From: Mobula hypostoma
Lineage: Eukaryota
Direction: 5' to 3'
NCBI RefSeq assembly: GCF_963921235.1
Contig: NC_086108.1
Coordinates: forward strand, 19,220,001 to 19,284,000
Length of the DNA: 64,000 bases
Translations under genes and position numbers: made by a program
Shown here: positions 1 to 64,000 of the stretch, piece after piece
Numbering within the stretch: position 1 is the stretch's first letter
Layout of the letters: each line of letters starts with the position of its first letter
Notes under the pieces: model-generated
Databases searched by the model: none
What the model was told of the DNA's origin: nothing
What the model saw: only the letters and a program-made list of their open reading frames with translations

Positions 1-129
1 CCTGCTTTTTAAAATTTTCCTCCAATAGCTTTCAGATAAAAATAAAGTCTGTCTATGTGGGTTTTGTTTTTGCTCATTAATTCGATCACAAATTACGCGC
101 ATAGGTAGCAATGTGTATATACAACTCAC

Positions 130-525
130 CGTGATCTCAGGACACACTGACTCTTAAAAGGGAATGGGTTTAACTGGTCATAACTGATCGCCAGATCCCA
201 GGTAATGTGAAATTCCTCTCGCAGTCCAAAGGTCCCAGCATGTCAAAAGTCCAACTCCCCAAATTCTGGCTCTAATCACCGCTGATGCTAGTCTTCCCTT
301 CCGTTGTTTGGGGGAGTTAGGAGTGGGGAGGGTGTAGGGTTAACGAGAAAGATTGTCTGATCCTGGCTGCGGCTTCCAGACCTCCCAGTCCCCAAACTTT
401 CTTCCCAGGGAACCACGCGGTCTTCTGTTGGTCACCTTCACTTCTGGGTTGATCCTGGGGTCCAGCCACTCTGACTGCTGCTCGCTAATCACAAGGCACT
501 GGGCGGAGGAAGTGTCCACGTTCAG
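130..525 (-). other. Candidate exon (probably 5' UTR or non-coding) of a minus-strand transcript continuing left of the window
   Basis: Minus strand reads ...TTTATTCTTTTGCACCCAG|CTGAAC (acceptor) and GATCACG|GTGAGT (consensus donor at 129). Stop codons occur in all three frames. Confidence 0.45.
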
Positions 526-1320
526 CTGGGTGCAAAAGAATAAATGCTAGCAGAAGACAGGCCCAAGTCTTTCGAGCAAAGATCTCAAAGCGAGGGCAAG
601 GATGGGCACTGAGCGTGAAGTACCAGAACAAAAGTGCGAAGCTGGGGATGAGGTGGCAACGAGGAGGACAAAATCAATCCGTTTCCGCAGCTTATATTTA
701 CAGATGCATTTATATATCTTACAACCATTTTACATGCGCGCATAATACACATTTGCCTATTTATTTCCGTAAACGCACACATTTTAATTTACAATGTAAC
801 TATAAATATACCATGAACATATCCATTTTATTATTTCCAGAAATAATTCTGCTCCCATTCACGTTGCTTAAGGAACGAATAGATCTGTGTATTAAGATTA
901 TTAACAAAACCAAATCAGTGTGTATCGATAAAAAGGCAAATCTAGCAGAACTACTTAGAAGGGAGGACCGGGCAGCCGCATTCAGTTTCGACAGATTTCA
1001 GTGAATAATTTGCTGTTGCTTTGATGTCTCTGAACTTCCCCTTCTAAGTGAGAGCAGATTCAGGACAGTTGCTCTCCACGCCGCCTGAACACCAAAATAT
1101 CTCTATTTTATTACTGTATAATGAATGTCTGACACCGCGTTTCCCCTTCGTTCTCCGCTTTGACGTCCTATACGGCAGAGATTTCCCGGATCTCGGTGAG
1201 TGTACAACCCGTTATTTATTTTCCCTCAGTCTCTTTTCTCTTTCTCTCTCTCTCTGAGTTTATCTCCCCGAGATTCTGCTTCATAAAACGCCAGAGCCTC
1301 TACCCGGCTCCGCGCGCGCA

Positions 1321-1448
1321 CGTGTGTGTGTGCACGTGTGTGTGCACGTGTGTGTGTGCACGTGTGTGTGTGTGTGTGTGTGCACGTGTGTGTGTGCACG
1401 TGTGTGTGTGTGTGTGTGCACGTGTGTGTGTGTGTGTGTGTGTGTGCG

Positions 1449-1502
<54 letters not shown>

Positions 1503-1512
1503 TGTGTGTGTG
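1321..1512. repeat. (GT)n microsatellite punctuated by GTGCAC
   Basis: Read directly from the sequence. Confidence 0.97.
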
Positions 1513-2035
1513 ACACACTGCCTATCACCTGCATCTCTCCTTCAGCACCGCATCCCTGTCAGACAATTAAACAACCCCGGGACTCGGTCGCTTAGTTCCC
1601 TTCGGCCAAGTGTGGTGAGCAACAGCACAACCAGATTATCTGGGGGCGGGGGTGGAGAGAAAGTGGGGAAAGCAGGGAGGGAGCACTTCCACAACGAAAG
1701 TGAAATATATCTAGCCGACTAATAGTAGTAACTTTAGTTATTGATCTGTTTTCTCACCCCATTTCTCCTCTCGCTATCGTCTTCTCCCTTCGGCGTTCCC
1801 CTCTCCCTGTTGGCCTATTTACAAGTCCCCTCCATAATCCAAGATTTGTACAGCACAGCCACGGCCCTTCGGCTCATCATATTCATGCCGACCTCTTTGC
1901 CCCTCGACATTTGTACACTCGGGTGAGTATTACCTGAGCGACCGCCTCAGCTCCTCTTGTAGGCGAGACACAGGGACATCAGGGAGGGAGAGTATGTGGA
2001 AGGTAAAATCGTTTCATAGCTCACGAATAGTGGAA

Positions 2036-2060
2036 ACACACACACACACACACACACACA
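2036..2060. repeat. (CA)n microsatellite
   Basis: Read directly from the sequence. Confidence 0.95.
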
Positions 2061-5000
2061 TCTCAGCGTACTGCGGTTTAAAACAACATCAGCAGAAAGA
2101 GAAAATTGACAAATAAGATTTATTAACACTTTAAGAAATTTTAAGTTAAAAAAGTCTGCCCAATTATTGTAGGGAGCTTATTTGGCTAAATCACAGTTAC
2201 ATGAAGCTTCCCCAGGCCAGGCTGGAAAAGATTACCGAGCCGGTTCAGCACAGCCGCTCAAAGCAAAAGGGGTGCTTCTGCGCTTTGCCGGACTCACTCT
2301 TTCTTTGTCCCTCCACCCCAACCCATTACCTTTCTCTCTCCCGTGTGTCCCGGAGAACTTGGTACCGTCTCCACCCGGGGAACCCCTCCCTGCTCGAGGG
2401 TTTGATTCAGCAGATATTCTACAACGTATAAATGGCCAGTGTTTCCTTGTATAGAAAATAAATTTGTAGCAGGCAGTAGAGCTCGTGAATTAATTTCCCC
2501 AGAAGTAACACAGCGAAACTGTAGGTCCATTGGCACTAGTGCTGTGCTCCGTAATTCAACATCGGGTCACACCAAAATAGATGTAAAAATTGGCGCACCT
2601 TTCCAGTCACTTGGATTTAACTAGACGTTTGTACCCCTTCAGGTTGAAGATATGTATCTTAAAGGGTTTGAAGTTGTATTTGTGAAAGCCAGTGAGTAGT
2701 CTGCATGTATAGAAACTATCTTTGCTAAGGAGCTGTCTGAATAATTATCAGATGTTGCACACATGGTACATACCCAAATGACAGAGAAATATTCGGTGTC
2801 ATTTCATTTCAAAGATTTTAATATCGCCGACAAAGTATATCACTTCTTCCGAACACATTAATGTACGTTTGTATTTACTTATTTTGTGTAAGTTATTATA
2901 TACATCGAGACAACGTGATTTATTCGAGCACATATGTAGAACCGCAATTGGTCTGTGGGTAGATAATCGCTCAAATATATTGTATATGATATGTCATACC
3001 CCGTTCATGGGGGAGACCAATTGCGATCTTTCCGGATTTTATACAATTAATCGTTATCTTCAAACACGAATACGTTTAGCAATGATGTATATATATATTT
3101 TAAAACTGCAACATCGACCGCAAACCATATCAGCGAATATTGTGGATTTCGAATGAATTCCAAGTGGTCCTTTGAAGAGTTAGTCAAATAAGGAAAGTGC
3201 CGCTCGCCGGTTTGGTGTGTCGGCCGTAGTTGAAAGATTTTAAAGTGTGGGCAATTTACCGTTTTAACGGAAAACAATATTTAAAAAAAAGAGAACAAAC
3301 GTTAGAATCAGAACATGAAATCTGCATAAATTTCCAATATTCAGAGTCGCTGACTTGTCTTATTCAACTTATCACCGCCAGCTCTTTAATGGCTCTTCAA
3401 AGAGGATTATTATTTTCTTTTTGTTTTTTTCGCGTTGTGTGTAATTATCTTACTTGTTATCTTGAAGGAATCAGCGGGCACGAGCGACGATAATTTAATG
3501 GAAGCTCGTTTGTGCGTGCTTAGCTCGGGGGCACTTTTTATTAGAAATCTCGCTCAGAGGGCTTCAGTTTATTAAACGAACGGAGCCGATTCCACCAAGA
3601 GGCGAGAGGTCTTGTGCCAGAACCGTAGAAACACCGCTCCAAAATGCAAGATTGGAAATACCTTGAAATCTAGGACGGCAGAGATAAGTAGCAAGAATTC
3701 GATAAGTTTTATATTTATTAAAAATATGTTGAATGCAAATGAAAGCAGAGTTATTTGTAAATATATATTAGTACAAATGTGTTTAATTAAGTACTAACAA
3801 AATATGCATGTATCAATTGAGAAGATAACTAAAATTCTGTTTAGATAAGGCACAGTGAGGCAGATGTGAATAAAACCTTGTTACTGTTGCGTTTTGAAGT
3901 GTGTAAACCGGGTCCTATTGAACTAGAATCAGTTTGACAGATAAATTTGCCTTCTAGTGAATGGTCGCCGCAAGCGTTTCGTTCCGGTAGCGGTGGGAGA
4001 AGGGACGATCTTCATTGGTTCCCTCACCAATGGGACCGAGAGGGTTGGGTTGTGTGTGGGGGGGGGGGATGGAAGGTTTCACAGGGATTGTTGACACCAT
4101 GACGGGGTCCGGCTGCCGAGTGGGTGGCAAGCAGACCGAGCTGTTCACATCTCAGCCCAGCTCCCAGAATGAGGCGCCCTCCGAGAACTGTGCAAACAAA
4201 GGGCATTTCAAAAAATTGTGGCATCAGTTTCTCATCGGGTACAAGTACAGGTGATGCCACAAGCGTCCCAAACACACATTCATACTTCATAAAACATATT
4301 ATCTATGTAAATTCCAAACAAATTGCTTATTAATTACAGACGTCACACAATTTTTTCATCCATTACAAATCTACGCTTATATACACATCGTATATTGTAT
4401 TGCATTCATATATAAATATATGCCTCCTTAATGAGACCGGGGAAACTCCATTTTTTTGTTGTCCCGTTCAAATTGTTGCAAAGACGAATATTACAATAAA
4501 AAAGTTCCTGAAGTTTAGCAGGCAATGCTTTAAATGTAAAATGCTTTCGGCAATGAATGATGTTGGAAAGAGAAGGGAGGCCACTGGAACCGCCTGTGAT
4601 TTCAGTCACTAAGAGCCACAGAATGCAGAACGAAATCTATGGCTCCTTAACAACGTCTGCGGTCAGAGCCAGTCCCCGCCAACCCGACCGGCTCCAGTAT
4701 ACAGTATATTTACAGAAGTGTGGAGCCGGAGGAACATGTCGAGAGAATCTCTAACCGAATTCTATACGATTACAAATTGGGACGTCTGGTTATTGAGAGT
4801 CCGGTACAAATCAAAGAGCTAACATCCCCAGTGACTGCCACTTTCCACATGCCCGGCGCTCACTTGAGCGAACAAAAAATGCCGTCAAGTCGCAGATCAT
4901 ATAACAACGGCCCGAGTTTTCCAACTCACTTCCGCGGACAGAGGACGGTTCCCAAGAGAGTACCTCCACAATCCAGGGCAGAGGAGGGGGCGGGGTAGAA

Positions 5001-5069
5001 GCGGCGGCGAGGAAGCAAGACTGGAAAAGATTTCGCGTACATCAGTCAACTGGGAAGCGGTGCCACGCC

Positions 5070-5600
5070 ATGGAGGTGGGGCCGACAACCACAGCAATGC
5101 AGGGCGTAGGTGGTGAGAGACGGATGATGGCAGGAGAGGAGAGGGGGGGAAGCAGGGACGGGAGAGGCAGAAGGGAGAAATGTGGGGCAGGAAGAAGAGG
5201 GGAGGAATTAGGACAGAAGTGGAAGAAAGAGGAGGCGATGGACAGGAGGAGGAGAGAGGGCAGGAGAGGTAGGAGGAGGAGAGGAGTAGGCGAAGGCCGA
5301 GAAGCAGAAGTGAAAGTTGTGGGACAGACGGAAAGGAGAGAGGAGGGGACAAGAATGGAGTGGAAGGGTGAAGACGAGAAGGGCAGTCGGAACTGATGGC
5401 AAGAAGAAGGGAGGGTTGGTGCAGGGTGGTGAGGGACAGGAAGGTAGAGCGGGGTGGTGGGAGAAGAAGCAAAAGGAGAGATAGGACTGGTGGGAAAGTA
5501 AAGGGTTGGAAATTGGCGAGACAGTAGTGTGCTTGGGGGAAGGATGGTGGAGTGGAGCAGGATGGAAAGAATTAGATGAGAGTGGAGGAGCAGCAGAATG
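5070..5600 (+). repeat. Purine-rich (GA/GGA) low-complexity tract
   Basis: Dense GGA/GAG/GAA runs with very few pyrimidines on the + strand. Confidence 0.8.
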
Positions 5601-7889
5601 TGAGACCTGGGGTCTGTTACAGGGCTGGAGGCGTGTAGGGGGCTAGTTAGATGTGGAGGAGAGTGTCAGGCCAAAAGCCTGAGAGTTGACCGTAGCAATA
5701 ACCCCATCAGTTAACAACGGCGGAACCGCCTGCTTCGCCGCTGCTTTCAACCCATTCTCGGATGGTGAACATTCCCCTCCCCTTCCGGGGAAGAAAGAAA
5801 TGGTGACTTTGTGGGAGATCCCCTGGCGGGACAACTGTCTACTGTCTACGAGAAAATCCGAAAATGGTTCAGGGTGTGGCTAGCGGCCTCTCACCCTATA
5901 AATTAGGGAAAACTGTCTTTTAATACCCCTCTCCCCTTCCTTTACTGAACAGTTGCAGAACTTCTGAAATCAGGAGCTCAATCAGAGTACCATCCTAGTG
6001 CGTAGAGCTCGTACCCGAGTACAGTAACTAGTGGACGGAAATCATTCATCGCGAACTCATTTTATACAACTTTCTCGCTGAAAATGCAGCCTACACACTG
6101 GGTTTCGGCCCGAAACCTCAACTATTTATTCCTCTCCATAGGTACTGTCTGAGATCTTCCAGCATTTTGTGCATGCTACATTCCACACTGGAGAATGACC
6201 CCGAATGCATTTAGAAATTATATTGCACGAACATCCAGAAAACCAATACAGAATCTGATTAGAAGTTCAGTAACGTCAATAATTAGATAGAACGGTTGGC
6301 AGAGGCTGTTATATTGCGACTTGGCGGCTACGATAACAGAGCGTTTGGGTGTCCGGCAAGCAGACGGACTGACATCTAACTGTGGTATTCCGATGTGGCA
6401 AATCCCGGGCTGGGCGCTGCAATTGGGGTTTTGGTATCCAGAATTGGCAGTCAAAAGTGAATAGCAGTTGGGGGCGGGTCATCAGAACATGCAGGTCTTC
6501 AGCAGATGTTCCTCTGGAGTCGGAGGCAGTCAATGATCTGCGCGGTACCTCGCCATCACCCAGCCCCCGACCCCGCCTCATGAAACAAACCTCCGACTCC
6601 CCTTGGTAGAGAGAATCCTGAGGGAAGGGTGAGGCACCGTGTCCCAATCCGGCCACTGATGCACGGAATGGCGCAGTGTCCTAAAGTGGCGTGAGGGTCC
6701 ACTTGCCCGGAACACTTCACTAGGAAGGAGGTGGGCTTGTGGCACCGACCCTATGATGGATAGAAATATTAAGTTTGCAGATTATAATATTTATGTGATT
6801 TTGCTGTAACCCCCGTCTGGTTCTCCGTTATTCCAATTGATCATGACCTTTAACTCAGTAGAACATGGCCGGTAAGTTCGATGCAATGCAGGTCTCAGGG
6901 CAGGGAGCCACCCATGACCAACGAAACAGAACGAGTGACGAACTGAGCTGCCTATACATGGTATAAAATAATACTCTCCAGTGTTGTAAAATAAGGATAC
7001 CTGGTTGCTTTGACGTGAACATTATGAGATACATTTTCAGTACATTTTAATTTGACACTCCCGATTAATTTACTGATATGTGACCCATGAATAAAGGAAG
7101 TAGAAAAGGTCGCTACACAGCCATACCCAGCGCAGCACAGAGTACCAGGGTCCAAACTTGTTGTCAAATCGTTAGAAATATCGGGACTGAGATCAATGGC
7201 CCAGCCCAAATGAGGGGTTTCGAACCTAAACGTCGACTGCCCACTTCGTTCAATAGACGCTGCCTATTCCGGAGTTCCTCCCGCGCCTTTTGCGTTGCCC
7301 AATATTCCAGCATTTTCAGACTCTTGTGTCTTAACGGCGTGGAGAGGCCGTTGGATAATATTGCACCAATAGTTGGACAACGAGGAAAATTCTCCATCCA
7401 CCGAAAGGAGAGATGTCTCATGCGAAAGACAACAGGATTGCAGGCATAAGGTTTGGTTAAATGCTCAGGCTTCAGATATGGACCATAAAGTGACAACAAG
7501 ACACAAGAGATTGAGTGCTGGAATCTCGGGTACTGTTAGAGGAACTCTATGAGTTAGGCAGCAGCTGTGTGACAAAGGGTCCTTATGACATCATAAAGTT
7601 TTGCTATAATCTTTAAAATGTTGCTATAAATCAAAGTTGAAGTGTTCCGTATATTTATCCAATGGAATGGAGGGTGGGGGGCAATTTTGTTTTGGGCCTT
7701 CATTATGCTAAGTATGACCATGAATGCAACTCAGAAGTTACATTTCGAGGTACAGATTGAGTAGGGAAAGACGGAAGTGATTACTCAGTAGAGGTCATGT
7801 TGGTTTAATGGGTTAGAAGGTTACGGATTCTTCCCTATGGATCCCAGAGCTAATGTCAACACCGGATTAACAAAAGGACAATATTTCTA

Positions 7890-8240
7890 AATCACACAAA
7901 CTTCTGGAGGACTCAGCAAGTCAGGTGGCATCTATGGAGAGGATGTTTTAGACTGAGATCATCAGGACTGGAAAGAAGGGAGGAAGAAGTCAGAATAAGG
8001 AGAGGAAGGAGTACAAGGTGGCAGGTGATCGGTAAAACCTGGTGAAGGGGAAGGTGGTAGGTGGAGGAGGAGGAGGCATGAAGTAAGAAGCTGAGAGGTG
8101 ATAGGTGAATTGAAGAAGAAGGAATCTGATAGGAGAGGACAGTGGACCATGAGAGAAAAGAAAGGATCTGATTTGCTGAGTTCAGCATTTTATGTGGTTT
8201 ACTCAAAATTTCCAGCATCTGCAGAATCATTTGTGTTTAC
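7890..8240. mobile_element. Old Penelope-derived terminal fragments: a minus-strand copy (~7890-8165) abutting a plus-strand end (~8170-8240)
   Basis: Similar to 20465-20700 and 55985-56235 (GGAGGA.CTCAGCA.GTCAGG..GCATCTATGG; CATCAGGACTG; TTCCAGCATCTGCAGAATC). Confidence 0.6.
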
Positions 8241-8719
8241 TTTTTTAAATCAGCCATTGATCACAGTGAGCATTTCTCTTTATCTGAAAACAACATTGGA
8301 TATTATTCAGGATAGTTGACAGGTAACCATGAAGGAAAAAACATGAGTGAACAAAACTATGGTAATATAAATACAAGTGAGCAGTGGGCAGTTAACACAA
8401 AGTTAAACTATCTCTATCCAGGTGTCCTGAAGGGAAGCAATGTTCACTAACAGTAAATCAAAGTGGGATGTCTAAATAAAGGGTGCTCTTCAGGAAGTAG
8501 TTAAGGCCAGTGCACCACTCGCAAATGAACAGACTACACGAGACACCACTTTCATAAACTTTCACGTAATAAGCAACATCCCAGGTATCATTCATTCTAG
8601 ACAGTCTTAATATTCTAATCTCATAATATTTTGTTCTGTGTGAACTAACTTTCCAATGTTAGACTCAAGACTGATTGCACTTCCTTATGGTGAGCACAGG
8701 AGCAGAGAGAGGAGGGGTC

Positions 8720-9030
8720 GGAGGGGGGCGGAGGTTAACAGTTAGTGTTACTTTACAGATCCAGTGACCTGGTTCAATTCTGACCTCAGCGCCCCTGTGT
8801 GGAGTTTGCACATTCTTCCCGTGGCTGCGTAGTTTTTTCCCACAGGTGGTCTGGTTTCCACACACTTCCTACAGACATCCAGGCAGGTTAACTGGCCACT
8901 TAAGTTGTCCCTGGTCAGGTGGGTGGCAGAAGTACCAAGAATCGGGATGGACATATGAAAGAGAATCACTTACAGAAAAATATGGGGTTGCTCTGAGAGA
9001 CAGCATAGACTCTTTGGGCAAAAAGGCCTC
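8720..9030 (+). mobile_element. tRNA-derived V-SINE-like element
   Basis: B-box-like GGTTCAATTC, followed by TGTGTGGAGTTTGCACATTCTTCCCGTG, the V-SINE-type core shared with the 10550 and 13050 copies. Confidence 0.65.
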
Positions 9031-10418
9031 AGAAGTTGTCAGAAAGTATGAATACCAACAGGTTAAACTGTCACAAAAGTTGAGGACAAAACTTTGGACT
9101 TTAGGTCACATCAGGTCTTGAGCATATTCCAAAATCTCTGCTGTTTTAGAGTAAAAACACTTGCAACCTAGGTTAGATTAGCCATATGGTCAACTTATAT
9201 CTGGGAAATCTTTAATTTTGTTAAAAGGGAAAATTGTTTTAAGGAGCGGGGTATAATTAATTACTGGAATCATTAGCAGTAGATTCAATTGGGACACAAA
9301 CCAGTGAAGGTCCTACTCACTGATGTGTTCAGATTCTCCTAGACTGTAAGGTCATGTAAAATAACCTGGAGAACTACCAGGAGCCAGGGTGAAATAGCAA
9401 CTGGACATTATTTCTACTTTAAATCTGTTTCACACATAGAAATAGCCACTACACACTGCCCTAGGTGTAGATGAGTGGTGGAATGTAGGGAGAGTTGATA
9501 GGAATATGGGGAGAATAAATAGAATGACTGTAGATGATTCAGTGAGTGCATAATAATCAGTGTGGATCATTAATACATCATGAACAATTTCCATGTTGCA
9601 TGGCTATAACTATATCAAAATGCCCTGTTCAGATGAAATACAGGGGGGAAAGCCAGGGTTATATCTGCAGCTCTTGTGTCATAGATCTAGTTACTGCAGG
9701 TGTGTAAAACACAATCTATAGCCCAGGTATATAGGATGAAGAATATGCAAGAGGTGTCATATAGGAATATGGGTTTACAATTAGTAAAGTCATCACTGTG
9801 CTGAATAGGATTGTGCAATGTTATTTGAACTGAAGCCTCAGCTTTCAGGTGCACTACAAGGACTGTATTCTGTCTGCATCCTCTCTCCTTCATGAAGCTA
9901 GGTCGTCCTTGAAAGTTTTAATGAGTTCTTCCACTTTTAATAATAATTGACATCTCTGCCTGACAGCTATAGTCAACAACAGCATGCCAGTGCCGGAGAA
10001 GGGGAAAAAATGACCTTGCAATAGCTGAATAGTGTTTTTAAGACCAAATTAAAACTTGCCAAAATTCAATTTAAAAATATATATAGTACCAAGCTGAAGT
10101 AGCAACAGGGACTCTTGCACTGTACTTTGGTAAAATCCATTCCAAAAATCTTTGCTCTCATGAAAAGTTCCTTTAGTGAGTTCTTCCTTCCATCAGGCTA
10201 TGAACAGCCACTGTACAACTTTCCTTCAATATTAGTTGGGCTTTGTTAATGGAAGGGGTCAAGAAATTAGATTACATTGAAATGTTCACTTGACTGAATA
10301 GCCTTTAGGGCCTCCTAAAGGTCCTAATGTTACTGTACACTTCACTTTCTTTAACCAGCACCTTCATTATAATAAATTACACCCAATTTAATGGACTCCC
10401 CCTCTCCATCCCTCCCTC

Positions 10419-10421
<3 letters not shown>

Positions 10422-10473
<52 letters not shown>
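10422..10473. repeat. Compound (CT)n(CA)n microsatellite
   Basis: Read directly from the sequence. Confidence 0.95.
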
Positions 10474-10549
10474 TTCATTCATCTTACTCCAGTTTTGCAT
10501 TGTAGCAGACCCCATTAACCACTGCATGATTGGGACAGGGTCAAGATAT

Positions 10550-10860
10550 TGGTGCAGTGAGTAAACTTACTAGCTCACAGCTCCTGCAAGCTGAGAACAA
10601 TCCTGACCTTGGGCACTGTCTTTGTGGAGTTTCTACGTTCTTCCTGTGGATTTCTAGTTTGTCCTCACATCCCAAAGGTGAGTAGGTTGGTAGGCCAATT
10701 GGCCCACAAACTGCCCCTGGTATGTGACTCTGGAGTAGAATCTATTGGAGTTGATTAGAATCTGGGAGAATAAAAAGGGATTATGAAGGATTTTTATAAG
10801 GTGTTTGATAGTTGGAATGTACTCATTGGGCAAAGGGATTGCCCCTGTGTGGTGTTGTTT
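10550..10860 (+). mobile_element. Degenerate V-SINE-like element
   Basis: GGTGCAGTGAGTA head, TGTGGAGTTTCTACGTTCTTCCTGTG core, CCTCACATCCCAAAG. Confidence 0.6.
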
Positions 10861-11319
10861 TGTTGCCATGGGGTGGTAAAACCACCAAAAATGCTTTCCA
10901 TCATTGAAATGCTCAGTTATTCATTGTTCCACACATGATGGAGGCTATCTGCCTCTTCCACACACACCCACCTCCCCTCAACCATACACATGCCAGCATC
11001 AATAAGAAGTGAACAGAACTCTGGTTGAGAAATATTTCACAGCATGCTTTTCACAAGGTAAATTTTGGTAAGAATATTACCCCCTTTGTAGACCTTAGCC
11101 ATGCAAAAATAAATAGTGGCCAAAGACACCTCCAGGAGCTTCCCATTGGACCAAACCAAGAGAAGCAGGGCACACTGTACCTGGCACGGCAGGGGCAACA
11201 AGCCATCTAGTCCATTGACTGTATTTCTCCATTTCATATAGGTCTGGCTATTCCAATCAAGGTTCAACATCTTGGCTCTTTTGTAGTTTGCAAGTCCGTC
11301 AGTCGACACCTTGAAAAAT

Positions 11320-11745
11320 ATTGTCAGTTATTGAGATAGGAAATTCCAAATGTCACAGCCCTCAGGGAGTGAAATGTCTCCTCATGTCTATCTTAAATGG
11401 CTGACCCCTTATTCTCAAATTGTGCCATCTAGTTCTGGAGACCCTCATTAGGGGAAACATCCCCTCTGAATCCATTCTGTCAAGCCATCTCAGGACTTTA
11501 TAGATTTCAATCAGATCATCTCTCATTCTTCTTACTCCAATGAGTGTTGGCCCAACCTGCTGAAACTTTCTTCATATGTCAATCCATTCATACCATCCCA
11601 GGAATTAGTCTGATGAATCATCTCTAGATGATATGTATCTATGAGGCAGTACAGAGAAGATTCTTCCTTAAATGATCTAAATTACACGCAGCACTGCCTG
11701 TAAATTTGCATCAAAGCTTCTCCACTTTTATATTCCCACACCCCT
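11320..11745 (-). mobile_element. Old CR1 LINE ORF2 3' fragment
   Basis: Degenerate match to the younger CR1 copies at 19100-19520 and 31930-32350 (TCTTAAATGG..CCCCTTATT, TTTCAATCAGATC..CTCTCATTCTTCT). Confidence 0.6.
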
Positions 11746-13049
11746 TTCCCATTCCATCAGCCTTTCAGAAATTATTTGATCAACCTCACAATATTTAGGA
11801 ACTTTCCAATCTGCAGCCCAAGGTTGCAAAGTTTCCTTTAGAAGAATATTAATTGCAAATAGTTGGTTGCTTGATATAATGAAGTTAAAATCTGTGGCAA
11901 ATATTTCATCATGTGCTCTAGCCTCCAAGGTTAATACTTACTTGTATAAATCAATACAGTGAAAATAATTTTTAAATAATGCAGTACAAGTAGGTGGATT
12001 CGTGCTGAGAGTGCAGTATTTGAGCAGAGACTGCCCCCATGTGGTAACAGTGGAAATGGCACCAACATTTACCGAAGCAATTGCACCGAACTAATTAAAT
12101 TATTCACCAAGTGGCTAAATAAACTAATATCTTCTGCTTAGACAATGTCTATATCCTTCCATTTTCCCCAAATTCGTGTACCTGTCTAACATGTCTTAAA
12201 GTCTCTGTCACCTCTATTTTTCTACCTCTATCCATTCCTACAGATTTTTTTAAAAAAATAAAAGGCCAGTACTTTTATGAATTGGGTTATTATCTAGTTT
12301 GATATCCAATTAAAGGTTGAAATGCTTCAAATGTAGGATATATAGGATTGCATATAAAAACATACAGAAGATCTTTTTTGGGGGATCTCTTTGGGAATTA
12401 ACAAAGCCCTTCACTTCACTGCCGACTGCAGATTCTGCACCAGCATCATCAGAGTCTCTATATGATCTCTCCCCTCTCCCATTGCAGTTATCTGAACACA
12501 TGTGGGTATTTTTCCATTTATGTGACTCATGTGAGGGGACAGTTGTGCCCCCACCCGCAGCCTGGCACTGCCATTCCCTTCTCTTCAGTCTTCAACAATC
12601 CAAGCCTGGTTGGCAAGGCCAGCAGTTACCCCCACCCCTGACTGTTCTCAAAATGAGTGCCTTGTTTGGTCACTTCAGAAGAGGCAACCACATTAAGGTG
12701 AGCCAGACAAGGACAGCAAATTTCTCCGCACCCCCCCCCACCCCACAGGATACTAGTGGATCAGATGGGTTTTTGTGGCAATCCTGGAATTTTGTGGTCC
12801 ATTGATCATTTGCTTCCCCTCTCATGACCAACTTGAGATTCTGCTCCCACTATCAGCTAACTGCACAGTATCCATAAGTGTGGCTTCGTTTAGAGCGTAC
12901 TGATGAAAGCACATCCAGCTGAAATATTGCCTGATTTGCTGAGTGGACTCAACCCAGTACATCGCGGGCACATCCTTCCTCAGCAGTGGCGGTACATCCG
13001 AGAGGCAACACCCGACATCAAAGATCCCCACCATTTGGGCCATGACAAC

Positions 13050-13320
13050 TTTTTTATGAATTGAGATACAGCACAGGGTAGGTCCTTCTGGCACTTCAAG
13101 GTGCACTGCCCAGCAACCATCAATTTAATCCTGGCCTAATCACGGGACAATTTCCAATGACCGTTTAACCTACTAACCGGTACATCTTTGGACTGTGGTT
13201 GGAAACGCACATAGTCACAGGGAGAATGTACAAACTCCTTACAGACAGTGGTGGGAATTGAACCTGGGTCACTGATACTGTAAAGTGTTAGGCTAACCAC
13301 TACGCTATCATGGCACCCCA
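13050..13320 (-). mobile_element. V-SINE-like element inserted in a Rex1/Babar 3' fragment (~12900-13420)
   Basis: Minus strand: tRNA-like head (GATAGCGTAGTGGTTAGC ... GGTTCAATTCCC) and GGAGTTTGTACATTCTCCCTGTGAC core. Flanks resemble Rex1 3' coding sequence (KYRSLKSHTTRFKKSY). Confidence 0.7.
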
Positions 13321-13537
13321 GCTACCATTGCGCAGAAAGTACAGAAGCCTTAAGTCCCACACCACCAGGTTCAAGAAAAGCTATTCCCCTTCAGTAATTC
13401 TGATCTTGAACCAAGCTGCTCAAGCCTATTCACTACCTCAGTACAGCAACACTTTTCACTACAATGGGCCTACATTTTTGTATCAGTTATATTCGTTCTT
13501 GTAAAATTAAGAATAATTTGTTTATGTTTTCATGTAA

Positions 13538-14152
13538 GTGTAGGGGACCGTGCACAATTCTGATTTGATGGAGCCAGACGAGAGTGCACAGCGGAACATC
13601 TGGAAAACTTCTAAAATGTCTGCTTTGCTACCGCTGCTACTGTGTGGTAACCGGAATCTCTGGAGCTGTAGGCCTCGAAATCCTCGGCTTTGCGTGTTTC
13701 AGCGGCCGGGGAGAGGTCGAAGGCGCTCGGCAGAGTAAGGCGCTCGGGAGGCTATATCGTAGACGCTGCTCGGAAGCTTGGCGCTTTCGGACAGATGGTC
13801 TCAGTGTCAGCTGTGGTCGGCTGCTTCCAAGGTATCGGCAAGTTGACGGTGCCTGGAGGTTTATGGCAGGGAGTTTCTCCCTTTTGCCGCCGCTATCGGG
13901 GACTCGGGAGTCGATCGACTCGGGACTTTAAGACTATTTTTTTTACTGTGCCTATGGACTGTTCTTCATCAAAATATGGTATTGCTTTGCACTGCTGTAA
14001 CTATATGTTATAATTATGTGGATTTGTCAGTGTTAGTCTTTGGTCTGTCCTGTTTTCTGTGATATCACGCCAGAGAAACATCGTATCATTTCTTAATGCA
14101 TGTATGCAGTTCTAAATGACAATAAAAGAGGACTGAGTGTTCTCATAATCTA
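13538..14152 (+). mobile_element. Non-coding retroposon (SINE/LINE 3'-type) ending AATAAA...ATAATCTAA; same family as 41455-42092
   Basis: Long alignable similarity to 41535-42085 (CAATTCTGATTTGATGGAG..., CTAAATGACAATAAAAGAGGACTG..CTCATAATCTAA). Confidence 0.8.
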
Positions 14153-14285
14153 AATGTTGTGTATCTGATGAATGTGACTGTGAGGCTGCTGCAAGTGAGT
14201 TTTTCAATCCACTTGGTAATACACTCAACTGTGACTTTGTATGGTTTCTGTTTTGATTTTGGGTTTATAACATCTGCAAGTTTTT

Positions 14286-14581
14286 TTTGGCGTGTGCCTG
14301 CGTGCGTACGAGTCTGTGCATCTGCGTCTGCGTGCGTCCGTGATTATGTCTTTTTCATGGCTTTTACAAGGCACGGAGTGAGAGAGAGGCTGTGTGGCAC
14401 GCCATTCCTCACATAGACATTTTCGCAGTTTTTTCCCTTTATTTTACGAGGTTGAGTTGCGATCTCGACACTCAACCCGGCACGTATGGAAAGCGTACTC
14501 AGGAGCGGACCCAACTGGTTTCGAACCCGGGAACCTCCCGGATCTGGCGCCGATGTCATTGCGCCACCAGCCGGCCCGCAC
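14286..14581 (-). mobile_element. Young tRNA-derived SINE with A tail and target-site duplication
   Basis: Minus strand has A-box TGGCGCAATGA and B-box GGTTCGAAACC; CpG-rich. TSD CTGCAAGTTTTT at 14274-14285 and 14582-14593. Confidence 0.85.
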
Positions 14582-14907
14582 CTGCAAGTTTTTGTTTTTC
14601 AAGCAGTAGCCTTCCTGAGAGTTGGATTCACTCTTCAAAGTACCAGCAAAGCCATCAGTGAGGCAGATTTAAAAACACAGAACATAAAACTCTACAGCGC
14701 AGGAATAGGACCTTTGGCCTACAACATTACACTGAACAAATTAAACTAGTAATGAAACATCTAACTAAACTAGTTCCTTCTGTCTACACATCCGTATCCC
14801 TCCATTCTCTGCACATTCATATAACTATCTCAGAACCTCGTAAACACCTCTATCACATTTGCCTCACTTGAACTTCTCTCTGTATGACTCAAAGATGGGA
14901 ACACGGG

Positions 14908-15324
14908 ATGGGAGCTAGGGCTTTACTCTCTGGAGAGGAGGAGGATGAGAGGAGACATGATAGAGCTATACAAGATATTAAAAGGAATACATGGAGTGGA
15001 CAGCCAGTGCCTCTTCCCCAGGGCACCACTGCTCAATACAAGAGGACATGGCTTTAAGGTAAGGGGTGGGAAGTTCAAGGGGGATATTAGAGGAAGGTTT
15101 TTTACTCAGAGAGTGGTTTGTGCGTGGAATGCACTGCCTGAGTCAGTGGTGGAGGCAGATACACTAGTGAAATTTAAGAGACTACTAGATAGGTATATGA
15201 AGGAATTTAAGGTGGGGGGCGTTATATGGGAGGCAGGGTTTAAGGGTCAGCACAACATTGTGGGCTGAAGGGCCTGTACTGTGCTGTACTGTTCTATGTT
15301 CTATGTTCTATGTTCTATGTTCTA
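14908..15324 (+). mobile_element. 5'-truncated CR1 LINE 3' end with (TTCTATG)n tail
   Basis: ORF 14945-15268 (RGDMIELYKILKG...TRGHGFK...FFTQRVV..WN.LP) is the CR1 ORF2 C-terminus; heptamer tail at ~15291-15324. Confidence 0.93.
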
Positions 15325-16879
15325 CAGCAAAAGACAGCATCATAGGGAGAGAACAGGGAAACGGGAAAGCTTTAATTTCCTCTGCTGTTCCTGAGACATA
15401 CACCCTTATTCTTTCTCTCTGGCCCTGCATGTGTTTTAGATACACATACCTATATGTTCGTTTGGAAGTTTCCATTGTATTGACTTCTGTCACATTTTTA
15501 GCAAGAACAGCTCAGATGATAACAATTCCTTACACCAGTCATCTGCATTTATAACCTAATATCTTAAATTATTGTCCCTTGTTATTTGGGACTTTTTGGC
15601 CAACAGGAATGCCCTATCTGCACTATCAAATGCCCTTTCCATGTTGTGACAATATTAGATCACTTCAATTTTGTGCTCTAATCCCAGCGTCTCCACATAA
15701 CTGAAGCCCTATTACCCTGGAATATCTCTTTTAGTCTGTTTGACACTTTCTTCAAGCTAGGTAAAGCATAACCAAAATATTCAAATTGTGTGATAAAATC
15801 TTTGAAGCCAAACAGCAACAGCATTCTCAGATCATCAGAATATAAATGCAGATGACATATTTAATCCATTTGATCGCTTCCCTACAGATTATGGATCTGC
15901 TAATTACAATATGTTTGATTTCTTAATACAGGCTCAAATGCCACTCAAAATCCTTTCCAGTTGTTCTTCAATTATATTTTGTGCCCAATATGGTACGAAC
16001 CAAATACATATATTTTAATTGAAGATATCAAAAGCTGCCTTATTCTGAGAGGTAGTGGTATGGAAATATCTGATACAGCTCATTTGCACTGCTGTATAAT
16101 GAACAATTTCTGTAAATGATAACCCCACAGTTCAGTGATCATTAGGAAGTAGAATCTTAGTTCTCTTTTATTATTATGGAGGAAAACACAGCTTGCAGAT
16201 CAATAAACATTAAAAAAGTTGATTTGTCACCTAGTTAAGTGTATCTTGGGACATTTCAAATGCAAACATCTAATGAATGATGTTAACCTTTCCAGTCTCC
16301 AGGGAGTCATTATTGTTTGTACCTTCACGTAAAGCATTCTACACAGGCCATCATCAGGTCAAATTATCCGCATAGTCATTGCTCAGGGAAAACAGGAGGA
16401 GGTTATTTCCCCCGAGTCACCAGTGCCAAAGCTTCTCTGCACATTAGGCAAATATTGTCACATATACTTCCATAATACAAATTCATGCTTGACAGTTTCA
16501 CTTACTCCTCCTATGAATTTGAATACTTATAAACCCCACCAAGAAAATAATTAAATATGCATATTTGGTATTCACCTCCCACATTGCTATAGCAACCGCT
16601 ACCATTAATAGAATGAATTAATGGAAAAGCTACCAAATATTTCTTCACTTAACCTGATTGTTATTGCAGATGAGAAATAATGGGTTAACGAAGCACCCGA
16701 GCAGCTCGGTGAAGAGTGAGTGGAAATGTTTCTGCTGAAGCACTGGAGCATAAACAGAGATTAGATCTGGGAGCAGAGATGGGAGTGGGGTTGGGGGCAT
16801 TGGTGGTGAGAAGGGAAGTGGGTAAAGGATGAGAAGAGTGGGGGTAGTGATTGATGGACGTGGTTGGGATAGGCACACA

Positions 16880-17228
16880 CATCTATCCCCGACATCGCAA
16901 TAAAGTAAAGCAGAGGTATCCCCAAAAATGGCATTACTACCTCAATACTGGCACCACATCTGACCAATAATAGGCAGCCCACATTCCAATCGAAAGGAGC
17001 AAATGATGGGCCATCAGCTGTCCTGAATAGGAGGAACACAAATATCCCAAGAAAGTAGAGGTGGTCTCCTAGTAAAGAGCATACCTATCCCAATAAAGGG
17101 ACGCACATATTTCCCAGAAAAGGCTAACACATTGACTCCAGTCAATGAGGCCATAGTTATCCACCCAACAAATTGAAATGATCTGCCAACGGTCACCCAT
17201 TAAAATAAAGATCATCAACCCAAGGTGT
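16880..17228 (+). repeat. Highly degenerate ~24-bp A-rich tandem array, left portion (continues at ~18692-18790)
   Basis: Successive 24-mers from 17088: TCCCAATAAAGGGACGCACATATT / TCCCAGAAAAGGCTAACACATTGA / CTCCAGTCAATGAGGCCATAGTTA. Confidence 0.6.
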
Positions 17229-18691
17229 CCGGCCCTGACAGTGTACCAGGTGGGGCTCTGAAAACTTGGGCCACCCAACTGGCTGGAGTGTTCAAGGACA
17301 TCTTCAATATCTCGCTACTGCAGCTGGAGGTTCCCATCTGATTCAAAAGGGCGGCCATCATAGCAGTGCCCAAGAAGAGCAGGGTGAGCTGCCTCAATGA
17401 CTATCACCCAGTTACACTCACTTCTACTGTGAGGAAGAGCTTTCAGAGGTTGGTCATGGCTAGAATGACCTCCTGCCTTAAGCAAGGTTGTGGACCTAGT
17501 GCAACTTGCCTATCTACACAACAGGTCTACAGCGGATGTAATCACATTGGGTCACCGGTCAGCCTTGGGTCACCTGGGCAATAGCAATACCTACGCCAGG
17601 CTGCTATTTATTAAGTACAGCTCATCATTCAGCACAATCATACCCTCAATTCAAATTAACAAGCTCCAAAACCTGAGCCTCTGTATCTCCCTCTGCAGCT
17701 GAATTCTTGACTTCCACACCGGGAGACCACAGCCTGTGGGGATTGGAAACAATATCTCCTTCTCATTGATGATCAACACTGACACACCTCAGCGATGAGT
17801 ACTTAGCCCACTGCTCTACTGTCTCTCAACCCAGGATTGTGTGGCACAGCTTAAACTCTGTGTATAAATTTGCTGACGACACAACTATTGTTGGCAGAAT
17901 TCAGATGGTGACGAAGAGACACACAGAGGTGTCATGTATCAGTTGGGTGAGTGGTGTCACAGCAACAACCTTGCGCTCAATGTCAGTAAGACCAAGGAAT
18001 TGTTTCTGGGTGAAGTTGAGGGCACACACACCAGTCCTCATTGAGGGATCAGAAGTGGAGAGGGTGAAAGCTACAGGTTCCTGGTTATCAACATCTCTGA
18101 TGATCTATCCTGGGCCCAGCATACTAAGAAGGCACAACAGCAGCTATATTTCAATAGGAGTTTCGGGAAAATTGGTATGTCACTAAAGACACACACTTAA
18201 CATTTCAGGATCAGTTTCTTCCCCTTCACTATCAGTTTACTGAATGGACAATGAATCCATGAACACTATCTCAGTATTTCTTTGTACTACTTATTTATTT
18301 TTCTTTTTTATATATACTTTTTAATGTCATTTAGAGTTTTTATTATGACGTTTTGTGACGTACTGCTGCCATGAAACAAATTTAGAACATAGAATAGTAC
18401 AGCACAGTACAGACCCTTCGGCCCACAATGTTGTGCCGACCCTCAAACCCTGCCTCCTATATAACACCCCACCATAAATTCCTCCATATACTTGTCTAGT
18501 AGTCTCTTAAACTTCACTAGTGTATCTGCCTCCACCACTGACTCAGGCAGTGCATTCCACGCACCAACCACTCTCTGAGTAAAAAACCTTCCTCTAATAT
18601 CCCCCTTGAACTTCCCATCCCTTACCTTAAAGCCATGTCCTCTTGTATTGAAATTTCATAACATATGATGGTGATATTAAACCTGATTTTA
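17229..18691 (+). mobile_element. Degenerate Rex1/Babar-type LINE (RT and 3' end), interrupted by a CR1 3' fragment at ~18384-18650 (minus strand)
   Basis: Translations [42 protein letters not shown]; tail ATTAAACCTGATT near 18677. The inserted CR1 begins AGAACATAGAATAGTACAGCACAG. Confidence 0.85.
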
Positions 18692-18897
18692 AGTGGCAGC
18701 TCAGTTATTCAAATAAAATAGAACTCAATTGTCCCACCCAAAGGCAGCACAACCATCAATGCAAAGGGGCAAAGGTATTCTAAAACAAGAAGCTCCTGTG
18801 TTTCTGTATTCCTGAGCTCCTGAGCAATAGTCTTCTAGTGCTCTGTGTTCCTAAGTTCTGGTCTTCCTGAGCTCCTGTGTTCCTGTCTTCCTGTTTT

Positions 18898-20030
18898 AAG
18901 ACCATAAGACCATAAGACAAAGGAGCAGAAGTCAGCCATTCGGCCCATTGAGTCTGCTCTGCTATTTTATCATGAGCTGATCCGTTCTCCCACTTAGCCC
19001 CACTGCCCCGCCTTCTCACCATAACCTTTGATGCCCTGGCTACTCAGATACCTATCAATCTCTGCCTTAAATACACCCAATGACTTGGCCTACACTGCCA
19101 CCCATGGCAACAAGTTCCATAGATTCACCACCCTCTGGCTAAAAAAATTTCTTCGCATCTCTGTTCTGAATGGGCGCCCTTCAATCCTTAAGTCATGCTC
19201 TCTCGTACTAGACTCCCCCACCATGGGAAACAATTTTGCCACATCCACTCTGTCCATGCCTTTCAATATCCGAAATGTTTCTATGAGGTCCTCCCTCATT
19301 CTTCTAAACTCCAAGGAATACAGTCCAACAGCGGACAAACGTTCCTCATATGTTAACCCTCTCATTCCCGGAATCATTCCAGTGAATCTTCTCTGAACCC
19401 TCTCCAAGGTCAGCTCATCCTTTCTTAAAAAAGAAGCCCAAAACTGCCCACAGTACTCCAAGTGAGGTCTTATCATTGCCTTATAGAGCCTCAACATCAC
19501 ATCCCTGCTCCTATACTCTATTCCTCTAGAAATGATTGCCAACATTGCATTCACCTTCTTCACCACCAACTCATCCTGGAGGTTAATCTTAAGGGTATCC
19601 TGCATGAGGTCTCCCAAGTCTCATTGCATCTCAGAACTTTGAATTCTCTCCCCATTTAAATAACAGTCTGCCCATTTATTTCTTCTGCCAAAGTACATAA
19701 CCATACACTTTCCAACATTGTATTTCATTTGCCACTTCTTTGCCTATTCTCCCAATCTATCCAAGTCTCTCTTCATAGCTTCAAAACCTTCCTTTCATAG
19801 TTCATCTTTTCTCTCTTAATGACCTTCTTAGTTTCCTTTTGTAAGCTTTTAAAAACTTCCCAGTCCTCTGTCTTCCCACTAATTTTTGCTTCCTTGTATG
19901 CCCTCTCCTTTGCTTTAACTTTGGCTTTGACTTCTCTTGTCAGCCACGGTTGCATCCTTTTTCCATTTGAAAATTTCTTCTTTTTTGGAATATATCTGTC
20001 TTGCACCTTCCTCACTTCTCGCATAAACTC
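18898..20030 (-). mobile_element. 5'-truncated CR1 LINE with (TCTTATGG)n tail and an internal ~1 kb deletion
   Basis: ORFs 19090-19617 and 19773-20054 are CR1 ORF2 pieces. Closely similar to 45289-46132 and 47128-47370 of the full-length copy. Confidence 0.93.
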
Positions 20031-20464
20031 GAGTCTTCCTGTGTTCCGGAGCACCTGTTTTCCTGTCCTGCTGTCCTCCTGAATCTTGAATTCCTGACAT
20101 CCTGTTTGTCTATACTATTGTGTTCCTGGCTTCCTTAACTCCTGTGTTTCTGAGCTGTGGGGCTCCTGTGCTCCTGAATTCCTTTGCTTTTGTCCTCTTG
20201 TGCTCCTGAGCTCCTGTGTTCCTTTCTACCTGTGTTGCTGAGCTGCTTTGTTTCAGTACATGTGTTCCTGTACTCCTGTGTTCCTGAGCTCCTGTATTTC
20301 TGAGCTCCTGTGTTTCTGAGCTCCAGCGTTCCCGACCTCTAAGTTCTGTGTTTCTCTTTTTCTGTCCTCCCATGTAACTGAGCCTCCTTAACTGAGCTGC
20401 AGGGCTCCTGAGCTCCCAGGCTCCTGCGCTCCTGAATTCCTGCGCTTCCATCCTTCTGAGCTAC

Positions 20465-21058
20465 ACACATAAAAGTTGCTGGTGAACGCAGCAGGCCAGG
20501 CAGCATCTCTAGGAAGAGGTACAGTCGACGTTTCAGGCCAAGACCCTTCGTCAGGACTAACTGAAGGAAGAGTGAGTAAGGGATTTGAAAGTTGGAGGGG
20601 GAGGGGGAGATCCAAAAAGATAGGAGAAGACAGGAGGGGGAGGGATAGAGCCGAGAGCTGGACAGGTGATAGGCAAAAGGGATACGAGAGGATCATGGGA
20701 CAGGAGGTCCGGAAAGAAAGACGGGGGCGGGGGACTCAGAGGATGGGCAAGGGGTATATTCACAGGGACAGAGGGAGAAAAAGGAGAGTGAGAGAAAGAA
20801 TGTGTGTATAAAAATAAGTAACAGATGGGGTACGAGGGGGAGGTGGGGCATTAGCGGAAGTTAGAGAAGTCGATGTTCATGCCATCAGGTTGGAGGCTAC
20901 CCAGACGGAATATAAGGTGTTGTTCCTCCAACCTGAGTGTGGCTTCATCTTTACAGTAGAGGAGGCCGTGGATAGACATGTCAGAATGGGAATGGGATGT
21001 GGAATTAAAATGTGTGGCCACTGGGAGATCCTGCTTTCTCTGGCGGACAGAGCGTAGA
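20465..21058 (-). mobile_element. Penelope-like element 3' end (GIY-YIG endonuclease C-terminus plus terminal repeat region)
   Basis: ORF 20851-21087 contains PVATHFNSTSHSHSDMSIHGL...RLEEQHLIFRLGSLQPDGMN, typical of the Penelope GIY-YIG C-terminal half. Confidence 0.88.
20523..20558 (-). ncRNA. Minimal type I hammerhead ribozyme motif
   Basis: Minus strand: AGTC-CTGACGA-AGG(GTCTTGG)CCT-GAAAC-GTC^GACT. Core CUGANGA/GAAA/GUC is intact, stem I is AGTC:GACT, stem II is AGG:CCT, stem III is the palindrome ACGT. Confidence 0.8.
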
Positions 21059-21149
21059 TAAGCTCTTGGGTTCCTGCTCTCCTGCATTCCTGATATTCTG
21101 TAATCCTGAGCTGTGTTCCAGGCCCCTGCTTTCTTCGGCTCAGCTCCTG

Positions 21150-21385
21150 TGTTCCTGAGCTCTTGTGTTCAAGCATTCCGATGTTCCTGAGCTCCTGTGT
21201 CCCTGTGCTCTTGTGTTCAAGCATTCCGATGTTCCTGAGCTCCTGTGTCCCTGTGCTCTTGTGTTCGAGTATCTCTGTGTTCCTGAGCTCCTGTGTTCCT
21301 GAGCTCCTGTGTTCAAGCATTCCGATGTTCCTGAGCTCCTGTGTCCCTGAGCTCTTGTGTTCGAGTATCTCTGTGTCCCTGAGCT
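21150..21385 (+). repeat. 48-bp (6x8) higher-order repeat, ~5 copies
   Basis: Unit TTGTGTTC AAGCATTC CGATGTTC CTGAGCTC CTGTGTCC CTGTGCTC; 16-aa periodicity in ORF 20877-21392. Confidence 0.85.
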
Positions 21386-22785
21386 TCAGCATTCCTGTCC
21401 TCCTGTGTTACTGAATTCCTGTATTGCTGTCCCCCATGTTTCTGTCCTCCTGTGTTTCTAAGCTCCTGTGTTCCTGTACACATGCGTGCTCCTGGGCTCC
21501 TACCTTCCAGTACTCAGGTGTTTCAGTACTCCTGTGTTCTGGAGCTGCTGTGTTCATGAGGTCCTGTGTTCCAGCACTCCTGTGTTCCTGTACACATCTT
21601 CCTGAGCTGTTGGGCTCCTGTCCTCCTGTGTTCACGAGCTCCTGCATACATGAGGCCCTGTGTTCCAGTACTCCTATGTTCCTGTACTCATATGTTCCAG
21701 AGCTGCTGTGTTCTTGATCTGTTCAGCTCCTGAGCTCCTGATCTCCTGCGTTCCCAGGCTACTGTGCTCCTGAGTTCCTATGTCTCTGTCCTCCTGTGGC
21801 CTTGACCTCTTGTCTTTCTGTCCTCCTATGTTTCTGTGCTACTGTGTCCCTGTGTTCTTCTGTTCCTTTACTCGTGTTCCTTTACAGGCCAAGAAAACAG
21901 GAGCTCCAGAGCTCCCGTGTTCCACTAATCCTGTGTTTCTGTGCTCCACTGTTCCTGGGTTCCACTGGTCCTGTGTTTCTGTCCTCCAGCATTGCAGAGC
22001 TACTGTGTTCCAGTACTCCTGTGTTCCAGTATTCCTGGGCTCCTGAGCACCCAAGAACCTGCATTCCTGGGTTCCTTCTGTGTTCCTGAACTCCTGCGTC
22101 CCTGGACTCCTGTGTTCCTAAGCTGTTGAGCTCCTGACCTGAAATCCTGCTTTCCTGAGCTCCTGTGTTTCTTTCCTTCTGTGTTCCTGAGCTTCTGTCT
22201 TTCTGCCTGCCTGTGTTTCTGTACCATTGTGTTCCTGAGTTCCTGTGTTCCTTTGCACCTGCATTGCTGAGCTCCCATGTTCCAGTAAGCCTTTGTGCCT
22301 GTAAACCTGTATTCCAGTGCTCCAGTGAGTTTGTGATCCAGTGTTTCTGTGTCCAGTGTTCCATTGTCCCTGTGTTCTTGAGCTCCTCTGTCCCTGAGCT
22401 CCTGTATTCCCGAGCTCCCCAGTTCACGGGCTCCTGTGTTTCTGTGTTTCAATAGTCCTGTGTTCCAAAGCTCCTATGTTCCTGAGCTACTGTCCTTCTA
22501 TGTTCCTTTGTTCCTTAGTTCCTGTGTTTCCCTCCTACTGTGTTTCTGTACCACTGTGGTCCTGAACTTCTGTGCTCCTGTGTTTCTGTACTACTGTGTT
22601 TCTGAGCCTGCGTTGTCCTTTACCTCTGTGTTCCTTTACGCCTGCATTGTTGAGCTCCTGCGCCCCAGTGTTCCTGCACCCCTGTGTTTCTGCACTCCTG
22701 TGGCTTTGAGCTCCAGTCTTTCTGTCACCCAGTGTTTCTGAGCTCCTGTCTTCCTTTACACATGTTCCTTTACACCTGCATTGCT

Positions 22786-22940
22786 GAGCTCCTGTGTTCC
22801 ATTACACCTGTGTTCCTGTACTCCTGTGAACATGAGCTCCTGTGTTCCATTACACCTGTGTTCCTGTACTCCTGTGAACATGAGCTCCTGTGTTCCATTA
22901 CACCTGTGTTCCTGTACTCCTGTGAACATGAGCTCCTGTT
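22786..22940 (+). repeat. 48-bp (6x8) higher-order repeat, ~3 copies
   Basis: Unit CTGTGTTC CATTACAC CTGTGTTC CTGTACTC CTGTGAAC ATGAGCTC. Confidence 0.9.
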
Positions 22941-23532
22941 TTCCTCAGCTGCTGTATTCCTGAGTTCCTGTGTTTCTTTCCTCGTGTTACAGACCTCCCA
23001 TGCTTCTCACTCAACTATATTTATGTCCCCCTGTGTTCCTCTCCTCCCATATTCCCGAGTCCCTATGTCTTTGTCCTCCTGTGTACCTGAACTCCTCTGT
23101 TGCTGTCCTCCTGAGTTTCTCTGCTACTGTTTTTTGGTCCACCTATGTTTCTGTCCTCCTGTCTTCCCTACCTAATGTGCTCCAGTACTCCTGTGTTCCC
23201 AGGCTACTGTCTTGCTGATCTGATATGCTTATGCTCTTTTGTGATCCTGGGCTCCTAGATTCCTGTCATCATGTGCTCCTGAGCTCCTGTACTTCAGCCC
23301 TCCTGTGTTCCTGGGCTCTTGTGTTCCTGATCTCCTATGTTTATATTCTTTTGTGTGCCTGAGCTCCTGTTTTCCTGTGTTGCTCAGCTCCTTTGTTCCT
23401 TCTCTTGTGGCTTTGAGCTGTGTTTCTGTCCTACTCTTTTTCTGTTGCTACTGTGTTCCTTTACCCATGTAACTTTACACTTGCGTTGCTGAGCTCCCAT
23501 ATTCCAGTACACCTGTGTTCTCGTACACCAGT

Positions 23533-24360
23533 TTCCTGTGCTCCAGTGTTCCTATGTTCCAGAGTTCCAGAGCTCCTGTATTCCAATGTCCCTGTGTTCC
23601 AGTATTCCTGTATTCTAGAGTTCCTGTGTTCCAGTGTTCCTATGTTCCAGAGTTCCAGAGCTCCTGTATTCCAATGTCCTTGTGTTCCAGTATTCCTGTA
23701 TTCTAGAGTTCCTGTGTTCCAGTGTTCCTATGTTCCAGAGTTCCAGAGCTCCTGTATTTCAATGTCCCTGTGTTCCAGTATTCCTGTATTCTAGAGTTCC
23801 TGTGTTCCAGTGTTCCTATGTTCCAGAGTTCCAGAGCTCCTGTATTCCAATGTCCCTGTGTTCCAGTATTCCTGTATTCTAGAGTTCCTGTGTTCCAGTG
23901 TTCCTATGTTCCAGAGTTCCAGAGCTCCTGTATTCCAATGTCCCTGTGTTCCAGTATTCCTGTATTCTAGAGTTCCTGTGTTCCAGTGTTCCTATGTTCC
24001 AGAGTTCCAGAGCTCCTGTATTCCAATGTCCCTGTGTTCCAGTATTCCTGTATTCTAGAGTTCCTGTGTTCCAGTGTTCCTATGTTCCAGAGTTCCAGAG
24101 CTCCTGTATTTCAATGTCCCTGTGTTCCAGTATTCCTGTATTCTAGAGTTCCTGTGTTCCAGTGTTCCTATGTTCCAGAGTTCCAGAGCTCCTGTATTCC
24201 AATGTCCCTGTGTTCCAGTATTCCTGTATTCTAGAGTTCCTGTGTTCCAGTGTTCCTATGTTCCAGAGTTCCAGAGCTCCTGTATTCCAATGTCCCTGTG
24301 TTCCAGTATTCCTGTATTCTAGAGTTCCTGTGTTCCAGTGTTCCTATGTTCCAGAGTTCC
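23533..24360 (+). repeat. 88-bp (11x8) higher-order repeat, ~9.4 near-identical copies
   Basis: Near-identical ORFs start every 88 bp (23634, 23722, 23810 ... 24162). Confidence 0.97.
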
Positions 24361-26144
24361 TGTGTCCCTGACCTCCTGTATTCCTGAGCTTCTGCATTCC
24401 TGTCTTCCTGTGTTCCAGACCTCTTGAGTACCTATGATTTTGTCTTCCTGTATACCAGAGCTCCTGTGTTTCTGATGACCTGTGTTTCTGACGACCTGTG
24501 TTTCTGGACTCATGTTTTCCAGAGTCAGTGGGCACCTGAGCTCCTGGTGCCCGTATTCACAGGCTCCTGTTTTTCTGTAGTCCTCTGTTTCTGTACTACT
24601 GTATTTCTGGGCTCCTGTGTTCCTTTACACCTGCGTTGCTGAGTTCCCATTTTCTGGTACACCTGCATTCCTGTGCTCTAGTGCACCTGTACTCCTGTGT
24701 TCCTTTGTCCCTGAGCTCCTGTCTTTCTCTCCTCCTATGTTCTGGCACTCATGTGTTCCTGGGCTCCTGTGTTGCTGAACTGCTGGCTTCATGCATTCCC
24801 AGGTTCCTGCGTTACTAATTTCCTATGTTTCTGTCCTCCTGTGTTCCTGAGCTCTTGTGTTTCTGCACTCTTGTATCCCTGTACTACTGTGTTTCTGAGC
24901 TCCTGTGATCCTCTACCCCTGTGGTGCTTTACACCTGTGTTAATGATCTCCTGTGTTCTGGTATTCCCATTTCTGTGCTTCAGTGTTCACAGGTTCCTGT
25001 TTCCCTGAGCCACGGGACACCTGAGCTCACGAGCTGCTGCGTTCCCAGGCTCCTGTGTTTCTGAGCTCTTCTGTTCCTTTAACTGTGTTCTTTTCCATCT
25101 GCATTTCTGTGTGTCCTGTGTTCCTGACTTCCTGTCCTCCTGTGTTCCTGTAGTCATGTGTTCTTGAGCTCTAGTGCTGCTGAGCTGGTGGGCCCCTGCA
25201 TTCCCTGGCTCCTGTGTTCCTGAGCTCTGGTGTTCCTGCATTCCTCTGTTTCTGAGTCCCTGTGTTTCTGTGCTCCTGTGTACCTGAGCCACACTCTTGC
25301 TGTCTTCCCATGTTTCTCTCCTGTTGAGCTTCTGTGCTCTTTTACCCCCGTGTTCCTGTGCTCCAGTGTTCCTGTACCCCAGTCTTCCTGTGCTCCAGTG
25401 ATCTTGTGTTCCTGAGCTCCTGTTATTCTGTCCTCCTGTGTTCCCAAGCTCCTGTGTAATAGTACTCCTGTGTTCCAGAGTGGCCGTGATCCTGAGTTCC
25501 TGTGTTCCTGGTCTCCCATGATCCTCAGCTCCTGTGTTCCTTTACCACTCTGCTTCTGTACACCTGTGACACTGAGCTCCTGTGTTCCTTTACACAGTGT
25601 TCCTGTGCTCCTGTGTACCTGAGCCTCTCTCTTGCTGTCTTCCCATGTTTCTCTCCTGCTGAGCTTCTGTGTTCTTTTACCCCCGTGTTCCTGAGTTCCT
25701 GTTATACTGTCCTCCTGTGTTCCTAAGCTCCTGCAAATAGTACTCCTGTGATCCTCAGCTCCTGTGTTCCTTTACCACTCTGTTCCTGTACACCTGCATC
25801 ACTGAGTTCCTGTGTTCCAATACATATGTGTCCCTGTGCTCCAGCATTCTTCTGCTCCCATGTTCCTGAGCTGCTGGGGTCCTGAAGTCTTGGGTTCCTG
25901 CATTCTGAACTGTTGTGCTTCTGGCCTTGTGTTCCTGAGCTCCTGTGTTTCCAAGCTCCAGTGTTCCTGAGTTCCTGTGATCCTGTATTTCTATCGTCCT
26001 GTGTACCTGAGCTCTTGTGTTTCTGCACTCCTGTATTTCTGTACTACTGTTTCTGAGCTGCCATGGTCCTTTGCTCCTGTGCTCCTTCACACCTGTGTTA
26101 CTAAGCTCCTGTGTTTTGGTTCACCAGTGTTCCTGTGCTCCTTT

Positions 26145-26356
26145 AGAACATAGAACAGTACAGCACAGTACAGGCCCTTTGGCTCACAATGTTGTGCCGA
26201 CCCTTAAACCCTGCCTCCCATATAACCCCCCACCTTAAAGCCATGTCCTCTTGTATTGAGCAGTGGGGCCCTGGGGAAGAGGCACTGGCTGTCTATTCCT
26301 CTTAATATCTTGTATACCTCTATCATGTCTCCTCTCATCCTCCTCCTCTCCAGAGA
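26145..26356 (-). mobile_element. CR1 3' end fragment with an internal deletion
   Basis: AGAACATAGAACAGTACAGCACAG tail; same family as 14908-15324 and 18384-18650. Confidence 0.88.
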
Positions 26357-27330
26357 ATGTTCCAGAGCTCCTGTTTTTCTGAGCTGCTGGGAACCTACAT
26401 TCCCAGGCTCCTGTCATTCAGTTCTCCTCTGCTTCTGTACTACTGTGTTTCTGAGCTCTTATGCTCCATTACATCCGAGTTGCTGTGTTCCAGTGTTCCT
26501 AAGCTCCTGATTTTCTGTCCTTCTGTGTTCCTGAGATCATGTGATCCTGTATCCTCCTCTGTTCCTGGGCTCCTTTGTTGCTGGGCTCACATCTTCCTGA
26601 GCTCCTGTCTTCCTAAGTGTGAGTGTTCCAGCACTCTTGTTTTCTGGAGCTCCCATTTTCCTGAGCTGCTTGGCTTCTGAGCTCCCATGCTCCTGCATTC
26701 CCAGAGTTTGTGTGTTCCTATGTTTTTATACTTCTGTGTACCTGAGCTTCCGTGTTTCTGCTATCCTGTATTTCTATACTGCCGTGTTTCTAAGCTCCCG
26801 TGTTCCAGTATTCCTGTGTTCTTTTACTCATGTGTTCCAGGCTCCTGTGTTCCTGAGCTATTGTGGTTCAGGCCTCCTGGTTTCCTGAGCTCCTGTGTTC
26901 CAGTACTCTTGTGTTCCCGAACTCCAGTGTTCCTACATTCCTACGTTCCTGAGCTGTTGTCTTTCTGTCCTCCTAGTTTCCTGAGCTCCTGCGTTCCTGT
27001 CTGCCCGTGTTACCGGGCTCCTTTGTCCCTGGACTCCCGTGTTTCTGAACTCCCGTGTTCCCGAGCTCGTATGCTCATGAGCTCCAGTGCTCCTGTGCTC
27101 TAGAGTTCCTTTGCTCTAGTGATTCTGTGTTCCTGAGTTCCTGTTTTTCCTGTCCTGCTATGTTCCTGAGCACTTATGTTCCAGTACCCCTGCATTCCTG
27201 AGCTCTGGAGTTCCTGCACTCCTGTGTTTCTGACCTCCTATGTTTCTGTCTTCTTGTGTACATGAGATCTGTTGCTGTCCTCCAGTGTTTCTTTCCTACT
27301 GTGTTTCTATGCTAATGTGTTCCTGAGCTC

Positions 27331-27570
27331 CTGTGTTCCAGTACGTGTGTGTTCCTGTACACCTGTGCTCCTGTGTTCCAGCACGTGTGTGTTCCTGTAC
27401 ACCTGTGCTCCTGTGTTCCAGTACGTGTGTGTTCCTGTACACCTGTGCTCCTGTGTTCCAGTACGTGTGTGTTCCTGTACGCCTGTGCTCCTGTGTTCCA
27501 GTACGTGTGTGTTCCTGTACACCAATGCTCCTGTGTTCCAGGATGTGTGTATTCCTGTACACCTGTGCTC
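27331..27570 (+). repeat. 40-bp (5x8) higher-order repeat, ~6 copies
   Basis: Unit CTGTGTTC CAGTACGT GTGTGTTC CTGTACAC CTGTGCTC. Confidence 0.93.
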
Positions 27571-28227
27571 CATTGATCCTTTGCTCCAGAGCTCTAGCTT
27601 TTCTGTCCCCCTGTGTTCATGGGCTCCTGTGTTCTTGTCACCCCGTGTTCCTGAGCTGCTGGGCTCCTGTACTCCTAGACTCTCGCATTCCCAGGCTCCT
27701 GTGTTCCTAACCTATTGTGTTCCTGGTCTCCTGTGTTCCTCAGTTTCTATGCTCCTGTCATCCTGTGTTCTGGAGCTTCTGTTCTCCCAAGCTGCTGGAC
27801 TCCTGAGCTCTTGGGCTCCTACGTTCCCATGCCTCTGTGTTTCTGATCTCCTGTGTTGCTGAGCTCCTTGTTCCTGCATTCCTGTGTTCCTGTGCTCCAG
27901 TGTGCTGGTGCTACTGTGTTCCTGACTCCTGTGTTTCTGTCATCCTGTGTTCCTGAGCTGCTGTGTTCCTTTAACCCTGTGTTCCAGAGCTTCTACTTTC
28001 CTGATCTGCTGGGTTTCTGAGCTCCCTGGCTCCTATGTTCCCAGGCTCCTGTGTTCCTGAGCTTCTGTGTTTCTGAACTCCTATGTTTCAGTCCTCCAGT
28101 GTACCTGAGCCCACCAGTTGCAGTCCACCTGTGTTTCTCTCCTACTGAGTTTCCGTACTATTATATTCCTGAGCACCTGTGTTCCTTTACCTTAGGTATT
28201 CCTGTACAACTGTGTTGCTGAGCACCG

Positions 28228-30107
28228 GTGCAAGGCTAGAACTTGCGGGTGTGAATTGGGATGATGTTTTTGCAGGCAAATGTACTATGGACATGTGGTC
28301 GATGTTTAGAGATCTCTTGCGGGATGTAAGGGATAAATTTGTCCCGGTGAGGAAGATAAAGAATGGTAGGGTGAAGGAACCATGGGTGACAAGTGATGTG
28401 GAAAATCTAGTCAGGTGGAAGAAGGCAGCATACATGAGGTTTAGGAAGCAAGGATCAGATGGGTCTATTGAGGAATACAAGGAAGCAAGAAAGGAGCTTA
28501 AGAAGGGGCTGAGAAGAGCAAGAAGGGGGCATGAGAAGGCCTTGGCGAGTAGGGTAAAGGAAAAAACCCAAGGCATTCTTCAATTATGTCAAGAACAAAA
28601 GGATGACAGGAGTGAAGGTAGAACCGATTAGAGGTAAAGGTGGGAAGATGTGCCTGGAGGCTGTGGGAGTGAGCGAGGTCCTCAATGAATATTTCTCTTC
28701 GGTATTCACCAATGAGAGGGAACTTGATGATGGTGAGGACAATATGAGTGAGGTTGATGTTCTGGAGCATGCTGATATTAAGGGAGAGGAGGTGTTGGAG
28801 TTGTTAAAGTACATTAGGACAGATGAGTCCCCGGGGCCTGACGGAATATTCCCCAGGCTGCTCCACGAGGCGAGAGAAGAGATTGCTGAGCCTCTAGCTA
28901 GGATCTTTATGTCCTCGTTGTCCACGGGAATGGTACCGGAGGATTGGAGGGAGGCGAATGTTGTTCCCTTGTTCAAAAAAGGTAGTAGGGATAGTCCGGG
29001 TAATTATAGACCAGTGAGCCTTACGTCTGTGGTGGGAAAGCTGTTGGAAAAGATTCTTAGAGATAGGATATATAGGCATTTAGAGAATAATGGTCTGATC
29101 AGGGACAGTCAGCATGGCTTTGTGAAGGGCAGATCGTGTCTAACGAGCCTGATAGAGTTCTTTGAGGAGGTGACCAGGCATATAGATGAGGGTAGTGCAG
29201 TGGATGTGATCTATATGGATTTTAGTAAGGCATTTGACGGTAGGCTTACTCAGAAAGTTAGAAGGCATGGGATCCAGGGAAGTTTGACCAGGTGGATTCA
29301 GAATTGGCTTGCCTGCAGAAGGCAGAGGGTCGTGGTGGAGGGAGTACATTCAGATTGGAGGATTGTGACTAGTGGTGTCCCACAAGGATCTGTTCTGGGA
29401 CCTCTACTTTTCGTGATTTTTATTAACGACCTGGATGTGGGGGTAGAAGGGTGGGTTGGCAAGTTTGCAGACAACACAAAGGTTGGTGGTGTTGTAGATA
29501 GTTTAGAGGATTGTCAAAGATTGCAGAGAGACATTGATAGGATGCAGAAGTGGGCTGAGAAGTGGCAGATGGAGTTCAACCCGGACAAATGTGAGGTGGT
29601 ACACTTTGGAATGGACAAACTCCAAGGCAGAGTACAAAGTAAATGGCAGGATACTTGGTAGTGTGGAGGAGCAGAGGGGTCTCAGGGTACACGTCCACAG
29701 ATCCCTGAAAGTTGCCTCGCAGGTGGATAGAGTAGTTAAGAAAGCTTATGGGGTGCTAGCTTTCATAAGTCAAGGGATAGAGTTTAAGAGTCGCGATGTA
29801 ATGATGAAGCTCTATAAAACTCTGGTTAGGCCACACTTGGAGTATTGTGTCCAGTTCTGGTCACCTCACTATAGGAAGGATGTGGAAGCATTGGAAAGGG
29901 TACAGAGGAGATTTACCAGGATGTTGCCTGGTTTAGAAAGTATGCATTATGATCAGAGATTAATGGAGCTAGGGCTTTACTCTTTGGAGAGGAGGAGGGT
30001 GAAAGGAGACATGATAGAGGTGTACAGGATAATAAGAGGAAAAGATAGAGTGGATAGCCAGCGCCTCTTCCCCAGGGCACCACTGCTCAATACAAGAGGA
30101 CATGGCT
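28228..30107 (+). mobile_element. CR1 LINE ORF2 (RT) internal fragment, frameshifted and truncated at both ends
   Basis: ORFs 28179-28631, 28603-29661 (NYRPVSLTS, QHGF, DFSKAFD, GVPQGSVLGP, KFADNTK) and 29534-30136. It stops at ...TRGHG with no 3' tail. Confidence 0.95.
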
Positions 30108-31723
30108 GCACTGTTCCTGTGATCCAGTGCTCCTGAGCTCCTGTGTTTCTGTATTCTTCAGCTCCTGTGTTCCAGATTTTATGTGTCCCTGTGTTTCTGT
30201 TTTCCCATGTTCCTGCACTCCTATGTTCTGAAACTCATGTTTCCCTAAGCTGCTGACACCTGATCCCTGGGCTCCTGCATAGTCTTCTGGATCTCCTGTG
30301 TTTCTGTCTTCCTGTGGCCTTGAGCTCTTGGCTTTCTGTCTTCTTGTGTTTCTGTACTTCTGTGTTCCTGAGCTGCTGGGCTCCTGAGCTCCTGCACTCC
30401 TGTGTTCCCAGGTTCCTACGTTTCTGATCTCTTGTGTTCCAAACCCATATTCCCAAGCTCCTGTATTCCTGAGCTCCTGTGTTCCTGGGCTCCTGTGTTT
30501 CACTTCTACTGTGTTCTTGGGCTCCTGTGTTCCTTTACACCTGTGTTGTTGAGCACTTCTGTTCTGGCACACCTGTGTTCCTGCCCTGCACTCTAGTGAT
30601 CCTGTGCTCTAGTGTTTCTGACCTCCCGTGTTCCTGTGCTCCAAAGCTCTGGTGCTCAGAGCTGCTGAGCTCCCATTCCCTTGTGTTCCTGGGCAAGTGT
30701 ACCCTGTTCTCCAGTTTTCACGTACTCTTGAGCTCCTATGTTTTTGACTCACTGTATTCCAGAGCTCCTGTGTTCCTGAGACCCTGTGTTCCTGAGCTCC
30801 TGTCTTCCTTAGTTGCTGAGCACCCAGGTTCCCAAACTTGTGTTTCTGTCCTCCTGTCTTGCCGAACTCCTGTGTTCCTGCATATCTGTACTGCTGTGTT
30901 GCTAATATCTTTTGTTCCTGAGCTCCTGTGTTCCTTATTTCTCATGTTCCCGAGCTACCATTTTCCAGAGCTCCCGTGTTCCGGATCTCCCATATTCCTG
31001 TTCCTGGGCTCCTGGTCTCATGAGCTCCTGTCCTCCTGTGATCCTGGCCTCCTATGTTCCTTGTCTCCTGTGTTCCTGAGCTCCTGTCTTTCTGAGTTCC
31101 AGTGTCTGCCAGCTCCTGTGGCCCTGGGCTCCTGAGTCCTCAGGCCCCTGTGTTTCAGAGCTCCTGTGTTCCGGTGTTCCTGAGCTTCTGTGATTCTGGA
31201 CTCCTTTTATCCCGAGCTTCTTTGTCCTGAGTTCCTGGGCTTCAGTGTTTCTGGGATCCCACCCCTGCATCCCTAGCCTCCTGTGTTCTGGTACTCATCT
31301 GTTCCTGTGTTCCAACTCTCCTGTGTTCCTGTCCTCCTGTGCTACCTAGTTCCTGTGTTACTGTGTTCCAGTCTTCCCAGGTTCCTGATCTCCCGTGTTC
31401 CTGAGCTCCTGTCTCGCCGAGATCCTCTCTTCTCAAGCTCCTGAGCTCCGTGTTTCTTTACTCCTATCTTCTTTAGCTCCTGTGTTCCTGTCTTCCTGTC
31501 CCTGAACTCCTGGGTTCCAGTGTTGTTTGGCTCCCGAGCTCCCGAAGCTGCTGAGATCCTATTTCCTGGGCTCCTGAGCTCCTGTATTCCCGTCCTCCTG
31601 AGTTTGAGCTCCTGTGTTGGGGCACTGCTGTGCTCCAGAGCTCCTATGTTATCGTGCTCTTGTCTTCCTGAGTTCCTGATCTCCCATGTTCCTGAGTGCC
31701 CGTGTTCCTGTGCTCCTGTGTCC

Positions 31724-32688
31724 CATAGAAACATAGAAACATAGAAAATAGGTGCAGGAGTAGGCCATTCGGCCCTTCGAGCCTGCACCGCCATTTATTA
31801 TGATCATGGCTGATCATCTAACTCAGAACCCAGCCTTCCCTCCATACCCCCTGACCCCTGTAGCCACAAGGGCCATATCTAACTTCCTTTTAAACATAGC
31901 TAATGAACTGGCCTCAACAGTTTGCTGTGGCAGAGAATTCCACAGATTCACCACTCTCTGTGTGAAGAAGTTTTTCCTAATCTCGGTCCTAAAAGGCTTC
32001 CCCTCTATCCTCAAACTGTGACCCCTCGTTCTGGACCTCCCCAACATCGGGAACAATCTTCCCGCATCCAGCCTGTCCAATCCCCTTAGGATCTTATACG
32101 TTTCAATCAGATCCCCCCTCAATCTTCTAAATTCCAACGAGTACAAGCCCAGTTCATCCAGTCTTTCTTCATATGAAAGACCTGCCATCCCAGGAATCAA
32201 TCTGGTGAACCTTCTTTGTACTCCCTCTATGGCAAAGATGTCTTTCCTCAGATTAGGGGACCAAAACTGCACACAATACTCCAGGTGTGGTCTCACCAAG
32301 GCCTTGTACAACTGCAGTAGTACCTCCCTGCTCCTGTACTCGAATCCTCTCGCTATAAATGCCAGCATACCGTTCGCCTTTTTCACCGCCTGCTGTACCT
32401 GCATGCCCACTTTCAATGACTGGTGTATAATGACACCCAGGTCTTGTTGCACCTCCCCTTTTCCTAATCGGCCACCATTCAGATAATAATCTGTTTTCCT
32501 ATTTTTGCCACCAAAGTGGATAACTTCACATTTATCCACATTAAATTGCATCTGCCATGTGTTTGCCCACTCACCCAACCTATCCAAGTCACCCTGCATC
32601 CTCTTAGCATCCTCCTCACTGCTAACACTGCCACCCAGCTTCGTGTCATCCGCAAACTTGGAGATGCTGCATTTAATTCCCTCATACA
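31724..32688 (-). mobile_element. 5'-truncated CR1 LINE with (TTTCTATG)n tail and TSD
   Basis: ORF 31823-32689 (KFADDTKLG...RPHLEYCVQFWSP). TGTCCCAT occurs at 31719-31726 and 32689-32696. Confidence 0.95.
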
Positions 32689-33068
32689 TGTCCCATGTCC
32701 CTCTTCTCCCATCTTCCGGAGATCCAGGGCTCCTGACTTCCTAGAATCCAGTATTCCTGGGCTTATGAGCTCCTGTGATGCTTTATTATGTTCTCCGACA
32801 GCTGTTCTCCCTCCTGTGCTTCCGTGCTGCTGTCATCCCAAGTGCCTGATCCCTGTGTTCCTGAACTGCTGCATTCTAGATCTCCCGTGTCCCTATGTGC
32901 CTATGTTCCTGTGTCCCTGTATTCCTGGGCTCCTGTGCCCCTGAGCTCCTGTGCCCATGAGCACTTGGGCTACTGAGTCTCTGAGCTCTCGTGTTCTTGT
33001 ACTCCTCTGCTCCTGTGCCATTTGCTCTTGAGTTCCTGTGCTGCTGTTCCAGAGCTTCTGTGCCCCAA

Positions 33069-33961
33069 GACAGCCGACCTCCTTGTTCATCATGCCTTCC
33101 ACCTTCATGGTATTCCCTCTGACATTATTTCTGACCAGGGTGCCCAATTCATCTCTCAGGTCTGGAAATCCTTTTGTCAAGCCCTTGGAGCCTCAGTAAA
33201 CCTGTCTTCCAGCTTCCATCCGCAGACTAATGGTCAAACAGAATGAGGAAACCAGGATTTGGAAGCAGCACCGTGCTGCATAACCGCCAACAACCCCTCA
33301 TCCTGGAGCACCCATCTTGTTTGGGTTGAGTACGCCTACAACTCCCTGGTCAGCACCACCACCGGAATGTCTCCCTTCGAATGCTCCCTCGGTAACCAAC
33401 TCCCTCTGTTTCCCACACATGAAGATGACATTGCTGTGCCTTCTGTTCAGTCCCATCTCCGCCGGTGCTGCAAGATCTGGAAGGATGCACGTGTGGCCCT
33501 GCTCCGCTCAGCCAACCGCAACCAGAGGATTGCCAATTGCCATCGAATTCCTGCACCAAATTATCAGCTTGGGCAGAAGGTTCGGCTCTCGTCAAAAGAC
33601 ATCCCCCTCAAGAATGAATCCAAGAAACTTGCCCCTCACTACCTGGGACCACTCGAGATTGAGAGTGTCATCAACCCCTCAGTGGTCAGACTCAAACTGC
33701 CCGGATCCATTCACATTCATCCCGTGTTCCACATCTCTCAATTGAAACCTGTATTTGTCAGCCCTTTGTGCCCTCCTGCCAAATCCCCTCCACTCTCCAG
33801 TACCTGGTCAATTGGGAGAGATATGGCCCGGAGGAACACTCCTGGATTCCCTGCTCCTTCAGCCTGGACCCTTCCCTCCTCCGTGATTTCCATCGAGATA
33901 ATACGGACAGGCCTGGTGGTTCGCCTGGAGACTCCCGTTGGGGGGGGGGGGTTGTGGGTAT
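33069..33961 (+). mobile_element. 3' part (integrase core, GPY/F, chromodomain remnant, PPT) of a duplicate copy of the adjacent Gypsy element
   Basis: Aligns with ~37484-38437; G-rich PPT at 33940-33958 directly precedes the LTR. Confidence 0.92.
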
Positions 33962-34378
33962 TGTTACGGTCCCGATCGTTAATTCCCTATCTTTCTCCTA
34001 ATTTCCTTTGATTATTTCCTTTGATTATGCCACGGTTCCGACTGTTAATTTCCCATTTGCTTCTAATTCTCTTTGATGACGGAACACCCGGTTTCCATCA
34101 AGGCCTGCAGCATAAGAACCCCAGCATTACAACCACTCATCGCCAGATCGTTGGTTTTGCCTGTGTGGTAATTAATGTTTCCCGGCCGCTTAGGACCGTG
34201 TGTTCTAAGTTTTGCTCCAGTTTCAAGATTTACCTGTGAAACTCCGTCTCTCCATGTCAAGGCTCTGTGTCAAGATCCCTCCTGTTTGCTGTCCAACGTT
34301 CACGTCCGCGTAAGTATCCTAACTCACCTCCGTGCCTGTGTCCTGCACTTGGGTTCGCTTCACTCGCTCATTGCAACA
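33962..34378 (+). mobile_element. Gypsy LTR (shared between the two copies)
   Basis: TGTTAC...GCAACA termini; aligns with 38438-38840; TATA-like CATAAGAA at 34111. Confidence 0.9.
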
Positions 34379-34395
34379 GAACGATCTGGCCACAA

Positions 34396-37300
34396 TGGAC
34401 ACAGTGGACACGAATACCCTGCAACAAGCCCTCCCCAGCCAGAGCTCCCTACTGGATCTGCACAATCAACTTCTCCAGGATGTCTTCGAGAACCTCCATT
34501 CTCTATCTGCTAATGTAACGAAGATCGGTGACCAGGTGGACTGTGTATCCACTCATTTTACCCCATCCACTCCTGGAACTCTGTCTAACCAGCCCAGACA
34601 GCCTGTAGAGGCAACCCCCTCTGTGTCGGTAACACCCCTGCCAAGAGAGCCGCACGTATCTGAACCAGAACACTACGCTGGAGATTTGGGGAAATGCCGG
34701 GCCTTCCTTCTGCAATGCTCCTTGATGTTCAAACAGCAGTCATCCACGTACTCCACGGATAAGTCAAAGATAGCTTATATCACGGGGTTGTTGCGGGGAA
34801 GTGCCTTAGTGCGGGCTATAGCTGTTTGGGATAATCAACCGGATATCTGCTCTTCTTTCCCCACCTTTATCGCGGAAATGAGAAAGACCGTTGACCACCC
34901 AATCCATGGTAAAGATGCCGCTAAGCAACTACTCACTCTCCATCAGGGCTCACGCAGTGTTGCCGAATATTCTGTGGAGTTCCAGACATTAGCAGCCGAC
35001 TCGGGGTGGAACGATGAGGCACTCCGAGGGGTATTTCAGAATGGTCTCAGTGACGTGGTGAAAGACGAGTTGGCGACAAAAGATGACACCGACAGCCTGG
35101 ATTGCTAGATCTCCCTAGCCACCAGGTTGGACAATCGTCTTCGAGAACGCCATAGGGAAAGAACTGGTCGACCACCACCTTTGGCCATGGCACTCTTTAC
35201 TGTCTCCCACCTGCACAAGTCTCTCTTCTCCTCCTGCTCCTAGAATAGCTCCCAGCCCGGCCGTTTTCACCGCCCTAGGACAGGAACCCATGCAGCTAGG
35301 ACAGAACCGTCTTTCTCCCACAGAGCGACTCCGGAGTTTGGAAGCGGGGAAGTGTCTCTATTGCGGCCAGTCCGGCCACTTCTGTGCTACCTGTCCCCTT
35401 TGGCCAAAAGGGAAGGCTCACCAGTAGAAAGGAGGACCCTGGTGAGCCAGACAACATTCCCTTCCGTCCCCCGAACCCGGATGCAAATCCAAGCTACTTT
35501 ACGTTACAACCAACAGTCCCTGCCTCTGTCAGCTCTAGTGGCTCCGGCGCTGAGGGAAACCTTTTGGATGAAAACATAGCTTCCCGGACCGGAATTCCTC
35601 TGGAAGCCCGGGCACTGGACAGTAGACTCCTGGCCCGAGTCACACACTGCAAACTACCCCTGTCTCTTATTCTCTCCCAGAACCATTGGGAGCAGGTACG
35701 ATTTAACCTAATTTGCTCTTCTCAAGCTCCTATGGTTCTTGGGTACCCCTGGTTAAGCCGCCATAATCCCCATATTGACTGGTCCACCAGGAAGATAGTC
35801 AGCTGGAGTCCGTTCTGGCACTCCACTTTCCCCTGTGAAAGTCACCGTGACCTCGTCTGCCGCTGAAACCGCTGACTTATCCAAGGTTCCAGCAGAGTAT
35901 CATGATCTGGGAGAAGCTTTTAGCAAACAATGGGCTCTTTCCCTGCCTCCACACCGCCCTTACGATTGCGCAATTGACCTTCTGCCTGGAGTCCCTCTAC
36001 CTATCAGTCAGCTGTATAACTTGTCCCGGCCTGAAAGGGAGGAAATTACCTAAATGACTCTCTCACAGCGGGCATTATCCGACATTCATCTTCCCCCGTA
36101 GATGCAGATTTCTTCTTTGTGGGGAAGAAACACGGCTCACTGCACCCCTGCATTGACTACCGGGCCTGAATAGCATAACCATAAAGAATAAGTATCAACT
36201 GCCCCTTATCAACTCTGCTTTCGAAACCCTTCACGGAGCCACCATCTTCTCTAAGTTGGACCTACGAAGTGCCTACCACCTGATCAGGATAAGGGAGGGA
36301 GATGAGTGGAAAACAGTTTTTAACACCCCTCTTGGTCACTTCGAATACCTGGTCATGCCATTCGGTCTCACCAATGCCACCATGTCCGTCAGGTTCTACA
36401 GAGGTTTTGGGAGAACACACTATTCGTGAAGGATGAAAAGTGCAAGTTTCATGTCCCTTCTGTCAGTTTCTTAGGGTACATCATCGAGAGTGGGCAAGTG
36501 AGGGCAGATCCCGAAAAGATCCGGGCGGTGACGGAATGGCCAAAACCCATAACACTCAAGCAACTCAAGCAATTTCAGAGTTTTGCAAACTTTTATTGTC
36601 ACTTCATCAAGGATTACAGCCGGGTGGCAGCGCCCCTTACTTGACTCACATCTCCTACGACCCCTTTTCACTGGGACCCCGAAGCGGACTCAGCCTTCTC
36701 GGAGCTGAGAAGCGTTTCACCTCCGCTCCCATCCTGGTCCAACCAGACCTCTCTCGTCAGTTTATTGTGGAAGTTGATGCCTCCAACTCTGGGGTGGGAG
36801 CGGTCCTCTCCCAACGCTCCAACCCAGACCAAAAGCCCTATCCCTGTGCCTTCTTTTCTCGCCGGCTATCCCCGCCGAACGGAACTACGACGTAGGGAAC
36901 TGGGAGTTACTGGCCATCAAACTCGCTTTGGAGAAGTGGAGGCACTGGCTGGAGGAAGCGGAACATCCATTTATCGTCTGGACAGATCACAAGAATCTCG
37001 CATACATCCAAACCACAAAACGCCTGAGTTCCCGCCAAGCCCACTGGGCATTATTTTTTGGCTGTTTCAGATTCACACTCACCTGTCGTCGGGGGTCCAA
37101 GAACGGGAAGCCCGATGCTCTCTCCCGTCAATACGTCTCCAAGGTGGGCCTTCCCAACCCTGAGACCATCCTTCTGCCATCCCGGAATCGATCGAACTCT
37201 GTCCCTTTTGAAGAGACATTTCTGGTGGCCCTCCATGGATGCTGACACCCATTCCTTCGTCTCTGCCTGTTCTGTTTGTGCCTGCGGAAAAGCCTCCCAC

Positions 37301-38437
37301 CGACCACCTGCTGGGTTGCTTTGTCCCCTAACTGTCCCTAGCTGCCCTTGGTCGCACATTGCGCTGGATTTTGTTACTGGGCAACCCACTTCACATCGGA
37401 ACACTGCCGTACTCATCGTGGTGGGCTGCTTCTCCAAAGCTCTGCATTTCGTAACCGTTCCCAAACTCCTTACAGCCTGTGAAACAGCCAACATCCTTGT
37501 TCATCACGCCTTCCACCTTCATGGTATTCCCTCTGACATTATTTCTGACCAGGGTGCCCAATTCATCTCTCAGGTCTGGAAATCCTTTTGTCAAGCCCTT
37601 GGAGCCTCAGTAAACCTGTCTTCCGGCTTCCATCCACAGACTAATGGTCAAACAGAATGAGCAAACCAGGATTTGGAAGCAGCAATGCGCTGCATAACCG
37701 CCAACAACTCGTCATCCTGGAGCACCCATCTTGTTTGGGTTGAGTACGCCCACAACTCCCTGGTCAGCACCACCACCGGAATGTCTCCCTTTGAATGCTC
37801 CCTCGGTTACTAACCCCCTCTGTTTCCCACACATGAAGATGACATTGTTCTGTTCAAGCCCATCTCCACCGGTGCCACAAGATCTGGAAGGATGCACATG
37901 TGGCCCTGCTCCACTCAGCCGACCGCAACCGGAGGATTGCCAATTGCCATTGAATTCCTGCACCAAATTATCGGTCTGGGCAGAAGGTTTGGCTCTTGTC
38001 AAAAGACATCCCCCTCAAGAATGAATCCAAGAAACTCGCCCCTCGCTACCTGGGGCCACTCGAGATTGAATGTGTCATCAGCCCCTCGGTGGTCAGACTG
38101 AAACTGCCCGGATCCATGCACATTCATCCCACGTTCCACATCTCTCAATTGAAACCTGTATTTGTCAGCCCTTTGTGCCCTCCTGCCAAATCCCCTCCAC
38201 CCGCCCGGATCGTTGACGACCACCCAGTGTATACCGTCCAGCGAACACTGGATGTGCACCGCCGAGGCAGGGGCCTCCAGTACCTGGTCGATTGGGAGGG
38301 ATACAGCCCGGAGGAACGCTCCTGGATTCCCCGTTCCTTCATTTCTTCCCTCCTCCATGACTTCCATCGAGACAATACGGACAGGCCTGGTGGTTCGCCT
38401 GGAGACACCCGTTGGGGTGGGGGGGGGTTGTGGGTAT
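34396..38437 (+). pseudogene. Defective gag-pol of a sushi/Tf1-type chromodomain Ty3/Gypsy retrotransposon
   Basis: Capsid (QGSRSVAEYSVEF), zinc knuckle CLYCGQSGHFCATC (~35353), frameshifted protease (ALV/SGAEGN), RT ([17 protein letters not shown], with the YxDD region deleted near 36380), RNase H ([14 protein letters not shown]), integrase ([23 protein letters not shown]), chromodomain ([22 protein letters not shown]). Multiple stops and frameshifts. Confidence 0.93.
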
Positions 38438-38840
38438 TGTTATGGTCCCGATCGTTAATTCCCTATCTTTCTCCTAATTTCCTTTGATTGTGCCACAGTT
38501 CCAACCGTTAATTTCCCATTTGCTTCTAATTCTCTTTGATGACGGAACACCTGGTTTCCATCAAGACCTGCAGCATAAGAACCCCAGCATTACAACCACT
38601 AGTCACCAGATTGTTGGTTTTGCCTGTGTGGTAATTAACGTTTCCCGGCCGCTTAGGACCGTGTGTTCTAAGTTTTGCTCCGGTTTCAAGATTTACCTAT
38701 GAAACTCCATCTCTCTGTGTCAAGGCTCCGCGTCAAGATCCCTCCTGTTTGCTGTTCAACGTTCACGTCTGCCTAAGCTTCCTAACTCATCTCCGTGCCT
38801 GTGTCCTGCACTTGGTTTTGCTTCATTTGCTCATTGCAAC
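38438..38840 (+). mobile_element. Gypsy 3' LTR
   Basis: Direct repeat of 33962-34378; preceded by a G-rich PPT at 38414-38434. Confidence 0.92.
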
Positions 38841-41454
38841 TGCTCCTGGGTTACCGTAATCCGGTCTTCCCGTGTTCCTGAGCTTCTGAGTTTCGGCACT
38901 CTCCTCTGCAGTACTCAAGAGTGCCTGTGTTTCAGTACTCAGTTGCTCCCAAGCTGCTGTCTTCCCAAGTTCCTGATCTCCTGGATTCTTGAGCGCCCAT
39001 GTTCCTGGTGTCCGGTGTTCCTGAGCATCTGTGTTCTTCCACTCTCATATTCCTCATCTCCAAGTCTCCTGTGTTCATAGACTCCTGAACTTCTGAGCTC
39101 ATGGACTCCACATTTTCTGGGCTTATGAGTTTCTGTGATGCTGTATTACAGTGTTCCCAATCTCCTGTTTCCCGGGCTCCTGACTCCCCATGTTTCAGTG
39201 TTCCCCGGCTGCTATGTTCCCCGGTTTTGGTGTTCCTGCCCTCCTGTATTTCTGTATTCCTGTGCTTCTGAGCTCCTGTGTTACAGTGATCCTGTCTTCC
39301 CGTGATGCTGAGCTCCCCTGTTCCTGAGCTTCCAAGTTCCTGAGCTCCACTCTTCCTGTACTCCCGTGGTCCTGCGTTTCAGTACTCCAGTGCTCCTGAG
39401 TTCCTGTGTTTCCGTGTTCTTGTCTTCCTGAGGCCCTGGGCTCCACTGTCCCTGGACTGATGAGCTCCTGTGTCCCTGAGCTCCAGAGATGCTGTACTCT
39501 TGTGATCCCCAGCTCCTGTGTGCTCCTGAACTTCTCTGCTCCTGGGTTCCTGTGCTCCCGTTCTCCTCTGTTCCTGAGCTCCTGTGTTCCTGTGTTCTTG
39601 TTCCCGTGTTCCCGTCCTCCTGTGTTACCGTGTTCCTGAGCTCCTGTGTTGCTCAGCATCATGACTCCTGAGCTCCTGGACTCCAGGTTTTCTGGGATTA
39701 TGAGCTTCTGTGATGCTGTACTCCTGTGTCCCAAACTCCTGTGTTCCCCAACTCCTGTGTTCCCCTGCTCCAATGTTTCCCAGCTTCTGTGTTCCTGCCC
39801 TCCTGTATTTCTGTTCTCCCGTGCTTCTGAATTTCTGTGCTCGTGAGCTCCTGTGTTCTCCTGAACTCCTCTGTTCCTGGGTTCCTGTGTTCCTAAACTC
39901 CTGCATTCCCACCCTCCTGCATTCCCGTGCTCATGTCTTCCCCAATTCATGTGCTCCTGAGTCTCTAGGCTCCTGGGTTCCTGTGCTCCCAGGTTTCTGA
40001 CCTCCCGAGCTCCTGTGCTGCAGAGCTGCTGGGCTCCCAGGCTCCTATGCTCATGGGCCCCTGGGTTTTCCTGGGCTCGTGAGCTCCTGTGATATTCTAC
40101 TCACGTTTTCCTGGGCTCCTGTGTTGCCGGGCTCATCCCTTCCCGAGCTCCTGGCCTCTCATGTTCCTGAGCTCACATGTTCCTTAACTCACGTGTTCTT
40201 CACCTCTCGAGCTCCTGTGCTCTTGAGCAACTGGGTTCCTGGGCCCCTCGATGCTGGGCTCCTGCGCTCCCAAGCTCCTGGGCTCCCGTATCTCTGATCT
40301 CCTGTTTCTCTAATCTCTCGCTTTGCTGAGCTCCCGTTTTCCTGAGTTCCTGTATTCCAATGTCCCTAGGCTCATGAGCTTCAGTGATGCTGTACTCTTA
40401 TGCCCCCCAATTTCTGTGTTCCTGTGCTCCTGGGCTCCTTTACTCCTGTGATTCTGGGTCTATATTTGCTGGGCTCCACAGTTCCTGTGTTCCAGTGTTC
40501 CTGCGCTCTTGAGCACCTATGTTCCTGAGCGCCCCTGATGCTGTACTTCTGTCATGCCGGGCTCCAGTGTTGCGCAGCTCCTGTGTTCCTCAGCTGCTGT
40601 GTTCCTGAACTCCTGGGCGTCTGTACTTATGTGTTCCCAAGCTACTGTGCTCCCGAGATCTTGATCTTCCGTGTTCCTGTACTCCCGTGTTCATGAAACT
40701 CGTGTTCCTAGGCTACCATGTACTCCTCTGTTTCTGAGCCTCTGTGTTCCTAAGCAGCTGTGCTCCCATATTCCTAGGCTCCTGTGCTCCCGGACTCTTG
40801 GGCTCCTGGGCATCGGGCCCCTTGACTCCTGCGTCCCTAAGCTTATGCGCCCCCGTGTTCCTGAGCTCCTGTGATGCTGTACTCTTGCGCTCCTGAACTT
40901 CTGTGTTCCTGGGCTCTTGAGCTCCCAGGCTCCCGCACTCCTGTGTTCCTGGGCTCCAGTCTTCCTGAGATCCCATCTCCCTGGGTTCCCTTGTCCCTGT
41001 GTTCTTTGGCCTCTGTTTCCCTGAGCTCCTGTGCCCCTGCATCCTTGAGCTCCCAAGTTCTTGTACTCCTCTGTTCCTAAGCTCCTGTACTCCTATGCTC
41101 CCAAGCTCTTGTGCTCCTGAGCTTCCATGCTTCCGTCCTCCTGTGTTTGTGCACTCTTCTGCTCCAGAGCTCATGTGTTACGGTGCTCCTGTCTTCCTGA
41201 GATCTTGATCTGCCATGTTCCTCAATTCCCATGTTCCTGAGCTCCTAGATTCCTGTGCCCCTGGACTCTTGGGCTACGAGACTCCTGGTCTCTTATGATG
41301 CTGTACTCCTATGTTGCCATCCTACGGTTTTCAGGGCTCCTATGTTCCCGTTCTCCTGTGCTCTTGAGCTCTTGTACTCCTGAACTTCTGTGCTCACCAG
41401 CTAATCTGTTGAGCTGCTGGGCCCCAGAACTCCTGGGCTCCCCATGCTCCTGTG

Positions 41455-42092
41455 CATCGGTGGGAGGAGAAGATAGCAGCACGCCACGCGCGCACAGCTC
41501 TCCGGTGAAAATGATATTGTTTCTGTTAAATAGTGGCCGTGGACAATTCTGATTTGATGGAGACAGACGTGAAAGCACAGAGGAACATCTGGAGAAATTT
41601 CTAAAACGCCCGTTCGCTGCTGTTGTTACTGCATGATCAAGAATCTTCCGGAGAAAAGGCCCCAAAATCCCTGGCTTTGCCCGCTGCTGGCGACCAAGAT
41701 TGAGGTCGAATCGTTCAGATAGAGATGGTGCTCGGAACTCGGTGTTGGGAGCTGATCGGAGGCTCGAAGTTTTCGGACGACTCAGAGTTGGACTGTGGTC
41801 AGGGACGGCAGGGAGAGTTTTCTTCCTTCTCCTGTCTGCGTGAGATGTGGGACATTCGAGAGACTTTGAACTTTTTGCTGTGCCATGGTCTGTTCTTCAT
41901 CAAGTTATGGTATTGTTGCACTGTTGTAACTATATGTTATAATTATGTGGTTTTGTTAGTTTTTTCACTCTTGGTCTGTCCTGTGTTTTGTGATATCACA
42001 CTGGAGGAATAAATGTATCATTTCTTATTGCATGCATTACTAAATGACAATAAAAAGAGGACTGTGTGTCCTCATAATCTAATCTAATCTAA
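41455..42092 (+). mobile_element. Non-coding retroposon with AATAAA and (ATCTA)n tail; same family as 13538-14152
   Basis: Sequence similarity to the 13538 copy; tail CATAATCTAATCTAATCTAAT. Confidence 0.82.
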
Positions 42093-42401
42093 TATAATCA
42101 TGTGATGCTGTCCTCTTGTGCTCCAGAACATCTGTGTTCCTGGACTCCAAGTCTCCCGCGCTCCTGTGTTCCTGGGCTTCTGTGTTCTTTTAGTCCTGTG
42201 TTCTTGAGAGCCAGTGTGTTCCTCAGAAGCTGCGGTCCAGAGCTCCTGAGCTCCCGTGTTCCTGACCTCCCGAATTCCTGTGCTCCTGAAGCTGCAGGGA
42301 TCCCTTTGTCTCTGCTGCAGGGTCTCCTGGTCCCCGCAGGCTGTTGCACAGCAGATTCGGCAATTATGCTTGTGAATATACATGTCAGCTAATTACCATC
42401 T

Positions 42402-42752
42402 TGTTATGGCGGAATTTAACTCCCTTCCTTCAGTTGTAGTGCTTGTTGAGACTTAAGCAAAGCACAGCAACGTTACGCGGCCTGCTTGCATCCGGCTTTG
42501 CCTGAGAAAGTGGTCTAGCAAGTCGACAGGATGCTGAAGACTAGTGGTATTTGTTTTACATTTGGGAGTTCTTTTCAGCCGTGGCATTGGTATCTAGTTT
42601 TCTGTTTTTAGTTAAAGGCCTCGTTTGGCCTAGCATTTATTGTTTTCCTTCCTGTTTAAAATGCTGTTCGCATTAAAGTCAGTGAACAATCGACCTGCTT
42701 CAGCGTCTCTCTTTTCAATTGGGCTATATCGGAACGTCTTGGCCACATAAAG
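42402..42752 (+). mobile_element. Probable solo LTR
   Basis: Begins TGTTATGGC, has ATTAAA at ~42672 and ends GCCACATAAAG (imperfect CATAACA). No TSD found. Confidence 0.45.
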
Positions 42753-42893
42753 ATGGGGGTGGGGGAGCTGACCTTGGCTCTGAGATTCATTGGCCAGGTA
42801 GGGCACAAGCTGCAGGAAATTCAATCTTCTGGGTGAAGTTACCGGAGATGAGCCAGATGATCGCTTGTGCCACAAACTCAGTCTCATCTAGAG

Positions 42894-44082
42894 CAGGGGT
42901 CCCCAACCTTTTTTGCACTGCGGACCGGTTTAATATTGACAATATTTTTGCGGACCAGCCGACTGGGGGGGATGGTACGGTTTGCCAACGGACAAGGGTA
43001 GTAGTCAAATACGTTGTTTACCCCAAGAAAGACTACAATGACCATGAAGCCTTGCGCCGGCACCAGTGTGCATGCGTGAATATGCCGATTTTCTCTACAA
43101 ATTGTTTATGCCGATTCTGATCGCGGGGGGGGGGGCGGGGGGTGTTAATCATGACCGGAATATAGGTGTTAAGTGGCTAATACACTCAATTTCATTTCTA
43201 AAAGGATTTCTCTAACGAATTTAATATTAAACACAGCGCATATTTTCCTCGCATGAATATAGTGATAAGTCAATTATCGGCGGAGAACAGGGGAGCTTGA
43301 AGTAAGTGTTGAACGAAATTCCAGTAGAAGTGGTCGAGGCAGGTTCATTATTATCATTTAAAGAAAAATTGGATAGGTATATAAACAGGAAAGGAATGGA
43401 GGGTTATGGGCTGAGTGCAGGTTGGTGGGATTAGGTGAGAGTAGTGTTCGGCACGGACTAGAAGGGCCGAGATGGCCTGTTTCCGTGCTGTAATTGTTAT
43501 ATGGTTATTTAAGTCACTTATAAGTCAATAGCATCATAATATTTTAAGTAACGTTTGGATATTAAACACACAGCACATATTTTCCCCGTGCAAATCATTG
43601 CAACACACCAATATCGCTGAATCAGTGGGAGCCCTGGGCTTGTTTTCCTGCAACGAGAGGGGTGATGGGAGACAGCGATACTCGAAGGGGGTTCCTTATG
43701 TCCAGTCTATTCTGCAATTTAGTTTTCGTTGCATTCATTGCAGAGATATGTTGGAAATGGAAGCAACATTTTCAGTGTTTTCATGGCTATCTCAGGATAT
43801 TTAGCCTTGATTCTGATCCAGAATTCCGGCAGAGATGTTATGTCAAACATACTTTTCAGCCCGCTGTCAGTTGCAAGCTCGAGGAGTTGATCTCCTTCCT
43901 GCGCTGACATGGATGACATACGGGTGATGACCTTGCATGCGTTCAAATTCAACAGTGCGTGACAGGGAATGAGGAAAGGTGTAGCTGACTCATATCGCCA
44001 AATCATATCGTTTCCTCGCGGCCCGGTAGCACATGCTTTGCGGCCCAGTACCAGTCCACGGCCCAGTGATTGGGGACCGCCG
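42894..44082 (-). mobile_element. hAT (Charlie/Buster-type) deletion derivative containing a CR1 3' fragment (~43310-43508, plus strand)
   Basis: TIRs CAGGGGTCCCCAACC and GATTGGGGACCGCCG; left flank ATCTAGAG fits the Charlie target NTCTAGAN. Transposase C-terminal remnant LPEFWIRIKAKYPEIA..LLPFPTYLC in ORF 43719-44096. Confidence 0.88.
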
Positions 44083-45288
44083 TGACAGACTTCCACTCAG
44101 CCTGTTGAAAGCCTTAGGGAAAAAGATATCCCGCAGCCCAGTCATTCCGACATTTCATTGCAGAATTGGGGATGGTTTTGATCTTCCAGTACCGGGTCAG
44201 GAGGCTGCTCACCGATCTGGACCTGCGCCAAGGTCGAGAGGACAAATTCTGCAGTCAACTTCTGTACACTTGCAGTATAGATGGGATGGAATGAAAGATC
44301 TCTCATCACTGCCTTCCAGCGTGGACTGAACTCAGGGGTCCTGAACGAGATCGCTGTCTGTGACGAACAGGATTGTCTGGATGATCTGATTAAGCTGACT
44401 GGTCGAGTTAACGACCAGGTAACTGAGTGGCGCAGGGAATGAATGTCTCAAGCTTCCTTCATGCCGTCTAATCGCCATCTTTCCTCGCTCTCTCCCTCAT
44501 CATCCATCACCAGATCCACGGAGGAGCCTTTGCAAGTGGGGTGCATGCACCTATCTCAGGAGGAACGAGAGTGGCGGAGGAGAACAGGTTCCTGCCTCTA
44601 TTCTGGTGATCCAGGACATTTCCGGATTTCCGGGTGGCATGTCCCAACAGACCTATGAAAGAGGAGACCCGTCTGCAGGGAGGGGAGACCTGACAGTCAG
44701 TTCTCTCTGCAATATGCTTCCCCTAAATATTATGCTCACAGCTTCGTTGTCGTGGCGGTCTCGGACCCATGAACATAATGCACTTATCGACTCTGATACA
44801 GCTGGGAATCTCACGGACATCTCTCTAGCTCATGGATGGATGGTTCCGACTCAGTAATTGAAAGAAAAGATCAACATCGAGGCCCAGGACGGTCGGCCTC
44901 TGGGCACTGGCCAGGTCCACCTTTCCACCGAACCCTTCAAACTTGTGCTCGAAGGCAGCCATAGTGAAGAACTTTCCATCTATCTGGTTGATTTTCCTCA
45001 ACCGTCACTGCTGCTTGGTCTCCCTTGGTTATCCCGACACAACCCATGGATCGATTGGTCTCTTGAAGCACTCCAAGAGTGGGGACCGACATGCCTGTCT
45101 ACCTGTCTGGGTCCAGCTCAAGCTCTGTTTAGTGAATGTCCTCCTGTGTCAGCTAAGGATGTGAACCTGTCTGGGATTCCGGCTGAAAATGCTGACCTCC
45201 TCGAGTGCTTCAGTAAAAGCAAGTCCACCACCCTGCCCCCACACTGGCCATACGACTGCGTCACAGATCTCCTAAGTGGCACAAGTCC

Positions 45289-48200
45289 ATAAGACCATAA
45301 GACAAAGGAGAAGAAGTCGGCCATTCGGCCCATCGAGTCTGCTCTGCCATTTTATCATGAGCTGATCCATTCTCCCATTTAGTCCCACTCCCCTGCCCTG
45401 GCTACTCAGATACCTATCAATCTCTGCCTTAAATACACCCAATGACTTGGCCTCCACTGCTGCCCCTGGCAACAACTTCCATAGATTCACCACCCTCTGA
45501 CTAAAAAAATTTCTTCGCATTTCTGTTCTGAATGGACGCCCTTCAATCCTTAAGTCATGCCCTCTCGTACTAGACACCCCCATCATGGGAAACAACTTTG
45601 CCACATCCACTCTGTCCATGCCTTTCAACATTCGAAATGTTTCTATGAGGTCTCCCCTCATTCTTCTAAACTCCAAGGAATACAGTCCAAGAGCAGACAA
45701 ACGTTCCTCATATGTTAACCCTCTCATTCCCGGAATCATTCTAGTGAATCTTCTCTGTACCTTCTCCAAAGTCAGCACATCCTTTCTTAAATAAGGAGAC
45801 AAAAACTGCCTACAGTACTCCAAGTGAGGTCTCACCAGCACCTTATACAGCCTCAACATCACATCCCTGCTCCTATACTCTATTCCTCTAGAAATGAATG
45901 CCAACATTGCATTCGCCTTCTTCACTACCGACTCAACCTGGAGGTTAACCTTAAGGGTATTCTGTACGAGGACTCCCAAGTCCCGTTGCATCTCAGAACT
46001 TTGAATTCTCTCCCCATTTAAATAATAGTCTGCCCATTTATTTCTTCTGCCAAAGTGCATAACCATACACTTTCCAACATTGTATTTCATTTGACACTTC
46101 TTTGCCATTCTTCCAATCTATCCAAGTCTCTCTGCAGACTCTCCGTTTCCTCAGCACTACCAGTCCCTCCACCTATCTTCATATCATCAGCAAACTTAGC
46201 CACAAAGCCACCTATTCCATAATCCAAATCATTGATGTACAATGTAAAAAGAAGCAGCCCCAACATGGACCCCTGTGGTACACAACTGGTAAATGGCAGC
46301 CAACCAGAATAGGATCCCTTTATTCCCACTCTCTGTTTCCTGCCAATCAGCCAACGCTCTATCCACGTATGTAACTTTCCCGTAATTCCATGGGCTCTTA
46401 TCTTGTTAGGTAGCCTCATGTGTGGCACCTTGTCAAATGCCTTCTGAAAATCCAAATATACAACATCCACTGCATCTCCCTTGTCTAGCCTGCTGGTAAT
46501 TTCCTCAAAAAATTGTAATAGGTTTGTCAGGCAAGATTTTCCTTTAAGGAATCCATGCTGAGTTCTGCCTATCTTGTCATATGCCTCCAGGTACTCTGTA
46601 ACCTCATCCTTAACAATCGACTCCAACAACTTCCCAACTACCGATGTCAAGCTAACAGGTCTATAATTTCCTTTTTGCTTCCTTGCCCCCTTCTTAAAGA
46701 GCAGAGTGACATTTGCAATCTTCCAGTGCTCCGGAACTATGCCAGAACCTATCGACTTTTGAAAGATCATCGCTAATGCCTCCGCAATCTCCACAGCTAC
46801 TTCCTTCAGAACACGTGGGTGCATTCCATCTGGTCCGGGAGATTTATCTACCTTTACACTATTCAGCTTCCTGAGTACTTTCTCTGTCGTAATTGTGACT
46901 GCACACACTTCTCTTCCCTGCCACCCTTAAGTGTCCAGTATACTGCTGATGTCTTCCTCAGTGAAGACTGATGCAAAATACTCGTTCAGTTCCTCTGCTA
47001 TCTCCTTATCTCCCATTATAATCTCTCCAGCATCATTTTCTATCGGTCCTATATCTACTCTCACCTGCCTTTTACTCTTTATATACTTGAAAAAGCTTTT
47101 AGTATCCTCTTTGATATTATTTGCTAGCTTCCTTTCATAGTTAATCTTTTCCCTCTTAATGACCTTCTTAGTTTCCTTTTGTAAGGTTTTAAAAACTTCC
47201 CAATCCTCTGTCTTGCCACTAATTTTTGTTTCCTTGTATGCCCTCTCCTTAGCTTTAACTTTGGCTTTGACTTTTCTTGTCAACCACGGTTGCATCCCTT
47301 TTCCACTTGAAAATTTCTTCTTTTTTGGAATATACCTGTCTTGCACCTTCCTCATTTCTCGCATAAACTCCAGCCACTGCTGCTCTGCCGTCTTTCCCGC
47401 CAGTGTCTCTTTCCAGTCAACTTTGGCCAGTTCCTCTCTCATGCCACTGTAGTTTCCTTTACTCCACTGAAATACCGACACTTCAGATTTTGGCTTCTCT
47501 TTTTCAAATTTCACAGTGAACTCAATCATGTTATGATCACTGCCTCTTAAGGGTTCCTTCACCTCAATCTCTCCAATCACCTCCAGTTCATTACACAATA
47601 CCCAATCCAGTACAGCCGATCCCCTAGTGGGCTCAACAACAAGCTGTTCTAAAAAGCCATCTCGCAGACATTCTACAAATTCTCTCTCTTGAGATCCAGT
47701 GCTGACCTGCTTTTCCCAATCTACTCGCATGTTAAAATCCCCCATGATTATCATAACACTGCCCTTCTGACAAACCTTTTCTATTTCCTGTTGTAATTTG
47801 TAGTCCACATCCCTGCAGCTGTTTGGAGGCCTATCAGGGTCCTTTTACCCCTACGATTTCTTAGCTCAACCCATAAAGATTCTGCACCTTCCGATCCTAT
47901 ATCACCTCTTTCTAATGATTTAATATCATTTCTTACCAATAACGCCACGCCTCCCCCTCTGCCTACCTTCCTATTCTTCTGATACACCGTGTATCCTTGG
48001 ACGTTCAGCTCCTAGAGACATGCATCCTTTAGCCAGGTCTCAGTGATGGCCACAATATCATACCTGCCAATCTGTAGCTGTACGACAAGATCATCTGCCT
48101 TATTCCTTAGGCTGCGTGCATTTAGTATAACACCTTAAGACCAGTATTTGGTACTTTTCGCTTTGATTTCACTGCAACTTTATTGCACTGCAACTCATCC

Positions 48201-49695
48201 CAATGGCTACAAATTTGCCCCATCACCTGCCTGTCTTTCCTGACATCTTTACTGCTCACTATCTTAGGTTTATTTCTGCTTTCCCCTTCCTCCGCTCTGT
48301 CATTCCGGTTCCCACACCCCTGTCAAATTAGTTTAAACCCTCCCTAATAGCTCTATTAAAGTTTCCCGCCAGGATATTGGTCCCCTTTGGGTTCAGGTGT
48401 AACCTGTCCTTTTTGAATAGGTCATACTTCGCCCAGAAGAGATCCCAATTATCCAAGAATCTGAAGCCCTGCCCCCTACACCAGTCTCTCAGCCACGCAT
48501 TCATCTGCCTGATCCTACAATTCTTGCCCTCGCTAGCACATGGCACAGGTAGCAATCCCGAGATTACTACCCTGGAGGTCCTGCTTCTCAGCTTCCTTCC
48601 TAACTCCTGGAAATCTCTCTTCAGTACCTCCTCCTTTGTCCTATCTATGTCACTGGTACCAACATGTACCAAGACAACTGGCTGCTCACCCTCCCCCTTC
48701 AGAATATTCAGGACCCGATCCAAGACATCCCGTACCCTGGCACCTGGGAGGCAACACACCATGCGGGTATCTCTATCAGGCTCACAGAATCTCCTGTCCA
48801 TTCCCCTGACTATGGAATCCCCTATGACTACCGCATTCCTCTTCTCCCTCCTTCTCTCCTGCACAACAGCGCCGGGCCCAGTGCAGAGACCCAGGCACTG
48901 TGGACATCCCCTGTCAGGTCATCCCCCTCAACAGCATCCAGAACAAGATATCTGTTGCTGAGGGGGACAGCCACAGGTGTGCTCTCCACTGTCCGGGCAT
49001 TTCCCTTCCCTCTCTTTACAGTGATCCAGTTTTCTGACCCCTGTAGCCTAGGGATGACTACCTCCCTGTAGCTCCTGTCTATCACCTCTTCACTTTCCCT
49101 GATAAGCAGTAGGTCATCAAGTTGCAGCTCCAGATCCCTAACATGGTCTCTGAGGAGCTGCATCTCGGTGCACCTGGCGCAAGATGTGGCCATCAGGGAG
49201 GCTGGAGGTCTCCCAGGATTCCCACATCTGACACCCTGAACAAAGCACTAACCTTGCAGGCATGCTATCTAATTCTACAGGAATGAAACAGGAAAAATAA
49301 GTCTACTCACCCACTTACCTCACAAAACAGATGAACTTTTTAAACCGTTAGCTCGTACCATTAGCTGTGAGAGCCCTGTTGTTCCTGTCTGTCCAGGCCT
49401 TTTTGTGAAAGGGAAGCGGGAGGGAGAAAAAAAGAGTTGGTGTTTCGCTCTCGCCTCTTCCCGTTTACCGCCGAAGCCGTTGAAGCCAAAGCCCTACACT
49501 CTGCTACCACTCACTCCGCTGCCCGCTCTGACCGCTGCCCGCTGTATTGGGTGTTCTCCTTTTTAAACTCTCCGTGCTGTCCTGTCGACATCACGCACCT
49601 GCGCAGTCTCGTCCTTCTTGCACTTGAATAAGTTTTTAAAAAAACTGCCTTCCTTCAGAATTCAGCTCCCATGACGCTCTATAGTCCCGATCCAA
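45289..49695 (-). mobile_element. Near full-length CR1 LINE: ORF1 (zinc finger plus SGNH esterase) and ORF2 (APE endonuclease plus RT), frameshifted
   Basis: ORF1 ~49263-48328 (CSGC..CARC; IGDSIVRG; VHVGTSD; DRLHLN). ORF2 ~48150-45390 (GGGVALLV, MGDFN, SDHN, KFADD). (TCTTATGG)n tail. TSD AAGTCC at 45283-45288 and 49696-49701. Confidence 0.96.
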
Positions 49696-50103
49696 AAGTC
49701 CTCCCCGGGGTGGCTCTTTTCCCTCTTTTGTCCTGAAACAGTGGCCATGGAAGAATACACTGGAGGCATTGGCCATGGGGTTTATCCGTCTATCCACCTC
49801 GCCGACAGGAGCAGGCGTCTATTTTTGCTTGTGAACAGGAAAGATGGCAAGCTCCATCCCTGCATCGAATATCGACCCCTTAACAATATCACTTGAGATC
49901 CGTTACCCTCTTCCCCTGCTGGTGTCTGCATTTGAACATCTCCAGGGAGCAACCATATTTTCCAAAATGAATCTACACAATGCTCACAGTCTCTTTCATG
50001 TGAAAAAGGGGGATGAGTGGAAGACCGCTTTCAACATCTCAAATGGCCACTGAGTACATAGTGATGCCCTTTGGTCTCGCCAAGACTCCCGCTGTTTTCC
50101 AGG

Positions 50104-50667
50104 TGTAACTCTCTCTTCCGCCAGCTGCTTAATATAGAGGGTGATAGCCCCCAGCCCGGCCAAACTTAAGAAATCTCATTTGGGTGGATGCTGCGCGATG
50201 TGTCCCCTTTTACAAATCAGTATCCCGAAATAACAAACAGTACACAATATGCGATTAAACGATTAAGTTTTATAATTCTTACTTTGACTATGTGGTTAGT
50301 GAAGAAACGAAAAAAAAAGAAAAAAAGGGCCCAATCTTATTAAACAGTCTGTTGCGTAGTGTTGGAGTTCACTGATAAGCCAATCGTCCACCATTGACCT
50401 CCTCCGATAGTCGCTGCCCTTCGGACCCTCGCACCAAGTCCACCCCATCCGGCAGTCTACCAACCCTCTCCATTCGCGTCTTCACTCATCTCTCCCGGGC
50501 AAAAGACCGCGAAAATCTCTCTTCCAGCTCACAAGAAAGAACAACAGCATTCCAAACCCCGTTATCTCTAGTCATAACCCAAACATTGCTGCTACAGAGG
50601 AAGCATTATATTATCAGTGAAACCTTACAGCAAGTTACACAGCAGTGAATCCCTACAACATGTTACA
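50104..50667. mobile_element. Solo LTR inserted in the Gypsy RT
   Basis: TGTAAC...GTTACA perfect terminal inverted repeat; 4-bp TSD CAGG (50100-50103 and 50668-50671). The host frame PAVFQ|VLVDDVLRD rejoins when it is removed. Confidence 0.92.
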
Positions 50668-51920
50668 CAGGTCTTAGTTGACGATGTGCTCAGAGACGTG
50701 TTGAACCATTTTGTTTTTGTGTATTTATCTATTCTCTCTCTCACCGGGAACACGTCCAGCATGTCCGCATGTCTGCAGGGTTCTCAGAGGGCTCCTTGAA
50801 AATAACCTGTACCCCGAGACCGAGAAATGCGAGTTCCAACCAGGCCAAGTGTCGTCTCGTTTGGCTGTCAAGGAGGCCCTGGAGGCTAGGTGACACTGGC
50901 TGGAGGTGGCAGTGCATCCTCTCTTGGTTTAGACGGATCACAAGAACCTCTCCTACATTCAGGCCGCAGAGACTGAATTCCCGTCAAGTCCGGTTCTTCG
51001 CCTGGTTCAATTTCATCCTTGCCTATTGTCCCGACAGCAAGAGTACCAAGGACAACATTCTCTCCCAGCAGTTCCACGGATCTGAGGGCAATGCCAATCC
51101 AGAGACCATTCTTCCTCGTTCGTGCATTGCTGCTCCTGTAACTTGGGGAACAGAGGTGGGTGTAAGGGCCGCCCAACAGTCGGACCCAGGACCTCCCAAC
51201 CAGCTGTTAGACCCTGCAAAGGTGTGCTCCACAGGGTTGGAATGGGGTCACTTCTCCCATCTGGCTGGCCATCCGGGATTTCAATGGACCCAGGGGTTTA
51301 TTAAGAGACAATTTTGGTGGCTGTCGATGTCCCAGGGTGTCCATGACTTCGTATCTGCCTGTCCCACCTGCGTTCAGAAAAAGACGTCACGCCACCGTCT
51401 GCTATGTCCACTGCCTATGCCCCACTGCCCCTGGTCTCACCTCTCAGTGGATTTTATCACTGGTCTGCCCCCATCTACTGGAAACACTACCATTTTATTC
51501 CTAGTGGGTGGATTCTCCAACACTGTCCACTTCTTTACCCTTCATAAACTCCTGTCGGCTCGTGAGACTGCCACGCTCATGGTTCAACACGTGTTCAGGC
51601 TCCACAGCTTCCCCCGAGATATAGTCTGTTCATGACTACAATTTACTTCCCACTTTAGGTAGGCTTTCTGCTCTCTTGTAGAAGCTATAGCCAGTCTCTC
51701 GTCTGTTTTCTACACCCTGAGCTCCCGTATTCTTGTACTCCTCTGTTCCCGTGTTCCCAAGTTCCTAAGTGCCGCGTTTCTGTACACCTGTTTTCCTGAG
51801 CGCCTGTGTGCCCGAAGTCCTGTCTTCCTGGGCCCCACAGTTCCTGGACTCATGAACACCTGTGTTCCTAAGCTCCTCTAGAGTACTCCTGTCATGTTGG
51901 GCTCCTGGGCTCTGTACTTA

Positions 51921-53125
51921 ACCATATAACCATATAACAATTACAGCACGGAAAAAGGCCATCTCGGCCCTTCTAGTCCATGCCGAACTCTTACTCTCAC
52001 CTAGTCCCATCAACCTGCACTCAGCCCATAACCCTCAATTCCCTTCCTGTCCATATATCTATCCAGTTTAACTTTAAGTGACAACATCAAACCTGCCTCA
52101 ACCACTTCTGCTAAAAGCTCGTTCCACACAGCTACCACTCTCTGAGTAAAGAAGTTCCCCCTCATGTTACCCCTAAACTTTTGCCCTTTAACTCTCAACT
52201 CATGTCCTCTTGTTTGAATCTCCCCTACTCTCAATGGAAAAAGCCTATCCACGTCAACTCTATCTATCCCCCTCATAATTTTAAGTACCTCTATCAAGTC
52301 CCCCTTCAACCTTCTACACTCCAAAGAATAAAGGCCCAACTTGTTCAACCTTTCTCTGTAACTTAGGTGATGAAACCCAGGTAACATTCTAGGAAATCTT
52401 CTCTGTACTCTCTCTAATTCGTTGACATCTTTCCTATAATTCAGTGATCAAATCTGTACACAATACTCCAAATTTGGCCTTAATAATGCCTTGTACAATT
52501 TCAACATTACATCCCAAATCCTATACAGTACTCAATGCTCTGATTTATAAAAGCCAGCATACCAAAAGCTTTCTTCACCACCCTGTCCACATGAGATTCC
52601 ACCTTCAGGGAACTATGCACCATTATTCCTAGATCCCTCTGTTCTACAGCATTCTTCAATGACCTACCATTTATCATGTATATCCTATTTTGATTAGTCC
52701 TACCAAAATGTAGCACCTCACATTTATCAGCATTAAACTCCATCTATTATCTTTCAGCCCACTCTTCTAACTGGTCTAAATCTCTCTGCAAGCTTTGAAA
52801 ACCTCCTTCATTATCCACAACTCCACCTATCTTAGTATCATTTGCATACTTACTAATCCAATTTACCACCCCTTCATCCAGATCATTAATGTATATGACA
52901 AACAACATTGGACCCACTACAGATCCCTGAGGCACACCACTAGTTACCGGCCTCCAATCTGACAAACAGTTATCCACCACTACTCTCTGGCATCTCCCAT
53001 CCAGCCACTGTTGAATCCATTTTACTACTTCAATATTAATACCTAACGATTGAACCTTCCTAACTAACCTTCCATGTGGAACCTTGTCAAAGGCCATACT
53101 GAAGACCATATAGACAACATCCACT
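51921..53125 (-). mobile_element. 5'-truncated CR1 LINE with (GTTATATG)n tail
   Basis: ORFs 52010-52387, 52507-52743 and 52747-53124 are CR1 RT pieces; tail ACCATATAACCATATAAC on the + strand. Confidence 0.94.
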
Positions 53126-53228
53126 CGGGTTCTTGTGTGACCCCAAGTCCCTGTGCTCGTTACAGTATTCTTGTGTTCCTCTGCCCCCGTATGTGTTCCT
53201 CTGCTCCCGTCTTCCCGAGACCTGTAGC

Positions 53229-53761
53229 CCTGGGCCCCACAGTTCCTGGGCTCATGAGGACCCGTGTGCCCGATCTCCTGTGGTCCTGGGCCCCACAGTT
53301 CCTGGGCTCATGAGGACCCGTGTGCCCGATCTCCTGTGGTCCTGGGCCCCACAGTTCCTGGGCTCATGAGGACCCGTGTGCCCGATCTCCTGTGGTCCTG
53401 GGCCCCACAGTTCCTGGGCTCATGAGGACCCGTGTGCCCGATCTCCTGTGGTCCTGGGCCCCACAGTTCCTGGGCTCATGAGGACCCGTGTGCCCGATCT
53501 CCTGTGGTCCTGGGCCCCACAGTTCCTGGGCTCATGAGGACCCGTGTGCCCGATCTCCTGTGGTCCTGGGCCCCACAGTTCCTGGGCTCATGAGGACCCG
53601 TGTGCCCGATCTCCTGTGGTCCTGGGCCCCACAGTTCCTGGGCTCATGAGGACCCGTGTGCCCGATCTCCTGTGGTCCTGGGCCCCATAGTTCCTGGGCT
53701 CATGAGGACCCGTGTGCCCGATGTCCTGTGGTCCTGGGCCCCACAGTTCCTGGGCTTATGA
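53229..53761 (+). repeat. 56-bp (7x8) higher-order repeat, ~9.5 near-identical copies
   Basis: Unit CCTGGGCCCCACAGTTCCTGGGCTCATGAGGACCCGTGTGCCCGATCTCCTGTGGT, recurring at 53229, 53285, 53341 and onward. Confidence 0.97.
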
Positions 53762-55985
53762 ACTTCTGTGTGCCCGATGTCCTGTGTTCTTGCGCTACTC
53801 TGATACTGTACTCCTGTCATGCAGGGCTCCTGTATTGCTGATGTCTCGTGTTCTTGTACTCCTCTATTCCTGTGCTCCCGGGCTACAGCGCTCCCGTGAT
53901 GATACGCTCCCATGTTTCCGGACTCATGGGCTCCTGTGTTCCCCACTCCTGTCCTCCTGTATCCCTGATCTCCCGTGTCCCTATGTTCCTGACCACCTGT
54001 GTTTCTATATTTCTGAGCTCCTGTACGTCTGATTTCCTGTGTCCCTGGGTTCCCCTCTCTCTGCCTTTCTGGTCTCCCGTGTCCCTCAGGTCCCATCTTC
54101 CTGTGTTTCTATACTCCTGTGCTCATATGTTCCTGAACTTCTGTAACCCTGATTTTCCATGTTCCTGGGTTCCCCTGTCCCGCGTTTCTTGTCTCCGGGG
54201 CTCCTGTCTCCCCAACTTCCTGAGCTCCCGTATCCCCAGGCGCCAATGTCCCTGAGCTCCTGTGTTCTTCATCTGTTGTGCTCCTGAGCTCCTGTGCTCC
54301 AGAACTCTTGTGCTCCAGAACTGCCGGGATCCATTTTTCCTGGGCACCTGTGTCTCTGACGTCCCATGTTCCTGTCCTACTCTGTTCCCCAGCTGCTCTC
54401 TTCTTGACCTCCTGTGCCTCGGGCTCCGGTGTTCCTAGGCTCCGAACCTCCAGTGCTCCTGGGCTCCAGTGTCCTGTGTTCCTGACCTCCCACGCTGCTG
54501 GGCTCATGACCTCCTGGGCTCCCATGTCCCTCGGCCTCTGTCCCTGAACTTCTGTTCTTCAGCTGCTGTGCTCCCGTCCTCCTGTGTTACCGAGTTCCCT
54601 ATCCCCCGTATCCCTGCCCTCCAGAGCTCCTGTGCTGTTCCTGTACTCCTGTGTGTCTGTACACTGTGCTTCTGAGCTCCTTTGTTACCATGCTCCTGCA
54701 CTCCTGTGATGCTGTATTGCTGTGTCCCCGGGCTCCTGTGCTCCTATCCTGGTGTGTTCCTCAGCTGCTGTGTTCTTGAGCCTCTGTGTTTCTGTACTCT
54801 TGTGTTCCCGAGCTCTTGGGCTCCCAGGCTCCAGATTTCCCATGCTGCTGTGTTCCTTTACTCTTGTGTTCCTGGGCTCCAGTTTCCCAATGTTGCTGAG
54901 ATTTTGTCTTCCACGGCTGCTGTATTCCAGAGGTCCTGTCTTTCCGAAGTCCTGAGCTCTGTGTTCTGTACTCATGTCTTCCTGAGTCCTGTTTTCCTAA
55001 TGTCTTGACTGCTGGGCTCCCGAGTCCCTGCAATCTGTTTTCCCAGGCTCCCAGGCGCCCGTTTCCCTGAATTCTTGTTCTCCTGTGTTTCTGTGCTCCT
55101 GTGCTCTCGAGCTCCTGTGTTACCGTGCATCTGTCTTTCAGAGTTCCTGATCTCCAGTGCTTCTGCCCTCCCAAGCTCTTGTGCTCCTCAGCTGCATGGT
55201 TCCCATTTTCCTGGCCTCCCGTGCTCCAGTCCTCCTTCCGGAGTTCCTGGGCTCCTGTGTTACTGTACTCCCGAGTTCCTTTGTTACCGCGTTTCAGGAC
55301 TCTTAGGCTACTGGACACCTGGGCTCCTGTGATGCTGTATTGCTGTGTTTCCAGGCTGCCGAGCTCTTTAGCTCACGTGTCCCTGGGCTCCCGTGTTCTT
55401 GTATTCCTCAAGTCCCGGGCTACAGAGCTCCCGTGTTTCTGTACTCCTGTGCTCCCGAGTTTCCGTGTTTCTATACTCCCTGTGTTCCTGAGCTCCTGGC
55501 CTCCTGTTTTCCTGAGCTCCTGTGTCATTTGGCTCCCGTGATGCTGAACTCAAGTGTTCTCCAGCTGCTGTGTCTCTGTACACGTGCTCTCGAGCCTCTG
55601 TATTCCCGCTGTGCTACCTCGTTCCTGGGATTCTGAGTTCCTTTGCTCCCGACTTCACATGTTCCTGTACTCTTGTGCTTCGGAGCTCCTGTATTCCCGT
55701 GTTCCTGAGCTCCTGTAGACCTGGCCTCCTGTGTCTGCTTCTGTTCTCCCGAGCATTCCTGTCTTCCTGAGCTCCTGGACTCCAGTGTTCCCGTGTGCTC
55801 GGGCTTCCCTGTTCCTGTGCTCGTGAGCTTCTGTAATGCCGTACTCCTGCGTCCCTGGGCTCTTACGTTCCTGAGCTTCTGGATTCCTATGCCCTCGAGC
55901 CCCCGGGTTCCTGCGTTCCTGCGCTCATTAAAGAGAGAAACAGCAACTGCAGTAATGTTTAGCACGGCCATGCCCCAATCCCAAA

Positions 55986-56234
55986 AAAAGCAAGAGAATA
56001 TTGCAGATGCTGGAAATCCAAGCAACGCGCACAGAATGGCGGAGGAACTCAGCAGGCCAGGTAGCATCTATGGAAAAGAATACAGTCGACATTTGGGGCT
56101 GAGACCCTTCAGCAGGACTGGAGGAAAAAAAGATGAGGAGTCAAAGTAAGAAGGTGGGGGAGGGAAGGAAGGAGTACAGATGATAAGTGAAAATGGGAGG
56201 GGTGAAGTAAAGAGCTGGGAAGTTGATTGGTGAA
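55986..56234 (-). mobile_element. Penelope-derived terminal fragment with a degenerate hammerhead
   Basis: GCAGATGCTGGAAATCCAAGCAAC...; hammerhead-like CAGTC CTGCTGA AGGG..CCC CAAAT GTC GACTG at 56083-56120 (minus strand). Confidence 0.75.
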
Positions 56235-57261
56235 TCCCAATAAAGGGCAGCTCTGGCTCCCAGAGTAAAGCATGGCTCCCTCCCTCCTTTTCCCTCCACA
56301 AAAGGAGCATCAATTTCATCTCTATAAAGGCAAAACCTCTGTCCTATTACAGGGGCACGACCATTTGCAAACATAGAATTCCAACTCTCCTCTGGAAGGG
56401 AAGTATTTCTCCACCAACAAAGCACAGCCTAAACTTCCTCAATGCAGGGGAACACGGGGACTCAATAACAGAAAGCAGAGCATCCCACAAATGAGAGGCA
56501 GGGTTATTGAAACACATGGAAGAACAGGTATCTCCATAAATTACATTGCTTTTCCAATAGTGGTCAGCACCTGAGTCACAAATGGCTGCCAACAACAGAC
56601 AGTAGAGCTCTATATAAAACATGGAGACGCAGTAGGACAATGACTGGAAGTAAGAGAAATACCAGCTTTCCCAGAAAGGAAAACACAAATTGCCCAAAAC
56701 AAGCACTAGAGCAAGCCAAATGACACTTAGCACACCCTTGCCCATAAAGGGCATTGCATCAGTCACAATTAAGGGATACTCTCTCCTCCCAAAGGCGGAA
56801 GTGCTTCATTTCCATTAACAGGCAGCCCATCTCTCTGAAAAAAGAGCAGCAATACCATTGCAGTTGTGGAATAACTTCTGTCCTAATTCTCAAAAATAGA
56901 AGCACAGCTGCCCTAAAGAAGGGAGGGGCATCTATCCTAGTAAACAGCAGTAAAATATTTCAAAATAAATGGTAGCAAAGGTATCCTAGTAATGCAAACC
57001 TGCCTGACGAATTCAGTAAAGCCATTCCCAAAAATGGAACAAAAGTCAGCTCAATAATAGGAAGCAAACCTATCCAATAAACAACACCAAAGCTTTCCCA
57101 TTAGAGTAAAATACAGGTCTCCAAATAAAAGTCATCTCAATAAGAGGAACCTATCCTATGTGCACATGGAAGCATAATATGATGGATGGGTAACCTGATG
57201 CAGTTAACCCAATAGAGAGTAGTACACGTACCTCAAAAATGAAAAACACAGGTATCTTAAT

Positions 57262-57389
57262 GAACGTAAACATGAGGAATTCTACAGATGCTGGAAATTC
57301 AAGCAACACACATCAAAGTGCCAGGCCAGGCAGCATCTCTAGGAAGAGGTACAGTCGACGTATCAGGCCAAGTCCCTTCGTCAGGACTC
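57262..57389 (-). mobile_element. Penelope-derived terminal fragment with a point-mutated hammerhead
   Basis: Nearly identical to 20490-20558; GAAA reads GATA in the core. Confidence 0.8.
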
Positions 57390-57575
57390 ATCTTAATGAA
57401 GCTCAGTGCATGTATCCCAGCACAGGGAATGACAATAAAGGGAATGACAAATTACACAATAGCAAAGGCACACACATTCCAATAAAATGAAACAAGGTAT
57501 CCCAACACAGGTGTCCAGATAAAGGGCAGCATGGTCATCCCAAAGAACAGACTGACAGGTACCCCAATAGAAGGG

Positions 57576-59058
57576 ACCAATGGTGGGGAGGGAGTTTACC
57601 CATGATGGACTGGGCCGTATCCACATCTTTTTGTAGGATTTTCCGTTCAAGGGCATTGGTGTTTCTGTACCAGGCTGTGATGCAGCCAGTCAATATACTC
57701 TCCACTACACATCTGTAGGAGTTTGTCAAAGTTTTAGATGTCATACTGAATCTTTACAATCTCCTAAGGAAGTAGAGGTGCTGCTATGCTCACTTCATAA
57801 TTGCACTTACCAGGACAGGCACTCAAATAATAACACCACGGAATTTCAAGTTGCTGATCCTCTCTTCCTCTGATCCTTCAATGTGGACCGGCTCATGGAC
57901 CTCTGGTTTTCTTATCCTGAAATCAATAATCAGCTTCTTGGTCTTACTGACATTGAGTAAGAAGTTGTTGTTTGGCTGGTAAAAAAGTTTTGCCGAGTTT
58001 GGCTAGTAAGATGGTGGCATGTGCAAGAGCAGCGGCCTCTCAGGAGCCAACTAAAAGTGATTTTTTTCTTTGTAAAACTTAGTTTTTTTTATGAGCCAAG
58101 GACAATTCTACTCCAGGAACTTTGGGTACTGCAGGGCTACTCCATCAGTGTGCTGCTCGTTGATTGGAGTAGATAAACTAGTGTCAGTGGCAGAGCCGGC
58201 TGAGGTGTCGAAGGGGCTGGCCATGATGTTAGAAAAAGAGCCAATCAAGGTGTTGAAGAAGCTAGTTGGGATATCAGAGGAGCCGGTTGGGATGTCGGAG
58301 GAACCCACCAATATGTCAGAGGAGGGCGTTGGGATATTGAAGGAGCTGATCTGGCTGCAGACTGTGTTGCTTCCTGCTACTCTGAAGCTTCGGAGTTGGT
58401 GCAGTATAACCGTAGAAGATTGTTTCAGATATTTCTCCTGCCACTGCAAAACTGGTGGACAGTGATAATGTAAATTGCCACAGGCCTGTTGCTCTTGTCT
58501 GGTGGAGGGACAGGTAACATGGAGCTATGTAGCCTGGATGTAGCAAGGACCAGGTCTCAAGCCGCAGGCTTGCCTGCCACTGCAGACCAGGTGAGAGACA
58601 CGGAAGTGTTTACAGCATGGCTGGGCCTGGCCTCTCCTGTTGGTGCCGCCCTCCTGTGTTTGAGCAGTGGAATGACACGCTGGCCCACGTGCATCTGCAC
58701 ACTGCCGGGAGACTTACCATTAAATGCTGAACGTTGTCACTTAGGGTCTTGGACTATAGAATTTTCTAGTGAATATGCTTCTTTGCTTACTATTTTGAAT
58801 TATGTTACTCGCTGTTTTGAATGTTACTGGCTATTCTGAAGTTTGATTGCTATTTTGAGTGTTTTGCACCTTGGCCCCGGAGGAATGCTGTCTTGTTCAG
58901 CTGCATCTATTTATGGTTTGAATGATAATTAAACTTGACTTGATTTGATTTATAGCACCACTCAGCCAGATTTTCAATATCCCTCATATATGCTGATTCA
59001 TTATGACCCGTAGCAGTGGCGCCGTCAGCAAACTTGAATGTGGCATTGGAACTGTGAT
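57576..59058 (-). mobile_element. Rex1/Babar LINE fragment interrupted by a plus-strand non-coding retroposon (~57975-58950, ending in a TTGA-type repeat tail)
   Basis: ORF 57535-57744 reads LTNSYRCVVESILTGCITAWY; the minus strand near 59030 reads KFADGATAT. The insert ends AATTAAACTTGACTTGATTTGATT. Confidence 0.75.
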
Positions 59059-59431
59059 ATGGACTCACTTTTAGGGACTCTTCATTTCATATTCTCGATA
59101 TTTATTGTTTACTTATTTTTTTGGTATTTCTTTCTTTTTATATTTGCATAGTTAATTGTCTTTTGCACACTGGTTGAACACATTATTTCTTGAATATGCC
59201 TGAACAAAACTAAATCTCAGTGTTATATATGGTGACATATATGAACTTTTGAAGAAAGCATGGTTTTCCATAAAGGAAAGCGTAGGTATCCCAAAAATGG
59301 GAAGTATGAATATCCAAATAATGAACAGCATAGTGCTCCTAAGGAGGAGCCACACAGGCATCTTTACTCAAAAGGAATGACAGCATCCTGATAAACTGAA
59401 GAATACCTATCTTGTTAAAGGGAAACATACA

Positions 59432-60225
59432 CATTCCAGTTAATTGGGACACAATGTGATCAATACGTTTTGCCCCAATTAAGCAGCTGCCACAATTAGC
59501 CTAAGTTTCATGGTAATAGTTAAAAAGGTGTAAAAAACTAAGTAACAAATTGTGCATTTAAATGAAATACAGAACAAATTAGTACACTACCAATACTACG
59601 ACAGTACTATAAATCTGTGTATTAGTCCCTAATAGCTATTGATGAGGGAATTCATCCAGTGTATGCTGCCATAATTGAACAAAGTCAGTGCAGACACCTC
59701 ATGAACTGCCTTCATCCAATGCCTTTGACAATTGCATCCTCCAAATCTTCATTTTCATTGTAACATTCAAGATAATTGTTGATTCATTCAAATTTTTCAT
59801 AGTTCCTAACTTGTTGAAGTAGTGAAATTGTTTCATTTTCACTTCCAGCCTTTTCTGGCATCTCCAAGCCTAAATGCTTGAAACTGCAGTGAGCAAAACA
59901 GTTCTGAATTGTCTTACTGCTTATTGCTCACCAACTATCAGTGACAAAAATCACTGCTTTTTGAAGACAAATACACACAACTGACGCTATTTAAAAACTG
60001 TTCGTTCTAAGCATGGTGTAGTGTCAAATGGCCACATAATTGCATGCAACTGGTGCTAGTTATAAACTGTTCAGCAACAGTCTCCTGTCCCAATTAAGCG
60101 GCACAGTGTCCCAAATAAATGAAGGGAGTTGCTGCTACTTTCTCAATTAGCTTCAGTTCCTTAAGAGTTGTCCAAATAAGTGGCTCTCCTGATTAACCAA
60201 TGGCCCAAATAACTGGAGTCCAAAC
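59432..60225. mobile_element. Tigger/pogo-like non-autonomous DNA transposon
   Basis: Inverted termini TTCCAGTTAATTGGGACA and TGGCCCAAATAACTGGAG; internal CCCAATTAA repeats. Confidence 0.65.
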
Positions 60226-60428
60226 TATATCTCTGTAGATGGCACTGCCTTCCCAATAATGCCCAGCACATCTGACCATAGCCTGCATCCCAAATGAGAA
60301 GCAGAATTATCCCAGTGATGGAAAACATGTCTTCCCAAAGAAGCAAAGCACAGATGTCCAGTAAAGTGAAGTTTAATTGCCCAGAATCTGAATCAGGTTT
60401 AATATTACCAGCATACATCATGAAATTT

Positions 60429-61552
60429 GACTCCAGGTCTGCCCTTGTTTCAATTGGGCTTAATCATAGACACCTGATGCTCCTCTTGGCGCTGGGAAAA
60501 TAAGTGGCCCTGGGTTTGAGTGTGGTTGCTTGTTTGTCTCATCAGTGTCCTGTCCTTGCCTCTGTGGGGTAAGTCAGGCCGTTACCCTGTGGTTGGATCT
60601 GTCCCTTTCTGTCTTTGCCTCTGTTGGGTAAGCCAGGCCGTCTTTGCTGTTACCCTGAGACTGGACTGTTCCCTTCCCTTCCCCTTCCTTCTGCAACCCG
60701 TGCCTGGAGCCCCGCCTGCAACTCTGTCAAGTTCAACTACCAGAGCGAGACCAGAGCCTTGCTGTGTGAAGATAAGGAACTTTCTCTCGCTGAGTTGCAA
60801 CTGTGTCCACACCTTCACTAGGTAGGTCTGGCCGTTTGCCACTACCTAGTGTTCGGAATTGTCTTTGTGTCCATGCCTTTGCTAGGTAGGTCTATCTCGT
60901 CGTGTTCAGCATTCTGTGTAAAGCCCCGGCCCCAAGTCCTGTTCCCAAGAAGGGGTCCTGGCTCTGTGTTTCATGTTCCTGTGTTCCTGTCTCTCAAGTC
61001 CAAGGCTCCGTGTTCCCGTGCTCTAGACCAAGGCTCTGTGTTCCTGTCCTCCCCAAGACCAAGGTTCTGTGTTCTGCATTCCTGTCATCCCAAGTCCAAG
61101 GATTGGCTGTTCCTGAGTACCAAGTCAAGGCTTCGTGTTCTCCTCCTGTCCATGCACTTTGTCCTGTGCTGGAGTTCCCTTGTCCTGTACAGGAGTTCCC
61201 TCGTCTTGCCCTGGAGTCTCTCATTCTGTCCTGTAGCCTCGCCTAGTCCTGTCTCCCAAGACTACATCATGTCTTCGCCTAGTTCCGGAGTCTGAGCCCG
61301 AGTCAAGACCCAGGTCCTGGGTTCTTGTCCAGTCTCTGGCTTGGAGTTCAAACCCAGGCTCCTAGTTCCCAGTTCCTAGTCCTGGTCCCACTTGCCTAGC
61401 CAATGTCCTAGACCAAGTCTGTGTTCTTGTCCCAGCTCATAGTCTGCATCCAGTCACGTCCCTAAGTCTAGTCTCTAGTCCTGTCAGGTTCTTCGTACTT
61501 CAGTGTCTGTGTCTTGCATTTGGGTCTGCTCCCAACGCCCCCCGCTATGACA
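60429..61552 (+). mobile_element. Long Gypsy-type LTR (5' end missing) with internal short repeats
   Basis: Ends GTCTTGCATTTGGGTC...TATGACA, like fish Gypsy LTR ends; internal CCAAGGCTCTGTGTTCC repeats. Confidence 0.6.
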
Positions 61553-62615
61553 GAACCATTAACATATTCACCCTGCGTGTCATCAGATACCCAGCTGCAA
61601 TAGTGTGCTGGCCAAGGAACAAACTGGAAACCACTAACATCAAGACCCAGAAACCACCAATAATACATGGAGCATTCTATCCAAAGTCCAATGTTGAGCA
61701 ACTGTACACCTGCCAGAATAAAGGAGGATGGGTACTTGGAAGTGTCAAGGACACAGTTCTGGAAGAAACGCAAAACATCCATGAGTATGTCAGGAAGATG
61801 GCCCCCAAGGACGACCTGCTAGGAGAATACTTCAGACAGTAGGGAATATGAAAATAGAAGTGGGTGAAGCAGAGCTAGAGGACCAGAGGCCATGGCAGGA
61901 CAAGCCACTGCACGGGATGTCCCATCGCCAGATACCAGAGATGGCTGATATAAGAAAGTCCTACCAGTTGCTGGAAATGACAGGGCTGAAGGACAGTACA
62001 GAGGCGCTGCTCAGAATAGGTGCTGAGCATGAACAATAGAAGCAGAGGCTTATCACACCAGACAAGGCCCAAGATGCAGACTGTACAAGGAATCCACTGA
62101 AACCATCCAGCACATAGTAGCAGGATGCGAGATGCAGGCAGGGACAGCATACACTGAACAGCACGTCCAAGTTGCAGGAATTGTATACAGGAACATCTTT
62201 GCTGAGTTTGGATTGGACACTCCCAAGTCCAACTGGGAAACACCCGAAAAATCTGTGGGACTTCCAAATACAGACTGGTAAGTAGGTCCTGGCCAACTAA
62301 CCGGACATAGTAATACTGGACAAGGAACAGAAGAAAGCAATAGTAATAGATGTGGCAATCCTGAATGACAGTAACATCAGGAAGAAAGGATATGAGAAGT
62401 TGTAGAAATACCAGGGCTTGAAAGAGCAGATAGAAAGGTTGTGGAAGGTTTTATAGTAATCCCAGTGGTGATAGCAGCACTTTGAACTGTGACACCTGGA
62501 CTGGGGGAGTGGCTCCAACAAAACCCAGGAACAACATTTGAGATCTTGGTCCAGAAGAGTGCACGACTAGGAACAGCAAAGGTACTGCACCAACCCTCAA
62601 GCTCCCAGGCATCTG

Positions 62616-62616
<1 letters not shown>
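61553..62616 (+). mobile_element. Degenerate R4/Dong-like non-LTR element: RT thumb, CCHC motif and restriction-like endonuclease
   Basis: HGAFYPKS..LY..GG, WQDKPLHG, GLKDSTEALL, PRCRL..TETIQHIVAGC, PDIVILD..VIDVAI, KYQGL, VQKSARLGTAKVL; broken by stops and frameshifts. Confidence 0.82.

Positions 62617-62617
<1 letters not shown>

Positions 62618-62665
<48 letters not shown>
62618..62665. repeat. (GT)n microsatellite
   Basis: Read directly from the sequence. Confidence 0.97.
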
Positions 62666-62666
<1 letters not shown>

Positions 62667-62667
<1 letters not shown>

Positions 62668-62810
62668 TAGATGCACCTTTGGCAGCAATGACAGCCTTGA
62701 GTCTGTGTGGTCTCTATCAGCTTTGCACATCTGGACACTGCAATTTTTTCCCCCATTCTTCTTTACAAAACTGCTCAAGCTCTGTCAGATTGCATGGGGA
62801 TCATGAGTGT
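62667..62810. mobile_element. Tc1-like transposon fragment
   Basis: GCACCTTTGGCAGCAAT.ACAGCCTTGAGTCT...CCCATTCTTCTTTACAAAACTGCTCAAGCTCTGTCAGATTG resembles the Tc1 subterminal region and transposase 3' end. Recognised from memory, not searched. Confidence 0.65.
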
Positions 62811-63205
62811 TGTTGCGTGAATGAAATCACCGGAGAGAGTTACTGGTAGATACAAAGCAGCTTCTTTATTCAACAAAACAAGGTACAGCAGGCATCATAC
62901 CTAGACGCTTTCAGTAGAAAGGTCTGCTGGCCCAACATGGGGCTCGATATTTATTTGCTAAGTACAAAGGGCAATCCATATTTACAAAGTATAAACAATG
63001 CTTTCTTTTGAAGCTACATACAAACTTCACACCTTCTGATTACATCTATCCCACCAGCAACAGCAGCGTCTGGACTGGGATCCACAGCTTTTAGGAAAAG
63101 CATTGTTCCAAATTAAATCCACAATACCATATCAAGGAACAGAAGACTGGTAACCAAAGTTATTGGCTAAATGTAAATGACCTAAGCTCTAAAATCACTC
63201 TAACA
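62811..63205 (-). mobile_element. 3' LTR of an LTR retroelement (probable endogenous retrovirus)
   Basis: Minus strand TGTTAG...GCAACA; AATAAA at 62870-62865; immediately preceded by the PPT AAGAGGAGGGAC (63217-63206). Confidence 0.8.
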
Positions 63206-64000
63206 GTCCCTCCTCTTGGCCCTCCTGGACAAAAATAAATTTGTACCAGGAAAGGCCAACCTAGGAGGATCTACTCAAATAGGGCAGCAAAAATGCCCTG
63301 TCTCAAAATTCCTCCCCCGCCCCCAATTTTGTGTACCTCAATATCTACCCTAGCATTCCCGAATCGCTACCTACCAAATGTTAAGCAGACAGGTTGTTCC
63401 AGAAATTTGAACAAGTCTTTGGAAATGTGGCTTCTTTCGTGTGCTCTTTCTCTGCAGGCTGATTGCAGCTTAATCACATTCCTTTGTCTTCAGCTCTTCA
63501 TTCTCTGGTTGCTGAAACTCTTTCCAGGAGCACCCACAGGGCCTCTCATCGATGTACAGGAAGGGGTTGGGGTGGCCTCTATGTAAATGTCTGCAAGGAC
63601 CTCTCCCCAGTGGCACCCCCTTCCGAGCTGTCCAATCACTGGCCCAACTGCTGAAAGGGCCCAGCTCCTCATTCAGACTGGGGGTGACTGCCTTCGGATG
63701 TCGTGTGCAGTCTGAAATGCCATTGAAGTTGTGAAACTTGCTGTCTCTACTCTAACTTAAAAATCCCTCCCCATCTATTTTCCAATCTTTTCTATTATAT
63801 GCTATGAAACTAATCATCTACCTTCAGCAACCAGCCTTCATCACACAGTACCATCTTCACACTTTAACATGCTATTCATGGTTTTCTGTCATTCTCTCAA
63901 TGTCTTCTGCCATGCTGTCAGGGTTTTCTGCCTCTGCGTTTCCTCCAGGTATGTTTTCATCAGCAGTGGTTAGGTCTAGCATGGCCAGCTGGTGTTCCTC
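63206..64000 (-). mobile_element. 3' internal region of the LTR element, running off the window edge
   Basis: An open frame enters at 64000 and ends EEHQLAMLDLTTADENIPGG...TENHE* (~63872). About 650 nt then separate this stop from the PPT. Confidence 0.6.

Follow-up and report, generated by a model that had tools for sequence, protein, structure and literature searches.

A degenerate octamer satellite, probably at a single locus, with local in-register minisatellites in Mobula hypostoma

Introduction

Does a 37-kb domain of pyrimidine-rich octamers in the ray Mobula hypostoma represent an undescribed kind of element, or an old short-monomer satellite within which longer repeats keep arising? 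The domain was examined within a 64,000-nucleotide stretch of contig NC_086108.1 (hereafter the window, in whose coordinates all positions are given). We consider it very likely that this is a non-coding, probably single-locus satellite that decays neutrally and in which minisatellites are born locally and in register with the unit.

Extent, orientation and periodicity of the octamer matrix

To delimit matrix segments, a cyclic 8-state model was trained on the sequence of the window; it returned ten segments between 18792 and 55926 that sum to 15,301 of the 37,135 bases of the domain (15.3 kb). All lie on the + strand, with no - strand segment in the window, in line with the preliminary description of about 15 kb in ten same-strand segments; one inverted piece of about 20 bp was found near 21888-21910.

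18792..18897, +: segment 1 (cyclic 8-state model)
20033..20462, +: segment 2 (8-state model); contigs from two related organisms, B and C, cover it
21059..26142, +: segment 3, the longest (8-state model, autocorrelation)
21888..21910, -: small inverted matrix piece, about 20 bp
26358..28231, +: segment 4 (8-state model)
30105..31724, +: segment 5 (8-state model)
32691..33083, +: segment 6 (8-state model)
38841..41455, +: segment 7 (8-state model)
42098..42288, +: segment 8 (8-state model)
51716..51912, +: segment 9 (8-state model)
53136..55926, +: segment 10, richest in G+C and CpG (8-state model)

Autocorrelation over 21059-23532 was 0.52 at lag 8, 0.58 at lag 16 and 0.47-0.54 at lags 24-64, compared with 0.20-0.32 at lags other than multiples of eight and a top value of 0.325 in 200 base shuffles, such that the peaks expected at every 8n were present and exceeded the shuffles. 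Along the matrix, TCCTGTGT-type units alternate with TCCTGAGC-type units, which makes it really 16-periodic; same-type neighbours occur at 0.26-0.46 of expectation and TGT/AGC neighbours at 1.4-1.6. The 8-bp periodicity originally claimed thus stands, whereas its place as the dominant period is taken by 16 bp. The pyrimidine share per segment (0.60-0.70) agrees with the pyrimidine-rich, one-orientation character first reported, an asymmetry to be expected wherever a skewed unit is arrayed in one direction.

Insertions make up 59% of the domain span and separate the segments as follows.

18898..20032, -: LINE fragment, CR1-like by our reading, 94% to parts of the long LINE (45394-45693, 47128-47373); summed depth near 1e6
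20463..21058, strand unassigned: high-copy interspersed repeat, summed depth 5.8e6 (run X1)
26143..26357, -: short LINE end fragment, 92-97% to other-strand LINE pieces at 14927-15303
28232..30104, +: LINE fragment with reverse transcriptase, CR1-like (PF00078, E 8e-28)
31725..32690, -: LINE 3' part, 64% to the LINE at 19032-19331, no Pfam match
33084..38840, +: decayed Gypsy-type LTR retrotransposon with chromodomain, after the 3' part of a tandem copy
41456..42097, strand unassigned: non-periodic insertion, a gap between matrix segments in the 8-state model
42289..51715, +: second decayed Gypsy-type element (integrase zinc finger) with a nested LINE and other pieces
about 45290-49600, -: near-full-length LINE nested in the second Gypsy (RVT_1, endonuclease, GDSL esterase)
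51913..53135, -: LINE fragment with reverse transcriptase (PF00078, E 3e-14)

Among the matches listed for the 28232-30104 LINE, proteins of stingray and devil ray gave the top identities, 87% and 85%. The Gypsy element at 33084-38840 carries Gag, RNase H, integrase, SH3 and chromo domains, and its LTRs (33962-34377 and 38438-38840) share 374 identities with 29 mismatches and 14 gaps. Preferential insertion of retroelements into the array was considered and dropped, as the flanks are repeat-rich too.

Young blocks within the matrix

The five homogenised blocks first reported, of 48, 48, 88, 40 and 56 bp, were all recovered, together with a shorter doublet.

21134..21422, +: young 48-bp block, 6 octamers, irregular; lags 48, 96, 144
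22771..22955, +: young 48-bp block, 6 octamers; about two copies absent in organisms B and C
23520..24390, +: young 88-bp block, 11 octamers, 9.4 copies, 99% matches
27315..27572, +: young 40-bp block, 5 octamers, about 6 copies
53170..53213, +: 20-bp doublet, breaking the 8n rule
53213..53789, +: young 56-bp block, 7 octamers, 10 copies, 97%

Each block splits into whole octamers (6, 6, 11, 5 and 7 respectively), and copies within blocks are 88-97% alike versus an identity of 0.47-0.58 at 8n lags in the matrix. Together the blocks comprise 2,180 of the 15,301 matrix bases, and none has swept the array. Segment 9 is 87% alike over 60 bp to the 56-bp block, the 51913-53135 insertion lying between them. 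The rule that all higher-order repeats are multiples of 8 therefore holds for these five blocks but not for the 20-bp doublet, nor for older internal duplications at lags 335, 230, 279, 575 and 559 (8n-1 or 8n-2). Of the short homologies that the matrix contains at lags 17-104, 66-68% are spaced at 8n and the remainder mostly at 8n-1 or 8n-2, and because two thirds of them are at 8n, homology-dependent misalignment would explain why the block lengths are all multiples of eight. TRF periods of 53, 62, 47, 63, 214 and 39 (71-80% matches) failed an 85% ungapped test and were rejected.

Copy number and comparison with relatives

Depth and the contigs of relatives were compared over 10520-23500, a span that includes about 3.0 kb of matrix (from a total of 15.3 kb), with 2.2 kb falling in clean bins. 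In run X1, at 80% likeness, summed depth was 20-32 in the five pure-array bins (of 30), whereas five unique-flank bins gave 10-25 and transposon bins reached 5.8e6, on a measure of summed contig depth that does not equal copy number and that sister arrays less than 80% alike escape. The high-copy, genome-homogenised state of a classical satellite was not seen at this likeness in these five bins (2.2 kb), where depth was flank-like. The 2.2 kb of matrix tested is probably single-locus, and the same may hold for the domain as a whole.

In the related organisms B and C the matrix compared is collinear, with a difference of about 5.5% that is similar to that of the flank. Differences to B and C numbered 91/1617 and 87/1594 in array pieces and 69/1550 and 177/3544 in flank pieces (array versus flank P 0.14 and 0.49), based on the 16 pieces listed from runs X5 and X6, with 552,489 further pieces outside the listing. 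The contigs of both organisms skip 112-113 bases at 22791-22905, in the 22771 block, equivalent to about two 48-mers, which may reflect a gain in the present genome or a loss in B and C. Copy number thus differs between organisms at one of the five blocks, in a comparison that reached as far as 23500 and so preceded the 88-, 40- and 56-bp blocks. This length difference and the whole-octamer make-up of the blocks favour the original proposal, namely in-register birth of minisatellites within an old matrix. A search of metagenome contigs for an exact 29-base consensus gave no matches, which carries no information because that collection is not aimed at vertebrates and the pattern does not occur verbatim in the window.

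An older host array and the origin of the domain

The octamer domain is nested in an older, degenerate array of 22-24-bp units that the preliminary description had overlooked, and both domain ends adjoin it.

16883..17206, +: left part of the 22-24-bp array hosting the octamer domain; profile matches spaced mostly 22-25 bp
18696..18789, +: units of this array adjoining the left end of the octamer domain; three profile matches (18696, 18744, 18766)
55924..60385, +: right part, patchy (55924-57580, 59245-59420, 60235-60385)

On hand-picked regions a cyclic 24-state model scored 352, and eight shuffles gave -94 to -124. When reversed, the 24-bp profile aligns with the octamer across 8 columns at P 0.02, and the other two lengths tried gave 0.09 and 0.16.

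It is possible, though we think it the lesser prospect, that the domain is one copy of a dispersed, old genome-wide satellite, or a mobile-element tandem repeat (e.g. of a Gypsy LTR) that expanded here. Outside the domain the 8-state model picks one more stretch, the 134 bp at 60964-61097, contained in an LTR-like piece at about 60400-61560 and matching the matrix at 75-81% over 42-62 bp. However, these weak matches, 5 kb off, were the only sign of transposon derivation; the domain has no flanking element halves, its ends adjoin the 22-24-bp array instead, and its depth is flank-like at 80% likeness. Were the domain a member of a dispersed family, its local evolution would be unchanged and its origin alone would differ.

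CpG decay, coding potential and possible function

An A stands next in 79 of the 202 units with C in column 3, and in 80 of the 969 with T (P 4e-25), a pattern that points to the TG>CG>CA path of CpG decay and so suggests methylated, neutrally decaying DNA. CpG density is graded along the array, from about 6-11 per kb on the left to 31 on the right.

A functional array acting through motif density on the CpG-rich region at about 1-7500, either as a factor platform (HSat3-like) or as the repeat core of a lncRNA, is in our judgement unlikely. It would fit the single orientation across 37 kb, the density of TGTTCC and TTCCTG (16-17 per kb, versus <1 outside), retention in two relatives and the precedent of human HSat3 as a factor landing platform, as given in part of PMC11526998. 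Against this, divergence equals that of the flank, insertions occupy more than half of the span, the CpG-decay signature is present, Rfam returned no match at gathering score, and an array's own words are dense in any tandem array; flank-level divergence may nevertheless be compatible with a function needing motif density alone. ARAGORN found no genes, and a Pfam scan of 150 non-repeat frames, which small exons would escape, gave two sub-threshold DUF matches only and no gene for the CpG-rich region. Run X7, presumed RNA, had a depth of 0-4.2 in the five pure-array bins, which has no bearing on expression. An account in three nested generations, whereby an inverted 8-bp piece of the 24-bp unit would have seeded the octamer, the array would have extended from one of its ends (which would make the CpG gradient one of age) and been kept across rays as a motif platform for the CpG-rich region, strikes us as improbable when taken as a whole.

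Very improbable, too, is an immunoglobulin switch-like region targeted by AID via AGCT. AGCT density marks axolotl switch regions (PMC9911811, in part) and reaches 14.9 per kb in the matrix versus 3.6 outside, but AGCT merely belongs to one unit, G runs on the purine strand match background (CCCC at 4.5 per kb both within the matrix and beyond it), and no perfect recombination signal was present, only three loose ones, of which two fall in retroelement or matrix sequence. No immunoglobulin domain was found in the 183 frames scanned within the window (33 + 150; 66 of 222 non-repeat frames, all <=55 aa, were left out), and a search of the switch-region literature for sharks returned nothing relevant. 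That the purine strand encodes a low-complexity repeat protein is largely refuted and scarcely credible, since the 301-codon open frame at 39195-40100 (-), although P was 0.010 versus unit shuffles, came from one of 14 tests (about 0.14 after correction) and has neither a homologue among 1916 candidates nor a Pfam match, stop codons occur in every frame on both strands of the matrix, and there are 110 phase jumps, mostly of 1-2 bases, over the 11 modelled segments. Judged by its sequence, with stops in all frames and neither homologue nor Pfam match, the matrix is non-coding.

A proposed history and relation to known satellites

For a neutrally decaying satellite, the reading we prefer, octamer amplification would have begun inside one unit of the older 22-24-bp array, the 8-bp unit soon becoming a 16-bp pair (TCCTGTGT + TCCTGAGC types) whose head-to-tail copies came to fill at least 15 kb. 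Homogenisation across the whole array would then have ceased, and the methylated matrix would have gathered point mutations and small deletions and been broken up as LINEs and Gypsy elements inserted. With self-similarity at 8n lags still about 55%, slippage or unequal exchange in the matrix would mostly shift pairing by whole units, and a chance duplication of 5-11 units could create two identical neighbours from which a local minisatellite expands.

The domain is classed as a degenerate short-monomer satellite/minisatellite with local higher-order repeats, given its head-to-tail monomers in one orientation, multimers more alike than monomers, copy number that differs between organisms at one block and non-coding sequence. 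The suggestion that it is an undescribed kind of element does not survive comparison, as longer units or local higher-order repeats built from short monomers are already described in parts of PMC5615363 and PMC11406999. Among the closest known systems are the degenerate telomere repeats of Arabidopsis, in which diverged monomers of ~7 bp form local higher-order repeats, each made of 2 to 5 monomers or more, and for which slippage and unequal crossing over are invoked (PMC11406999, in the portion concerned); those repeats are telomere-derived and at chromosome ends, whereas the ray unit is of 8/16 bp, non-telomeric and retroelement-cut. Human HSat2/HSat3 likewise combine a divergent short ancestral monomer (CATTC), one strand orientation and longer composite units, but form megabase pericentric arrays on many chromosomes, in contrast to the 15 kb, seemingly single-locus ray array of unrelated sequence (excerpted from PMC4022460). 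The centromeric satellites of mouse, tilapia and sparids also derived longer units from a short monomer (9 nt), by cycles of duplication and divergence, yet in those satellites the longer unit took over the entire array, unlike the five small ray blocks (PMC5615363, in part). Simple tandem repeat-rich regions are abundant in elasmobranchs, red stingray included, and are reported in the relevant parts of two sources as amounts and distribution, without the present unit (PMC10620051, bioRxiv 10.1101/2025.06.08.657570). Three 16-base motifs were unmatched in the literature, and a search for elasmobranch tandem-repeat satellites surfaced, in partial text, only a Y-linked shark satellite.

The significance of the locus is modest, with no new mechanism or element class indicated. 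Its value is as a natural record of satellite ageing, from 24-bp array through 16-bp matrix to five young minisatellites, in which relatives could help to date the steps of nesting, and it could be a test locus for the birth of higher-order repeats in the slowly evolving cartilaginous fishes. The young blocks may also serve as length markers.

Structure and affinities of the octamer satellite

The octamer domain at 18792-55926 is real, probably unnamed and most likely a satellite of an ordinary kind: neutrally decaying, apparently confined to a single locus, nested in an older satellite and carrying local higher-order expansions. Trained on the window itself, a cyclic 8-state model yielded T C C T G [T/A/G] G [C/T] as its profile, with ten segments inside these limits (15,301 of 37,135 bases) and a single 134-bp fit outside the domain at 60964-61097. 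All ten lie on the + strand and none was found on the - strand of the window, in agreement with the single orientation of the preliminary description. The 8-bp autocorrelation peak it had named as a check was present over 21059-23532 at all lags of 8n as far as 64 (0.47-0.58; maximum of 200 shuffles, 0.325). The 1816 whole units fall into 629 types, the most frequent being TCCTGTGT (143), TCCTGAGC (72), TCCTGGGC (50) and TCCTGTGC (40). Since octamers of one type adjoin each other less often than expected and autocorrelation is higher at lag 16 than at lag 8, a 16-bp pair forms the first level of higher-order structure. At 21888-21910 about 20 matrix bases are inverted, adjoining a self-complementary word containing AGCT.

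The earlier proposal of an undescribed element may hold for the sequence; for its kind it is not supported. The unit was not found in the literature by motif sequence or topic, and may already have a name in repeat libraries. According to PMC5615363 and PMC8122249, it is standard in satellites that short monomers duplicate and diverge into longer units, with homogenisation by higher-order repeat. The nearest parallel comes from degenerate telomere repeats in Arabidopsis, for which PMC11406999 describes local homogenisation and multi-unit blocks, attributed to slippage and unequal crossing over; HSat2 and HSat3 are analogues on a large scale (PMC4022460). Regions rich in tandem repeats are common in sharks and rays, as stated in PMC10620051 and 10.1101/2025.06.08.657570.

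Insertions and the enclosing array

All nine gaps between octamer segments are insertions: LINE pieces, which give reverse transcriptase matches at three sites, a pair of decayed Gypsy-type elements and two unclassified repeats. The window comes from a ray; its LINE protein at 28558-29658 had top identities of 87% (stingray) and 85% (devil-ray) over about half its length, among the 120 matches listed. Segments 9 and 10 (51716-51912 and 53136-55926) are linked by a 60-bp match spanning the insertion at 51913-53135.

Inserted elements and the array enclosing the octamer domain
33084-38840: Gypsy element with chromodomain; a tandem in which the 3' part of one copy precedes a full copy flanked by LTRs
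45290-49600: LINE of nearly full length lying inside the second Gypsy element; its first frame has a GDSL esterase
16883-17206, 18696-18789 and, patchily, 55924-60385, + strand: 22-24-bp array, spacings mostly 22-25 bp

The LTRs of the first Gypsy element differ at 29 of 403 aligned sites (~7%), and the matrix therefore predates that element.

The 22-24-bp array, older and heavily decayed, surrounds the octamer domain on the same strand and picks up directly at either end. Both ends of the domain read as falling inside one unit of this array. The 13 columns unused in unit choice carry 2.8 bits (maximum 1.7 in 2000 random draws), and a 24-state model scored 352 against -94 to -124 for eight shuffles, the regions having been chosen by eye. 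Transposon halves were looked for in the flanks of the domain and none was present. Reversed, the 24-bp profile is similar to the octamer across 8 columns (P 0.02), but across 12 (P 0.09) or 24 (P 0.16) the likeness is not clear, and birth of the octamer by micro-inversion is consequently only a guess. An LTR-like piece at 60400-61560 has an internal 28-bp repeat with words in common with the octamer.

Young blocks

All five young blocks were found, with copies 88-97% identical, 6, 6, 11, 5 and 7 octamers per block and a total coverage of 2,180 bases. The preliminary description held that homogenised blocks are all multiples of 8 bp; these five are, but a 20-bp doublet at 53170-53213 is not, and older duplications at lags 335, 230, 279, 575 and 559 fall 1 or 2 bases short. 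The latter could have arisen by in-register copying followed by small deletions, which fits the phase jumps in the matrix, 63 of 104 being losses of 1-2 bases. Among short homologies at lags 17-104 in the matrix without young blocks, 66-68% lie on multiples of 8 under five seed definitions; five of five blocks on such multiples therefore has P 0.13-0.15, and a count of five in six is close to expectation. Random block lengths would give (1/8)^5. The preliminary description is thus borne out in that homology steers these events, but any homology-guided mechanism yields multiples of 8, and the rule is unsurprising given the matrix homologies.

Other organisms and decay

The interval 21059-23530 was partly present in six of 12 listed runs, with word shares of 0.91-0.95 in organism A (four runs of one sample, from which the window may derive) and 0.10 and 0.09 in two related organisms, B and C (one run each). 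When 10520-23500 was compared with four runs at 80% likeness, summed depth in one run (X1), which is not copy number and serves only as a contrast between bins, was 20-32 in five pure-array bins, 10-25 in five unique-flank bins and up to 5.8e6 in transposon bins; taken only as such a contrast, the array is no large family at likeness of at least 80%. Within this interval the contigs of B and C are collinear through the matrix, differing, among the 16 pieces listed, by 5.6% and 5.5% in the array and 4.5% and 5.0% in the flanks (array versus flank, P 0.14 and 0.49). At the 22771 block both skip 112-113 window bases, and the adjoining pieces exceed the window by 16 and 24 letters; piece lengths suggest a net shortfall of 96 bases for C and 89 for B, close to two copies of the 48-bp unit. 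Units lie 1.6-1.7 of 8 bases away from whichever of four main types is closest, a gap much wider than that to B and C, and most matrix decay thus appears to predate the split from these organisms.

Methylated CpG is expected to decay along the path TG to CG to CA. In 1581 units, repeat copies of young blocks removed, A stood at column 4 in 79 of 202 units with C at column 3 and in 80 of 969 with T (P 4e-25, the units being not fully independent), as would be expected of neutral decay via putative methylated CpG. From left to right across the domain, G+C climbs from ~0.50 to 0.55 (Spearman P 2e-10) and in-unit CpG from ~6-11 to 31 per kb (P 2e-12), with units counted as independent in both tests; divergence does not drop along the way.

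Possible functions and neighbouring features

Use of the array as a motif platform, like HSat3 (PMC11526998), is an unlikely and unsupported reading. It is most improbable that the domain is an AGCT-rich, switch-like immunoglobulin region: AGCT density in the matrix is four times background, a feature by which PMC9911811 marks switch regions in axolotl, but a scan of 183 frames of the window brought up no immunoglobulin domain, no perfect recombination signal was found in the window, and G runs are not enriched in the matrix. As regards coding, stops occur in every frame of the domain; a 301-codon frame (P 0.010, one among 14 tests) had neither homologue nor domain in searches, and a + strand frame gave P 0.032. 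RNA families had no match in the window.

Outside the domain, 1-7500 is CpG-rich (27-47 per kb versus 1-13 in 8001-13000) and may be regulatory DNA free of methylation; no gene was identified within it. At 16670-16720 (+) a GT donor and an acceptor rich in pyrimidines flank a candidate 46-base exon noted by eye.
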